A stretch of 63,517 nt of DNA, the filler included, from Malassezia furfur (lineage: Eukaryota): the NCBI GenBank assembly GCA_052055015.1. It is 8 parts of 8 records of this genome, joined end to end, with 100 filler letters (N's around TTAATTAATTAA, not from the genome) between each part and the next. Parts side by side here need not be neighbours in the genome. Positions count along the whole stretch, not along the records: positions 1 to 7,953 come from JBQJIT010000478.1; positions 8,054 to 15,972 come from JBQJIT010000479.1; positions 16,073 to 23,949 come from JBQJIT010000480.1; positions 24,050 to 31,916 come from JBQJIT010000481.1; positions 32,017 to 39,871 come from JBQJIT010000482.1; positions 39,972 to 47,783 come from JBQJIT010000484.1; positions 47,884 to 55,651 come from JBQJIT010000485.1; positions 55,752 to 63,517 come from JBQJIT010000486.1. The stretch is one strand, 5' to 3'. Position numbers and translations under genes: made by a program. Positions 1-63,517 of the stretch are shown here, piece by piece. The notes under the pieces were generated by a model, which did no database searches, was not told the DNA's origin, and was given only the letters and a program-made list of their open reading frames with translations. Numbering within the stretch: the first letter of the stretch is position 1; the number at the start of each line of letters is the position of its first letter.

Positions 1-444
1 TCCGCCGCCCACGCCCGGACGCGACGGAGGAGGCCGCGTCGCTGGACGCGCCCATCGGCGACGATGCACCGCGTGGAGACCGCGCAGATGGGCTGGGACT
101 AGGAGAGGTGGCAGGGGGCACACTGGGGCGCTGCTGGGGGCTCGGAAGAGCCTCATCCCCAGCCCATTTCCCCAAATGGCCCGCGAGCTTGGAAAATAGC
201 GGCATCTGCTCGCTACCGGTCGCGAAGGAGCCGCTGGGGTCGGGGCACGCTGAAAAATGGCACCGCGGCGATTATTCCCACGCGAACACGCCACTCGGTT
301 GCGCGCGAGCCGTCAATTTTGCTCCAGCTTCTCGAAGCCTAAAACCACTACCAATCTCAATCGAACAGGGGCGACATCCCCGCAGCCCACGACCAATCAG
401 CGCGTGCAAGTGTCAAATACAGCGCGCCGCACTTGGCGGCCCGC

Positions 445-1799
445 TTATTCAAACGTGGTGCGCTTGCCGGCCGATGGCTGGATTGCATAATGCTGACGCG
501 GCGCGGCCGCGTTCGCGGCCCCGGGCCGCAGCCGCGTCGGGCCACGTGATCTGCCAGGAACACGACGCGGTGGTCCCTGAGATCCGCGCGCGCCAAGGCC
601 AGCGTCCGATGCGTCCGGCTCCGCGTCGGCAGGGGCATCAGCGGACGCGTCCGCCGGCGCCGACGCCTCTGAATCTACCGCATCGTCGCTCGGCTTGGGC
701 GCACGACGCCGACGCGGCGTAGGTACATAGTCAGGCAGCAGGTTGCGCGACGCGCCGCGACGGATCGCATCGACGCCCGCGTACTCAAGCTGCAGCGAGC
801 GGCCCAGCAGCCGACCGTTGCGCGGCTCGAGCAGCGCCTGTGTCGCCTCCGTCGTAGACGCAAAGTCGACAAATGCAAACCCTTTGCACTTGCCCGTGTC
901 CTCGAACGTGCCCATGCGGATCTTTTTGATTCCCGCGCCCGGCGGATCGGCATCGCGCGCGTCTTCCGCATCGTTCTCGTGCTCCTGGAGGTATCGCCGC
1001 TGTGCGGACCCGTCAAGCAGCTCCCGAATTGCTGCCTCGGTCGTCTCAAAACTCAGGTTTCCCATGAACAGCGTCGGACCGGCCGGGTTGCGCTGCGCTT
1101 GGAGAATCTTTTGAGCAGTCTTGGTCAGGCCAGTGCGGCCGCCGGACGCGCCGTGCGCCCCTGTCAGCGCCGTGACATCCAGCCCGGGACGCCCGGTAAA
1201 GTCGCTGCCGTTCTTGATCAGCAGCCGGCGCCCGGCCAGCTGCTCTTCAGACAGGGCCATGCATGCTTCGACCTGCGCCTGCGACGGCAGATCCACATAC
1301 GCAAAGCTAAGGTCAGACAGGCCACGTACCCCTTGTTGTACTCAAACTTGCGCACACCCTGCGGCATATGCACGCGACTGATGCCTTCGATGTCGTGATC
1401 ACGCAGCCATTCGGTCAGCTGCTCCTGTGTCGTCGAAAAGGCCAGGTTGCCGATCCACACACTGTAGGGGCTGCGCTTCGGACGCGCGGGCGCACTCGGC
1501 GTACTGGGCGTGTCGTGCGCCTCACTCGTGCGTGCCTCGGCCTTTTCCATTCGGCGTCGCTTGCGCCGCTCCTTGTGCGACAGCGGCGGGTCCTCGTCGT
1601 CGGCCGCCGGAAGATCGGCGGACGCCGACGCCGACAGATCCGCAGCCTCGGCCTCCTCCGGCTCCTCGGCCGCGGCCACATCGGGTACCTCCGACTCGGC
1701 CCGCCGCTTTTTCTTGGGCGCCTCAGCCTCTCGCGCCTGGGCGCGCTCTGCCTTGCGCGCCTTTCGCCGCTCCTTGTTCGTCAACTCTTCCTCCGCCAT
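445..1799 (-). CDS. NOP13: Nucleolar two-RRM RNA-binding protein (Nop13-like); one 23-nt intron at 1307-1329
   Basis: Basic/acidic N-terminus. RRM1 SVWIGNLAF...NKG|FAYVD is restored by removing GTACGT..CTGAC..TAG. RRM2 is LFMGNLSF...KIRMGTFEDTGKCKGFAFVDF. Confidence 0.85.
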
Positions 1800-1856
1800 C
1801 TATTCCACAAAAAAAAAAAACCTCCGCTGCAGTCCTCCACAGTGGAGGTAGGAAGA

Positions 1857-4097
1857 CTACCGAACCGTGCGGCCGCTGCGCCGCCGCGTGTCGTCTGCGG
1901 CGACCGCAGGGTGTGCCTCGATCTCATCCGCGTTCCACGCGGGCTTCCCACGCAGTTTTCGTGTCTTGCTCGGACTGTCCTCCTTGGGCTGGTATAGGTC
2001 CTGCGAGTCATCCAGGACATTGGTCGACCGCGGCGCAAGAACGGGCGAGTCAAAGACGGCACTGTCGTCGCCCGACACAACGATCTCGTCACTGTCCATA
2101 CTCAGCCGACTCGTCTCGCTGCGTGCGCGCGATCGCGGCGTGGGCGCAGAGAGGCGCGCAAACAGGTCGATCTTACGGTCGGTAAATGCATCGTTCGCCT
2201 CCATCTCGGTCCTTAGCTGTTCTTCGTAGTAGGCTTGCATCTTCTTGAGTGCCTGCTCGAGATGCGCGGCCATTTCGTCGCGCACCGTCTTTTCAATGAT
2301 GGTGCACAGGTTCTCTGCGCGTTCACACTGCGTTAGCCATGCACGTACCCGCTGCCGCAGCCGCTCGTTCTCTTCCAGGAGCATCGTCACGAACGGATCC
2401 TCCTCGTCCTCCTCGTCGCTCGACTCGGCCTGCGTCGAGGCGCTCGCTGTGCGCTGGACGAGCGTATTGGCCGGCTTGCTCGGCGACGCGCTCGGCGCTA
2501 CATGGATACCGACGTCCTTGGCCATCGCGCTGAACCGCATCACATTCGTGCTCTCCTCAAAGCCCGTCCCGTACGGATTCACGTTGACGATCATCACCAC
2601 CGACCCGTCCCCGGTAAAGAACGACTGGAAGAGCTCGGTGAGTTTCGAGTGACGGAACGGGATGATGCTCTGCCGCCGGCGTGGCTTGCCTGGGCCGTCC
2701 TGCGGCTCGGGGCGCTCGCGCGGCGCACAGATCCCGGCACGGATCTGGTTCTTGCGCATGATCTCGAGGCACTGGCCGAGGCACATGAGGCTCTTGTTGA
2801 TGTTGCCCGCCTCCTTGAGCCGCGGGCCAGTCGGCACGTCCGTGTTCGCCACGCGCTCGCTGCCGGCGAGGTCGACGATGCTCATGCGCGACACAAAGTA
2901 CTTGCGGCTCAACCCCGCAATGTCCTTGTCGTCGACGTCCACCTGCGTGTGCTCGCGGAGCACCTTGATCGTGAATACGCTGTGCGAGCGCGAGCTCGCA
3001 TGGTTCGCCATCGTGCCAAACACGCTGCGATTCTCCTGCCCGCGGTACAGCAGCTCCTTGGCCTCGGCGATCGAGTGCACCTTGACCTCTTTGAGGCCGC
3101 CGACGTACTTACCACCGCTCTCGACCTCGCTCTTGAGCAGCAGCGGCCGCCGCGCGGCGCCCGCATCCGTGTCGGTGCGTGTATCGCGGAGCAGCGACGG
3201 GGCGGGCGTCGGCTCGAGCAGATCGTACAGCTTCTCGTTGTACACCTCGACGTAGCTGACCCACACACTGTACCGAAAGGCGTCCGACACCGGCACCGTC
3301 GTCGGGTCGACGTCCCAATGCGGCGCGGGCGTCGCGCGCGCCCTGGCGTCGCGCAGCAAGCTCTTGACCGGGTCCGACACGCCGGGCTGCACGCCGGAGA
3401 GGCCCATGGGCCGGATCTGGGTTAGCCGCGAAACGTACCGCCTTGGTGCACTCCAGGCCGGCGGTCGAGTTGAAGATGACATCGATCGCACGCGGCAGGA
3501 TGCCTGCCTCGCCGGGCTGCTGATTGCCCTGGACAGTGTACGTCTTGCCCGAGTTGGTCACGCCGTACGTAAACACGAGGCTGTTCTTGCCCTGCAGCAG
3601 ATCGGCCACGAGCGGCAGCGTCGTCTCGGCGAAGAAGGTCGACTGGCTGTCCGCCGACGACTCCGCGCTCTGGAACACGCGCGAAAACGTGTAGCGCGCA
3701 GGCGCGGCCGCCTGCGCGCGCAGCCGCGAGGCGCGCACCGTCGTGCCTGCCGACGGATGCGGCGCCATCAGCACGTCTGTGTCCGAGAGCACGTCGAGCG
3801 CAAACGACTTGGGCGCGTCGCCGGGCGGGGGGCGGATGCGCAGATACGCCTGGGTGAGTGTGCGCGACGTACGTGGATCGGCTCGCTCGACACGCCGAGC
3901 TCGGCAAGGCGCGCGACGCTCGACGCGGACGGCGTGCGGAGGGCCGACATGGGCACGCGGCCGCCGACTGCGCCATGCAGCGTGCGCTTCGTGGGCGACT
4001 CGGCGCGCTGCTCCTTCTGTGGCGAGGCTGCGCCCGGCATGCGTGCAGGGGTCCGCGTCGCGTTCCGCCGGTCGGTCAGCGCCGCGGCGTGCGACAT
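1857..4097 (-). CDS. Kinesin-6 family motor (Klp9/MKLP-like); introns 3850-3872 (23 nt), 3417-3438 (22 nt), 2328-2348 (21 nt, in-frame)
   Basis: EPIH|AYLRIRP, P-loop YGVTNSGKT, long loop-6 insert, NHASSRSH, DLAGSER, IPFRHSKLT, C-terminal coiled coil. Three ORF-track pieces are joined by canonical micro-introns. Confidence 0.88.
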
Positions 4098-4159
4098 GGC
4101 GAACCGTGCGGAGTGTTTGCCCCGCGACGCGTTGGTCACGTGCGTTTGCGAAGACGACG

Positions 4160-5807
4160 ATGCTACGTGCGAGCCGGGGCACGGCCCTGCACCGCGCGCT
4201 GCGGACGACGTTGGTGCAGCACGGCAGCACGGCGTGGGCGCGTGGAGTGTACACGCCTCCGGCCGTCGGGCAGCCGCTGCCACACACACACCCGCACCTG
4301 TTTCCGATCGACTTTGCGCGCGGATGGCAGGCGGAGCACGGCGGGGGCGTCGCGACCGACCACCTCACGCCAGGCATCCCGGCCGCCGAGTACGAGCAGC
4401 GCCGGCGCAACCTCATGGACCGTCTGCCGAGCGGCAGCGTGGTCGTGCTCATGGGCGGGCGCATCAAGTACATGAGCCGCAACATCTTGTACGTGCACTC
4501 CACTGACCGCGTAGCTACAAGTTCCGCCAGGAATCCAACTTTTGGTACCTGACCGGCCTCGAGGAGCCCGATGCGGCGCTTGTGATGGGTGCGTGGAGCC
4601 CACTGACGCAGTGAAAAACGGCTCGCGCCGCGGCTACGCCATGACGCTGTTCGTGGCGCCGCGCCAGGCGAGCAAGGAAGTCTGGGACGGCCCGACGTGT
4701 GGCCTCGACGGCGCGGTCGAGGTGTTCGGCGCGGACCATGCGGAGCCGAACGACCCGTCTGTGCTCTTGCACGTACTCAAAAAGACGCTCGCCTCTGCGG
4801 AGCACCTGTACGTCGACATGCCGGCACAGGCGACCGTGCCGCGCCTCAGCCAACGCTCGCAGCGCTTCAGCCTGCACGACTTTCTCGCACCCCCGTCGCC
4901 GACGGGCTTTGACTTGTTCGCACGCAAGACCGACTTTGACAATGTCGTGCGTCTGCTGAGCGACCGGCGTAACACGCACTCGCTGCAGCGCGAGATGGAC
5001 GTGCTGCGCAGCCGCAAGAGCGCCAACGAGCTGCGCGTCATGCGGCAGGCCGGCGCCATCAGCGGCGCGGCGATGACCGAGGTGATGCGTGCCGTGCGCC
5101 CCGGGCTCCCCGAGAGCGAGGCGCAGGCCGTGTTTGAGTACGAGTGTGCGCGGCGCGGCGCGGCGCGGCAGGCGTACGTGCCCGTGTTTGCCTCGGGGCG
5201 CAATGCGCTCATGATCCACTACGTGCGCAACGACTGCCTGATTGGCGACGAGCAGGTGCTCTCTGTGGACGCGGGGTGCGAGTTTGCGGGGTACGCGTCC
5301 GACATCACGCGCACGATGCCCACGGCCGCGGACGGGCGCTTTACGCCCGCACAGCGCGACATTTACGAGGTGCTGCTGCGCGTCCTGAAACAGTGCACGG
5401 CGCTGGCGACCGAGCGCCAGGGCTACTCGCTCGCGGCGCTGCACCGCCGCTCGGTCGAGATGCTGAGCAGCGAGCTGCGTGCGCTGGGCTTCTCGCTGGG
5501 GTACGGCGTGCTGGAGCGCACGCTGTACCCCCACTACCTGGGCCACTGGCTCGGGATCGACCTGCATGATACCAGCACCGTGGAGCGCTCGACGCCCCTG
5601 CGGGAGGGCATGGTGTTTACCATCGAGCCCGGCCTGTACATCCCCGACGATCCCGCGTTCCCCAAGGAGTACCGCGGCATCGGCATGCGCGTCGAGGACG
5701 ACGTCGCCGTGGGCGACTCGGAGCCGTACGTGCTGAGCGCCGACGCGCCCAAAGAGGTCGTCGACATCGAGGCGGTGTGCAGCGGGCGCCTGCCGCGCTT
5801 CGTATAG
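4160..5807 (+). CDS. ICP55: Mitochondrial intermediate cleaving peptidase / Xaa-Pro aminopeptidase (M24B); introns 4489-4514 (26 nt), 4589-4611 (23 nt)
   Basis: Arg-rich presequence MLRASRG. GQPLPHTHPHL, YKFRQESNFWYLTG (after splicing), DAGCEFAGYASDITRT, HYLGHWLGIDLHD, TIEPGLY, GMRVEDD. Confidence 0.88.
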
Positions 5808-5817
5808 TACAGTGCAT

Positions 5818-6421
5818 CTACAGCAAATCGAAGTCGTCCAACTCGTCGTTGTAGTTGGCGATCGCGCGCCGGATCTTGCTGGTGTCGACCCAGGTGACGC
5901 TGGCGGTCAGTGCGGAGGCAGATACGTACAAGTCCTCGAGGTTACGCGTCACCAGGAACGCGGGGTCGGTGATCGTGTCGGGCCCGACGCGCACATGGCC
6001 CTGCTCCACGTAGCGCACCGCCTGCGACACCGACTCGCTCATGTGCAGCCGCACCATGACGACGGGCAGCCGCCGGCGGCAAAAGGCGCTCACGTTGACG
6101 CGCTCCATGATGTCGCTCATCTTGGCGCCCGTGTCGAGCAGTCCCATATCGTACAGCTTGTTCAGCAGCATGGCCTCCTGCTGCGCGCGGAACGGGTCCG
6201 CGCTCGGCAGCGTCGAGAGGCGCAGCGCGAGGTTGCGCACCTTGCCGACGAGGTTGTTGTACTTCTGGTAGTCGTCGCGGTCCTGCAGATGGTACCTGCG
6301 CATGACCTTGATCTCACGCAGGTTGTTCTCGTTCTTCCATTGCAGGAAGTCGTGCCTGGGTTAGCGGCGTGGCGGCGTACTTCTTCAGCAGCTTCTGCTC
6401 GTGAAATTTGAGCTGCCGCAT
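5818..6421 (-). CDS. IMP3: U3 snoRNP protein Imp3 (S4 domain); introns 6356-6380 (25 nt), 5900-5929 (30 nt, in-frame)
   Basis: [53 protein letters not shown]-terminal DDFDLL. Confidence 0.93.
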
Positions 6422-6494
6422 CGTGGTCGGTGGGTGCGGCGATTTTTTTTTGGATTGGTCAGCGTGGAGGTGCGCGCGAAGCTTTGCCACCAGC

Positions 6495-7953
6495 ATGGCC
6501 TTCTCGGGCGCCTTGGTACGTGGTGCATGCTGACGCAGTCGGTGACCGACCTGAATGACTACCTAGGCCCCTCGCAGGTGTGCATCAAGCCCGTCGAGGC
6601 GCCCGCGCAGAGCGCCCCGCCAGGCGGCGAGGTACGTCGGCCGCTCACACAGACGGAAATCGCCATCGACCAGGGCACATACTACGAGTCGAACGGGCAG
6701 CGCGCGCGCACGCAGCTCGAGACCGCACAGATCTCGCTGAACGACTGCCTCGCATGCAGCGGGTGCGTCACGAGCGCCGAGACGGTGCTCATCGGCATGC
6801 AGAGCATCGACGAAGTCGAGCAGGCGCTGGGGTCGCCCGGCGGCCGCACGTTTGTCGCGTCGATCAGCCCACAGTCGCTCGCATCGCTGGCGACGCGCTA
6901 CGCATACGCACACCCGTCGTCGTCACGCGACGGACCGCTCACACTGTCGACGCTGCTGCACCGCATTGCGCATGCGCTCCGCCAGCGCGGCTTCCATGTG
7001 GTGACCGACACAAGCTTTGCGCGGCACCTTGCGCTCCGTGAGCACGTCCGCGAGTTCCGCGAGCGCCGTGCCGCACGCGACTCGGGTGCGCAGGACGCGC
7101 CGCGGCTGCCGATGCTGGCGTCGGCGTGCCCGGGGTGGATCTGCTACGCGGAAAAGGCGCACGGCGAGCTGCTGCCGTACATTGCAGCCACCAAGTCGCC
7201 GCAGCAGGTCGCTGGCGTGCTCGCGAAGAAGTGCATCGGCCCCGCGCATGGCGGCGCACCCGTATACCACGTCGCGGTCATGCCGTGCTACGACAAAAAG
7301 CTCGAGGCGAGCCGCCGGCAGCTCGAGCACGAGGGCGTCAAGGAGGTCGACTGTGTGCTCACCACCGGCGAGCTGCACGACCTGCTTCTCGCGTCGCACT
7401 TCGACCCCTATGCGCCCGTGCCCGACGAGGCCGCACCGAGCGCCTGGCCGCAGCTGCTCCAGGAGCCGGGGAGCAGCAGCGGCGGCTACTTATTTGCTGT
7501 GCTGCACTGCGTCTGGGCCGAGTGGGTCGCCGCCCACCCCGGCGCGACGCCCGCGCTCGAGCTGCGCGTGATCCGTTCCGTGGACTACACCGACTACGTC
7601 CTGCGCGCGCCCTCCGGCGAGACACTCTTCCGCGGCGCACAGTGCTACGGCTTCCGCAACCTGCAGAACCTCGTGCGCAAGGTGCAGCGCGCCACCGGCG
7701 CCCGCGGCGCGCGGCGGCCGGGGCGGGGACGCATGGTGCGCCGCGGCGCGGACGACGACGCGGCGTATGACTACGTCGAGGTGATGGCGTGCCCCGGTGG
7801 GTGCGTGAACGGTGGCGGGCAGATGCGCCCGCCGGAGGGCGCCGGCGCACTGCGCGATGCAGACGCCGACGCGAGCGCCCAGGGCTGGCAGGGCACCGAC
7901 AAGTCGTGGGTGCAGCGCGTCGAGGCCGCGTACTGGGTCGACCCGAGCCGCCG
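6495..7953 (+). CDS. NAR1: Cytosolic Fe-S assembly factor Nar1 (Fe-hydrogenase-like), 3' truncated; introns 6516-6538 (23 nt), 6632-6652 (21 nt, in-frame)
   Basis: MAFSGAL|SVTDLNDY..CIKP, ISLNDCLACSGCVTSAE, SACPGWICYAEK, VMPCYDKKLEA, YVEVMACPGGCVNGGGQ. Confidence 0.93.
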
Positions 7954-8053
7954 NNNNNNNNNNNNNNNNNNNNNNNNNNNNNNNNNNNNNNNNNNNNTTA
8001 ATTAATTAANNNNNNNNNNNNNNNNNNNNNNNNNNNNNNNNNNNNNNNNNNNN
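7954..8053. other. Artificial contig spacer (N run, TTAATTAATTAA, N run); identical spacers at 15973-16072, 23950-24049, 31917-32016, 39872-39971, 47784-47883, 55652-55751
   Basis: Each spacer is 100 nt with stops in all six frames. The flanking contigs are ordered by decreasing length: 7953, 7919, 7877, 7867, 7855, 7812, 7768, 7766 nt. Confidence 0.97.
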
Positions 8054-8745
8054 GCCGGCGCCGGCGCCGGTGTGGGGACAACGCCCGCTGCGGCATTCTC
8101 GGTCCAGGACCCGCCGCGCCACGACAAAAAGTTGCCTAGCATGTCCTTTCCGTGCTCGCTGATCACGCTCTCGGGATGATACTGCACGGCTTCCATCGTG
8201 TACTGCTTGTGTCGAATACCCATGATTACGCCGCTGTCGACGTGCGATGTCGCCTCAAAGCACGCGGGCAACGCGGCGATGCGTGTCGCGAGACTGTGGT
8301 AGCGTGTGCCCACAAGCGGTGTCGGCAGCCCACGGAACAGCCCCTTTTGGTCGTGGACAATGTCGGATACTTTGCCGTGGAAGATCTCGCCGGCGTACTC
8401 GACGATGCCGTCGAACGCCGTCACCATGCTCTGCAGGCCCATGCAGATGCCCAGGATGGGAATTTTGCCGACAAAGTGCCGGATGCACGCCATCGAGATA
8501 CCCGCATCGTGTAGCGGGTGTCCGGGACCCGGGCTGATCACCAGGTTGACCGGTTGCAGCGCGTCGAGCGTCTCGAGCGTGACGCAGTCGTTGCGGAAGA
8601 TGACGACATTGGCGCCGCGCTCCACAAGATACTGTGCGACATTGAAGGTGAAGCTGTCGTAGTTATCGATCAGCACCGTGATCCCTTGCTCGGGGCCGCG
8701 CGGCCCGGGGATCACGATGCGTCCGTCCGCTTCTTCCACCACCAT
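8054..8745 (-). CDS. TRP3: Anthranilate synthase component II (class I GATase) domain of the multifunctional tryptophan biosynthesis protein, 3' truncated
   Basis: LIDNYDSFT, VISPGPGHP, PILGICMGLQ, GEIFHGK, RYHSL, VQYHPES. Start at MVVEEADG (8745) is inferred. Confidence 0.9.
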
Positions 8746-8772
8746 CGACGTCCACACCGGAGTGACTAGGCG

Positions 8773-8780
8773 CACGTGAC
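8773..8780. promoter_or_regulatory. Cbf1-type E-box (RTCACGTG) in a divergent promoter; also at 14567-14574, 54364-54372, 62286-62293
   Basis: Exact motif inside four very short head-to-head intergenic spacers. Confidence 0.55.
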
Positions 8781-8792
8781 TTGACATCGACC

Positions 8793-10251
8793 ATGACGCG
8801 CGAGGCCAGCACGCTCCTGATCGTGCATGACGCCCAGCGCGTGTTTGCGGGCGTGGGCATCCAGGACCCATTCGCATTGCCGGATGTGGTATGTAGCGCC
8901 CACTCACACAGGTCGTCCCTGCTCGCGTGGGTCGCCGCGCCGACCACACTTACCTCGTCGGCCCCGCGCTGACCGACGCCGAGACCCGCGGTGAGGAGCT
9001 CACGATCCGCTTCCCAATCGAGAACGGGCGCGTGGAGGACTGGGATGCGCTCAAAGCGCTCTGGTACGTCATCGGTGCGCCTCACACAGGAACCATGTCC
9101 TCGAGGAACTCAAGGTGCACCCCGCACACAACACCTTCTTTACGATGATTGGCCTCCCCATGCCGCTCCCGCGCGAGGCCGCCGAGCGCACGGCCCAAAT
9201 ATTTTTCGAGCAGTTCAACACACCGGCTTTGTCGATCAGCGAAGTGCCGCTGCTCACCGCGTACGCGGCTGGCGTCCTCAACGCGCTCGTCGTCGACATC
9301 GGCGTCGAAGAGACCAGCGCCGTGGCCATCAGCGACTGTGCGGTGCTGCCCACCACCGCAGTGCTAAGCAAGCTCGGCTCGGTGCACTGCACATGGTGGC
9401 TCGCGTACCTCCTCGCGCAGGATGCCGCCGTGACGCGCGCGCTCGAGCCGCTCGTCACGCCGGACCTGAACATGAGTGCGCTTGCCTATGCACTGGCCCA
9501 GGTACTGGTCGCCGAGGGCAATGTGCGTATCGACGTCTCGTCCAACGTGCCGGGCGTCAATGAGCCAGATGCGGACGATGCAACGTTTGATGTCGCCGCG
9601 GCGCTCGTCGAGGGCCGCGAGCACGACGTGGTCAGCCAGCGCAAGCGCGCCGCGCAACAGGAAAAGGCGGACGACACGATCCACGTCGCCTTCCGCGGCG
9701 TTCAGGTGCCGATCGGGCGCGTGCGCACGCGCTTCCACGAGCCGCTGCTGCACCCGCAACTCCTGGAGCGCGTGCACCTCGACGTGCCGGCGCCGCCCGC
9801 GGTGCAGCAGGCGCTGCATGCGCGGCAAATCGGCGGCGAGCCCATTTGTGTATCGGTGCCCGACACGATCATCATGGCCGCGCGGCAGGTGCAGCCGCTC
9901 GAGCGGCGTGTGCCGCTGTGGGAAAACGTGGTGATGACCGGCGGCATGACGCAGTTCAAGGGTCTCGTCCCGGAGCTACTCCAGGCGCTCACGGCGTTCA
10001 TGATCAACGAGCAGACCGAAACCGCGCAGGTGGTCGGAGAGCCGAACCCGCAGCAGCCGCGCAGCGCGCGAGCACTGCGCGTGCCCGAGTACTTCCCGGC
10101 GTTCAAGGACCGTCTCGATTTGCTGCCGTACCTCGGCGCGAACATTTATGCAAAACTCGTGTTCAACGACATGTCGGGCCGCAACTATATCTCCAAGATG
10201 CAGTACAACGATGGCGGCCCCTCGGTAGCGTTTGCGATTGGCAGTGGATAG
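8793..10251 (+). CDS. ARP9: Divergent actin-related protein (Arp9-like, SWI/SNF/RSC); introns 8889-8911 (23 nt), 9064-9089 (26 nt)
   Basis: FPIENGRVEDWDALKALW, QIFFEQFNTPAL, LVVDIG, WENVVMTGG, RVPEYFPAFK, YLGANIYAKLVF. Actin fold is clear; the subfamily call is from recalled similarity. Confidence 0.72.
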
Positions 10252-10312
10252 TAGGCGAGACACGGCGACAGAAATATGCGGACACATGGCCCCGCGCAGC
10301 GTGCCTGGGCCT

Positions 10313-11956
10313 CTATGCGTTTTCTACGAGCGCGGCCACCCCCGTGGCAAGCTTTTCGGTGTCCTCCGTGGACGCCGCCTCAGCGTACACACGCACACAG
10401 TCCTCGGTACCGCTCGGGCGTACAAACGAGCGGCCCTGGGGGAACTGCGCGACGAGCGCATCAATCTTAGCCTGCAGCCCCGCGGGCGAAGTCAGCTTGC
10501 GCTCCGCATCCGTCGTCTGGAACACAGTGCGGTCGGGCACCTGCACCTTGAGCAGCTTATTCGGCAGGTCCATGTACGCCGCATCCCACTCCTTGGGGCC
10601 CCACCGGCGCGCCGCGAGAATCGCGAGCACCATGAGCATGTCCGAGATCGCGTCGCCGACCGTCTGGTTGATGAGCTCAGCAAGGTTCTTGAGACGCATC
10701 AGGGCATCCTTCGCCTCGTCGCTCGTGGGCTGTGCACGCGCCATAGCGGCGCGCGCCTCGGGCGAAAAGAGCACGGTGCCATGGCCATTGGCTTCAAAGT
10801 AAACGCCGATCGCGTATTTGGCCGCCTCGTGGTGTAGGTGCTTGACGCCCGTCGGCGTGCACGACACGGGCACACGCTGCTCAAGGTAGGCCGTCGATGC
10901 ACCGTTTGCGTACTCTGCACGCACCCGAGCTTGATGTCCAGCTGCGCCTTGGCGACCAGCTCCGAGAGGTAGTCGGCCGCGAGGCTTGCGATCTTGTCGC
11001 CGTCCAGCAGGTGGAAGCTCGCAGCATCGTTCGCGGGCCCCGTCAGATAGTAAAAGACGATGCGGTCCGCGTCGCCGTCAAACGAGCACATCAGCTCGTT
11101 CGGACGGACACGCTCTTCATCGGCGTAGCCGTCGGGCAGCCGCTGCTGCGTCTTGACGAAGTCGGCGCCGCACCCGTTGTTGAGGCGTCCTTGCGTTTCG
11201 GTGTCGGTGCGCAGCAGGACAAGCGGCAGGCGCGCCTCGGGGAGGTGCTTCGTGAGACCCTGCAGGGCCCGTGCACCCACGCCGTTGGCACAGTCGACGA
11301 CGAGCGGCGGCGGCGCCGGTAGGCCATCGGTCGCCGCGAGGAACGCGGCAGCGAGCTTCTCGTAGTAGCCCGTCTCAGTGGGCGTACCGTACGAATCCTG
11401 GGTATTGGCCGTGTTGTGGGCCAACACAAGGTAGTGCAGCTGGGGGGTGGTCAGCAGACCGCCCTCGATCATCTCGGCATTCAGCGCCTGCAGCCCATCG
11501 ACGATCGCGCCAACCAACGCGGGCGACGAGGGGCGCGTATCCCAGCCGTACACCACGCGCGGGCGCACGTCCAGCGAAATGTGGAAGCGCTGCACAATTG
11601 CGTCGAGCGCCGCCAGCAGCTCGTCGGGCGTGCGGGCATTGGCGACGTCGGTGCACACCGGCTCCCACGCGGCCTCGAGCATCTCGCCGTGCGGATCGAC
11701 CATCTTTACGCCGTTGTCTGGCTCGGGGTTGTGCGACGCGGTAACCATCAGACCAACGACCTGGCCGCCGAGCGCCATGCTGCGCAGTGCGCCGATGAGC
11801 CCAATCCGGAAACAGGTGCTGTCGAGCAACGTGGCCCTGCGTGAGTGCATCCACCTACTTGGTGCGGAAGCCCGCGGTGCCGTACACGAGGCGTGTCTCG
11901 GGCTTGTGGTGCGCCGCCGAGGCTTGCACAATGACCGACTGGCGATGCGAATCCAT
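10313..11956 (-). CDS. PCM1: Phosphoacetylglucosamine mutase; 22-nt intron 11837-11858; apparent frameshift near 10913
   Basis: YGTAGFRTK|A, catalytic TASHNP, TTPQLHY, DCANGVG, SFDGDADR, YFEANGHG, RSFVRPSGTED. The QTAYANG motif is split across two frames. Confidence 0.9.
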
Positions 11957-12001
11957 GACGGGAGAAGAAACACGCCGCCCCGCTTCCGACACCTCCACCC
12001 C

Positions 12002-12960
12002 ATGCCGTCCGCGCTACAGAGCATCACGCGGTCGCTGCCGTGGTTCGTACTGGACCCGGCGCGGTACTTGCTAGGCGAGGTACGCGGCGCTCGCACTCAC
12101 GCAGCAATGCTTTACGTCGCTCGTGTGGGACGTGAACTGGACCGACGTGCCGTGCCTCCGCCTGGGGCTCAGCAAGGGTCTGGGCCTCGGCATCGTCGTG
12201 TTTGGGAGCATCATTAAGTTTCCCCAGATCTACAAGATCGTGCACGCGCGTAGCGCGACAGGGATTAGCCTGGCAATGTACATCCTCGAGGTCGTGGCCT
12301 ACACCATCAGCCTCGCGTACGCGATCCGACTACACATCCCGTTCAGCACGTACGGCGAGAATGCAAGCCTGACGGTGCAGAGTACGTCGCAATGCTCACG
12401 CAGACATGATCATCACGCTGCTGATCATTGCCTACTCGCCCATGGACACGTACTCGCGGCGCGTCACGACCTTTTGCCGCGCACGCGGCATCACCACCAA
12501 TGCGCTGTACGTGAGCGTCGCAGCGGCTGTCATGGTGTTGTGCTCGCTGGCCCTCGCGTCCGAGACCGCGGTGCCCCCCGCGATGCTCAAGACGCTCCAG
12601 CTGTTTACCATCCCAGTGTCGCTGGCGTCCAAAGTGCCGCAGATGCTCGAGCTGCATCGCGACAAAGCCACGGGACAGCTCAGTGTGTTGGTCGTCTTTG
12701 CCCAGCTGCTCGGTACCCTCGCGCGCGTCTTCACCACGCTCACCGAGACCAACGACCGCCTGCTGTTCTGGGGCTTCGCGCTCGCCACCGTGTTCAACGC
12801 GGTGATTGCCGTGCAGGTGCTGCTTTATTGGAACGGCAACGAGAAGCGCGCGGCCCTCCACGAGGGCCGTTGGTACGAATCGGTGCCGGTTGGACGACGC
12901 AACGTGAGCGAGCTGCCAACGACCATCAGCCCCGCACGCGGGCTCCCTAAGCGCGACTAG
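12002..12960 (+). CDS. MPDU1: PQ-loop protein, mannose-P-dolichol utilization defect 1 family; introns 12080-12104 (25 nt), 12382-12403 (22 nt)
   Basis: LSKGLGLGIVVFGSIIKFPQI, PFSTYGE, SKVPQM..TGQLS, LARVFTT. Multiple transmembrane segments. Confidence 0.88.
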
Positions 12961-12967
12961 TTCTATA

Positions 12968-14551
12968 TTACAAGTGGACCGCCGTAGCCCGCGTTCGGCT
13001 CGGCAGGAAGAGCGCCGTGCAGGCACATAGCGCAAACAGTACCATACTCGTCAGGACCGCCAGCTCCACGCGCACCTGGAGCAGCGCACCGGCAAGCATC
13101 GGCGCCACAATCCCGGTGATGCGACCGAGCGCGCTTGCCACGGCACTCGCCGTGCCCCGGATCGACGTCGGGAAGACATCGGGGGTAAAACCGTACAGAA
13201 TCGCATACGCCGTGGTGGCCGACAGCGACACCCCCATGCCGGCCACCACCACAGCCGTCGCGCTCGTTGATGCAAGGAACACGAGCTGCGCAGCGCTCGT
13301 CACCAGCAATGCGAGAGCGAGCGACTTGGCACGGCCCAACTTTGACTCGACGAGCGCCGTACCCAGCAGGCTGCCAGGCACACTACTCACGGCGTACCAC
13401 AGGTAGTCGTACAGGGCATGCACTTCATTCGCATCACCCGCCTGCTGCCCAAGTTTACGCTGCAAGTATAACGGGTAAAAGGCGTTAAACATGGTAAACG
13501 CCAACGACATGAGTGCCCACAGCGTCCAGGTCAGCAGCACCGGCCGCCGGTTCGGCGCCTCGAACAGCGGCTCGCTCCGTTCCGCCAGCTCCGCAACGCG
13601 CTCAGCCAACGCATCAGGCACAAAGCTAAACGACGACGGTGACGGGTCCAGCGACACGCCGCGACCCTCCGATGCACAGTCGTCACCCAGCATCGCGGCG
13701 CGCTCGGGGTCATCGCTGGTCTGCGACGTGGTAGGTTCGGCGTCCATATCGCGCACGTCATCCAGGTTGAGTGTGCGCTGATTTCCATTCGCCGTGCTAA
13801 TCTCTTCGAGCGTTGACCGCGCGTCGTCAAGCTGGTCGGTCGCGACGAGGTACGTCGGACTTTCATGCACGCTCCATGGACCCATGCGTAGGATCGCAAA
13901 AGCGCCCGTCTGGGTGAGTGAATATGCGTACAAGCAATGCAAGGATGCGGATCAGGTGCCGCCATCCCGTATTGGCGTCCGCGTCGGTGCACGGCGCCGT
14001 GCGCGTGCAGCTGTTCCCTGGTAGGACGACCAAGGCCACCGACGCACAGACCACCGAGCCCAGTGAGAAGAACACTGACAGCGCCGTGAGCCAAAAATGC
14101 TTTGACTGCGGGATGGATTCGAGAAAGAGTGTCCCGTCGATCGGCATACTGCCACCCACGCCTGTGCCCACGCCGAAACTCAACAAACACACGAGGCCAA
14201 ACGTCGGCGCAAAGCTTAGCGCGGCGCCCAGCACGGCGGTTACCACGAGCGTACGCAAGAACACGTACAGGCGGCCATACAGATCCGCACACGAGCCCCA
14301 CACGATGCTCCCCAGCGTCATCCCAGCAAATAGCGCCGAAGTTGCAAGGCCGATGGTGCGATCGGCGATCGACCACTCGTACTGGATGCGCGGCAGCGCG
14401 ATAGCAATGCCCTGGATCCACATCTCGGGTCAGATCACACACGTACATTGTCTGCCGCCCACCCTAGCCCACTCAGGGCGAGCAGGCGCCATTGGTACGC
14501 GCCCATGCCCAGTCGCGCCAGGGTCGCCTGGAGCGAGCGCGGGGGACGCAT
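12968..14551 (-). CDS. MFS transporter (SV2/SVOP-like); introns 14424-14446 (23 nt, GAG acceptor), 13910-13931 (22 nt)
   Basis: GMGAYQWRL..GLGWAADN|MW, motif A WGSCADLYGR, GVGGSMPID, HESPTYL, TPDVFPTSIRGTA. Confidence 0.87.
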
Positions 14552-14606
14552 GGTGGGCGGTTGCAGCACGTGACTTTTCCTGTCGCTTCGTTTGCTTCCT
14601 GCGAAG

Positions 14607-15782
14607 ATGAGCCGCATGGAAAGTCTGGCGGCCGTCGCGCGCCCGGAAGAGGTGGTGCATGAGCCGACCGAGGAGGAGCGTGCTGCGATGAATGAGCTGG
14701 ATCGCGAGGCGATGCAGCTCGACTCGGAGGAGATCACAGAGGTGCATATCGATGGCATGGTCCTGATGAAAATCATCAAGCACTGCAAGGACAACCACGC
14801 GAGCAACGGTGCAAACGCCTGGGGTGCGCTCCTGGGTGTCGACGTTGGTGGCACACTTGAGGTCTCGAACGCGTTCGGCCTGCCGAACGTGCGCGAGCGC
14901 AGCGATGAGGAGGAGCGCGGCACCAAGGTCGCGATGCAGTACATGGGCGAGATGCTCCGCTTGCTCCGCCAGGTGAGCGCCGACCAGAATGCGGTCGGAT
15001 TGTACCAGGGATGCTTTTTGGGCCCTTTCTTGAACTCGGCCGTGGTGGACGGGCTGAACACGCTTTCGCTGCTCATGGAACGCGAGGGCAACCAGGGCCG
15101 CGGGAAGGCCGTGCTGCTGGTGCACGACTTTGCGCAGCTCGCGCAAGGAAACACGGTGGTGCGTGCGTTTAAGCTCTCGCCATCGTTTGTGGATGCATAC
15201 CGCAAGGGCAAGATGACGGCGCAGAACCTTGTCGAGCATCACCTGACCTTTTCCAATATCCTTGTCGAGATTCCCGTCGAGCTGCACAACACGGCGCTGC
15301 TAAACGCCTTCCTGACGATGCTTACGACCGAGGCGCCGCAGCCGCAGCGTCTGGTGCCGGAGACGAGCATGGAGCGCCTGCATGCACCGCCGAAAGAGCC
15401 GGTGCCGCCCAGCTACCTCGACCTGAACCTTGCGTTGGAGCCCGTGCTGGTGTCGAGCGGCGAGACGACGCTTGACACGCTCGAGGCGTACGCGGCCGAA
15501 GCGGGTAATGTTGGCTACCAGGCGCGCCAAGTCGCGCGTGAAAAGGGCCGTGCCGAGGCCTACGTGGCCCGCCGCAAGGCCGAGAACGCCTCGCGCGAGG
15601 CCGCGGGCCTTGCGCCGCTCCCGCTGGACGACGTGAGCAAGATGTTCAAGATCCCAGCCGAGCCCAACCGCCTCGACAGCATGCTGCTGCTCAACCAGCT
15701 CAGCGCGGCCTCGGGACGGCTCTCGGAGACCGCCGCGGTCGGTGCCGTGCAGCTTGAGGCGGCGCGGACAAGCACTACATAG
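14607..15782 (+). CDS. EIF3H: Translation initiation factor eIF3 subunit H (MPN domain)
   Basis: VHIDGMVLMKIIKH, GALLGVD..LEVSNAF, MLRLLRQVSADQNAVGLYQ, VRAFKLSPSF, FKIPAEPNRLDSML. Confidence 0.9.
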   Translation: MSRMESLAAVARPEEVVHEPTEEERAAMNELDREAMQLDSEEITEVHIDGMVLMKIIKHCKDNHASNGANAWGALLGVDVGGTLEVSNAFGLPNVRERSDEEERGTKVAMQYMGEMLRLLRQVSADQNAVGLYQGCFLGPFLNSAVVDGLNTLSLLMEREGNQGRGKAVLLVHDFAQLAQGNTVVRAFKLSPSFVDAYRKGKMTAQNLVEHHLTFSNILVEIPVELHNTALLNAFLTMLTTEAPQPQRLVPETSMERLHAPPKEPVPPSYLDLNLALEPVLVSSGETTLDTLEAYAAEAGNVGYQARQVAREKGRAEAYVARRKAENASREAAGLAPLPLDDVSKMFKIPAEPNRLDSMLLLNQLSAASGRLSETAAVGAVQLEAARTSTT

Positions 15783-15807
15783 CGGTAGAAGCAGACGGCG
15801 TCACAGA

Positions 15808-15972
15808 CTACGATTTTTTGAGTGCCTGCATACGCGCCTCGGCCGCACGAGCGCGCTTCTCGCGCTCGATGCGCGCGCGCATAGCATCCGACAGGGTCGC
15901 ATCCGGCGCGCTGCCGACGCCGCCGAGGCGCTGCGCGCCCGCCGGCGTGGAGGCGGTGCGGGCCGCAGCCGG
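15808..15972 (-). CDS. 3' end of a truncated gene ending in a VCP/Cdc48-interacting motif (Vms1/ANKZF1-like C-terminus)
   Basis: Reads ...AQRLGG...MRARIEREKRARAAEARMQALKKS* and fits the VIM consensus R-x5-AA-x2-R. Not in the ORF track. Confidence 0.5.
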   Translation of the reverse strand, partial: PAAARTASTPAGAQRLGGVGSAPDATLSDAMRARIEREKRARAAEARMQALKKS

Positions 15973-16119
15973 NNNNNNNNNNNNNNNNNNNNNNNNNNNN
16001 NNNNNNNNNNNNNNNNTTAATTAATTAANNNNNNNNNNNNNNNNNNNNNNNNNNNNNNNNNNNNNNNNNNNNTAAAAGACAAAAAGGGAAGAGGTATTCG
16101 TCTGTTCTCTTATGTTAAT

Positions 16120-16500
16120 AGATTAGGATTGGATTAGGATTAGAATTGGATTAGGATTAGGATTGGATTATAGTCTAGTATATTGTAGTCTAGTGTTATG
16201 TTATGTTGAGTAGTTATAGTGTTATGTTAATGGATTGGATTATAGTCTAGTATACTGTAGTCTAGTCTAGTCTAATCTAATCTAATCTAGTCTAGTCTAG
16301 TATACTGTAGTATATTGTAGTCTAGTCTACTGTAGTCTAGTATAGTATTGTATTGTATTATGTTGAGTAGTTGTAATGTTATGTTAATGGAATGGATAAT
16401 AGTGTAGTTGTTGAGTAGTGTAGTGTAGTCTAGTATAGTATAGTATAGTATAGTATAGTATAGTATAGTGTTGTCTAGTTGTTGAGTAGTGTAGTATAGT
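16120..16500. repeat. Degenerate 5-6-mer microsatellite field (GATTAG, CTAGT, TAGTA)
   Basis: Directly visible tandem runs, for example (TAGTA)n at about 16431-16467. Confidence 0.85.
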
Positions 16501-16506
16501 TGTATC

Positions 16507-17947
16507 CTTAAAGATAATCAATAACATTAGATTGTCCAATGTAAAGCCAGAAAAAAATATAGGTATTTTTCAAAAACTACATACGGATACTGTTATTCTT
16601 TTTATTCATTCTATTTTATCTTATTTTATCTTATCTTGTTCACCCCTCTACCCTAATACTTTCCTAATACTTTCCTAATACTTTCCTACTATTTACCTAA
16701 TACTTACCCTAAATATCTGTAAAGATATTAAGAGAATGTTCTCTATTTATACTCTCTTTATTCTCATTCTTTCTTTACACATAGTTCTAGTTCATGGTTT
16801 ATATTTCATAGTTTATAGTTGATAGTTGATAAACAGAATAGTTAATATAATTGATAAGGTTAAGGTTATCACAACTGGATATCACAACTGGATATCACAA
16901 CTTAAGAGTAAGAGTAAGAGAAAGAGAATCAATAATATTAGAATAGCCAGCCAATGTAAACCCAGGTTATTGTACCATACAGAACAACTTAAGATAATCA
17001 ATAATATTAGAATAGCCAATGTAAGGGTATTGTACCATACAGAACAACTTAAGAGGACCAATAGTATTGAATTAGCCAATGTAAAGCCAAGATATTGTAT
17101 AGGTATTTTCTCATTATTACATTATGTTCTCCTTTTTATATCTTATTCTTCTCTTATCCTCCCCCTCTACTCTACTTGCACTACCATTCTGATTACCATT
17201 ATTCTTACATTTACATTATCCTTACCATTACCATTCTTATTAGAATTACCATTACCATTATTCTTACCATTACTATTACCATTACCATTCTAATAATTGA
17301 ATATTCTGATCTCTATTTCATTCATATTCTTTAATTCATAAGGTTAAGATTAAGATTAAGATTAAGATTAAGGATTAAGATTAAGGTTAAGGTTTAGGAT
17401 TAATATAAAGATGAGGATAGAATATATAACCAATTACTTACTAAGATGACCAATAGTATTAGGTAAGACAATGTAAAGCCTGTATATTATATAGGTTATT
17501 TTCATTACATTATACTCTTGTTCTTTTTCTCTGTTATTACTTTTATTATCCCTCCACTTGACTACTACATATTCTTATTCTTATTATTCATATTCATATC
17601 AATATTTCATATTATCATTCTTATTATCCATAAAAATATTCTTATTATCATTATTCATATTCTCATTATCAATATTCTAATTCATATCCTTATTATTCAT
17701 ATTTATATTCTCATTCTAATTCTGATTCTGATTCTGATTCTATACAAAATAATATTCTATTTTCATTTATACTAATATTCTGATCTCTATTTGATTCATA
17801 TTCTTTAATTCATTAGATTAAGGATTTTTATTTATATAAAAATGAGGATATACTCAATTACATTCAATTATGATCAATTACTTACTTAGAGGACCAATAA
17901 TAGTAGGTAAGACAATGTAAAGGTACCGGATTATATAGGTTATTTCC
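16507..17947 (+). repeat. Six copies of a conserved ~60-nt block with a CAATGTAA core, partly embedded in a degenerate ~400-450-nt tandem unit
   Basis: CAATGTAA occurs at 16537, 16952, 17017, 17077, 17469 and 17913. A second shared block ATATTCTGATCTCTATTTSATTCATATTCTTTAATTCAT occurs at about 17301 and 17775. Confidence 0.85.
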
Positions 17948-18289
17948 ATTTCATTATTCATGCCCTCTTCTACTTTGTATCCCTTTTCCATATCACTAAT
18001 ATGAATATCACCCATACATCAACATCCATCACCATCCCCAATTATATATTACATAAACCATTTATCATTTCCCTATTCCCCATTTATCATTTATCCTAGA
18101 CCATAAACATAAATAGAAACACTTCATCATCTTCATCATTTACAGAAAGATCATTAACCCATTTATCCTAGATCATAAAGATCATCTTCATCATTTACAT
18201 AATAGAGCATGAGCATAACCCTTGATCATCTTCATCATTTACATAAAGTTAAGAGCATAAGCATAAGCATAACCATAAGAAAGCATAAA

Positions 18290-21100
18290 CAGAAAGAGCA
18301 TAAACATAAACAGAAACATAAATATAAACATAAACATAAACATAAACATAAGACCAGGATTGTATATTTTTACAGAATTTCTAATTCTGTAATTATCGGC
18401 AAGCCAAATGCCAAAGAAGAGATTTAATCTTGAACCTTGAACCTTGAACCTTGGCCTACTATACTGTTCCCTATTTATTCATTCATTCTACTCCTACCAT
18501 ACCATTCTGATTACTATTATTCACCCTACTACTAATAATACTTTTTCCATTATCTTCCCTACTCTTAAACCTCCATTATTCTATTTATTTACCATTTATT
18601 TCATTTACAACCCTCTTGATACCTTTGGTTAACCTAATACTTTATTCTATTCACTCTTATCAATCCCCTTACTACCACCCTACAAATCTTTACCTCTATT
18701 CACCCCTTCGGTACTAGGATTATTATTCTATATACCCTTACCCATCTTACATCCTCTACTCTTTATACTCATTACACTCTCATATCTTTATACTACTCAT
18801 ACCAAGTATTATACCAATACTAATATCTATTAACAATACCAATACCAATCCCTATTCTTACTCTAATCATAATACTAATACTAATTATAATACTAATACT
18901 AATTCTTATCATTATCATAATATTTATATTAATCATTATACTAATCCTTATCCTAATCCATTTTCATTATACCAATATCCTTATCCATTATCCTAATACT
19001 TACACTAATCCATTATCATTATCCATTTTCCATAACCATTATTACATCAATCATTATCTACTATTATAATCATTATCCATTTACCATTACCAATTATAAT
19101 CATTATCCATTTACATAACTAATACTAATATCTAATATTATTATTATTATTATTATCAATATCAATATCAATATCAATATCAATATCTAATATCATGATC
19201 AATATCAATATCAATATCTAATATCATTATTATCAATATCCTTATCTAATATCATTATCAATATCCATTATCCTAATACTTACACTAATCATAATCATTA
19301 TCATTATCATTATCATTATCATTATCATAATCCATTTATATTACACTTACTATTTCGATCTAATAATACTATTAGCATATATAAAATCCTATATACTTAG
19401 ACCATATAATACTCTACTCCTCCCCAGACTGTCCTAACATCGAACCTACCAATCAGGACTATATTAAATAGAATAAACAGACTACCCTACCCCCATCTTA
19501 CCTTCTCTTACCAATTATCAATATATCTAATGAATACATATGGTTAGACAGTATACATTGATAACTATTAATTACATTAACAATATATCATTATCTTTAT
19601 CATCTATTATACTATTGATACTATACATTGATTAGTATATACAATATATCATTATATCATCTATAATAGATACTATCCATATGGTTATGATTACATTAAT
19701 ATAATATGGTTAAAATATGATTAATACTATATTAGTATATTAATATATTAGTATATTAGATATACATATGAGTATCCTAATACTATATCATTATGTAAGA
19801 TATACATATGAGTATCCTAATACTATATCATTATATTAAATATACATATTAGTATCTTATCATAATACTATACGAGTATATTAGATATACATATCATTAT
19901 CATAATAGTATACAGTATAATAGTATACATTATTACTATCTTATTACTATCTTATTAGTATGATTATTATAATACTATACATTATCTTATTACTATCTTA
20001 TTACTATGATTAATATAATACTATACAGTATCATATTAGTATGATTATTATTATTATTATACCATAATCTTATTAGTATGATTATCATAATAGTATACCA
20101 ATATCTTAATATTATATTATTATCTTAATACATATGATTATCATAATAGTATACCAATATATTAATACTATACATATGGTTATATAAATAGTATACATAT
20201 GAGTATCCTAATAGTATACATATGAGTATCATAATAGTATATATATCATAATGGTTATACTAAGGATATCCTAATGGATATCCATATCATAATTTATACT
20301 AAGGATATAATTATATAAATACTAATATGGTTATCCTAATACTATATCCTTATCTTAATACTATACATATCCTTATCTTAATAGTAGTATTATATACTAT
20401 CATAATGGTTATAGATATGGTAATAATAATATTATATTATCTGTATACTATACATATCCTTATCATAATGTATATGATTACTAATATAAATACTATACAG
20501 TATGGTTATCAAAGTAGTAATACTATATGGTTATCAAAGTAGTAATACTATATGGTTATCATTATATTATGTATACTATCTATACATATGGTTATCATAA
20601 TAGTATCTATAGTATGTATAGTATAGTACTATCTATACATATGGATATCATAGATACTGTATATACAGGATAATAATAATACAATAATAATACATTAATA
20701 ATAATAATATAAATAATAGTAGAGGATAATATATGTGCTACTACTATCTGTATTATACATGTATACATAATAATATATATCCTAATATAATATGTATACT
20801 AGGAGTATAGAGGATAATATGTATCCTAATAGTATATCTATCATACAATAATAGAACTATATCTATTATACAATAATACTACTATGATAGTATTATACTA
20901 TGTAGTATAATTATACTATCCTACTATGGATATAGATATGGATATGGATATGGATATGAATATTAGTATATAATAATATCCTACTATTAGTACAACTATG
21001 ATAGTATGATGGTATGGATATGGATATGGATATGGGTATGGATATTCGTATGTAAGTATGGATATGGATATTCGTATGGGTATGGGTATGGGTATACTGG
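18290..21100. repeat. Low-complexity and microsatellite region: (CATAAA)n, (ATATCA)n, (ATCATT)n, degenerate ATACATATG.GTATC.TAATA units, (GATATG)n
   Basis: Directly visible. The short ORFs here are translations of repeats. Confidence 0.8.
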
Positions 21101-21874
21101 TATATGATAATAATAGTATATGCTAATAGTAATCCTTATGTGATATTGGATATGGGAATATAGAAGTATATGTACTACTAGTAAAGTATAGTAGAAGTAA
21201 ATAGTATAAACTACTAGATAAGAAGTAAATGGATATAAAGAAGTAAGTGAAATATCTATAAATAGATATGAATCTAAGTAAGTATAAAGTATACTTCTAC
21301 TACTACAAATAGTAATATATATTATTAAAGATAAGAGTGTAATCAATAAACATCTAAGAAGATAGAGTAATAATAATATAGATAACACATAGAGTACATA
21401 TGAAAGATAATGGTAAAAGGTGTAATGAATGGTCTAAGTAGGATGGATAGGACCAAGGAAATCCACTAATATAAACTATACACAAAGAGTATAATAGGAG
21501 AATAGTTTCTAAAGTGTAATAAATGGAAATAGTATTGGGGGTCAAGGGGAATAATAGAATATTGAATAAACAATATTCCCCAAGGATAGAATAATGTATA
21601 AAGATTATACATTGGAATTCTTTATTTATCCTAGCGAATGAGCTAGTAATATTTCACATAATAATATCAATCGGGGTATATGTAAATCCACGATTGGAGA
21701 AGAGTATACTAAGATTAGATATCTTCTCTGCCTATATATAGTATAGTATAGTATAGTATAATATAGTATAATATAGTATAAAGAATAATATAATAATGAG
21801 GGTAGGTTAGGGAGATTGATGTGTGAAGGATAAATGAAAGAGTAGTAGGATAGGGATGAGTGTTAAAGATAAAG

Positions 21875-22547
21875 CTCTTCTTATATTCTTTTTTGAATAG
21901 AAAAAAGAAAGATAATTACAGAATTATAAATTCTGTAAAAATATAGTAACCTTAGTCTTATCTTTATCTTAATCTTATCTTATCTTATCTTATCTTATCT
22001 TATCTTATCTTATCTTATCTGATCTTACCTTACCTTATCTTAACTAATCTAATCTAATCTAATCTAATCTAATCTAATCTAATCTAATCTAATNNNNNNN
22101 NNNNNNNNNNNNNNNCTAATCTAATCTAATCTAATCTAATCTAATCTAATCTAATCTAATCTAATCTAATGTAATCAAATCAAATGTAATCTAGTCTGGT
22201 GTAGTAGTGGTTTAGTCTGGTTTGTGGTGTAAGAAAGTAAGTAATTCAGATTGAAGATTGTTTAGGGGAATGGAAAGATATAGACCATTTCATAATGAAA
22301 TAGGTAAGTAGATGTATGATCAACCTAACGGTAACCGAAAGGATCGTAATGATGAATGGGATCAAGATGGTAAATAAATAGACTAAATAGATGGGTGGGG
22401 TATGGTTAGTAAAAATGAAATAGATATTGGGAATAAAATAGGGATGGTGAAAGTCCATTAAGGTTCGAATACAAAACTCTTCTTATATTCTTTTTTGAAT
22501 AGAAAAAAGAAAGAGAATTACAGAATTTGTAATTCTGTAAAAATATA
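21875..22547 (+). repeat. Two direct copies (21875-21945, 22477-22547) of a 71-nt double-hairpin element; partial inverted copy at 18363-18397
   Basis: TTCTTTTTT-gaatag-AAAAAAGAA is followed by TTACAGAATT-nnn-AATTCTGTAA. The two full copies differ only in one spacer base and the 3-nt loop. Confidence 0.88.
21970..22170. repeat. (TCTTA)n followed by (CTAAT)n pentanucleotide arrays with an internal assembly gap
   Basis: Perfect tandem runs. The N run at 22094-22115 lies inside the CTAAT array. Confidence 0.92.
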
Positions 22548-22717
22548 ATAGTCTAGGCTTATATTGATTTATTATCAACTACCCTTTCCCTTTTCATAGA
22601 TCTAAATAGATGAATCTAAATAGATGAATCTAAATAGATGAAAGGGGAGACAATATTTTGTCTATAAATAATAATGAATATTCAAGAACATATATTCTTT
22701 TTTTTTAAGTTTAAAAA

Positions 22718-23038
<321 letters not shown>

Positions 23039-23340
23039 TCATTTAGAAATTATGAATTATTCGGCTGTGCCATAGCCTAGCCTATACTCTTTTTTCTATT
23101 GAAAAAGTATGAAAATCATAAATAAAATGATATACTAAATGTAAATGAAATCAGTCTCTCTTTTAAATCTTATCTTTCAATTCTTCTTCATAATACCATT
23201 CTATTCTTAAGAATATTACCGTATTCTTACATTTACTCTTTTTTCTATTGAAAAACTAATAGAACTGGGAATAAAGTAGGTATAGGGGTAATATCGGAAG
23301 ATTTTGTATTTTGTCTAAAAGAATTCTAAATTCTATTAAG

Positions 23341-23423
23341 GTAAGCATGTTGGAATTGGTAGACAAGCTATTCTTAGGAAATAGTAGTGTAAAACTGTAT
23401 GGGTTCAAGTCCCATTGCTTACA
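23341..23423 (+). tRNA. trnL: Mitochondrial tRNA-Leu (anticodon UAG)
   Basis: Acceptor GTAAGCA/TGCTTAC, D-loop GG, anticodon arm CTATT-ctTAGga-AATAG, long variable arm, T arm ATGGG-TTCAAGT-CCCAT. Confidence 0.93.
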
Positions 23424-23475
23424 GAATAATAAATAAAAAATAAGAACTAAGATTAATAGAAGGAGGGGGTATATA

Positions 23476-23548
23476 GCATCTTTAGCTAAATTGGTAAAGC
23501 GCTTAACTTCGGATTAAGTGATTGTGGGTTCGAGTCCTTCAAGGTGCT
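23476..23548 (+). tRNA. trnR: Mitochondrial tRNA-Arg (anticodon UCG)
   Basis: Acceptor GCATCTT/AAGGTGC, D arm GCT..AGC, anticodon arm CTTAA-ctTCGga-TTAAG, T loop TTCGAGT. One T-T mismatch in the T stem. Confidence 0.88.
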
Positions 23549-24049
23549 GTACGAGAACAGTATAGAATAATCTATAAAGAGGGATATATCCTAGGTAGTT
23601 TTGTTATAATAAAGAACTAAGGATAGGGAAATCGAATCCAGTTCCGGAGAAAAAATAGAAAATACCTATATAATTGCCCAGGCTTATCGACTCTTTCTAT
23701 ATTTTATCTTATCTTAATCTTAACTCATCCTCTTCTATTTCTATATCTTTACCACTCCATATTCATACAAAACCTTCATACAAAACCTTCATACAACCAT
23801 TGTATTTTCTATTTTTATACATACTACCCACCCATAAACTATCTTATTATCTTATTATCTAACTATCTTATTATCTTATTATCTTAAGATAGTTAAGAGT
23901 TAAGGACACCTATTCTTAATTCTTTATTTTGAATATTTAATATTCTTCANNNNNNNNNNNNNNNNNNNNNNNNNNNNNNNNNNNNNNNNNNNNTTAATTA
24001 ATTAANNNNNNNNNNNNNNNNNNNNNNNNNNNNNNNNNNNNNNNNNNNN

Positions 24050-25474
24050 GCGCGACTCGCCGTCGATCGCCGCCGCGCCGCGCCGCGCCGCATCGCCGGC
24101 GGCCGGCGGGGAAGCAAACGCCGCCGTGTACTGCGCGGGCTCGGTCGGGATGCCGTGCACGGGTCCGCAGTGCGCGAGGCGGTCAAAGTGCACCTTGAGC
24201 ACGCGCCCGTTCAGTTCGTAGCCATGGTAGAGCCGCACGGCGTTCTGCGCGTCCTCGGGCGCGGCAAACAGCACCGTACCGAACCCGCGGCTGCGGCCAT
24301 CGGCGTTGAGGGCAACGTCGGCGCGCTGGATGTTGCCTGCGGCACGGAACAAGTCCTTGAGGTCCTGCCACTGGCAGTTGAACGGCAAGTTGCCGATGAA
24401 CAGCACACGCCCCGGGAACGGCAGCGCCGTGGGGGCGGCGTGCGGCGCATGTGGCGCGTGCGGCGGCATTGGTGCCATGGGCATCGGCGGCCACGCCATC
24501 TCCGCGTCGCTCGGCGTCGCGTACGGCACAAACCGCAGCGCGGGCGGCGGCGGCGGTGGCAGCGACTCGACGCCGACGTGCGACGATGCCGGCGACGCCG
24601 CGCTGCCGGGGGCGTGATGCGCAAGACCCGAGCTGGGGCGCGACGGCGGCTCGAGCTGCACATCGAGCACGCGTCCCTGCCACGTGTACCCATGCAGGGC
24701 GTCGACGGCGCGCAAGGCGTCGTCCTCGGTCGCGAACAGCACCGTACCCGTGCCGCAGCTGCGGTTGTCCGCCGTGAGGTGCACATCCGCACGCAGCACG
24801 GTGCCTGCGCGGCGGAAGAGGTCCTTGACGTCCTGCCAGCGCACGCTGTACGGCAAGTTGCGCACGTGCAGCTGCGTGCGCTGGTCGCTCGCGGCGGCGG
24901 CGGCGGCGGTGTATGGGAAACGCGCGCCATGCGCCCCGATACGCGGCGTGTGCGCCGCGCTGCTCGCCGCGTACTCGCGCAACGCAGGCGACGCCGGATC
25001 GCTTCGGAGCATGGGCCCTCCGCCGGGCCCACGCGTGTCGGCCGATGACAAGGGGCGCCGCGGGAACGACGGCGAGGGCAGCGTCGTGCGGGTGTCGGTG
25101 CTGCGCGCGCGCGTGTACGTACTGGGCGCGAGCGAGGCCGCGCCGGGCGCCGGGCTCACCGTGCGCGCCTCTGCGGAGGGCACGCGGCGCTGGGTGTGGA
25201 TATCGGAGGGAAAGTGGGCGAACGTGGCCGAGGAGGGCGCACGCGGCAGGCCGTTCATGTGCTTGGTGACGGCGCGCTGTGCCTCGGCGAATCCGCCCAG
25301 GCCGAGTGCGGACGACGGCGCGCGGGGCACGCCCGGGGCCTCGGGGGCAAAGGCGGCGTCCTCGGCGGGGTACGCCGCGTCGAACGCGCCCGTGCCCGCC
25401 GAGTAGATGTCGTGGGCACTGGACGATAGGTTGAGCGCGGCCGGTACACGGCCTTGCCCTCGTGCGTTGCGCAT
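24050..25474 (-). CDS. Multi-RRM RNA-binding protein (Gbp2/Hrb1/hnRNP-M type RRMs), 3' truncated
   Basis: LHVRNLPYSVRWQDVKDLFRRAG and LFIGNLPFNCQWQDLKDLFRAAG..GRSRGFGTVLF (WQDLKD signature). Start codon is uncertain. Confidence 0.82.
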
Positions 25475-25626
25475 CTCCTTGCGCGCACGACACTCTCGGC
25501 GGTGAGAAGCGTGCAGCGCGACGGGCGGCGCGGCGCGGCGCGGCGCGGCGCGGCGTGGAGCGCGCTGACTCAGCACACGTGGCCGATCGGGCGGAAGCGC
25601 AGAAGCGTCTTCCTGCTCCGTGGACC

Positions 25627-26649
25627 ATGACGCTGCTGCGCCCGGGTGCGGCGCGTGTGCGTGCGCTGGCGCTGGCGCGCGCCGGTGTGCGGTCGAACTC
25701 GACCAAGGCGAACGAGGCGGTGCCCGCCTCGTCACAGGCGCCGTCGCGTGCGACGACGCAAGCGACGAGCGCGGCGCCGAGCGCGATGCAAAAGGCGCTG
25801 CCGCTGTTCTTCTCGCGGCGCGAGCTCGAGGCGTTCCCGCGGCTGCTGCAGACGCGCGACGCGACGCTCGACGGGAGCGGCGCCAACGTCGTGCGCAAGG
25901 CGCCCGATGCGCAAAATGTGTACGGCTCGAGCGTCGCCGTGTACAACGAGGCGGACGACCGGCACTATTCCACGCCGCCGCTCCCCGTGCAAAACGTGAT
26001 GCGCCAGAGCGGCGGCGCTGGCGAGGAGGTCAACTCGGAGGCGTACCTGAGCTCCGTGACGCCGCTTACTGCCGCCGAGGTGCAGGCGCTGCACCGCTAC
26101 AACATCACGCTGAAGCGCGTCGTCAACATGACGGGCAAGGGCCGCGTCGCCAGCTGGTACGCGCTGGTGGTCGCCGGCAACGGCAAGGGCCTCGTCGGCT
26201 ACGGCGAGGGCAAGGATATGAACGCCGGGCGCGCGAACAAGAAAGCGTTCCACGCCGCGGTGAAAAACATGGACCTGGTCGCCGTCCACCGCGCCAAGAG
26301 CGGCGCCAACACGGTCGAGACGAGCGTCGAGGGCCACTGGGGCGCGACGCGCGTCGTGATCCGCCCGCGCCCCGCGGGCTTTGGGCTGCGAGTGCCCAAC
26401 GTGATCCACCCGATCGCGCGCGCCGCGGGCTTTACCGACCTGAGCGCCGCGGTGTACGGCTCGTCGAACGCGATGAACGTGGTCAAGGCCGCGCTCCAGG
26501 TGCTGTGGGGCGGCAGTGCGCCGATCGGCCAGGGCAACGGCGTGCGCGGCAAGATGCGCCGCGAGAACAAGGGGCAGGGCGCGCGCAGTCGGCGCGACAT
26601 GGAGCTGAGCCGCGGCCGGCGGCTCGAGGAGCTCGACATGGATCGGTAG
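25627..26649 (+). CDS. MRPS5: Mitochondrial ribosomal protein uS5m
   Basis: Arg-rich presequence, KRVVNMTGKGR, ALVVAGNGKGLVGYGEGK, RPRPAGFGLR, SSNAMNVVKA. Confidence 0.9.
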   Translation: MTLLRPGAARVRALALARAGVRSNSTKANEAVPASSQAPSRATTQATSAAPSAMQKALPLFFSRRELEAFPRLLQTRDATLDGSGANVVRKAPDAQNVYGSSVAVYNEADDRHYSTPPLPVQNVMRQSGGAGEEVNSEAYLSSVTPLTAAEVQALHRYNITLKRVVNMTGKGRVASWYALVVAGNGKGLVGYGEGKDMNAGRANKKAFHAAVKNMDLVAVHRAKSGANTVETSVEGHWGATRVVIRPRPAGFGLRVPNVIHPIARAAGFTDLSAAVYGSSNAMNVVKAALQVLWGGSAPIGQGNGVRGKMRRENKGQGARSRRDMELSRGRRLEELDMDR

Positions 26650-26669
26650 GCGACGTAGCTGTGGTCTAT

Positions 26670-29600
26670 CTACCGCGCCGTCTTGGCGCACTCGTGCAAC
26701 TCGATCAGCAGCTCGTTGTAGCGCTGCGTCGTCACGGCGCGGTTGCGCGACGTGCCCGCGTGCGGCACACGCACCAGCACCCCGTCGACCGACGCCGGCT
26801 CGTCGGTGCAGCGGTCCACGCCGAGGCACAGGTCGAGCGCCGCCTTGTACTCGGCAAACGAGTGCGGCGCGGGGGCGTGGCGCACGGTGGCCAACCACTG
26901 CTCGGGCTCGTGCGCGAGCATCTCCCAAAACTTTTTGCTGCGCTCGAGGTCGACGCGCTGCGGCGACGCGGCGAGGTTCTTGAGGTTCTGCTGCAGCGAG
27001 AGGATGTTGCGTAGCATCTTGGTGACACCATGCCGGTTGATCGCGCGCACGCTGCGCACGCCCTCGACCATCACGGCGTCGAGCAGGACATCGAGGCCGT
27101 CGAGGACAAACTGCTGGTGCTCGGCAGAGAGCGTGTCCTTGAGCAGCTCGCTGAAGGCCGTCAGCTCGCCGTTCCACTCGAGCACATGGCTGTCCGGCTC
27201 GAGCGCGCCGCCGTCCACGATGTAGGTGCCCTCGGCGAACGCGAGGCGCAACGCATGCAGCGCCTTGAGCCGCAGCTCGACACGCAGCGTAATCAGGATG
27301 AACTGCGCGAGGTGCTCGTACAGGCGCACAATCTCGGCAAAGCGCGGCACTAGGCCCGCGCTGAGCGGCAGCGGCAGCACGCCGTCCGGCACGTCGCGGC
27401 GCACGTCCTCGTGCTCGGCGGTGGCGCGCAGCTGCGCCATGTGCTGGTGCAGCCACTGGACGCTAAAGTGCAAATGGCCGAGCGCCAAGAGCCGCTTGCG
27501 CGACGTCATGAGGTCGGCGCGGCGCACGGGCGTCTCGGTGGCGTAGCGGCGCTCGGTACGCGCCTCCTCCTCACGCAGCGTGGCCGCACGCGTGTCGGCA
27601 CCCGCGGCACGCGCGTCGCACAGCACGCGGTACAGCTCGGGGCGCTGTGCCCACACCGCCGCCCGCACGTATGGCCCAACGGCGTGCGTCGCGGCAGCGT
27701 CCATGTCCTCGGACACGAGCTGCTTGAACCGCTCGTTGCACCGCTCGTAGTACTCCACAAACACCACGAGGATTAGGCGCGCATACGACGCGCGCTTCAC
27801 CGGCGCGGCCTGCAGCATCGTGTAGAGGCTGTCGACCAGCGCGACGATCTGCGTCGCGCTGCGCACGACGGGGCGCGACGCCGCCGCGCGCTTCGCCGTG
27901 TCGGGTGCAAACGCCTCGGCGCCGCGCGTCGCGGTCGAGACGAGCTGCTGCACCTTGTCCTCGAGCATGGGGAGGAACATCATCTGCACAAACTCGCGCA
28001 GGAAGCCGCCGAACCCGCGCGCCGACGACCCGGCGGCGTCCGCAGGGAGGATCTGTGCGACCCGCTCGATGAACGCGAGCGTCGGCTGGAACAGCACCGA
28101 TACCGTAAAGGTCAGCGGGCGGACAAGCAGGCGGTGCGCCGCACCCGTGTACTCTTCGGGGCGCGCCAGCGCGCCCGGCGCGTCGTGCAGCAGCGCATTC
28201 GGGGCCTGACGCGCCGCCTCCTGCCCCACGAGCCCCGGCACAAACGTGCGCAGCGCGGCGTCGACCGTGTCCTCGGCGCGGCGCACGGCGTTTTGCTGGC
28301 GGCGCACGTCGGCCATGCGGAAGAGCGCGCGTGTCTTGTCGCGCTCGTACCGCGGACCGCGCAGCAGCTCGTTCAGCGACGGGACTTGCGCAGACGCCGC
28401 CTGCACCACCGCATGCGTGTCTTCCGAGAGGTAGTCGTGCAGCAGCGCCCGCACCTCGTACTCCACCGCCTGCCACACGCGCACGAGCGCCGCCACCCCC
28501 AGCTCGGCCGACGCACGGTCCGCTGCGGCGCTCGCGGGGGCGTCGGCGCGCTGGAAGAGCGCCGTGGCAATCTCTTGCACGACGCGGTGGCCCTGGAGCA
28601 CCGCGTCGAGCTTCGAAAAGAGCGTCCAGAAAAAGTCGCGCATCGTCTCCATGTCGCGCTGCAACGCCGCCAGCTCGTGCTGCCCGGCGGCACGCGCGCC
28701 GCCCAGCTGGGCCGCGTTCACCAGCGAGAAGGAACGGCGCGCGCCGCCATCCTCGATGAACGACGCGGTGAGCGCCGAAGGGGCAAACAACACGTTTTCC
28801 GTGCGCGTTGCATCGCTCACCGCATAGCGCGCAGGGTCGTGCCGCCGGTCCACCTCGTCGATGGTGGCGTCGACGAGCTGGTGCACTTCAAAGGGCAGGC
28901 GCTGCCCAATCATCTCGAGCGCATAGCCCATCTTGCCGAGCCGCGCCAGGCTCTCGAGCAGCATCTCGAGGTACACAAACGAGTCCTGCTCGGGGTTCTG
29001 CGCGGCGCGCGGCGCTCCGTCGGCGTCCGCGTCGGCCGCATCCGCAAACGACACATCCACCTCGCGCTCCTCCGCCCCGTCGCCCGCGCCGCCGTACGCC
29101 ACGCGCGTGCGCAGCACATGCAGGAACTGCACAAGCTTACTGGGCTGCGCGCCGTCCGTGCGGGCGTCGGGAGCATACGCCTCGCCAAACACCACGTCCG
29201 GCAGCGTGTCCTGTCCGTGTACGTAGCTGCGCCACCGCGCGTCGCAGTAGGTCGACTTGAGGTACAGGTGGTTGTGCACCTCTTCCACCAGGATCTCGAG
29301 CAGCGCATGCTCCTGCGCACGCAGGTACGCACGCAGGTCGGCCGTCGCACCGACTTCGGCGAGCTCCTCGCGCTGGATCAGGCGCAGCGAGCGCATGAGC
29401 AGCTGCGTCGCACGCAGAAACTGCTTCTCAGCCATGAGCGTCTCGAGCTCGTCCGGGACGCTGCGCAGCTGCTCGACGAGGCCCAAGACGCGCATCGCCT
29501 CTTTGAGCGTCTCGATGCGCTGCCACATCTGCACGAGGTCCGCGCGTTTCGCGCCAAGAGCATCGCGCGCGTGCTGCAGCTTGGTGCGTGTCGTGCCAAC

Positions 29601-30827
29601 GAGCTCCTGGGCATCGCCAAGCGAGTGCACCATGCCGTGGTTGACGGTGATGGCCAGCGCAAAGCTCTCGTAATGGTCGTCGAGCGTGCCCTGGAGCGTG
29701 CGCTCAATCATGTCGTTCAGCGAGGCAAAGTCGCCCAGCCGCGCGCGCAGCGACGCATCGCTCAGCAGCCCGAGCGACAACGCCAGCGGATTGAAGCGGT
29801 CGTCCAGCAGGAAAGGCCACTCGCTCTTGATTTTACGCAGCGCCGCATTCAGCGCGCGAAACTTGGGCGCATCGCTCGCGTCCACGTAGTCGCCCACCGC
29901 GCGACTCGCGCCGGGCACCATGGACGGCATCGGTGCCGCCCGCTTCGCCGTGTCGAGTCCACCGCGCAATACGCGCGCGGTTTGCCGCTTGCGGCCGGCC
30001 TTGGTCAACGCGCCCAGCACCGCATCGAGCGCCGCAGGCTGCCGCTCTTTCGACAGAGAGCCGAGCGCTGGGTGCTCGGCATCCATGCTCGGCGACGCAG
30101 GCGCTGGGACGCTCGGGGCGGGGCGCAGTCGACTCCGAACGCCGGGCATCGGCGCCACGGCGGGCGCCGGCGACGGGGCCGGTGACTCGCCGGCATCGAG
30201 CGATGCGCGACCCGCGCTCGGCGACGGCACACCGGGCGAGCTCGGCGCGAGTGTTGCGCCATCGGTCGGAATCGCAAGGCCCGGCACACTCCCAGGCGGC
30301 GGCACAGGCGCCGGCGACACTGTGCCCGGCGAAACGGCACCGTACGCCGGCTCGAACGGCGTGTGCATTGACGCACGCACATCGCCCACGAGGCCCGCCG
30401 AGGTTGGCGTGCTACTCGGCGCATAGGCCGGTACCGCGCGCCGCGGGCTCGTGGCGGCGCCCGGCATTGCCGCGCCAGCCGCTGCATGGGCCGCAGGTGG
30501 GGGAGTGGATGTGGACATGACCTGCGCGGCGGCTGGCACGCTGGGCTGCGGCGCGTACATAGGCGCGCCATACGTGCCCTGCACACCCAGCTCGGGCGCG
30601 GGCGCGGGTGCATACGCCGTGGGCGGCGCTGTGTACGCGCCGCCTAAGGCTCCCGGCGGCACAGCGCCGGGCGGCGCGCTGCGGGGCGCCTCGTTTGCGC
30701 CGCCGGGGAACGCATTGTGCCCCGGCACCACGATGGGTCCCTCGGTGACGCCCGCACCACGGCCGAGTTGCTCGTTCTCGTGCCGGATCTGCGGGCGCCG
30801 CTTGGATCCCGTCGAGCGCTTCAGCAT
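26670..30827 (-). CDS. SEC8: Exocyst subunit Sec8 with a long Pro/Ala-rich N-terminal extension
   Basis: IKSEWPFL..FNPLALSLGLL, LRSVPDELETLMAEKQFL, LVEEVHNHLYLKS, NPEQDSFVY, LRVELRL, KMLRNILSLQQNL. Start at MLKRSTGS (30827) is inferred. Confidence 0.88.
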   Translation of the reverse strand: MLKRSTGSKRRPQIRHENEQLGRGAGVTEGPIVVPGHNAFPGGANEAPRSAPPGAVPPGALGGAYTAPPTAYAPAPAPELGVQGTYGAPMYAPQPSVPAAAQVMSTSTPPPAAHAAAGAAMPGAATSPRRAVPAYAPSSTPTSAGLVGDVRASMHTPFEPAYGAVSPGTVSPAPVPPPGSVPGLAIPTDGATLAPSSPGVPSPSAGRASLDAGESPAPSPAPAVAPMPGVRSRLRPAPSVPAPASPSMDAEHPALGSLSKERQPAALDAVLGALTKAGRKRQTARVLRGGLDTAKRAAPMPSMVPGASRAVGDYVDASDAPKFRALNAALRKIKSEWPFLLDDRFNPLALSLGLLSDASLRARLGDFASLNDMIERTLQGTLDDHYESFALAITVNHGMVHSLGDAQELVGTTRTKLQHARDALGAKRADLVQMWQRIETLKEAMRVLGLVEQLRSVPDELETLMAEKQFLRATQLLMRSLRLIQREELAEVGATADLRAYLRAQEHALLEILVEEVHNHLYLKSTYCDARWRSYVHGQDTLPDVVFGEAYAPDARTDGAQPSKLVQFLHVLRTRVAYGGAGDGAEEREVDVSFADAADADADGAPRAAQNPEQDSFVYLEMLLESLARLGKMGYALEMIGQRLPFEVHQLVDATIDEVDRRHDPARYAVSDATRTENVLFAPSALTASFIEDGGARRSFSLVNAAQLGGARAAGQHELAALQRDMETMRDFFWTLFSKLDAVLQGHRVVQEIATALFQRADAPASAAADRASAELGVAALVRVWQAVEYEVRALLHDYLSEDTHAVVQAASAQVPSLNELLRGPRYERDKTRALFRMADVRRQQNAVRRAEDTVDAALRTFVPGLVGQEAARQAPNALLHDAPGALARPEEYTGAAHRLLVRPLTFTVSVLFQPTLAFIERVAQILPADAAGSSARGFGGFLREFVQMMFLPMLEDKVQQLVSTATRGAEAFAPDTAKRAAASRPVVRSATQIVALVDSLYTMLQAAPVKRASYARLILVVFVEYYERCNERFKQLVSEDMDAAATHAVGPYVRAAVWAQRPELYRVLCDARAAGADTRAATLREEEARTERRYATETPVRRADLMTSRKRLLALGHLHFSVQWLHQHMAQLRATAEHEDVRRDVPDGVLPLPLSAGLVPRFAEIVRLYEHLAQFILITLRVELRLKALHALRLAFAEGTYIVDGGALEPDSHVLEWNGELTAFSELLKDTLSAEHQQFVLDGLDVLLDAVMVEGVRSVRAINRHGVTKMLRNILSLQQNLKNLAASPQRVDLERSKKFWEMLAHEPEQWLATVRHAPAPHSFAEYKAALDLCLGVDRCTDEPASVDGVLVRVPHAGTSRNRAVTTQRYNELLIELHECAKTAR

Positions 30828-30886
30828 CCACGGTAGTCTGTGCGACCTCCGCTCCGCACGCGATCGGCCGAGCACTCCACACCTGC

Positions 30887-31847
30887 ATGGTGGTGCCGCG
30901 CGTGGGCCCCAACTTTCCGGCGGCGCTCGCGATCGCGCCGAGCGCACCGGCGAGCGATGGCGCACGCGCCGGCGATGCATGGGAGCACGACAGCGCGGAC
31001 GACATTGCCGCGTTCGGCATCGCGGGGCGCATCTGGTACGTCGCGTGCACTCACCTCCAGGGAATCCGCGTACCTGCTTCGCCGCTACGTCGACCGCGAC
31101 GCGCCGTGGGTTTTTGATCCGCCGTGCACACTCCATGGCACGGGTGCGCCCCGCACTGTGCTGGAACTTGGCGCGGGCGTGGGCACTGCGGGCCTCGCAC
31201 TGGCTCAAGCGCTGCACGACCCGTCTACACCGCACACCGTCATCCTGACCGACCTGCCCGACGTCGTGCCGCTTCTCCAGCGCAATGCCCGCATGGCACA
31301 GGCGCGCGGACAGGATGTGCGTGTGTGCGCGCTGCCGTGGGGCGACACGCATGCAGCCCACGCCGCCATGCGCGCCGCGCCGCGTCCGCTGACCCACATC
31401 CTATGCTCGGATTTGGTCTATTTCCCCGAGCTCCTCGCGCCGCTACTGCGTACACTGCTCGACGTGACGAGCAACGAGCACCCACCCGAAGTAGTGATCG
31501 GCTATCGTATCCGCTCACTCACCAAGGAACAGCCGTTCTGGGCTGCACTGGGGTCGTGGTTTGACTTTCGCGCAGTGTACTGTGCGCCCCAAACGCGCCC
31601 CGACGCATGGGTGCCGTTTGGCAGCGACGCGACGCACCTCTCGTCCGGTCCGCCGGGCGCCGTGCCGGACGACTACTTTGTGTTTGTTGCGCACCGCAAA
31701 CCTCATACCCTGTCGCAGACGGCGCCGCACAGCGATGCGGCGCTCCTCGCCGGTCGCCGCGTGACGGAGGAGGCGACACAGGCCTACGACCCCGATCTGA
31801 GCGGCGTCGATACGTTCGAGTGGCTGATGCTGAGCCGGTCTACGTAG
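30887..31847 (+). CDS. Protein-lysine methyltransferase, family 16 (METTL21/Efm-like); 25-nt intron 31036-31060
   Basis: GIAGRIW|ESAYLL, motif I VLELGAGVG, ILTDLPDVVPLLQRN, LPWG, ILCSDLVY. Confidence 0.85.
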
Positions 31848-32016
31848 CTAAAATACAACACAGTACACTCACGCGCGCCGGCGCGCGTTCGGACCGCGGC
31901 CGCCCCCCGCCGGGGGNNNNNNNNNNNNNNNNNNNNNNNNNNNNNNNNNNNNNNNNNNNNTTAATTAATTAANNNNNNNNNNNNNNNNNNNNNNNNNNNN
32001 NNNNNNNNNNNNNNNN

Positions 32017-33086
32017 CCCCCTCCCCTGCCCGCGCTTCGAATGCCTCGGCGCGCGCGTCGAGCCCCGTGTCCGACTCGTCCGACGCCTCCGTCGAGCTCG
32101 GCACACGCACACCACGACGCAGTGCCCGTCACCAGCCCAAGGACGACGACAGCAAGCCCATCCTGCGGTACCCGCCCTCCGGGCGGCACGCCGTGACTCT
32201 GCTCTCATCCGACGTGCGGCGGCTGGACGAGGACGAATACCTAAACGATACGGTGATTGAGTTTGGGCTGCGCTACTTCCTTGAGCAGATCCGTGCGCGT
32301 GACGCGCGCCTCGCCGACCAGACCCACCTGTTCAACTCGTTCTTCTTTCAAAAAGTGAGCGAGTTTCGCGACCGGAGCAAGTCGTACGAGCTCGTGCGCA
32401 AATGGACCAAGGGCGTCGACATTTTTTCCAAGCGCTATCTTGTCGTGCCGATCAACGAGCACATGCACTGGTACCTTGCGATCGTCGTCAACCCCGCAGG
32501 CATCCTGCACGTACGCGATCCGCCGAGCGCGACGCGGCGCTCGGCACGCGCGACGCCGGACGCATCTCCCGCCACCAGCGAGGCCGAGTCGCACGCCCCG
32601 CCGAGCCCCGCGAAGCGCGGTGGGCCGACGCGCATTGTACCTGGCGAGCGGCGCGCGCCGCCGCCCCCACCGGAGCCGGAGCCGACGTACGTGCTGGTGC
32701 TCGACAGCCTGGGCAGCACGCACGCGGCAGTCAAAACGGCGCTGCGGGACTACCTGCGCCTTGAGGCGCGAGACAAGCAGCGCGTGCCGCCAGATACCGA
32801 CGTGCGCCGCCTGGGCGATGCCGTGCACGTCGACGTGCACGTTGCGACGCAGCCCAACTTCTGCGACTGTGGACTATACCTCTTGCACAACTTCCAGTGC
32901 TTTTTTTCCGATCCACAGGTGCACCTCCGCGCCGCACTTGCGTCGCGCCGCACTGCCACGCAGCCCGACGACGTGTGGCGCGCAGGCGACATGGCGCAGT
33001 ACCGCCGCCACTGGCAGTCGCTCATCCGCGACCTGAGCGCCGCGTGGCAGCCCCCGGACCCCGACGTAGCGCGCGATAGCGACTAG
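32017..33086 (+). CDS. ULP2: SUMO protease (C48, Ulp2/SENP6-7-like) catalytic domain, 5' truncated
   Basis: YLNDTVIEFGL, FNSFFF, VRKWTKGVDIF, VPINEHMHWYL, VLDSLG, QPNFCDCGLY (His-Asp-Cys triad). Confidence 0.85.
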
Positions 33087-35425
33087 GATGACGTGGCCCG
33101 TGCATTGACGAGCGTCTGTAGCCATGCCGGCTCAATCTTGGACACGGTACGCGCAAAGGCCTGCGTGGTGAGCACGAGCTCCTCGAAAACAATCGCCTGC
33201 ACAGACGCCGCCGAGGTGCCGCGCGCGCCGTGCCGTGCGGGATGCAACGTGCACGAGGGGTGCAGCTTGAACGACAGGCCGCCGGCGATCCGCCGGAACG
33301 TGCCGTCCGGCTGCCGCAGCGCCGTGTTGCTCAGGCGGCCCAGTCCGAGGCACTGCAGCAGCGCCGTGTAGTCTTCCGTGCCCGCGGTGCCGGCGTTCGT
33401 GCCCGGTCCTCCGCCGCCGCGCGTCACAATGAGCGCATCACCATCCGCATCTTCTTCCTCTTCCTCGCGCGCGACGTCCCGCGCGACCGCGCCGCCACGC
33501 GTCTCGTCATCGCACGTGAGGCCGTGTTGCTGGCAGATGCGCATGAGCTGCTTGCGGATCGCCAGTACATTGCGCATCGTGCGCTCGTGCACGCCATGCG
33601 TCTGGCACCACATGCGTAGCTCGTGCCGCGCACCCGCGCTCGCACCTCCGCCCGCATGCGCGCCGTGCGCATGAGCACGCGCGGCAAGGTAGCCATACAG
33701 CGCGTTGAGTAGCGTCGCGTGGTCGCCGCTCGCGTCGACAAACACGTCACGCGCACGTTCCGCGGCCTCGCGGCGCTCAGCGTCGTGAGGCTCGACAAAC
33801 ACGCCGCGGTCCGCCGACAACACGGATACGAGGTCGCGCGCCTGCCGCGCAACCACCGGCCCGCGCTCGGCGGCCGCAACGAGCAGGCGCGCGTACGACG
33901 GCACGATGGGGAGCAGCGCGAGCTGGCGCCCCAGCGGCGTGAGGCGCACGACCTTGGCGCCGCCGCCCGTCGCCTCGCTATGGATCGCGCCAAGCTCGGC
34001 AAGGTGTAGCGCCGCCTCCTGCAGCAGCGCCGAGTCGGGCGGATCGAGCCAGCCGAACGCAAACGGGTCGAGACCAAGCGCGTACAGCTGCAGCGCCGCG
34101 CCGGACAGCTCGGTGCGGTGGATCTCGGGAACAGGCGCCTTGGGCAGCGTCCCATACGCTTCTTTGGTGTACAGCCGGTAGCACTCGCCCGGCGCCTCGC
34201 GTCCCGCACGGCCCGCGCGCTGCACGCTCGACGACTGCGAGATCGGCAGGACCTGCAGCGTCTCGACGCCGGTTTGCGGCGAAAAGACTTTTTCCTTGAC
34301 GAGCCCCGAGTCCACAACGTAGCGCACGCCGGGAATCGTGATCGACGTCTCGGCGATGTTGGTTGCCAGTACCACTTTCCGCGTGTGCGGCGGCGTCGGC
34401 GCAAACACAGCGGCCGACGCTGCGGGGCCAAGCGCCGCGTAAAGCGGCCGCACCAGCAGCGCCGGCACATCCGTGCGCCCCTCGGCATCGGCCCATGCAT
34501 CAAGTTGCGATGCAAAGAGCTGCAACGACTGTGCGAGCGACTCAATTTCTTCCTGGCCGGTCGCAAATACCAGCACGTCGCCCAGCGGCTTGGTGACGTG
34601 GATCTGCATCACGGCACGCACCGCCGCATCCGTCCAGTCCTCACAGCTTGCCTCGGTGTGGAAGAGGCGCACGGCGTGCTGTCGCCCCGCGACATAGAGG
34701 ATTGGCACGTCCGGCGCCTGCTCGGTCGCAAAGAAGCGCGCAAAGCGCTCGGCGTCGATCGTCGCACTCATGATCACCACCTTGAGTGGCAATGCACCAG
34801 GCTCACCTGCGTCCACACGTCGTCGCCGTTCGCGCTGAATCTCGCGCACAAGGCCGAGCACGAGGTCGGTACGCAGCGACCGCTCGTGTGCCTCGTCAAT
34901 GATCAGCACGCCGTACCGCTTGAGCAGCGCGCCCTTACCGCGCAGTTTATTAGGCTCGCCCGCACTCGGCAGCTCAATCGGGCCGAGAATCTCGCGGATG
35001 AGCATACCATCGGTGAGAAACTTGATCCGCGTGTTGCGGTTCGTGCGGTCGTCAAAGCGCACGGCATAGCCGACATGCTCGGGCTTGTCGCTCGGGTGCT
35101 TAGGCGCGAGCGTCGCGGGATCCGCACACCCCATTTCGGACGCGACGCGGCGCGCCAGCGATGTTGCAGCGACACGGCGTGGCTGCGTAATCCCAATCAT
35201 CGCCTTGCGGTGCGCGTCGACAATGCCGGCATCAAAGAGGAACTGTGGCACCTGCGTCGTCTTGCCACTACCTGTCTCACCCACCAGGATGACTGTGTCA
35301 TGTTCTCGCACGCGCTGCACAATGGTCGCGCGCCCAGCCGCCACCGGGAGCGCCTCACCCACGCGCGCTCCGCCGCCGCCCATCGTCGCGCTGAGCACCG
35401 CACGCCGTGGCGCCTTCCTCCACAT
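33083..35425 (-). CDS. DHR2: DEAH-box RNA helicase Dhr2/DHX33-like (start at 35425 or 35383)
   Basis: GETGSGKTTQVPQ, TQPRRVAA, DEAHERS, MSAT, TGQEEIE, ATNIAETSITI, QRAGRAGREAPG. Confidence 0.85.
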   Translation of the reverse strand: MWRKAPRRAVLSATMGGGGARVGEALPVAAGRATIVQRVREHDTVILVGETGSGKTTQVPQFLFDAGIVDAHRKAMIGITQPRRVAATSLARRVASEMGCADPATLAPKHPSDKPEHVGYAVRFDDRTNRNTRIKFLTDGMLIREILGPIELPSAGEPNKLRGKGALLKRYGVLIIDEAHERSLRTDLVLGLVREIQRERRRRVDAGEPGALPLKVVIMSATIDAERFARFFATEQAPDVPILYVAGRQHAVRLFHTEASCEDWTDAAVRAVMQIHVTKPLGDVLVFATGQEEIESLAQSLQLFASQLDAWADAEGRTDVPALLVRPLYAALGPAASAAVFAPTPPHTRKVVLATNIAETSITIPGVRYVVDSGLVKEKVFSPQTGVETLQVLPISQSSSVQRAGRAGREAPGECYRLYTKEAYGTLPKAPVPEIHRTELSGAALQLYALGLDPFAFGWLDPPDSALLQEAALHLAELGAIHSEATGGGAKVVRLTPLGRQLALLPIVPSYARLLVAAAERGPVVARQARDLVSVLSADRGVFVEPHDAERREAAERARDVFVDASGDHATLLNALYGYLAARAHAHGAHAGGGASAGARHELRMWCQTHGVHERTMRNVLAIRKQLMRICQQHGLTCDDETRGGAVARDVAREEEEEDADGDALIVTRGGGGPGTNAGTAGTEDYTALLQCLGLGRLSNTALRQPDGTFRRIAGGLSFKLHPSCTLHPARHGARGTSAASVQAIVFEELVLTTQAFARTVSKIEPAWLQTLVNARATSS

Positions 35426-35481
35426 GTCCAGGATTTTTCCCGATCGCGATCGGCGCTTGCGTCACTGAGTGGCGGACGACG

Positions 35482-38400
35482 ATGGAGTTCAACTTTACGG
35501 GCTCCGCACGGCCCGCGCGGCACATCAACCTGGGCGGCGCGAGCGGGCCATCTGCGGCACAGCTCGCGGCACAGGCCCGCGCGCTGCGTGCCGACCGCCA
35601 TATTCAAAAACGGCGCATGAACGCCGCCACACACATCCAGGCGGCGTTCCGTGCGCACCAAGTTGCGAGACGCGTACGGGAGGCGCACGCCGCCGAGCTC
35701 GCGCACGGGTCTTGGGATGCATGCACTGGCGAGGCATGGCGGCACCGCACGCGCCTCTTGCTCTTCTCCGGAACCACACAAACCTACGATGCGCGGCACG
35801 CCGCCGACGTCGGCGCATGGGCCACACGGGTGGGACACACCGCACCCGATGCTGCCGATGAAGCACTACTTGCGCTTATGGCACGGCACATGCTGTTCAT
35901 GCTGCTCTGCTTCCCGACGGAGCTTGGCGCGCTTGGCGGGACTTTTGTCGCGGCGCTTCTGCGCCTCGTAGGCGAAGCGCCGCCCACCGAGGCGCAAGCA
36001 GCGCTCCTGCACCGCCTCCTACATTGGGATTTATACCGCGCGCTACACCATTACCTTGACGCCCTGCCCGTGCAGCGCAGCGATGACGCGGGAGTGTGTC
36101 TCGCGCTGTGCCTGCGCCCGCTCGCTGTGTTTGCAGCACCGACCGACGCTGCGAAGGCGGCCGCAGATGCGGTCGCAGCCACACCCAGCGCACCGCCACG
36201 AGCCCTTGCACTACGGGGGCTTGTGGCATGGACGCTGACCACTGCGCAGCTGCTCCCGCGGCTCCCACTGCCAAGTGTGGCCGCGCTGGCGGCGCAATTG
36301 CCGCTCGACGAGGTGAATGCGCACGTGCTGGCGCTCGGCGCCGACGACACACCGCCCCCCCACCCCACGCACTCGCCCTACCTGCTTGCGCACTACCTTG
36401 CATTGTGTTCGCCGCGCGTCGCACGAATGGACGCCGCGCAGCTGCGGGCGTACCTGGGCGTCTTGACGCTCCTGGAAAATACACTGCCGCCGCACGTGTT
36501 TGCGGCCTGCAGCGACGCTGCGCATGCGCGCGATGCGCCGCCTGACGCCATGGACGTCGACAGTGCGGTGCCTGACCTCGATGCGTCGACGCGGCGGCAC
36601 TTGCGTATGGCCGTATCGGATGCGCACCTCCATACGCTCCTTGCGCAGAGCACGCGGTATGCGGCGCAAACGCGCGCGGCGCTCAGCGCTTACCTCGTTG
36701 CGACGCTGCAGGCATGGCCTCGCGCAGATGGCGAGCAGGTGCTGACCACCGTGCTGTACGGTTACGATACGGTGGGCCGCGCGTCGGCGGCCGCACACCT
36801 GCCAGCGGTCGGCGCGATGGTGCGCGAGCTGTGGCGTGGGTACGTGCGCGGAGGCCGCCTGGCGCGACAGCTGCGTGCGCCTGAGCCGTCGGCACGCCTC
36901 ACCGAGACACGCGCGGCCCTCACCGACGCAACACTTGCAGATGAGTGGCCCATGCTGTGGCTGTTGTGCCAGCTGTACACGCGCGCGCTGCTGACGATGG
37001 GCGACGACGAGTTTTACCCGGCCGACCGACTGCAGACCGCGGGCAAGAACCCGCTGACGCTGGACGAGCTCGTGACGCTGAGCGCGATGCTGCGCAACGT
37101 CGCCTTTGTGCTGTACTGGCACGCGGAGCTCGTGGGCGATGACGGTGCCCCCACGAGGGTGCCTGGCACGGCCGTGCCGCTCGCGACGCTGCGCGATGGC
37201 GCGGCGCGCCTGTTGCAGCAGCTGCACACGCGCGACACGCGGCGCCCCTTTACACCACGCGGCCACTGGCACATGCTGAGCCAGGAAGATGTCGCCTCGT
37301 TCGTGCAGTCGGTGGTGGTGGAGGAGCGCGAGCTGCTCGCCGAGCACGAGGCGGACGACGAGGCGGGGCGCGCGCGCGCACGCCCAGTGGCGCTGTCCTC
37401 GCGCACGCTCGCGTTCATCGGCCCGCGGCTTCGAGTGCTGCACCACCTGCCGTTTGTGATCCCGTTCGAGGTGCGCGTCGAGATTTTCCGGCAGTTTGTG
37501 CGCAGCGACGCCGAGCGGCTGCACATCGCCCGCGACGCGTTCCTTCCGATGCAGCGCCACCGTGCGACGGTGCGGCGCGCGGCCATCGCCGAGGACGGCA
37601 TGGCGCAGCTCAATGCACTTGGCCCGCGGCTCAAGGAGCCGATCGAGATCGTGTTTATCGACCAGTTCGGGCAGCCGGAGGCCGGAATCGACGGCGGCGG
37701 CGTCTTCAAAGAGTTTCTCACCTCGCTTGTGCGGCAGGTGTTCGACACGGACCGCGGGCTGTGGCGTGCCAATGCGCGCAACGAGCTGTACCCCAACCCG
37801 CACAGCTACGCGCGGCAGCCCGAGCAGCTCGGGTGGTATACCTTCCTGGGGCGCATCCTGGGCAAGGCGCTGTACGAAGGCATCCTCGTCGACGTGCCGT
37901 TTGCGAGCTTCTTCCTGGGCAAGTGGCTCGGGCATCAGAGCTACCTAGACGATGTGGCGAGCCTACAGAGCCTCGACGCGGACCTATACCGCGGGCTGAT
38001 CCAGCTCAAGAATTACACGGGCGACGTCGAAAACGACTTTGCGCTCAACTTCACCGTGTCCGACGAAGAGTTTGGCGTGACACACACCACCGAGCTCGTC
38101 CCCGGCGGCGCCGAGATTCCGGTCACCAACGAGAACCGCCTATCGTACATCTACCACATGTCGCGCTACCGCCTCAGCACGCAGATCGAGCCGCAGTGCG
38201 CCGCTTTCCTGCGTGGGCTCACCGAGCTCATCGAGCCGCGCTGGCTGCGCGTACTCAGCCGCGACGAGCTGCGCGTGCTCGTGTCCGGCACCGAGGCGCC
38301 CGTCGACGTCGCCGACCTGCGCGCGCACACCGTGTACGGCGGCTATCACGAAAAAGACCTCGCCGTGTCCTACTTCTGGGAAGCGCTCGAGAGCCTCGAC

Positions 38401-38640
38401 CCGGCGTCGCGCCGCGCGTTTCTGCGCTTCGTCACCTCGTCGCCGAACCCGCCGCTGCTGGGCTTTGGCGAGCTGCACCCCCAGTTTGCCATTCGGCACG
38501 CGGGCGACGACGTGTCGCGGCTGCCAACCGCATCGACGTGCGTCAACCTCCTCAAGCTGCCCGCGTACACCTCGCGCGAGCAGTGCCTCGAAAAGCTGCG
38601 CTACGCCATCCACAGCGAGGCCGGCTTCGATCTCTCGTAG
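35482..38640 (+). CDS. HUL5: HECT E3 ubiquitin ligase (Hul5/UBE3C-like, IQ motif)
   Basis: F.FTG....INLGG start, IQAAFRA, PFVIPFEVRV, EAGIDGGGVFKEF, RLPTASTCVNLLKLP, terminal AGFDLS. Confidence 0.9.
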   Translation: MEFNFTGSARPARHINLGGASGPSAAQLAAQARALRADRHIQKRRMNAATHIQAAFRAHQVARRVREAHAAELAHGSWDACTGEAWRHRTRLLLFSGTTQTYDARHAADVGAWATRVGHTAPDAADEALLALMARHMLFMLLCFPTELGALGGTFVAALLRLVGEAPPTEAQAALLHRLLHWDLYRALHHYLDALPVQRSDDAGVCLALCLRPLAVFAAPTDAAKAAADAVAATPSAPPRALALRGLVAWTLTTAQLLPRLPLPSVAALAAQLPLDEVNAHVLALGADDTPPPHPTHSPYLLAHYLALCSPRVARMDAAQLRAYLGVLTLLENTLPPHVFAACSDAAHARDAPPDAMDVDSAVPDLDASTRRHLRMAVSDAHLHTLLAQSTRYAAQTRAALSAYLVATLQAWPRADGEQVLTTVLYGYDTVGRASAAAHLPAVGAMVRELWRGYVRGGRLARQLRAPEPSARLTETRAALTDATLADEWPMLWLLCQLYTRALLTMGDDEFYPADRLQTAGKNPLTLDELVTLSAMLRNVAFVLYWHAELVGDDGAPTRVPGTAVPLATLRDGAARLLQQLHTRDTRRPFTPRGHWHMLSQEDVASFVQSVVVEERELLAEHEADDEAGRARARPVALSSRTLAFIGPRLRVLHHLPFVIPFEVRVEIFRQFVRSDAERLHIARDAFLPMQRHRATVRRAAIAEDGMAQLNALGPRLKEPIEIVFIDQFGQPEAGIDGGGVFKEFLTSLVRQVFDTDRGLWRANARNELYPNPHSYARQPEQLGWYTFLGRILGKALYEGILVDVPFASFFLGKWLGHQSYLDDVASLQSLDADLYRGLIQLKNYTGDVENDFALNFTVSDEEFGVTHTTELVPGGAEIPVTNENRLSYIYHMSRYRLSTQIEPQCAAFLRGLTELIEPRWLRVLSRDELRVLVSGTEAPVDVADLRAHTVYGGYHEKDLAVSYFWEALESLDPASRRAFLRFVTSSPNPPLLGFGELHPQFAIRHAGDDVSRLPTASTCVNLLKLPAYTSREQCLEKLRYAIHSEAGFDLS

Positions 38641-38879
38641 TTGATTGGCGCTCGCGCGCCCCGCGAAAGTGGGGGTGGTCCCCCACGTGGATCGCGCGCG
38701 ACCGGCATCTACCGTGCAGTGTCGTACATTCGGCCGAACTTCTCCGCACGCCGCAAAATTTACCGGGGGCCCTCTCTGGGGGAGGGGGCCACGTTTGGTT
38801 TTCGGCTGGCAACCATTTGCCGTGAGGCCGCGCGTCGTACACTAGAGCATGGAATAAGCGTGTGGCGCCGTATTGACGT

Positions 38880-39871
38880 ATGGAACGCCTACACGACCCC
38901 ATCCTTGCGGTGTCGCGTGCCAAGCTCGCGAGCCTGAACACAGACGACGTCGAGCAGGTCGCCCGCTTTTGGAACGGTACGTCCGGCCACGCCGCTGACG
39001 CAGTGTTCACCAAATGCAAAGAGGCGCTCGAAGACGGACAGCGCTTTGAGAACTTGTCGTGGCGCCTGTGGTTCCGCCAGTCGCACGGGATGCACCGCCG
39101 CGCAAGCGCAGACACCCCCGCATCCACGCCGCCGCCGCTCGCCTCGCCCGAGGCGCCGAACGGCAAACTGGCCGGCGGCGCCCGTGTGCCGACGCCCCTG
39201 TCTGAGCCCGAGCTGTCTACGGACGAGTCGGCCTCGAGCGAGGACGGGCACAGCGAGGCCCCGGCCCCAGACACAGATGCCGCGCCCTCGTCCAACGCTT
39301 TTACCGCCGTCATTCCCGCTCCGGGCGCCGATGCTCCGTGGAACGAACGCATCGCCTCGCTCGCGCGCGAGGCGCGCGCACGCCGCACCAAGGCGGTGCC
39401 GCGCGTGCCTGACGGTACGCACGAGGCGGTGCGCGACGCGTTTCTCCGGGGCACCACCAGCACGCCTTCGCACGCCACGTCGCTTTCGCCCACCGGCACA
39501 CTGACGCCGCGTGCGCAGAGCCACCGCTCGCGCTCGAGTTCGTCGTCGGGCAGCGACGGGACCGCGCCGGCGCAAGATACATCCGCGCCCGAGACCCCTG
39601 CGCCCCTGGCGCGCGATGCGGACGCGACGGCAACGCCTTCATACCCCCATGCACTTGAAACGAGCCAGGTGCCCTCCTCGACGGGCACCGAGTGGACGAG
39701 CCAGACACCGACGCCGCGCGCGCGCTCGCCTCGCGCCGCGCCCGCCCAGATCTCGCCGACCTCCGGCAACACAATGACCTATGCGCCACCCGCTGCGCCG
39801 TCTGCACCGCCGGAGCCCGCGCCGTCGGGGCCTGTGCTGCCGGAGCCTGCGCCGCCTGCGCGCGCCGAGGC
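38880..39871 (+). CDS. DUF1752 (ENLSWR motif) fungal regulatory protein, 3' truncated; 27-nt in-frame intron 38977-39003
   Basis: After splicing it reads FWN|VFTKCKEALEDGQRFENLSWRLW, followed by an S/P/T-rich region. Confidence 0.8.
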
Positions 39872-40143
39872 NNNNNNNNNNNNNNNNNNNNNNNNNNNNN
39901 NNNNNNNNNNNNNNNTTAATTAATTAANNNNNNNNNNNNNNNNNNNNNNNNNNNNNNNNNNNNNNNNNNNNGCGGGCCGGCGCGGCGCGCGGCGCGCTGC
40001 CGCACCCCCCGGCACGTTTTTCCCCCTCGCCGCCTCCCGAAACGTGACTTGGGCTCCTCCCACCTCGTCTCGTGACTTGCACGCTACGCGCCTCGCGTTG
40101 AGAGCAACACCAATTGAACGCGTATCCTCCTTTCGAACAGAGC

Positions 40144-41441
40144 ATGTCGCCCCCTACTGGTGCTGGCCAACCGGCGCCTAGTGACGCGCCTCACGCGTAT
40201 GTGGATCAACAAACAACCTACGACGCAAGCGCCGAGCCGAGCGGTGCTCACAACGCCCAAGACAATGACGCGACGAACACGGGCAACGCGCAGAACGCGG
40301 GGATCGAGAAGGACGTCGGCACCATCCTCGCCGGATTGAACCAGGAGCAGCTTGCGAGCATCGTTGCGGCAGCGGTACGTCGTGTTTTGTGTGGCTGACC
40401 CCTTAGCGCGCCTCGGACTCCGGCGAGCAGCACCAGTACGACAGCGGCGAGCAGTTTGACTCGTCCAACGCGCTCGCGCATCTCCCGCACAGTCTCGGCC
40501 AGGCCGCATCGACGCTGACGTCGTTCGCGTCGTCATTCAAGCGCTCCAATGCGCCCGTCATGGCGCCTGACGAGGACCTCACCGCCGGCGGCCTCTCCGA
40601 GGCAGGCCACCTGGGTGACGCGCCACCCCCGCCCGGCATGGAGCACGACATGTCGCAGCAGCAACACGCGCACCATGCGCGCCATGTGGGACATGGCCAG
40701 CAGGAGCACAAGGGCCACTCGGCTTCGCATGACCCGGCCGCGACGGCGGCCGCACTCGCTGCGATGGGTACGCTGGCGGGCCGCCAGCTGCAGCAGCACG
40801 GGCAGGCGCACGGGCTCGATGCGGGCCGCGATGGTGCACTGGGCGATGGTCTGGACGCCAAGTTTGTCAACGACCACAGCCTCGGCGGCGCGCGGTACAA
40901 GCGCAAGGGTCCCGAGCTCGACCGCCAGCGCAAAGACAACCACAAGGAGGTGGAGCGCCGCCGCCGCTCGGCGATCAACGACGGCATCGTGCAGCTCTCG
41001 CAGATTGTGCCTGGGTGCGACGTGAAGAACACCAACAAGGGCTCGATCATCATCGCGGCGGTGCGCTACATCCAGGACCTCAAGAACAACGAGGCGAGCA
41101 ACATTGAGAAGTGGACGCTCGAGAAGCTGCTCATGGATCAGGCGATGAACGACCTGAGCATCTCGCTCGACGAGAGCCGCCGCGAGGTCGAGCGCCTGCG
41201 CGCACAGCTCGGCCTGGCCGAGGCCAACGCCTCGTCGTCCGCCGACAAGCAGGGCGCGCCGCAGTACGCCGAGCAGCGCTTCCAGGCGGCGCAGCCCTAC
41301 CACACCGAGCCGAGCACCGCGAGTGGCGAGCAGGACTTGACCGTGTCGCTGGACCAGGGCCACCATGACGCGTCTGCGCTCGATCCTTTCGCGCACAAGG
41401 ATCGCACGGGCGCCCCGCTGGATCACGCGGGACGTGTCTAA
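40144..41441 (+). CDS. CBF1: bHLH-leucine zipper transcription factor (Cbf1-like); 32-nt intron 40375-40406
   Basis: RKDNHKEVERRRRSAINDGI, NKGSII..AVRYIQDLK.NE..NIEKWTLEKLLMDQA. Confidence 0.88.
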
Positions 41442-41542
41442 CGTTGCGGCGCGGCTTGCTTGCTGCGCCCCCGCATACCCACCAGGACGCGAGCGTAGAG
41501 TAACTGTTTGTGTGTAGGATTAGAACGTTGATACGGAACAGG

Positions 41543-44524
41543 CTACGAGTGCGGCAGCGTCGCCAGCAGCGCCGCCTGTGCCGCCTGCTGCAGTTCGGCG
41601 AGCACCACAACGACCGCGGCTGCCATGCGGCGCGCGCGCGCGTCTGGTGACACGACGAGCTCCGGCGTGGCCGACGCGACGCCCGCGCGCGCTTCGAGCG
41701 CGGCGAAGCGCGCCTGTGCTGCGTCTTGCAGCCGCGCAAGCAGCGGCGCATGCGCCCGCACGAGCGCGACGGCGTGCGACGTCGGCACCGTCGCCTCGAG
41801 CACGATCAGCGCGAGCGACAGCGCGGCGCCGGCCACGAGCGTGTCCTGCTCCGTGAGCAGTACATGGTCCACCAGCTCGAGCACATCGGGCACGAGCTGC
41901 TGGAAGTAATGCGCAGCATTCTGCGCATAGTAGCACAGCACCGCAAGCGTCTGCAGGAGCGCATTGAGTACGAGCGTGCTCAGCACCACCTCGCTGCCCG
42001 CATACGCCACGCGCCGCCGGCGGTGCGCCTGCTGATACGCAAAGAAGCGCGTCACCAGCGGGAACACAAACGTACGCAGCGCCACGTGTGTGTACTGTAC
42101 CGTGGGGCGCACGCTGCCGGGCGGCGCAAACGGCAGCGGCGCGCGTACGTCGGCGTGCAACGCAGCCTGCACCGCGCGCTCGCGCGTGCGCGCCGCATGC
42201 CGCGCGGGATCGGCGGCTGCCGTGCGCCGCTCGCCGCTCTCGCGCGCGTGCGATGCGGCGTCGTCGGCCATGCGGTGCGCAGCCACATCCACTTCCTCGA
42301 CACGCACGCCCGCAAGCTCCTGGGCAGCGCGCGCGACGGCGTGCAGCATGCCCACACGCTGCGCGGCCGCATAGTGCGGCGTAAACAGCTGCTCGTACAC
42401 GCAGTCCACGCACGGATCGGGGCAGGCTACACACAGGGCCGCGAGCGCCGCGATGCGACGTGCCTCAAAGTCGCGCAGGCCATAGTGGTCCTGCATCGCG
42501 CACAGCGCAATGCACAGATCCACGGCCTGCTCAGCGATCTCCATCCCCCAGCCAGTCTTGCGCCGCACGAGTGCTTCAGCATGCTTTAAAAGCAGCTTTT
42601 GCGCATGCACGTCGCGTTCGCGTGCGAGCGGCGCAAGCTCGTGGATGTATACAGGTGCGCGTCGGCGCTTTTGAAATGCGGTATCGAGTGTGCTTGAGGC
42701 GTCGTCCTCCGCGCCAGGTGGGGCATCCGCCTCGTCGTCCGACGTGTCGACTCCCTCGTCCGAGCTCATTGCATGGTCCGCGGGTGCGGCGTACGTGTGG
42801 AATTCGCCGGTATCTGGTGCGTCTGCGTCGTCGTCCAGCACCTGGATAAGGGGCCGCGGCGCAGGTTGGGCGGCCTTGGGAGGCACGCGTGCCGGCAGGC
42901 GCCGCGTCGGAGGGCTCGTGCGTCGCGGCACAGGCGCCGGCGCCGGCGCAGGAACCAAAGCGGTCGGCTGCGCATCGAGCTGAAGCGCAGCAGACCACTG
43001 TGTGTGGTCGCTGTGTGCGTTTTTGATCGTGGGAAACGCAAACGACACGGTCATGGCGCGCAAAACTCGGCACACCTCGCGACCGTCACCGCGGCCATCC
43101 CACACAGAGGCAGGGAAACGCAGCGGCGTGCCACCAGGCGCAGCCGTACGCGCGCTCACGCACTCGGCGACCAGCATCCCGAGACGGCGCACCACAGGAT
43201 CGTCGTGGTCCAAGTGGACCGACACGCCATGCAGGAACATTTCGGACTGTGCCAGCGAGGCCCATGCGGCGCGCAAGGCGTCGTCGGTGGTGTAGGCGAG
43301 CAAGAGGGCGGTGAGTGATTGTTCCTGCTTCACCGAGGTGTGCGTACACCGCGTCGCATCCGCCCAGTACTCAACCAGATCGTCCAGGGCGCGGGGGTGT
43401 AGCCAAGCGGCGATCGCAAGACTCAGCAAGGGGGTATACAGGGTCGTTGGGTAGGCAGACCCGATGCGCACAAGCTCCAGTGGGTCATCGTCCTCCGCGT
43501 ACGCCACCAGCGCCAGGAACGCATACGCAGCGTCGCGCGCGACGCTCGCCTCCGGCGACAGAAACGCACGGCCTTCCGTGCCCGGTGCATGCTCGTCGAG
43601 TGCAATGGGCCACGCACGCCGCGTGCGTGTCAGCTGTGCATCCAGCTGCTGTGCGAGCGCATACACCAGTGCGCCGCGGTTCGGGCCGAGCTGTTCCATA
43701 ACGGCGTGCCATGCATGGGTATAGGACGGCAGGAACGGCACCCCGTCCGACGTCTCCACGTGCTCCATCACGCGGGGGAGCACAGCGGCCCAAAAACAGG
43801 CGCCCTGTGCGCGGTGGGCCACAAACCCGGACTTGACGAGCTTCGCGGCAAGCTCCGCCATGTGCGCGGGCAACCCGAGCGACAGCGCGCCCTCCCAGTC
43901 GGTAGCGACGCGCATCAGAAAAGTGTCCTGGGCCATGCAAGGCGGTGTATCGTGCTGGAACACATTGGCCGCGCGCGTCGGCAGACTCACGAGCTGCGAC
44001 ACGCATTCACTCCATGCCAAGTCGCGCGTCGCTGCACTGCGCTCGTTGCTGGTCGCGCGCAGGAGTCGCGGCACCAGGGCAAACTGCCCGACCCTCGACA
44101 GGATGTGTGCGAGTGCTTCACGGGTATACGGGTGCATCTTGGCGTCGGGCCTGCGCGTCGTGGCGCTGAGCTGCTCAGAGCAGGTCGCTAGTGTGTACTG
44201 CCACACCTTGTCGGCGCGCTCATTCGTCGGCGTGAAATAGCCATCCAGTACCACCAAGTACAGGTTCTTTTTCTTGAGCGCATCGCCCCAGGTGACGAGC
44301 GTATTGCTCAGTAACGCGTGCTGCACCGACGCCCACCAGGCGCCCAGCGCTGAAGGAGGTGCAATGCGACCATGGTATGTTTGGAACGCCTGCGGCAACG
44401 CATCCACCCATGCGAGCGGCGGCAAAAGAATCCCCAGCAGTGCCTCAATACTCGCGACCGACATGGGTTGGTCGACGAGGCGCAGCAGCTCGCGCTGCGG
44501 CGCGTCATTCGCAGCAGCGTCCAT
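41543..44524 (-). CDS. TEL2: Tel2 (TTT co-chaperone, telomere length regulation)
   Basis: FLHGVSVHLDH.DP.VRRLGMLVAE, acidic SSDEGVDTSDD, RAPVYIHEL, AEALVRRK..GMEI, HYAAAQRVGML. Start at MDAAAND (44524) is preferred over 44617. Confidence 0.85.
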   Translation of the reverse strand: MDAAANDAPQRELLRLVDQPMSVASIEALLGILLPPLAWVDALPQAFQTYHGRIAPPSALGAWWASVQHALLSNTLVTWGDALKKKNLYLVVLDGYFTPTNERADKVWQYTLATCSEQLSATTRRPDAKMHPYTREALAHILSRVGQFALVPRLLRATSNERSAATRDLAWSECVSQLVSLPTRAANVFQHDTPPCMAQDTFLMRVATDWEGALSLGLPAHMAELAAKLVKSGFVAHRAQGACFWAAVLPRVMEHVETSDGVPFLPSYTHAWHAVMEQLGPNRGALVYALAQQLDAQLTRTRRAWPIALDEHAPGTEGRAFLSPEASVARDAAYAFLALVAYAEDDDPLELVRIGSAYPTTLYTPLLSLAIAAWLHPRALDDLVEYWADATRCTHTSVKQEQSLTALLLAYTTDDALRAAWASLAQSEMFLHGVSVHLDHDDPVVRRLGMLVAECVSARTAAPGGTPLRFPASVWDGRGDGREVCRVLRAMTVSFAFPTIKNAHSDHTQWSAALQLDAQPTALVPAPAPAPVPRRTSPPTRRLPARVPPKAAQPAPRPLIQVLDDDADAPDTGEFHTYAAPADHAMSSDEGVDTSDDEADAPPGAEDDASSTLDTAFQKRRRAPVYIHELAPLARERDVHAQKLLLKHAEALVRRKTGWGMEIAEQAVDLCIALCAMQDHYGLRDFEARRIAALAALCVACPDPCVDCVYEQLFTPHYAAAQRVGMLHAVARAAQELAGVRVEEVDVAAHRMADDAASHARESGERRTAAADPARHAARTRERAVQAALHADVRAPLPFAPPGSVRPTVQYTHVALRTFVFPLVTRFFAYQQAHRRRRVAYAGSEVVLSTLVLNALLQTLAVLCYYAQNAAHYFQQLVPDVLELVDHVLLTEQDTLVAGAALSLALIVLEATVPTSHAVALVRAHAPLLARLQDAAQARFAALEARAGVASATPELVVSPDARARRMAAAVVVVLAELQQAAQAALLATLPHS

Positions 44525-44551
44525 GCACGGCGGTTCAAGTGGTACCTCCAC

Positions 44552-45382
44552 ATGACCTACCCCACCCTGGAGCCGGGCGGAAGCTTGCTCATTGCGTGGC
44601 AGCTTCGCGGCAAGCATGTGCTACTGGTCGGCGGTGGCGAAGTCGCCGCCGGGCGTCTCGTGCTCCTGAAAAATGCCGACGCACATGTCACGGTGTTGTG
44701 CGCGCCGGAAGGCCTCGGCAATGAGATGAAGTACCGCATCGAGATCGAGCAGGTGGTGGACGAGTACATCCCCAGAGCCTACACGCACGAAGAGCAGCTC
44801 ACGCGTGCGGATGGTGGGATGTACGATATAATCTTGACCGCAATCGATGACGCAGAGGCCAGCCGTTCGATCTGTGCCTGGAGCCGTGCACACCACATCC
44901 CTGTGAACGTTGCCGACGTGCCGCCCGAGTGCGACTTTTACTTTGGCTCGATCATTCGGCGCGGGCCGCTGCAGGTGATGGTATCTACCGGAGGCAAGGG
45001 CCCGCGCCTTGCGAGGCAGATCCGGCAGCGTCTCGAGAATGCCATCCCGGTGAGCACAGGCGCGGCGATCGAACGTGTCGGCGAGTTGCGCAGTGCGCTG
45101 CGCCGCATCGCCCCGCGCCCCGACCAAAGCGCGCAGCGCATGCGGTGGATGACGGATGTGTGCGAAACGTGGTCGATCGACGAGCTCGCGCAGCTCGATG
45201 AGCCCGCCATCTCGCGCGTGTTGCGTGGCTGGCACGACCAAACGGTCCCCACCTACGACGAGGTGGTGGGCGGCCGCCGTGCATGGCGCTGGCCGCACCT
45301 GCGCGACTACGTCGCATTCCTGTTGGGCGCGACCACCGCACTGGCCGTAGGCGCCGCAGCCGCGCACCGGTTCCGCAGGTAG
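44552..45382 (+). CDS. MET8: Siroheme synthase Met8 (precorrin-2 dehydrogenase/ferrochelatase)
   Basis: GGSLLIAWQLRGKHVLLVGGGEVA, LTAIDD, PVNVADVPPECDFYFG, QVMVSTGGKGPRLA, RMRWM. Confidence 0.92.
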   Translation: MTYPTLEPGGSLLIAWQLRGKHVLLVGGGEVAAGRLVLLKNADAHVTVLCAPEGLGNEMKYRIEIEQVVDEYIPRAYTHEEQLTRADGGMYDIILTAIDDAEASRSICAWSRAHHIPVNVADVPPECDFYFGSIIRRGPLQVMVSTGGKGPRLARQIRQRLENAIPVSTGAAIERVGELRSALRRIAPRPDQSAQRMRWMTDVCETWSIDELAQLDEPAISRVLRGWHDQTVPTYDEVVGGRRAWRWPHLRDYVAFLLGATTALAVGAAAAHRFRR

Positions 45383-45439
45383 CACAAAACATTTCTTGGT
45401 GGGTGATTACGGGGAAAGTAACTGTCTAAAAGAAGGACT

Positions 45440-47783
45440 TTAGTCGGCCACGTACGGCAGGTACGCACCGACCTGCACGGCCGGCGCAGCACCCACATGC
45501 GTGGTAACCGGTGCACGCGCCGCCGGCTCGTGCACAACAGGGACGGCGGGCGCATGCGGCGCAGGCTCGGCGACCCGTGGCGCGGCCGCAGGCGCCGCGG
45601 CGATCTCAGGCTCCGACGTATACAGCGTGCTGGACGTGAACGCCGGCTGCGCGGTCGGAATCGGCGACGCGGCCTTGGCGTAGCGCGCAGGGTTCGGCGC
45701 GGTGATTGGTGGCGGTGCCTGCGAGTACGTCGTGGTGGGCGCGGCCGCCATGGGCGCGGTGGCCACAGGCGCGGTCGTTGCAGGCGCCGCTGTTGCGGGC
45801 GCAGCTGGCGCTGGCACCTGCGCTGGTGCCGGTACGTGTGCTGGTGCCGGCGCGTGCGCTGGTGCCGGAGCGTGCGCTGGTGCCGGAGCGTGCGCTGGTG
45901 CCGGCGCGTGCGTCGGTTCGGCAAAGTGGTGCGTGAGCGGCGAGGTGGCGACCGCCGTGTACGGCGCGTGCTGCGTCACCGGACTCGGCATCGACGGAGT
46001 GCGCGACGTGGCGGTACTGGGCGCCATGCGCTGGGCTTGCACGCTCTCGGGTGACAGAGGCCGCGAGACGCTCGCAAGGTTCTTGTAGGTTTCATTCAAA
46101 CGCGGCGACGACGCGTGCGGTGGCGACGTATGCCCAAACGGCCGAAGTGCCGAGGGCGACAGGCTGCGCCCACTTGCCTCGTCCGTCGCGAACATGCCCG
46201 GAGTCTGGTTGATGTCGAGGTGGTCGATGGCTGGGAAGTTGTTAATGCGTGCGGCCGCTGCCTGCAGCGCCTTGGTGCTGCCGACGCCTTCGAAGTACGC
46301 GCGGTTCTCGCTGGCATCGCCGAGCGGCGAGCCACGCGAGTTGGGCGTCAGCGAGGCGTACTGACCACCCGGTGCCGACGCCAGATGACCCACGGATGGC
46401 GCGGGCGGCAGGGCAGGGATCGCGTCGTTGGGGTAGCCAAGCCCCATGTCATAGCCGGGGTACGCCATATGCGACGTGGACACACCGTACTCGGCCGGTG
46501 CTTCGGTCGGCGCCTCGTTATCGACGTACGCAGCCTCGTCAGCCTCAGGAATCACGGAGTCGTTGTAGACCGCATCTTGGCCCAGGCCCTCGCTCATCGT
46601 CCCCGACGCGGCCAGGTCTGCATCGCGGCCCATGTGCTCGGGGTAGTGCGCGGTATCCTCATATTCGTATGCCTGCGGGTCGCCTTCCTCGACGTAGGCC
46701 TCCGAGTAATCCTGCATGTCCTCGCTCTCGGGCACCGTCGGCAGACCCGCCGTGGCGTCCGTCGCAGGCACAGGCACCGACGCGGGCATGCTGGAACCGT
46801 GGCCAGGCGCCGACCAGCCCTGCGAGCCGCGGCTCGTGTCGTCAGCAGAAAGCGACTGGTCGGCGGCCAGGGCCGAGGTGCGCAGCGTCGGCGCAGTCCG
46901 TGCGCCAGCACCGCCCGCTGCGGCGGCGCCCACGACGGCGCCACCGCCGGTCGCCGACTCACTGAACTTGGGCACCGTCGGCGAGCTGTAGTCGCGCGAG
47001 AGCGACTCGTTCTGCGGCTCCTGGCGCGGCTGGAAGTGGATCGAGTCGAGCTGCCGAATGGCTTCCTGGAGCAGGCGGTCCGTGCGTGCTTCATCTGGGG
47101 TGTGAGTGCGGGCATACGTACTTCGGTATGGCTGGCGTCCCTTGCCGGGCACGGTCGCGACCATCGGGAGCTCCTCACCCAGGAGCCGGCACGTTTCGGC
47201 GATCACAATGCACTTCTCGCCCAGCTCCATCATGCCGCCGCTCTTGAGGTTGAGCGCCTCGACAATCGTGCGTCGCTTGAAGTCGCCAAGTGCCGCCTCC
47301 TCATGCACCATCTCGTTACGCAGCACCTCCATGTCGCTGCGCATCTCCCGCAGATTGCTCGTCACGCGCGCGAGCTCCTTGTTCTCGGGGCCCATCTTGG
47401 CGAGCTTGCGCTCCACGCTCTCAATCTTGGACCCGAGCGAGCGCTTGCGCGCCTTGAGCTCCGCATACCCTTCCTCGCGCGAACGGATCGACTTGAGGTG
47501 CAGACGCATGGTCGACACAAAGTAGTTGAACCTCAGCTCGGCTTTGCTGAAGTGCTCGTACAGCAACGCGACCTTGGGCAGCACATCTTCGAGGTCATCG
47601 CCCTCGCCGTTACTCCACGTGCGGAGCGAGTCGGCACTCTTCTGCACCTCGGCCGCGGCCTTGGCGTTCGCGGTCGTGAACAGCTTTTCGGCATGAATGA
47701 GGTTCTGGAGATCCCTGTGTCAGCACACGCCACCTACTTCAGCTCGCTGTTTCCGAACGTCGTGAACGTCGAGTTATGCGCGA
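45440..47783 (-). CDS. Pil1/Lsp1-like eisosome BAR-domain protein with long low-complexity tail, 5' truncated; introns 47715-47737 (23 nt), 47095-47121 (27 nt, in-frame)
   Basis: DLQNLIHAEK, LRTWSNGEGDDLEDVLPK, MRLHLKSIRSREE, EAALGDFKR, ELGEKCIVIA resemble the Pil1 core. Confidence 0.75.
45804..45911 (-). repeat. Six copies of an 18-nt coding tandem repeat encoding (HAPAPA)n
   Basis: GCTGGTGCCGGNNCGTGY units at 45822, 45840, 45858, 45876 and 45894, plus a degenerate unit at 45804. Confidence 0.9.
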
Positions 47784-47883
47784 NNNNNNNNNNNNNNNNN
47801 NNNNNNNNNNNNNNNNNNNNNNNNNNNTTAATTAATTAANNNNNNNNNNNNNNNNNNNNNNNNNNNNNNNNNNNNNNNNNNNN

Positions 47884-50800
47884 CCTCGAGCGTGTTGCGC
47901 GTGATCAGGCGGTACACGTTGACCACCTTCTTTTGGCCAAGGCGGTGTGCGCGGTCCATCGCCTGCAAGTCCTTCATCGGGTTCCAGTCGTGCTCCACAA
48001 AGATGACCGTGTCGGCGCCCGTCAGCGTAAGGCCCAGGCCACCGACCGAGGTCGTGAGCAGCAGCACGTCGATGCTGGGGTCCGCATTGAACGTCTGCAC
48101 GATGCCGTGGCGCTTGTCGTGGCTCACGCTGCCATCCAGGCGCAGGTAGGTCACGCTCGGCATGAGCGGCTTGAGCAAGTCGTTCTCGATCACGTCGAGC
48201 ATCTGCTTCATCTGGCAAAAGATGAGCACGCGGTGCTGCGACACGGCGGCGCCCTCGGTGCACGCCGTAGCGAGCAGCGCACCGCTCGACGCGCTCGGCT
48301 CGGTGCCGATGCCGCAGTCGAGCAGGAGCTGGCGTAGCGCTTGGAGCTTGGGCGCATTCGCGAGGCCCTGCAGCGTGCCGCGCTGCTTCTCGACCTGCTC
48401 GAGCAGCTGGCGCTGCGCCGGGACGTTGGCGTTGAGCACCAGCGACGGATGGTTGGCGAGCTTGCGCAGGTACTGCAGTGTCTGGAAGACGTGCTGCTTC
48501 GGCTCTTCGGCAGGGGCCTCGGCGTCCGACGTGCCGGCCAGCTCGTCCTCGACGTCGTTCCGCGCCTGCGACTTGACAAACTCGTCGTAGAGCTGCTTTT
48601 GCACCTCACCCAAATCGCACTCGACGTCCTGGATGATCTTGGGCGGCAGGTCGTCCAGCACGTCCTCCTTCAGGCGGCGCAGCAGGAATGGCACAATCTG
48701 CTTGTGCAAGGCCTCGAGCGCGAGCGTCGCCGCCTCCTGCTCGGCGGCGCTCGGCTTCCCCGAGCGGCACGCCAGCACGGGCTTGGCGAAGCGCTCGTAG
48801 AACGCATGGTCCGTGCCCAGGAAGCCGGGCATCAAGAAGTCAAACAGGCTCCACAGTTCCAGTGCGTTGTTCTGGATCGGGGTACCCGACAGGATGAGGC
48901 GGTGCTGCGCGCGGATTTGCTTGACCGCCTTGGTCGTCTTGGTCTTGGCGCTGCAAATCACATGGCCCTCGTCGAGGATGCAGTAGTACCACGCGAGCGG
49001 TGCCAGCGCCGCGATATCGTTGCGCACCACATCGTACGACATGATCACTGCATCGTACGACGCAATCTGGGCCTGGAGACGCGCGCGCTCGGCGGGATGG
49101 CCCGCGTACAAGAGCGGGCGCAGGTTCGGCGAGTACTGCTGGATCTCGTGCACCCAGTGCCCGGTCAGCGTCGGGGGGCACACGATCAGCGACGGGATCG
49201 GCTTGGCATCCGGCGCCTGTGTCGCGCGCCACCGCTCGTCGCGCTCAAAGTGCTTGCACGAGAGCAGCGTGATGGACTGCAGCGTCTTGCCGAGGCCCAT
49301 GTCGTCGCACAAAATGCCGTGCAGCTGGTACTTGGCCAAGAACGCCATCCAGCTCACGCCTTCCATCTGGTACTTGCGCAACTCGACCTTCATCTCGATC
49401 GGCAGCGTGTACGGCTGCACCTTGCTGCCGTCGAGCAGCTGCGTCAAGAACTCTTCTTCGGACTTCCGGCGGGCCAGCAGCGCGGGGGGGAAGCCGGGCG
49501 GGTCCGGCAGGCCGTGGATGAGCGGCACGAGCTTGACAAGCTCGGCAAATGTGTTGGTGGCAAGCAAACGCACATCCTCATCGCTGTCGCTCATGCGCCC
49601 CAGCACCGGCACCACGAGGAAGATGACGTAGGGCAGCAAACGGTCGTCCAACGCACGCACCGTGTGCGACAGCGTCTCGATCGCGCCCTGGCGGTGCACG
49701 ACGTGCGCCGCGTCGCCGAGAAGCGGCACGACACGCTCGACGAGCGCGTGCATCGCAGGGTCGGTGAGCGCGCGCGTCAAGACGCTGTAGCATCGCGCGC
49801 CTGCCGCGCGCACCACCGCAACGCTGCTCTGTGTGACGTTGACGAGCGTCGTGAGCAGCGGCATGAGTGTCGCGTGCAGCGCAGCGTCGAGGTGCGGTAC
49901 GACCGCCTCGCACACCGAGCACGCATCGAGCACCGCCTGGCCCAGTGCGTCGTCGCGCACGAGGTCCACGGTGCGGCCCTCGGCAAAGGTGTCGAGCAGT
50001 GGCTGGGCGCTGCTCTCCCACAGCGCCGGCACGCGCTCCCACAGCGCTGCGCCAAACTGCACGCAGATCTGCTGCAGCGCCTGGTCGGCGCCGCGGCGGA
50101 TCAGGCGGCTGACCTGCAACCCCGTGTCCTCTGGCGCGGCCAACTCGGCGTACTTGCCTTTGGCCGGCGGCTTGCGCGGGGTGTCGAGCGTCGCGAGCGT
50201 GTAGATGCGATCCGTCTGGGCCTTGGCCTCCGCAAAGACGGCCGTGTGCGACGTGTCTTGGCACACGAACGCACACAGGTTCTTGACGATCTTGGCGCTC
50301 GGATTCGCGCGCGCCCCGGGGCGGCTGCACAGCTCGAGGAAGCGCGCCACGGCAGTGGCGCTGCGTGCCTGCAGGTCCGCATTCTCCTCGTACTTGACGC
50401 TGTTCATAATGCTCCGGATCACCGGGTTCAGCTTCGGCGGCAGCACCTCCCACGCAATCACCGCCGTCGCCACGGCCGAGAGCACGAGGATGTCCTCGGT
50501 CTCTTTGGTGGTCTGGTAGCGCTCGACGCCGGTCAAAATCTTGCGCCGCTGGTCCTCGAGCACGCTGCGTGCCGACTCGCGCGACTTGGGCCCCAGCTGC
50601 GCCTCGAGCTCGGCGTAGGTGTCTTCGGCGATGCGCCGCGCGTCCTCCAGCGTAAAGGCCCCCGCGGGCATGGGCGGCACCTTGGCTTTCGGTAGGCGCC
50701 CTTCGCGCACAAACAGGTTGAGCAGCGTCTGGCAGTCGTGCTGCATGCGCTGCAGCATCACCGTCATTTCGGCGTACGTCGTGGGCATCGTCGCATCCAG

Positions 50801-53227
50801 CAGCGCAAGTAGTGTCTGGTGCACCTGGGCGACGGCCGGGTGCGTCTCGAGGAAGGCTACGCACCCGGGCGCCACCAGCTCCGCCCAGCGCTGCAGCACG
50901 ACCGAGGCCAGGCACTTTTGCAGCGCCGACATCGACCCGAGGTAGGTCTGCAGCAGCTTGCACGCCTCCTCCTCGGCGGGCGGCAGGCGCGCAAGCACTT
51001 CGCCGAGGGCCGTCGCGGCACCGAGACGCCCGCGGATCACGGTGTCGATCCCGACGAGCGTCAGGTCTTGGGACAAAATACCCTTGTCGACGTCGTGCTC
51101 AATCCGCGCGCCGGCGGTGGTCTGCGCGGGCTTGTAGAAGAGCTGGTAGTCAATAGGCTCGCCGATTGGCATCATGACGATGCGGAAAAGCGTCGGGATG
51201 TACGGCAAGACGCACGCCGCAAAGCGCTCCAAGTCCGCGGCCAGCACACCAAGCACCTGCGCCCAGACGCGCGCGGTGGCGTCGCGGATCGGCGCGCGCT
51301 CCTCGACAATCATGTTCTGGAAGAGGAGACGCACGAGCCGCTCATCCACCCATGCGTGGTCTGCCGCGTCCGCCTGCAGGAACGCATGCATCGCATTCAG
51401 CACCGACAGCCGCACACTCGTGATCGTGTGCCGGAAAAAGGTGTACAGCAGGGGTATCAGCGCCACGAGCGCATGCTCGCCCGTGCGCGTCTGCATCACC
51501 TCCATCACACGCGCATAGCCAAACAGCTTCGCAAGCAGGTCCATTACACCGCCCGTGCTGCTCGACAGGTCGTCTTTCATGTCACTGATGCACGACCACA
51601 GCTGGTCGAGCAGCGCAGGGATCCGGTCGAGGTGCTGCTCGACGAGCTCCTCGGTGACGGGCAGCAACGTCGCCGCCGCCACCGCACGCACGTCGTCGTC
51701 CGCGTCGCGTAGACCAAGCATCGCAACGTCCACCACATCGGTGAGCATGTCGCTCCCGAGCGCCACGTCGCGTTCTTCGTCCGCGCGCTGGCGCAGCAGG
51801 TCATGCCGCACCGCCACCTCGTACTTGAGGCCGAGGAGGCCCGCGTGCCGCACCTCCCACACGTACTCGGTGCGCCGCGCGCCTTGCTGTGCATCGGGCG
51901 CCTTGACCGTGTCCTGCCGGATCATTTCGAGGAGCACAGCATGCGTCTGCCGCACGAGCGCACTGGTCATGTGCGGCAGCAGCTGCGCAAGCGTCTGCGA
52001 GGCCGTCTCACGCACGGGCGCCACCACCTGGTCAAACACAAAGTCGCCCAGGCGGTCCAGCGCAAAGACGCACAGCAGTCGCACGGCCAAATCCTCGGCC
52101 CACACGGCGTGCCGCGCAGCGTTGGACGTATGCGAGACGCCCACGCGCCGCCCGCCGCCGGTGCCCTGCGTGCGAAAAAGCTCGCGAAGGCCCAGCGCCG
52201 CGCCGTGCCGCGACTCCCACGTCGGCGAAAACAGCTCGAGGCTCAGCAGCTCGGCCAACGCACGGAACGGCCATTCGCCAGGCGCAGCCTGCAGCGAGAC
52301 CGTGGTCGCAGCCGCTGGCTTCGCCTCGGCGTCACCCTCGAGCTTGACGCGCTTCTCCTTCTCTTCGTCGCCGCGCGCGGGCGACGGCGCAGCGCCGCCA
52401 ACGAGGGGGAGCGGCGATGTGCCACCGGGACGCGCATTGCTGTTCATCTTCGCCTCGTTCTTGCGCTTGCGCTTCAGTTGGTTGCGCTCGCGCGCACTCA
52501 GCTGGCGCTCAGGCACCTCCTCGACCTCGATCTTGGGTGCCGGAGGAACTTCAGCGGGCACCTCTTCCTTCTTGGCCGGCTTGCCTTTGAGCTGCAATTC
52601 CGAATCCATATCGACGCCGACGTCAATGTCCTCGCCGCCAAAGCCCAGGCCAAGCTTGCCTAGCAAGTCTTTCTTCGCGTGCTGCAGCCGCTCGCTCGAA
52701 AGTAGCTCGGGCACATCATACTCCTTCCCGGCCGATGCCAAGAGTTTCGTGCCGGCGGTCAGCAGCGTACTCAGCGAAAAGTCGGCAAACTTGAGCGGCG
52801 CAGGGCCAGGCGTAGCATCGGCAGGCGTCGCCGCTGCTGACGCATCGCCCTCGTCTTCGGTCTCGGTCCCGCTCGGATCCCACGTCCCCGCCGCGAGCGA
52901 AATTTGGTATATGGCCTGCGCGGCCGCATTGCGGGTTTCCCACGACTTGGACATGAGAAGCGGCACGACGCGCGCCAGCAGCGACGTAACTTCGCCCCAC
53001 TCGCCCTCCACGCCGCAGTAGGTTGTGGTGGGCGCGCCGGCACCGTGGGTGGGCGCCGCAGACGCCTCGGAGGACGCCGGTGCATTGGACTCGGTAGTGC
53101 TTGCGCCGCGCACGCGCAGCGCCGCGATCTGCCCGAGTTGCACGGCGGCCGTCGACCGGATCGACTGCGAGGACCCAATGTCCAGCAGCGACACGAGCCG
53201 GTCAAGACGCGTGGCAGGAGAGCCCAT
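47884..53227 (-). CDS. MOT1: TBP-associated SNF2 ATPase Mot1/BTAF1, 3' truncated
   Basis: TRLDRLVSLLDIGS, WESRHGAALGLRE, LDRLGDFVFDQVVAPVRET, GILCDDMGLGKTLQ, ILDEGH, HDWNPMKDLQAMDRAHRLGQ. Confidence 0.95.
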
Positions 53228-53433
53228 GATCGGCGGTGGTTAGGAGTCCGCCAGAGGGTACACGGGCGCTACCTCGCGTATAAAAAGAAGCCGCGGAGGT
53301 GGTATCACGCAATACTGCACAGATGCGATGCTGTGCCCAATTCTGCGTTGCGTGGACGAGACACCAAAGTTGCCCCACTGTCCCCCACACGTCCTTCGCA
53401 CGGCGGCCATTTTTTGGCTGCAAGATGGGCGAC

Positions 53434-53441
53434 TTTATATA
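53434..53441 (-). promoter_or_regulatory. TATA box (TATATAAA) upstream of MOT1 and of a structured element
   Basis: Consensus TATA in an otherwise GC-rich context, about 210 nt upstream of the MOT1 ATG. Confidence 0.5.
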
Positions 53442-53778
53442 TCACGCGCGTCGCCGGCAGGGACTCGACGTAATTCCCCAAATCGCTGTCGGCCGCGCCG
53501 AGCCGAAACCCCGCGCTTGGGCCATGTCGTACTGGGGACCAACCAACCCACCCCCCCTTGTTGTGCATCCCATCGCCAAGCCGACTTCGGCCCGTATGGT
53601 CGTAGTCAATGCAAACACATAGGCAGTCGTCCACACGTCGGCCTCGCGCTACGGAATGGCTCATGACGTCGCACACAACCCCCTGACCGTGCACGTGGCG
53701 CCCCATCTGCAGCAACACTATCGAGCGTGTAGCAGCCCTTTCTGAACGAAAGCGAGGAACGTATCGTCTATATCATAC

Positions 53779-54312
53779 CTAGCGATCCTCGGCCCATTCC
53801 TGTATAAGTCATGGGGCGCACAACGTACGTTTTCCCGGCGGATCTGCGCCTCCTCCTCCGGCGTAAAGTCGTTGTGGATATTGAACAGCTTGCGGATCTC
53901 TTCGGGCTGCTTGCCCTTGATCATATTCGCACTGCCTGTCAGTTTCCCGTAGAACATACATCGTCTTGCAGCCCACATCGAGCAGGCTTTTGATATCGAG
54001 GTAGTTGGCCGCCAGGATGATTTCAAACAGCATCTCTTGGTCGACCTGGATAAACTTGGCATCCCACTCCGAAATGTCTGTTGCACGACGCCGCATCTCG
54101 TCCGCATCGTCGCTGGTCGTCGGCAGATCGTTGCGGTGGTGGCTGCAGTACTCCAGCACCTTGGCCAGCACACTCGACGAAACGTTCGGCAGCGGGATCG
54201 GTTGATCCGTCTCGCCAATGTCCTCGATCATCTGCTTGATGAGCACCGACCGCTCCGCCACATCGCGGTCGACGGTAAAGTGCTCGTTATCCGACGTCGT
54301 TAGCAGCACCAT
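53779..54312 (-). CDS. SKP1: SCF subunit Skp1; introns 53932-53959 (28 nt), 53800-53828 (29 nt)
   Basis: [66 protein letters not shown]. Confidence 0.96.
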
Positions 54313-54399
54313 GACTGTACGACACGCTGGGGCGACACGCGTGCCGACCGCGGCCGAGGCACTGTCACGTGATGCGAAGAACCGCGGCGAGGATTCCTC

Positions 54400-55651
54400 A
54401 TGGCGTCCAGCTGGAGGAGTGCGGTGCGTGCGCTTCATGCGGTGCGCACGCCGTCCGTGGCGCGCACGTACAGCTCGCAGGTGGCGCCGGGTCGTCCGGT
54501 TGCCTCGGCAGCGTCTGTCGCTGTCGGGGTGACCGCGCCGGCGCCGGTTGTTGAAGTCGTGGGGCCGTACCGTCGCGAGCGCCGTGCCGAGCGCAAGCGC
54601 CAGCGCAAGGCCACCAAGAGGCGCAAGCAGACTGATTCGATTGCTGCACGCCTCGGTGTGACGGAGCAAAAGGTCGCGCCGCTTGTGCGTACCGACCACC
54701 AGTTCAAGACGTTCAAGCCGATCACCCCGTCGATCCGCTGGGTGCGTCACCCGCTGCAAACCGAGCTGCACCGCGGGCGGCCGGTCCGCGCGCTGACCAT
54801 CGCGAAGCGCAGTAAGGGTGGTCGTAACCACCACGGCCACATCACGGTGCGTGGGCGTGGCGGTGGGCACCGCCGCCGTCTGCGTCTCGTCGACTTTTAC
54901 CGCTGGGAGGCCGGCGAGCAGCGCGTGGTGCGTCTCGAATACGACCCGAACCGCAGTGCGCACCTGGCGCTGATCGAGCACAATGAGACCAAGCGGCTGA
55001 GCTACATCCTGGCGCCCGACCAGCTGTCGGTCGGCGATACAGTGCAGAGCTACCGCACCATGTCGGACGCGACCGAGGGCCCTTCGTCGGGCAGCAGTTT
55101 GGACTTGGGTATTTTCCGTACGCACGCCATCCGCCCCGGCAACGTGCTTCCGCTGCGCCTGATCCCCATCGGCACGACGATTCACGCGATTTCGCTGCAG
55201 CCGCTGGGTCCGGCGAAGCTGGTGCGTGCCGCTGGCACCACGGGGCAGCTCGTGGCCTTTTCCAACTACCGCCAGCCGGATGAGGCGCTCGAGGAAGGCG
55301 AGACGCGCAACGCGACGCACGCTCAGGTGCGCCTGTCGAGTGGCGAGGTGCGTCTCGTGCCGGTCAACTCGTGCGCCACGATTGGCGTGGTGAGCAACAA
55401 GGACCACCAGCACCGCCGTTTGGGCAAGGCCGGCCGCTCGCGCTGGCTTGGGTGGCGCCCTAAGGTGCGTGGTACGGCGATGAACGCGGTCGACCACCCG
55501 CACGGTGGTGGTCGTGGCAAGTCCAAGTCGAACAAGGTGCCGCGCAGCATTTACGGCTACCCCAAGAAGTTCCAGCGCACGCGCAAGCCTGGCACTCGTG
55601 GCGGCAACCGCATGGTGCTGCGCGAGCGTCCGCGCCGCAACGGCAAGCGCG
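54400..55651 (+). CDS. RML2: Mitochondrial ribosomal protein uL2m, 3' truncated
   Basis: Presequence, [58 protein letters not shown]. Confidence 0.93.
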
Positions 55652-55751
55652 NNNNNNNNNNNNNNNNNNNNNNNNNNNNNNNNNNNNNNNNNNNNTTAAT
55701 TAATTAANNNNNNNNNNNNNNNNNNNNNNNNNNNNNNNNNNNNNNNNNNNN

Positions 55752-58259
<2,508 letters not shown>

Positions 58260-58405
58260 GCACACACCCGCCTGTGCGGTCAGCGGAACACGAGGGCCCT
58301 TGGCAGGGCCCATGTGTCTTACATAAGCCACCTAGCAATCCTACGTAAACAGAATCGCGCTGGCTACGTGGAGCCCGTGGAAGTTTCGTCGTCCACGTTG
58401 TACCG

Positions 58406-59317
58406 ATGTCGTACGGGCACTCTTCGTTCGTGCCCCCGCAGCACATGTCTCATGACCCATACCGCTACCCGCGGTCATCCTCGTCGTCGAACGAGTGGGT
58501 CCAGCGTGTGAAAGACTACTCTTCGCAGGCCGAGGATGTGATTGACACCTGGTCACAGCCCATCAAGCCTTACCTTCCGGCGCTCGGTCGGTTCCTGATC
58601 GTCGTGACCTTTTTGGAGGATGCGATCCGCATCATCACACAGTGGGGGGACCAGACGACCTACCTTAACCGCTACCGCGGTATCCCCAACTTCATCACAC
58701 AGCTCTTCCTGCTCATCAACGTGGTCATCATGGTGAGTGCGTCGGTGCTCGTTATTATCCGCCGCTACCCGGAGATCAGCGTCGGGTCGCTGCTCGGTGT
58801 GATTGTTCTCCAGGGCCTGGGGTACGGTTTGATCACCGACATGAACTTCTTCCTGCGCAACCTGTCGGTCGTCGGCGGCCTGCTCATGGTGCTGTCGGAC
58901 AGCTTTGCGAACCAGCGCAAGAACATCTTTGCGGGCCTGCCGAGCATCAGCGAGACGGACAAGCGCATCTACTTCCAGTTTGCAGGCCGCGTGTTGCTCA
59001 TCTTCCTGTTCATCGGGTTCGTCTTCCAGGGCGAGTGGAGTTTCTTCCGCGCCGCGGTGTCGGTGCTGGGCTTTGGCGCGTGCATCATGGTGGTGGTCGG
59101 CTTCAAGGCACGCTGGAGCGCCATCTTCTTGGTCATGCTGCTGAGCATCCTCAACATTGCGGTGAACAACTTCTGGACCGTGCACTCGGCGCACCCGCAG
59201 CGCGACTTTTTGCGCTACGACTTCTTCCAGACGCTCTCGATTGTGGGCGGCCTGCTTCTTCTGGTCAACATGGGCCCCGGCGGCCTGTCGATGGACGAGC
59301 GTAAAAAGGTGACATAA
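58406..59317 (+). CDS. ERV29: SURF4/Erv29 ER cargo receptor
   Basis: KPYLPALGRFLIVVTFLED, FFLRNLSVVGGLL, YDFFQTLSIVGGLL, GPGGLSMDERKKVT (dilysine tail). Confidence 0.93.
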   Translation: MSYGHSSFVPPQHMSHDPYRYPRSSSSSNEWVQRVKDYSSQAEDVIDTWSQPIKPYLPALGRFLIVVTFLEDAIRIITQWGDQTTYLNRYRGIPNFITQLFLLINVVIMVSASVLVIIRRYPEISVGSLLGVIVLQGLGYGLITDMNFFLRNLSVVGGLLMVLSDSFANQRKNIFAGLPSISETDKRIYFQFAGRVLLIFLFIGFVFQGEWSFFRAAVSVLGFGACIMVVVGFKARWSAIFLVMLLSILNIAVNNFWTVHSAHPQRDFLRYDFFQTLSIVGGLLLLVNMGPGGLSMDERKKVT

Positions 59318-59403
59318 AGGTGATGGCCAACGACTGTGCGGGTCTCGCGCTGTTTTGTAGAGAATTCGAGACCCGGTTGTGACGAAGTATGCAATTAGGT
59401 ACA

Positions 59404-60352
59404 CTACGAATGGGGCACCACGCGCGTGCCGTCCGGCTGGATGCCGCACGCCTTGACGAGCGCAGGCCAGTACACGTTAAAGTCGAACTCGTATGGGTAC
59501 GTTCCGCCCGGGAACTGGTCGTCGAGCTGGTCGGGGCGAATGAATTCGGTCATGTCGGGGTGATTGAAGCGGATCTTGTCCTTGGTGACCGGGTCGAGGA
59601 ACGGCGAGAGCGCCGTAAAGAAGGCCGTGATGAACTTGGGCGTGTGGCACACAAACGCACGGCCCAGGCGCTCCACGTAGTGGTTTTGCAAAATGTGCGC
59701 GACGTGCCGCGCGGTAGAGAGCGACGGCGTGGTGGACAGGCTCGCGCCGTGGAAGTCGACGATGATCGTGAGTGTTTCCTGGCCCGGGGGCATCAGGTTG
59801 ATCCCGCGCTCAAGACTCCAGACCAGGTAGCGAATCTGGCGCGGGCTCGTCTTGGTGTTTTCGCGGCCCGGGCGGAGATAGAGGATCGGACGGCCCTGGC
59901 GGTCGAATCCATTGAGGACGTGCTTTCCTGTGGTGGCCTCCGGTGCCACTTCATCGGGCGGGATAATCTCTGGCTTGAACTCGCGGCGCCATTGCAGCGT
60001 ATCCTGTGTGAGAAGGTGCGCGAAGAACGGCGGTACGTACGATGATGCGGCGCTTGGACGATCGCAGATCGCCGCGCGTGGCACGCAGGTAGCGCTTGTA
60101 GACGTTGTTGTCCTGCAACCAGGCCTCTTCGTATTTTGCGTACGCCGGCTCACACGGGTGTGCCTGGCGGTGCTCTGCGACGTGTTGCTCGAGCTCCAGA
60201 AGCTTCTCCTCGTCTCCCGGCTGCAGGGCAGGCGGGGGTGCAGGCTTCTCATCGGCGGTTGGCGTGAAGATCACCGCGGTGGTGCGCGGCGTCTTGTTCG
60301 CGTCGGCCTTCTCGGCCTTGTCCTTCGCGCCACCTTTGAACAGAAACGACAT
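59404..60352 (-). CDS. PDR16: CRAL-TRIO phosphatidylinositol transfer protein (Pdr16/Sfh3-like); 37-nt intron 60004-60040
   Basis: RYLRATR, |DTLQWRREFKP, TTGK..LNGFDRQGRPILYLRPGRENT, LQNHYVERLG, PFLDPVTKDKI. Confidence 0.85.
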
Positions 60353-60439
60353 GGCCGGTGTCCGGAAAACTAAACTCCGCCCGCCGCGGACGTTACTTTT
60401 TTCTCCACATGGCGCGCGGCCCCGTTGGATCGCTATCGG

Positions 60440-62238
60440 CTACACATTCGCGGTGGTCTGCAGGGCGTGCGTGGCATAGTAGCGCACGTCCGCGTCCCGG
60501 TCCTCGCTGAGGACTTGTAGGGCCGGGTTGATCTTGTCCTGGATGCTGCGCCGGCCCTCGGGTGTCTTGCTGAGCTCGGTCGAGAGCGCCTCGAAGGCCT
60601 TGGCGACGTTGAAGCGGATGTTGGGCACCGAGTCCTGCACCATGGGGAGCATGGTCGTCAGGACGCTGTTGAGGATCGTGTCCGTGTCCAGCGACGGCGC
60701 CATGGTCGTCACCGCAAAGATGGTCGTCATCCGGTAGAGGTAGTTGGGGTGCGTACTCATCTGCAGCACCTTGGGGATGATGGTGGTGCGCGCCCACTCC
60801 ACGCCGAACACCTCGGTGAGCTTTTTCAGGTTAATCGTCGCGGCCTCGCGGATGGAATAGACGGTGTCGCCCAGCCAGCTCATGCACAGGCTGCTCAGCT
60901 GCTCGTTAAAGAACTGCACGCCGAGCTGCAGCGCCAGGAGCGGGATGTTTTCAATGATCGCCTGGCGCACACGCCACTGCTTGTCCTCGGCAAGCTCCAT
61001 GATGGCGGGGAGCAGCGACTGGGACAGGAGGTCGATGCCGATCACCTCGTTCACCTGTTCGAGGCGCGAGATGATGTTGAGGCGCACGTCCGGGAACTCG
61101 TCCTTGAGCAGCTGCAGGAAGAGCGGCAAGAGGTGGTCGATCGTCGCGTCCTTGCCGAGGAGCGGCGCCAGCGCACTGATCTGCGCCGCAAGCGCTCCAC
61201 GCACGTGCTGCGACGGGTCGTCGGCGAGCTCCTTGGCGACCGGCATCAGGTGGTCCAAAATCGTCTGCTGGTCCATCAACTTGGCCAGGCCCGGCGTCTG
61301 GCTCGCGGCGGCCGTGCGCACCTCGGCCTCGGCGTCGCGCATGAGATTTACGTAGGCGGGCACGAGGTCCTCTTGGACCACCTTTTCGTTCACGGCCGAA
61401 GCCAGCTTCACAAAGTGGTCCGCGGCCATGTAGCGCACGCGCCAGCTCTTGTCCTGGAAGGCGGCGCGGATCGAGCCGAGCAGGAGCTGCTGCGTCTCGT
61501 TCTTATCGAGAACCTCGGCGATCGCCACGAGGTCCTGCACGGTGAGCAGGCGCACCGAGTCCTGCTCGTCGGTCGACAGGCGGCGGTATAGCGGAAGGAT
61601 ATCGGAGACGACCAGCTCCTTGGGCATCTGCTTCACCAGTGCGCTCATGTCGCGCGCGACGGCGCGGCGCACCATGGGCGTGTCGTCGTGGCACAGCATC
61701 GCAAACATGCCGAGCAGCTCGGCGCGCATCGTCGCCGGCACGCGGTCGTATACCGAGGCGAACAGCGAGGCGGCGCTCGTGCGCGACGTGAACCAGTCGC
61801 CGTTCGAGAGACGCTTGAGCAGCGGGAGGTAGTATTCCTGGACCTGCTGCTCGCTCAGCACCTTGGCGATCTTGTTGATCGACTCGCACGCCTGCGTGGG
61901 TCAGTGGGGCGGTGGGGACGCACCTTTTCGCGCACGACGGTCTCCTCGACGGTCGCCAGGTTTTCGAGCGGGCCAAGCAGCAGATGCGCATGCTGATTCC
62001 CGCCCAGGTATTCCGAAAAGTTGGCATCGAGCTCCTCGGCGAGCGCGAGCAGCACCTCGTCCTCGTCGTCGAGCGACTCGTGGAGGAAGGGGATCAACTC
62101 GTCGCGCGCACGCTCGGGGCCGAGCGCGAGGGCGATGGTCGAGATACGGTGGATCGAGTTGAGACGCAGCGTCACATCCTCAGACTTCAGCTCGTCGATT
62201 AAGATCGCGATGGGATACAACTGCTCGTCGTCTTCCAT
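60440..62238 (-). CDS. TPD3: PP2A scaffold subunit A (HEAT repeats); 32-nt intron 61892-61923
   Basis: [72 protein letters not shown]. Confidence 0.95.
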
Positions 62239-62308
62239 CGTGCTACCGCTGGTCGTCGGGGCGAGGCCGGCGGGAGACGTAAGCGCACGTGATTCGGACC
62301 CCACGTCG

Positions 62309-63517
62309 ATGCGCGGCGCCCCGGGGGGCGGCGCGTGGCGCGTGTACCTAACGAACGTGGACTATGTGCTGACGGCCCCGGCCCGCTACGACCGCGCGGA
62401 AAGCGCGTTTGCCACGCACAGGCGCCTTCCGCTCGTGCCGGTGCTGCGCGCATACGGCGCAACGCCGAGCGGCGAGCGCTGCTGCGTGCATGTGCACAAC
62501 GTCTTCCCCTACTGCTATGTGGAGTACACCGGCGCGCTCGTGCCCGACGCCGTGCTGCCGTACATCCAGGCGCTGGGGCATGCGCTGAACCGCGCGCTCG
62601 CCCACGCACTGCACCAGCCGTCGCGCGACGTGCAGCTCATCGCCGCCATCCACCTGTGCAAGGGCACGCCGTTCTACGGCTATGTGGAGGAGCAACACTA
62701 CTACCTCAAGATCTCGTACGTGGACCCCGCGCTGCGCACGCGCCTCGCCGCGCTGCTCGAGAGCGGCAAGGTGCTCGACACCGTGTTCCAGCCGATGGAG
62801 GCGCATGTCGCGTACCACCTGCAGTGGATGCTCGACTACAACCTGTCGGGGTGTGACTACATGGAGCTCGACACGCTCGTGCTCCGGGACGACGTGGGCC
62901 TGCCGCGCGACACCTACGCGGCGCTCGAGGGCGACGTCGGCGCACACCAGATCGTGAACCGGCGCCGCATGCGCGCCGCGTACGACATGCCCGGCGCCGC
63001 GCACACCGAGCCGCTCGTCCCGACGCTCCGTGGCCTGTGGGCCCAGGAACGCGCGCGGCGTGAGAAGCTCGGACTCGACCCGACGCCCGAGACGAGCCTG
63101 CCGCGCACGCAGGCACAGGCGTCCGATACCCCGTGGGTCGCGAGCGCGCGGCATGCCGAGCAGCTCGCGGCGCGCATTGACGCCGACGCCGCCGAAGAGA
63201 CGCGCACGGTGCCGGATATGGCGCAGTACGTGCTGGATATGTACGCCACGCCCGAGCTCTTCCACCCGCACGGCCTAGACGCTGTCGCGCCGCCCGACGC
63301 GTCCGGCGCCTCCGCCAAGATGTTCGATTTGGACCATGTGCAGAGCCAGGGCAGCCAGGGCGCCGAGGGCAGCCAGCCGAGCCTGGGCAGCCAACCGGCA
63401 GCAGCGCACGCGACCCAGATCGTGCTCGCGACGCCGCCGTCGTCGCCTCCACGTCCTGTGCCGCAGCCCGCCCGCTCGGCGCACGCGCCCCGCGCCGCGT
63501 CGCCGGCACCCATATGC
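62309..63517 (+). CDS. REV3: DNA polymerase zeta catalytic subunit, N-terminal part; runs off the window and is absent from the ORF track
   Basis: Manual translation: [71 protein letters not shown]. Confidence 0.87.

Follow-up and report, generated by a model that had tools for sequence, protein, structure and literature searches.

The window analysed here, 63,517 nucleotides of Malassezia furfur DNA including filler, is not a continuous locus but a set of eight unlinked pieces with an N44-TTAATTAATTAA-N44 spacer between each and the next; one piece is mitochondrial and the other seven are nuclear. We rebuilt the list of its GT..AG introns independently and obtained the 27 introns given below, in which slashes within peptides mark exon junctions. 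The reference for piece 1 (positions 1307-6652 in the list) is L002, a related Malassezia contig in which the five corresponding genes are unbroken open reading frames.

1307-1329, minus: RRM-protein gene intron, 23 nt, phase 2; motif present, frame consistent
2328-2348, minus: kinesin intron 3, 21 nt; branch A at position 16
3417-3438, minus: kinesin intron 2, 22 nt; gapless in 14/14 homologues and against L002
3850-3872, minus: kinesin intron 1, 23 nt; EPIH/AYLRIRP aligned (homologues, L002), frame consistent
4489-4514, plus: aminopeptidase P intron 1, 26 nt; gapless against L002
4589-4611, plus: aminopeptidase P intron 2, 23 nt, after a 74-nt exon; aligned across the junction with L002
5900-5929, minus: IMP3 intron 2, 30 nt; NLED/FVTWVD gapless against L002, frame consistent
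6356-6380, minus: IMP3 intron 1, 25 nt; gapless against L002
6516-6538, plus: NAR1 intron 1, 23 nt, after codon 7; MAFSGAL/S.. identical to L002
6632-6652, plus: NAR1 intron 2, 21 nt; branch A at position 16, frame consistent
8889-8911, plus: actin-related protein intron 1, 23 nt; motif and frame only
9064-9089, plus: actin-related protein intron 2, 26 nt; frame consistent
11837-11858, minus: phosphoacetylglucosamine mutase (AGM1) intron, 22 nt; motif and frame
12080-12104, plus: MPDU1/PQ-loop intron 1, 25 nt; gapless in 11/13 homologues
12382-12403, plus: MPDU1/PQ-loop intron 2, 22 nt; ENASLTVQ/NMIITLL gapless in 12/13 homologues
13910-13931, minus: MFS transporter intron 2, 22 nt; gapless against P0126, P0127, P0129, P0130 and P0132
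14424-14446, minus: MFS transporter intron 1, 23 nt; the sole GAG acceptor among the 27
31036-31060, plus: lysine methyltransferase (Methyltransf_16) intron, 25 nt; motif and frame only
38977-39003, plus: AreA-type GATA-like domain gene intron, 27 nt; frame consistent
40375-40406, plus: helix-loop-helix gene intron, 32 nt; motif and frame only
47095-47121, minus: Pil1-like eisosome gene intron 2, 27 nt; gapless in 13/14 homologues
47715-47737, minus: Pil1-like intron 1, 23 nt; NSEL/KDLQNLI aligned with 13/14 homologues, those covering the site
53800-53828, minus: SKP1 intron 2, 29 nt; joins ..IRREN to EWAEDR-stop, the conserved C-terminus
53932-53959, minus: SKP1 intron 1, 28 nt; one split codon between exons
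57488-57594, plus: ARG5,6 intron, 107 nt; contains stop codons, frame consistent
60004-60040, minus: CRAL-TRIO (Sec14-like) gene intron, 37 nt
61892-61923, minus: PP2A scaffold subunit A intron, 32 nt

The lengths (21 nt twice, 22 nt four times, 23 nt seven times, 25 nt three times, 26 and 27 nt twice each, 28, 29 and 30 nt once each, 32 nt twice, and single introns of 37 and 107 nt) reproduced exactly the distribution claimed in the first-pass annotation, namely 27 introns of 21-107 nt with a median of 25 nt. The four examples quoted there (2328-2348, 3417-3438, 6632-6652 and 12382-12403) were all recovered at the same coordinates, although the minus strand of the first two had been left unstated. 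Most introns fell between 21 and 32 nt, with 13/27 at 23 nt or below and 22/27 below 30 nt, figures that describe a sample of 27 introns within 55 kb and not a genome-wide length distribution.

The donor was GTACGT in 17/27 introns, with GTGCGT and GTACGC in three each and GTATGT and GTAGGT in two each, while the branch motif read CTGAC (11), CTCAC (11) or CTAAC (3) in 25/27; that of SKP1 intron 2 was non-consensus. In the shortest introns, about 6-10 nt separated donor and branch motif. The putative branch A preceded the 3′ end by 5 nt in 17/27 (range 5-9 nt) and occupied position 16-18 in 15/27, including position 16 in both 21-nt introns, in agreement with the placement first proposed for the shortest ones. 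Because the gap between branch motif and AG measures only 1-5 nt, a polypyrimidine tract could not fit, and the initial description of donor, branch and acceptor signals lacking such a tract was borne out. The YAG acceptor that formed part of this description held for 26/27 introns (CAG in 23, TAG in 3) but failed at 14424-14446. At this site, the chytrid orthologue P0137 (LADT/MWMQGIA) matches AADN/MWIQGIA, and homology prefers the GAG at 6 nt past the branch A to a CAG at 18 nt, making GAG the probable acceptor; the public protein P0122 implies one 12 nt further on. Mean intron GC was 61%. The 107-nt and 37-nt introns carry the same signals as the tiny ones, which points to a single machinery for both sizes.

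We next considered whether the pattern could arise by chance or from assembly artefacts, a reading that carries practically no weight: the motif is enriched, strand and frame fit the genes, and the junctions are colinear with orthologues. The strict pattern GTACGT N6-14 CTNAC N1-6 AG matched 15 times compared to 0.18 expected, with a maximum of 2 matches in 100 dinucleotide shuffles. A relaxed pattern gave 31 matches in the seven nuclear pieces versus 9.9 ± 3.0 in shuffles, and 26 of the 31 end at acceptors of accepted introns. The remaining five do favor chance and were rejected as such: 27556-27578 and 28801-28827, both antisense to SEC8, as well as 61535-61555, 6763-6802 and 12299-12320. 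The same applies to the AGM1 frame break near 10913-10921, a plain 1-nt shift and not an intron; the original claim, that nearly every frame break is repaired by GT..AG excision, stands for the introns but not for this break. All 27 introns run in the coding direction of a Pfam-identified gene, and excision restored the reading frame in 26/27 (chance expectation one in three, P about 7e-12); the frame test is uninformative for NAR1 intron 1 because its upstream exon has only 7 codons.

Junctions were colinear with orthologues or solved structures in 18/27 cases: ten in piece 1, two each in MPDU1, the MFS transporter and the Pil1-like gene, the PP2A scaffold and SKP1 intron 1. The RRM junction KGFAYVDL shows no gaps against the intronless orthologue in L002, and kinesin intron 3 is gapless in 13/14 homologues and against L002. 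The exceptions for MPDU1 intron 1 are P0142, which lacks the upstream part, and P0166, with 3 extra residues. The PP2A scaffold exons correspond to residues 5-105 and 106-583 of PDB chain 9j5i_D, and in SKP1, exon 1 ends at residue 121 of the 159-residue chain 2ass_A, with exon 2 spanning residues 123 to 156. For aminopeptidase P, the Pfam AMP_N profile runs from 1-31 upstream of intron 1, through 34-57 between the two introns, to 63-121 downstream of intron 2.

At four additional junctions, Pfam profile coordinates abut. The Actin profile is divided into 29-78 and 86-358 by actin-related protein intron 2; in ARG5,6, the exon before the intron ends with Semialdhyde_dh 1-111 of 121 and the one after it contains the start of the dimerisation domain, and CRAL_TRIO_N 1-52 of 54 and CRAL_TRIO are arranged likewise in the Sec14-like gene. 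The evidence is weaker for five introns (actin-related protein intron 1, methyltransferase, helix-loop-helix, AGM1 and SKP1 intron 2). Retention would introduce a stop after 27 codons in actin-related protein intron 1 and after 7 codons in the helix-loop-helix intron. The Methyltransf_16 domain is located in the exon downstream of 31036-31060, and AGM1 exon 2 begins at residue 37 of PDB chain 4bju_A, whereas AGM1 exon 1, searched alone against PDB, gave no match.

Five introns (2328-2348, 5900-5929, 6632-6652, 38977-39003 and 47095-47121) have lengths divisible by three and contain no in-frame stop, such that their retention would be undetectable from sequence, and this length class is not significantly depleted (5/27, P = 0.07). 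It is conceivable, if quite unlikely, that some segments, chiefly these five, are retained for protein variants or are simply coding, and database proteins translating through such segments exist: the Pil1-like homologue P0216 carries 9 extra residues from intron 2, and the kinesin homologue P0001 translates through intron 3 and then diverges. However, such read-through proteins are automatic calls on contigs and are not RNA-derived, and all five introns possess full donor, branch and acceptor signals. Moreover, orthologues lack extra residues at four of the five sites: kinesin intron 3, IMP3 intron 2, Pil1-like intron 2 (13/14) and, approximately, NAR1 intron 2, where the evidence is less clean because the L002 alignment is variable and small indels lie nearby. 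Downstream of 38977-39003, Pfam GATA_AreA positions 5-28 of 28 begin with the very first residue of the exon. The expectation that gene callers would trip on such introns was supported, as they are missed, displaced or translated through in the public or automatic proteins P0121, P0122, P0216, P0142 and P0001; for instance, the 25 residues preceding the MFS intron 2 junction are missing from P0121 and P0122, both public M. furfur proteins, and P0142 has a 7-residue insertion at that of MPDU1 intron 2.

The distribution among relatives bears on the age of these introns. The related contig L002 has 0/10 piece-1 introns, L001 and L003 share only some of them, and the introns resemble one another, as would be anticipated for recent lineage-specific gains, that is, introner-like copies of one short element. 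We consider this origin very unlikely, because the resemblance is limited to the three signals while the spacers differ (by eye), and loss in the relatives explains the patchy presence. Furthermore, position and phase of kinesin intron 2 recur in 4/10 distant fungal loci tested (L040, L041, L048 and L059), with introns of 52-83 nt, and three introns are common to other Malassezia contigs, in which orthologous introns measure 23-40 nt. The 23-nt RRM intron compares with 40 nt in L003 and 29 nt in L004, the 25-nt IMP3 intron 1 with 23 nt in L001 and 39 nt in L003, and the 23-nt NAR1 intron 1 with 25 nt in L001, a sympodialis-group contig in which the orthologous sites hold introns 23-25 nt long.

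We favor, with a probability of roughly 90%, the reading that these are ordinary U2-type (GT-AG) introns of M. furfur that have shrunk to little beyond three signals; at least some would be old introns reduced in size and not new insertions. The proposed layout begins with a donor of 6 nt, usually GTACGT, followed by at least 6 nt of GC-rich spacer and a 9-nt 3′ module, CTNAC-N-YAG. Recognition would presumably occur across the intron, with the 3′ splice site at the first AG that stands 5 nt or more beyond the branch A; in SKP1 intron 1 a first AG, 3 nt past the branch A, goes unused. A polypyrimidine tract would not be used, as in other fungi whose branch site adjoins the acceptor. What the sequence demonstrates is the signals, the restored frames and the agreement with orthologues; excision from transcripts, the lariat, its branch point and the sequence in which snRNPs bind are deduced.

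The first-pass annotation drew from this compactness that the spliceosome may be modified. The early spliceosome would then be altered because a donor-branch spacing of 6-8 nt bars the usual joint binding of U1 and SF1/U2; sequential hand-off could be envisaged, as could changes in U1 or in branching factors, or the loss of U2AF-type factors. The position of the branch A at 16-18 in 15/27 introns without a polypyrimidine tract is compatible with such a change, as is the C at +4 of the dominant donor GTACGT, the textbook U1-complementary consensus having A at this position. A search of the window and L001-L004 for snRNA genes found none. In Stentor, the authors proposed, in the part of their report available to us, changed branching-factor regions through which a 10-nt lariat would be accommodated without clashes (PMC9505925). 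Nevertheless, an altered spliceosome appears unlikely, given that lineages with even shorter introns retain all snRNAs and most core proteins, according to the portions of those reports at hand (PMC9505925; PMC13644364), and that the 107-nt and 37-nt introns here argue for one machinery.

The tiny introns of M. furfur are genuine, yet such introns are already known for the genus, which removes the novelty initially attached to them: short introns are documented, and the public M. furfur protein P0139 already carries the 25- and 22-nt MPDU1 junctions. M. sympodialis has 5350 introns with a mean of 30 bp, 99% of them supported by RNA-seq (PMC5389616), the median in M. restricta is 30 bp (PMC9241646), and Malassezia annotation pipelines set the minimum intron length at 10-20, as far as the excerpts of these sources go. 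The introns of both species thus fall in the same size class as those of M. furfur (PMC5389616; PMC9241646; PMC6473144), although the values in the sections available are means and medians, and neither the mode, the spacing of the signals nor values for M. furfur are given there. The 3′ module has a counterpart in Yarrowia lipolytica, where, in the accessible text, 72.5% of introns have a single nucleotide between branch motif and CAG/TAG (PMC13309789), compared to 17/27 here, and a polypyrimidine tract is absent in both. The signals differ, however (GTGAGT and ACTAAC versus GTACGT and CT[GC]AC), and the Yarrowia introns discussed in that text span 100-1826 nt, with no 20-30-nt class described there (PMC13309789).

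Among ciliates, the partial texts give GT-AG introns below 30 nt like those of M. furfur, with 15-16 nt in Stentor coeruleus and about 25 nt in Paramecium (PMC9505925; PMC5014332). The 15-nt Stentor introns place the branch A at position 10, 5 nt from the 3′ end, equal to the M. furfur minimum, and with lariats of 10 nt reported in that excerpt, a loop of 16 nt here would be no record (PMC9505925). Stentor introns are described there as rich in U and almost uniform in length, with a weak consensus at the branch (PMC9505925), unlike those of M. furfur with 61% GC, a strong branch motif and lengths of 21 to 107 nt. Introns below 30 bp also occur in Microsporidia, dicyemids and myxozoans, in which medians likewise lie in the low 20s, such as 22 bp in two myxozoans; the 2026 paper does not name Malassezia in its list of short-intron exceptions (PMC13644364). 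Those lineages are parasitic, and their genomes are reduced or evolve fast, whereas Malassezia is a culturable skin commensal.

The 27 introns in the window have the lengths that the first-pass annotation had given them (21 nt twice, 22 nt four times, 23 nt seven times, 25 nt three times, 26 and 27 nt twice each, 28, 29 and 30 nt once each, 32 nt twice, and 37 and 107 nt), and every number in that observation was confirmed. The list was built from motif matches, ORF joins and one homology-based correction. Across this 55-kb sample the median length was 25 nt, which lies under the 30-nt median used to define an ultra-short intron set, and the mean was 28.4 nt; 13 of the 27 introns measure at most 23 nt and 22 are shorter than 30 nt. 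The 107-nt intron (57488-57594) belongs to the ARG5,6 gene. The four examples that had been quoted (2328-2348, 3417-3438, 6632-6652 and 12382-12403), three of them on the minus strand, are present at those coordinates. The analysis is based on sequence, homology and published work.

The window does not represent a single contiguous locus, and consists of eight pieces of ~7.9 kb separated by seven N44-TTAATTAATTAA-N44 spacers. Genes are truncated at piece ends, and no inference across spacers is possible.

Pieces, spacers and selected features of the window
1-7953, first piece
7954-8053, spacer
8054-15972, second piece
15973-16072, spacer
16073-23949, third piece, mitochondrial, ~25% G+C, with the ATP synthase subunit c gene (atp9) and two tRNA genes
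22094-22115, 22-N gap with a CTAAT tandem repeat around it, mitochondrial piece
22721-23038, minus strand, atp9, mitochondrial piece
23341-23549, tRNA-Leu and tRNA-Arg, mitochondrial piece
23950-24049, spacer
24050-31916, fourth piece
26673-31400, minus strand, SEC8 coding region
31917-32016, spacer
32017-39871, fifth piece
39872-39971, spacer
39972-47783, sixth piece
47784-47883, spacer
47884-55651, seventh piece
55652-55751, spacer
55752-63517, eighth piece

Nuclear genes occupy seven of the pieces, at 63-70% G+C. Over 313 residues, one window exon matches P0121, a protein named as M. furfur at NCBI, with 100% identity, and another is 98% identical to P0139, an MPDU1 homologue of M. furfur; these matches identify the organism as M. 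furfur. We assign the third piece to the mitochondrion because it carries atp9 and two tRNA genes; in M. sympodialis, the mitochondrial inverted repeat contains atp9 together with tRNAs Met, Leu and Arg (PMC3560662). A centromeric reading of this AT-rich block at 16-24 kb was rejected, since it is a spacer-bounded piece with these same genes. The only Rfam matches were these mitochondrial tRNAs, two in number; four Malassezia contigs syntenic with the first piece (L001-L004) gave none, so that no snRNA gene was found in the window or in these contigs. Two protein-coding genes could encode splicing factors, namely a DEAH-box RNA helicase with HA2 and OB domains (33086-35461, minus strand) and a protein with two RRM domains (24050-26029, minus strand).

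The splice signals are strongly enriched over chance. The strict pattern GTACGT N6-14 CTNAC N1-6 AG matched 15 times against 0.18 expected, with a maximum of 2 matches among 100 shuffles. Counted in the nuclear pieces, a relaxed pattern (GTRNGY, CTNAY and YAG within at most 40 nt) yielded 31 distinct acceptor ends, compared with 9.9 ± 3.0 in 100 shuffles (maximum 18); 26 of these ends belong to accepted introns and five do not. Joining ORFs across all GT..AG pairs gave 677 candidates and was non-discriminating in DNA of such high G+C content.

All 27 introns begin with GT and end with AG. The donor conforms to GTNNGT in 24 cases, the individual hexamers being GTACGT (17), GTGCGT (3), GTACGC (3), GTATGT (2) and GTAGGT (2), and the branch motif to CTNAC in 25 (CTGAC 11, CTCAC 11, CTAAC 3), the other two being weaker. 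The distance from branch A to the 3′ end ranges from 5 to 9 nt (5 nt in 17/27, 6, 7 and 8 nt in three each, 9 nt in one), and the acceptor trinucleotide is CAG in 23 introns, TAG in three and GAG in one. The branch A falls at position 16 in both 21-nt introns, and at positions 16-18 in 15 of the 27. The shortest introns thus amount to a 6-nt donor, a 6-nt spacer and a 9-nt CTNAC-N-CAG block, a layout that leaves no room for a polypyrimidine tract, in agreement with its reported absence. Mean intron G+C is 61%. With respect to acceptor choice, SKP1 intron 1 skips an AG 3 nt past the branch A and uses the one at 7 nt. For intron 1 of the MFS gene (14424-14446), homology to a chytrid orthologue points to the GAG at 6 nt in preference to a CAG at 18 nt, but the latter is what P0122, a public M. 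furfur protein, implies. From these cases we infer a rule by which the first AG lying 5 nt or more beyond the branch serves as acceptor.

Next, we evaluated whether excision restores the reading frame, using a codon-usage score trained on eight long ORFs in the window that lack introns. The best upstream and downstream coding frames fit excision in 26 of 27 introns; with a one-in-three chance of a fit at each, the corresponding P is about 7e-12. For the remaining intron, 6516-6538, the stretch of just seven codons that precedes it makes the test uninformative. As 22 of the 27 intron lengths are not multiples of three, reading without splicing would shift the frame in these cases. The five remaining introns contain no in-frame stops, and their number is not significantly low (5/27, P = 0.07).

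Junctions were also compared with homologous proteins. L001-L004, which derive from other Malassezia species, were retrieved when metagenome contigs were scanned with the kinesin exon. On L002, the orthologues of the RRM protein, kinesin, aminopeptidase P, IMP3 and NAR1 are five unbroken ORFs, and the spliced window proteins align to them across 10/10 junctions, nine without gaps and the tenth, at NAR1 intron 2, within a variable region where small indels occur. The three kinesin junctions are colinear with 14 homologues ranging from Malassezia to Mucoromycota, with two exceptions, one homologue carrying a deletion at junction 1 and another diverging after junction 3. Both MPDU1, both MFS and both Pil1-like junctions are likewise colinear with orthologues. 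For PP2A subunit A, the match to PDB chain 9j5i_D passes from residue 105 at the end of exon 1 to residue 106 at the start of exon 2. The SKP1 exons match 2ass_A up to residue 121 and from residue 123 onwards, and a single split codon separates them. Colinearity with orthologues or PDB chains extends to 18 junctions in total, which together with the frame analysis bears out the first-pass annotation on the nature of these segments as GT-AG introns.

Pfam profile coordinates abut at four further junctions (ARP intron 2, the AreA-like domain, CRAL-TRIO and ARG5,6), as they do at both aminopeptidase P junctions. A conserved C-terminus is the basis for SKP1 intron 2. The AGM1 intron has, beyond motif and frame, only a downstream exon that starts at residue 37 of solved AGM1, and a PDB search with AGM1 exon 1 alone found no solved relative. 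For ARP intron 1 and for the introns of the methyltransferase and HLH genes, the evidence consists of motif and frame.

Five motif matches were rejected as chance. Those at 27556-27578 and 28801-28827 (plus strand) look good and lie antisense within the SEC8 coding region; because ~10 relaxed-motif matches are expected in this DNA, we take them as chance occurrences. The segment 61535-61555 encodes SVRLLTVQ, which aligns to human PR65, and 6763-6802 and 12299-12320 failed the frame test. A 24-nt form of SKP1 intron 1, ending at the first AG, breaks the frame, and the 28-nt form fits the PDB numbering. One frame break, near 10913-10921 in AGM1 (minus strand), is not repaired by excising an intron. 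Here, the reading frame changes between positions 33 and 34 of the Pfam AMG1_III profile (1-33, then 34-140), with no space left between the two parts, indicating a 1-nt shift caused by an assembly error or by a genuine lesion. The gene carrying this shift, for phosphoacetylglucosamine mutase, is essential-looking.

Comparison with relatives provides some information on intron history. Four of ten distant fungal loci compared (L040, L041, L048 and L059) have an intron of 52-83 nt at the site of kinesin intron 2 and in the same phase. Within Malassezia, IMP3 intron 1 measures 25 nt in the window, against 23 nt in L001 and 39 nt in L003. The RRM intron, 23 nt long in the window, has counterparts of 40 nt (L003) and 29 nt (L004), and NAR1 intron 1, likewise 23 nt in the window, one of 25 nt (L001). 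Such positions, common to distant fungi or other Malassezia, argue that at least some of the introns are old and shrunken, and that many were probably lost in relatives. The five syntenic genes (window 448-7951) hold ten introns in the window and 0/10 of these in L002; only some are shared with L001, L003 and L004, which also have introns elsewhere, for example at residue 43 of aminopeptidase P and residue 298 of the RRM protein. Intron content in these five genes thus differs sharply between Malassezia species. For L001, a listing of motifs suggests many putative introns of 19-29 nt. As regards an introner-like origin, one position is common to distant fungi and three to other Malassezia contigs, and in a comparison by eye the spacers differ; six of the ten positions in the first piece were seen in no other locus compared.

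The intron class is already known, and these facts are not new. Published data for M. sympodialis describe 5350 introns averaging 30 bp, 99% of them with RNA-seq support under mapping that allowed 10-2000 bp (PMC5389616), and those for M. restricta 2150 introns with a median of 30 bp (PMC9241646), its annotation having used minimum intron lengths of 20 and 15 (PMC6473144). A review likewise refers to very short introns in Malassezia genes (PMC7426719), and the 25- and 22-nt junctions are already present in P0139, a public M. furfur protein, so that the novelty of the first-pass observation is largely gone. Our literature search found no paper with a 21-23-nt mode or the signal spacing in M. 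furfur, or with a study of tiny-intron splicing in Malassezia; subscription papers and bioRxiv supplements may add to this. Malassezia does not appear in the list of lineages with sub-30-bp introns in a 2026 paper, which names ciliates, Microsporidia and dicyemids (PMC13644364).

The anticipated annotation trouble is real. Public or automatic records for proteins of M. furfur and its close relatives lack an exon, rely on a different acceptor or translate introns of 21-27 nt, and P0121 and P0122 (MFS), P0216 (Pil1-like), P0142 (MPDU1) and P0001 (kinesin) miss, shift or read through introns; no M. furfur kinesin was found among proteins of 624-2000 residues. Gene callers with a default minimum intron size will break, shift or read through such genes.

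With regard to mechanism, these introns are most likely removed by canonical U2-type splicing through intron definition, the branch site and the acceptor being read together as a single 3′ unit. The 37- and 107-nt introns carry the same signals as the tiny ones, pointing to one machinery for all sizes. The minimum spacings are 6 nt from donor hexamer to branch motif and 5 nt from branch A to acceptor. Judged from sequence, M. furfur might therein mark the lower size limit of a fungal spliceosome working with strong canonical signals, in which case U1 and the branch-site complex could not bind next to each other and early recognition would proceed sequentially or via co-evolved U1 or branching factors; we consider this unlikely, with a probability of roughly 15%. 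Recent work on sub-30-nt introns that we consulted makes no mention of this possibility. The interest of the system is modest and lies in an under-used, tractable fungus with near-minimal, high-information introns. Malassezia is culturable and transformable, and its typical intron of 21-27 nt has clear donor, branch and acceptor motifs, so it could be used to test the minimum donor-branch distance and offers a minimal intron open to genetic dissection.

Two known systems resemble these introns in their 3′ spacing. In Yarrowia lipolytica, a one-nucleotide branch-acceptor spacing is described as the rule, accounting for 72.5% of introns (PMC13309789), and the same spacing is seen in 17 of the 27 introns in the window. 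The 15-nt introns of Stentor have a branch-to-end distance of 5 nt, equal to that of M. furfur; all snRNAs and most core proteins are reported from Stentor, for which the authors only conjecture local changes (PMC9505925).
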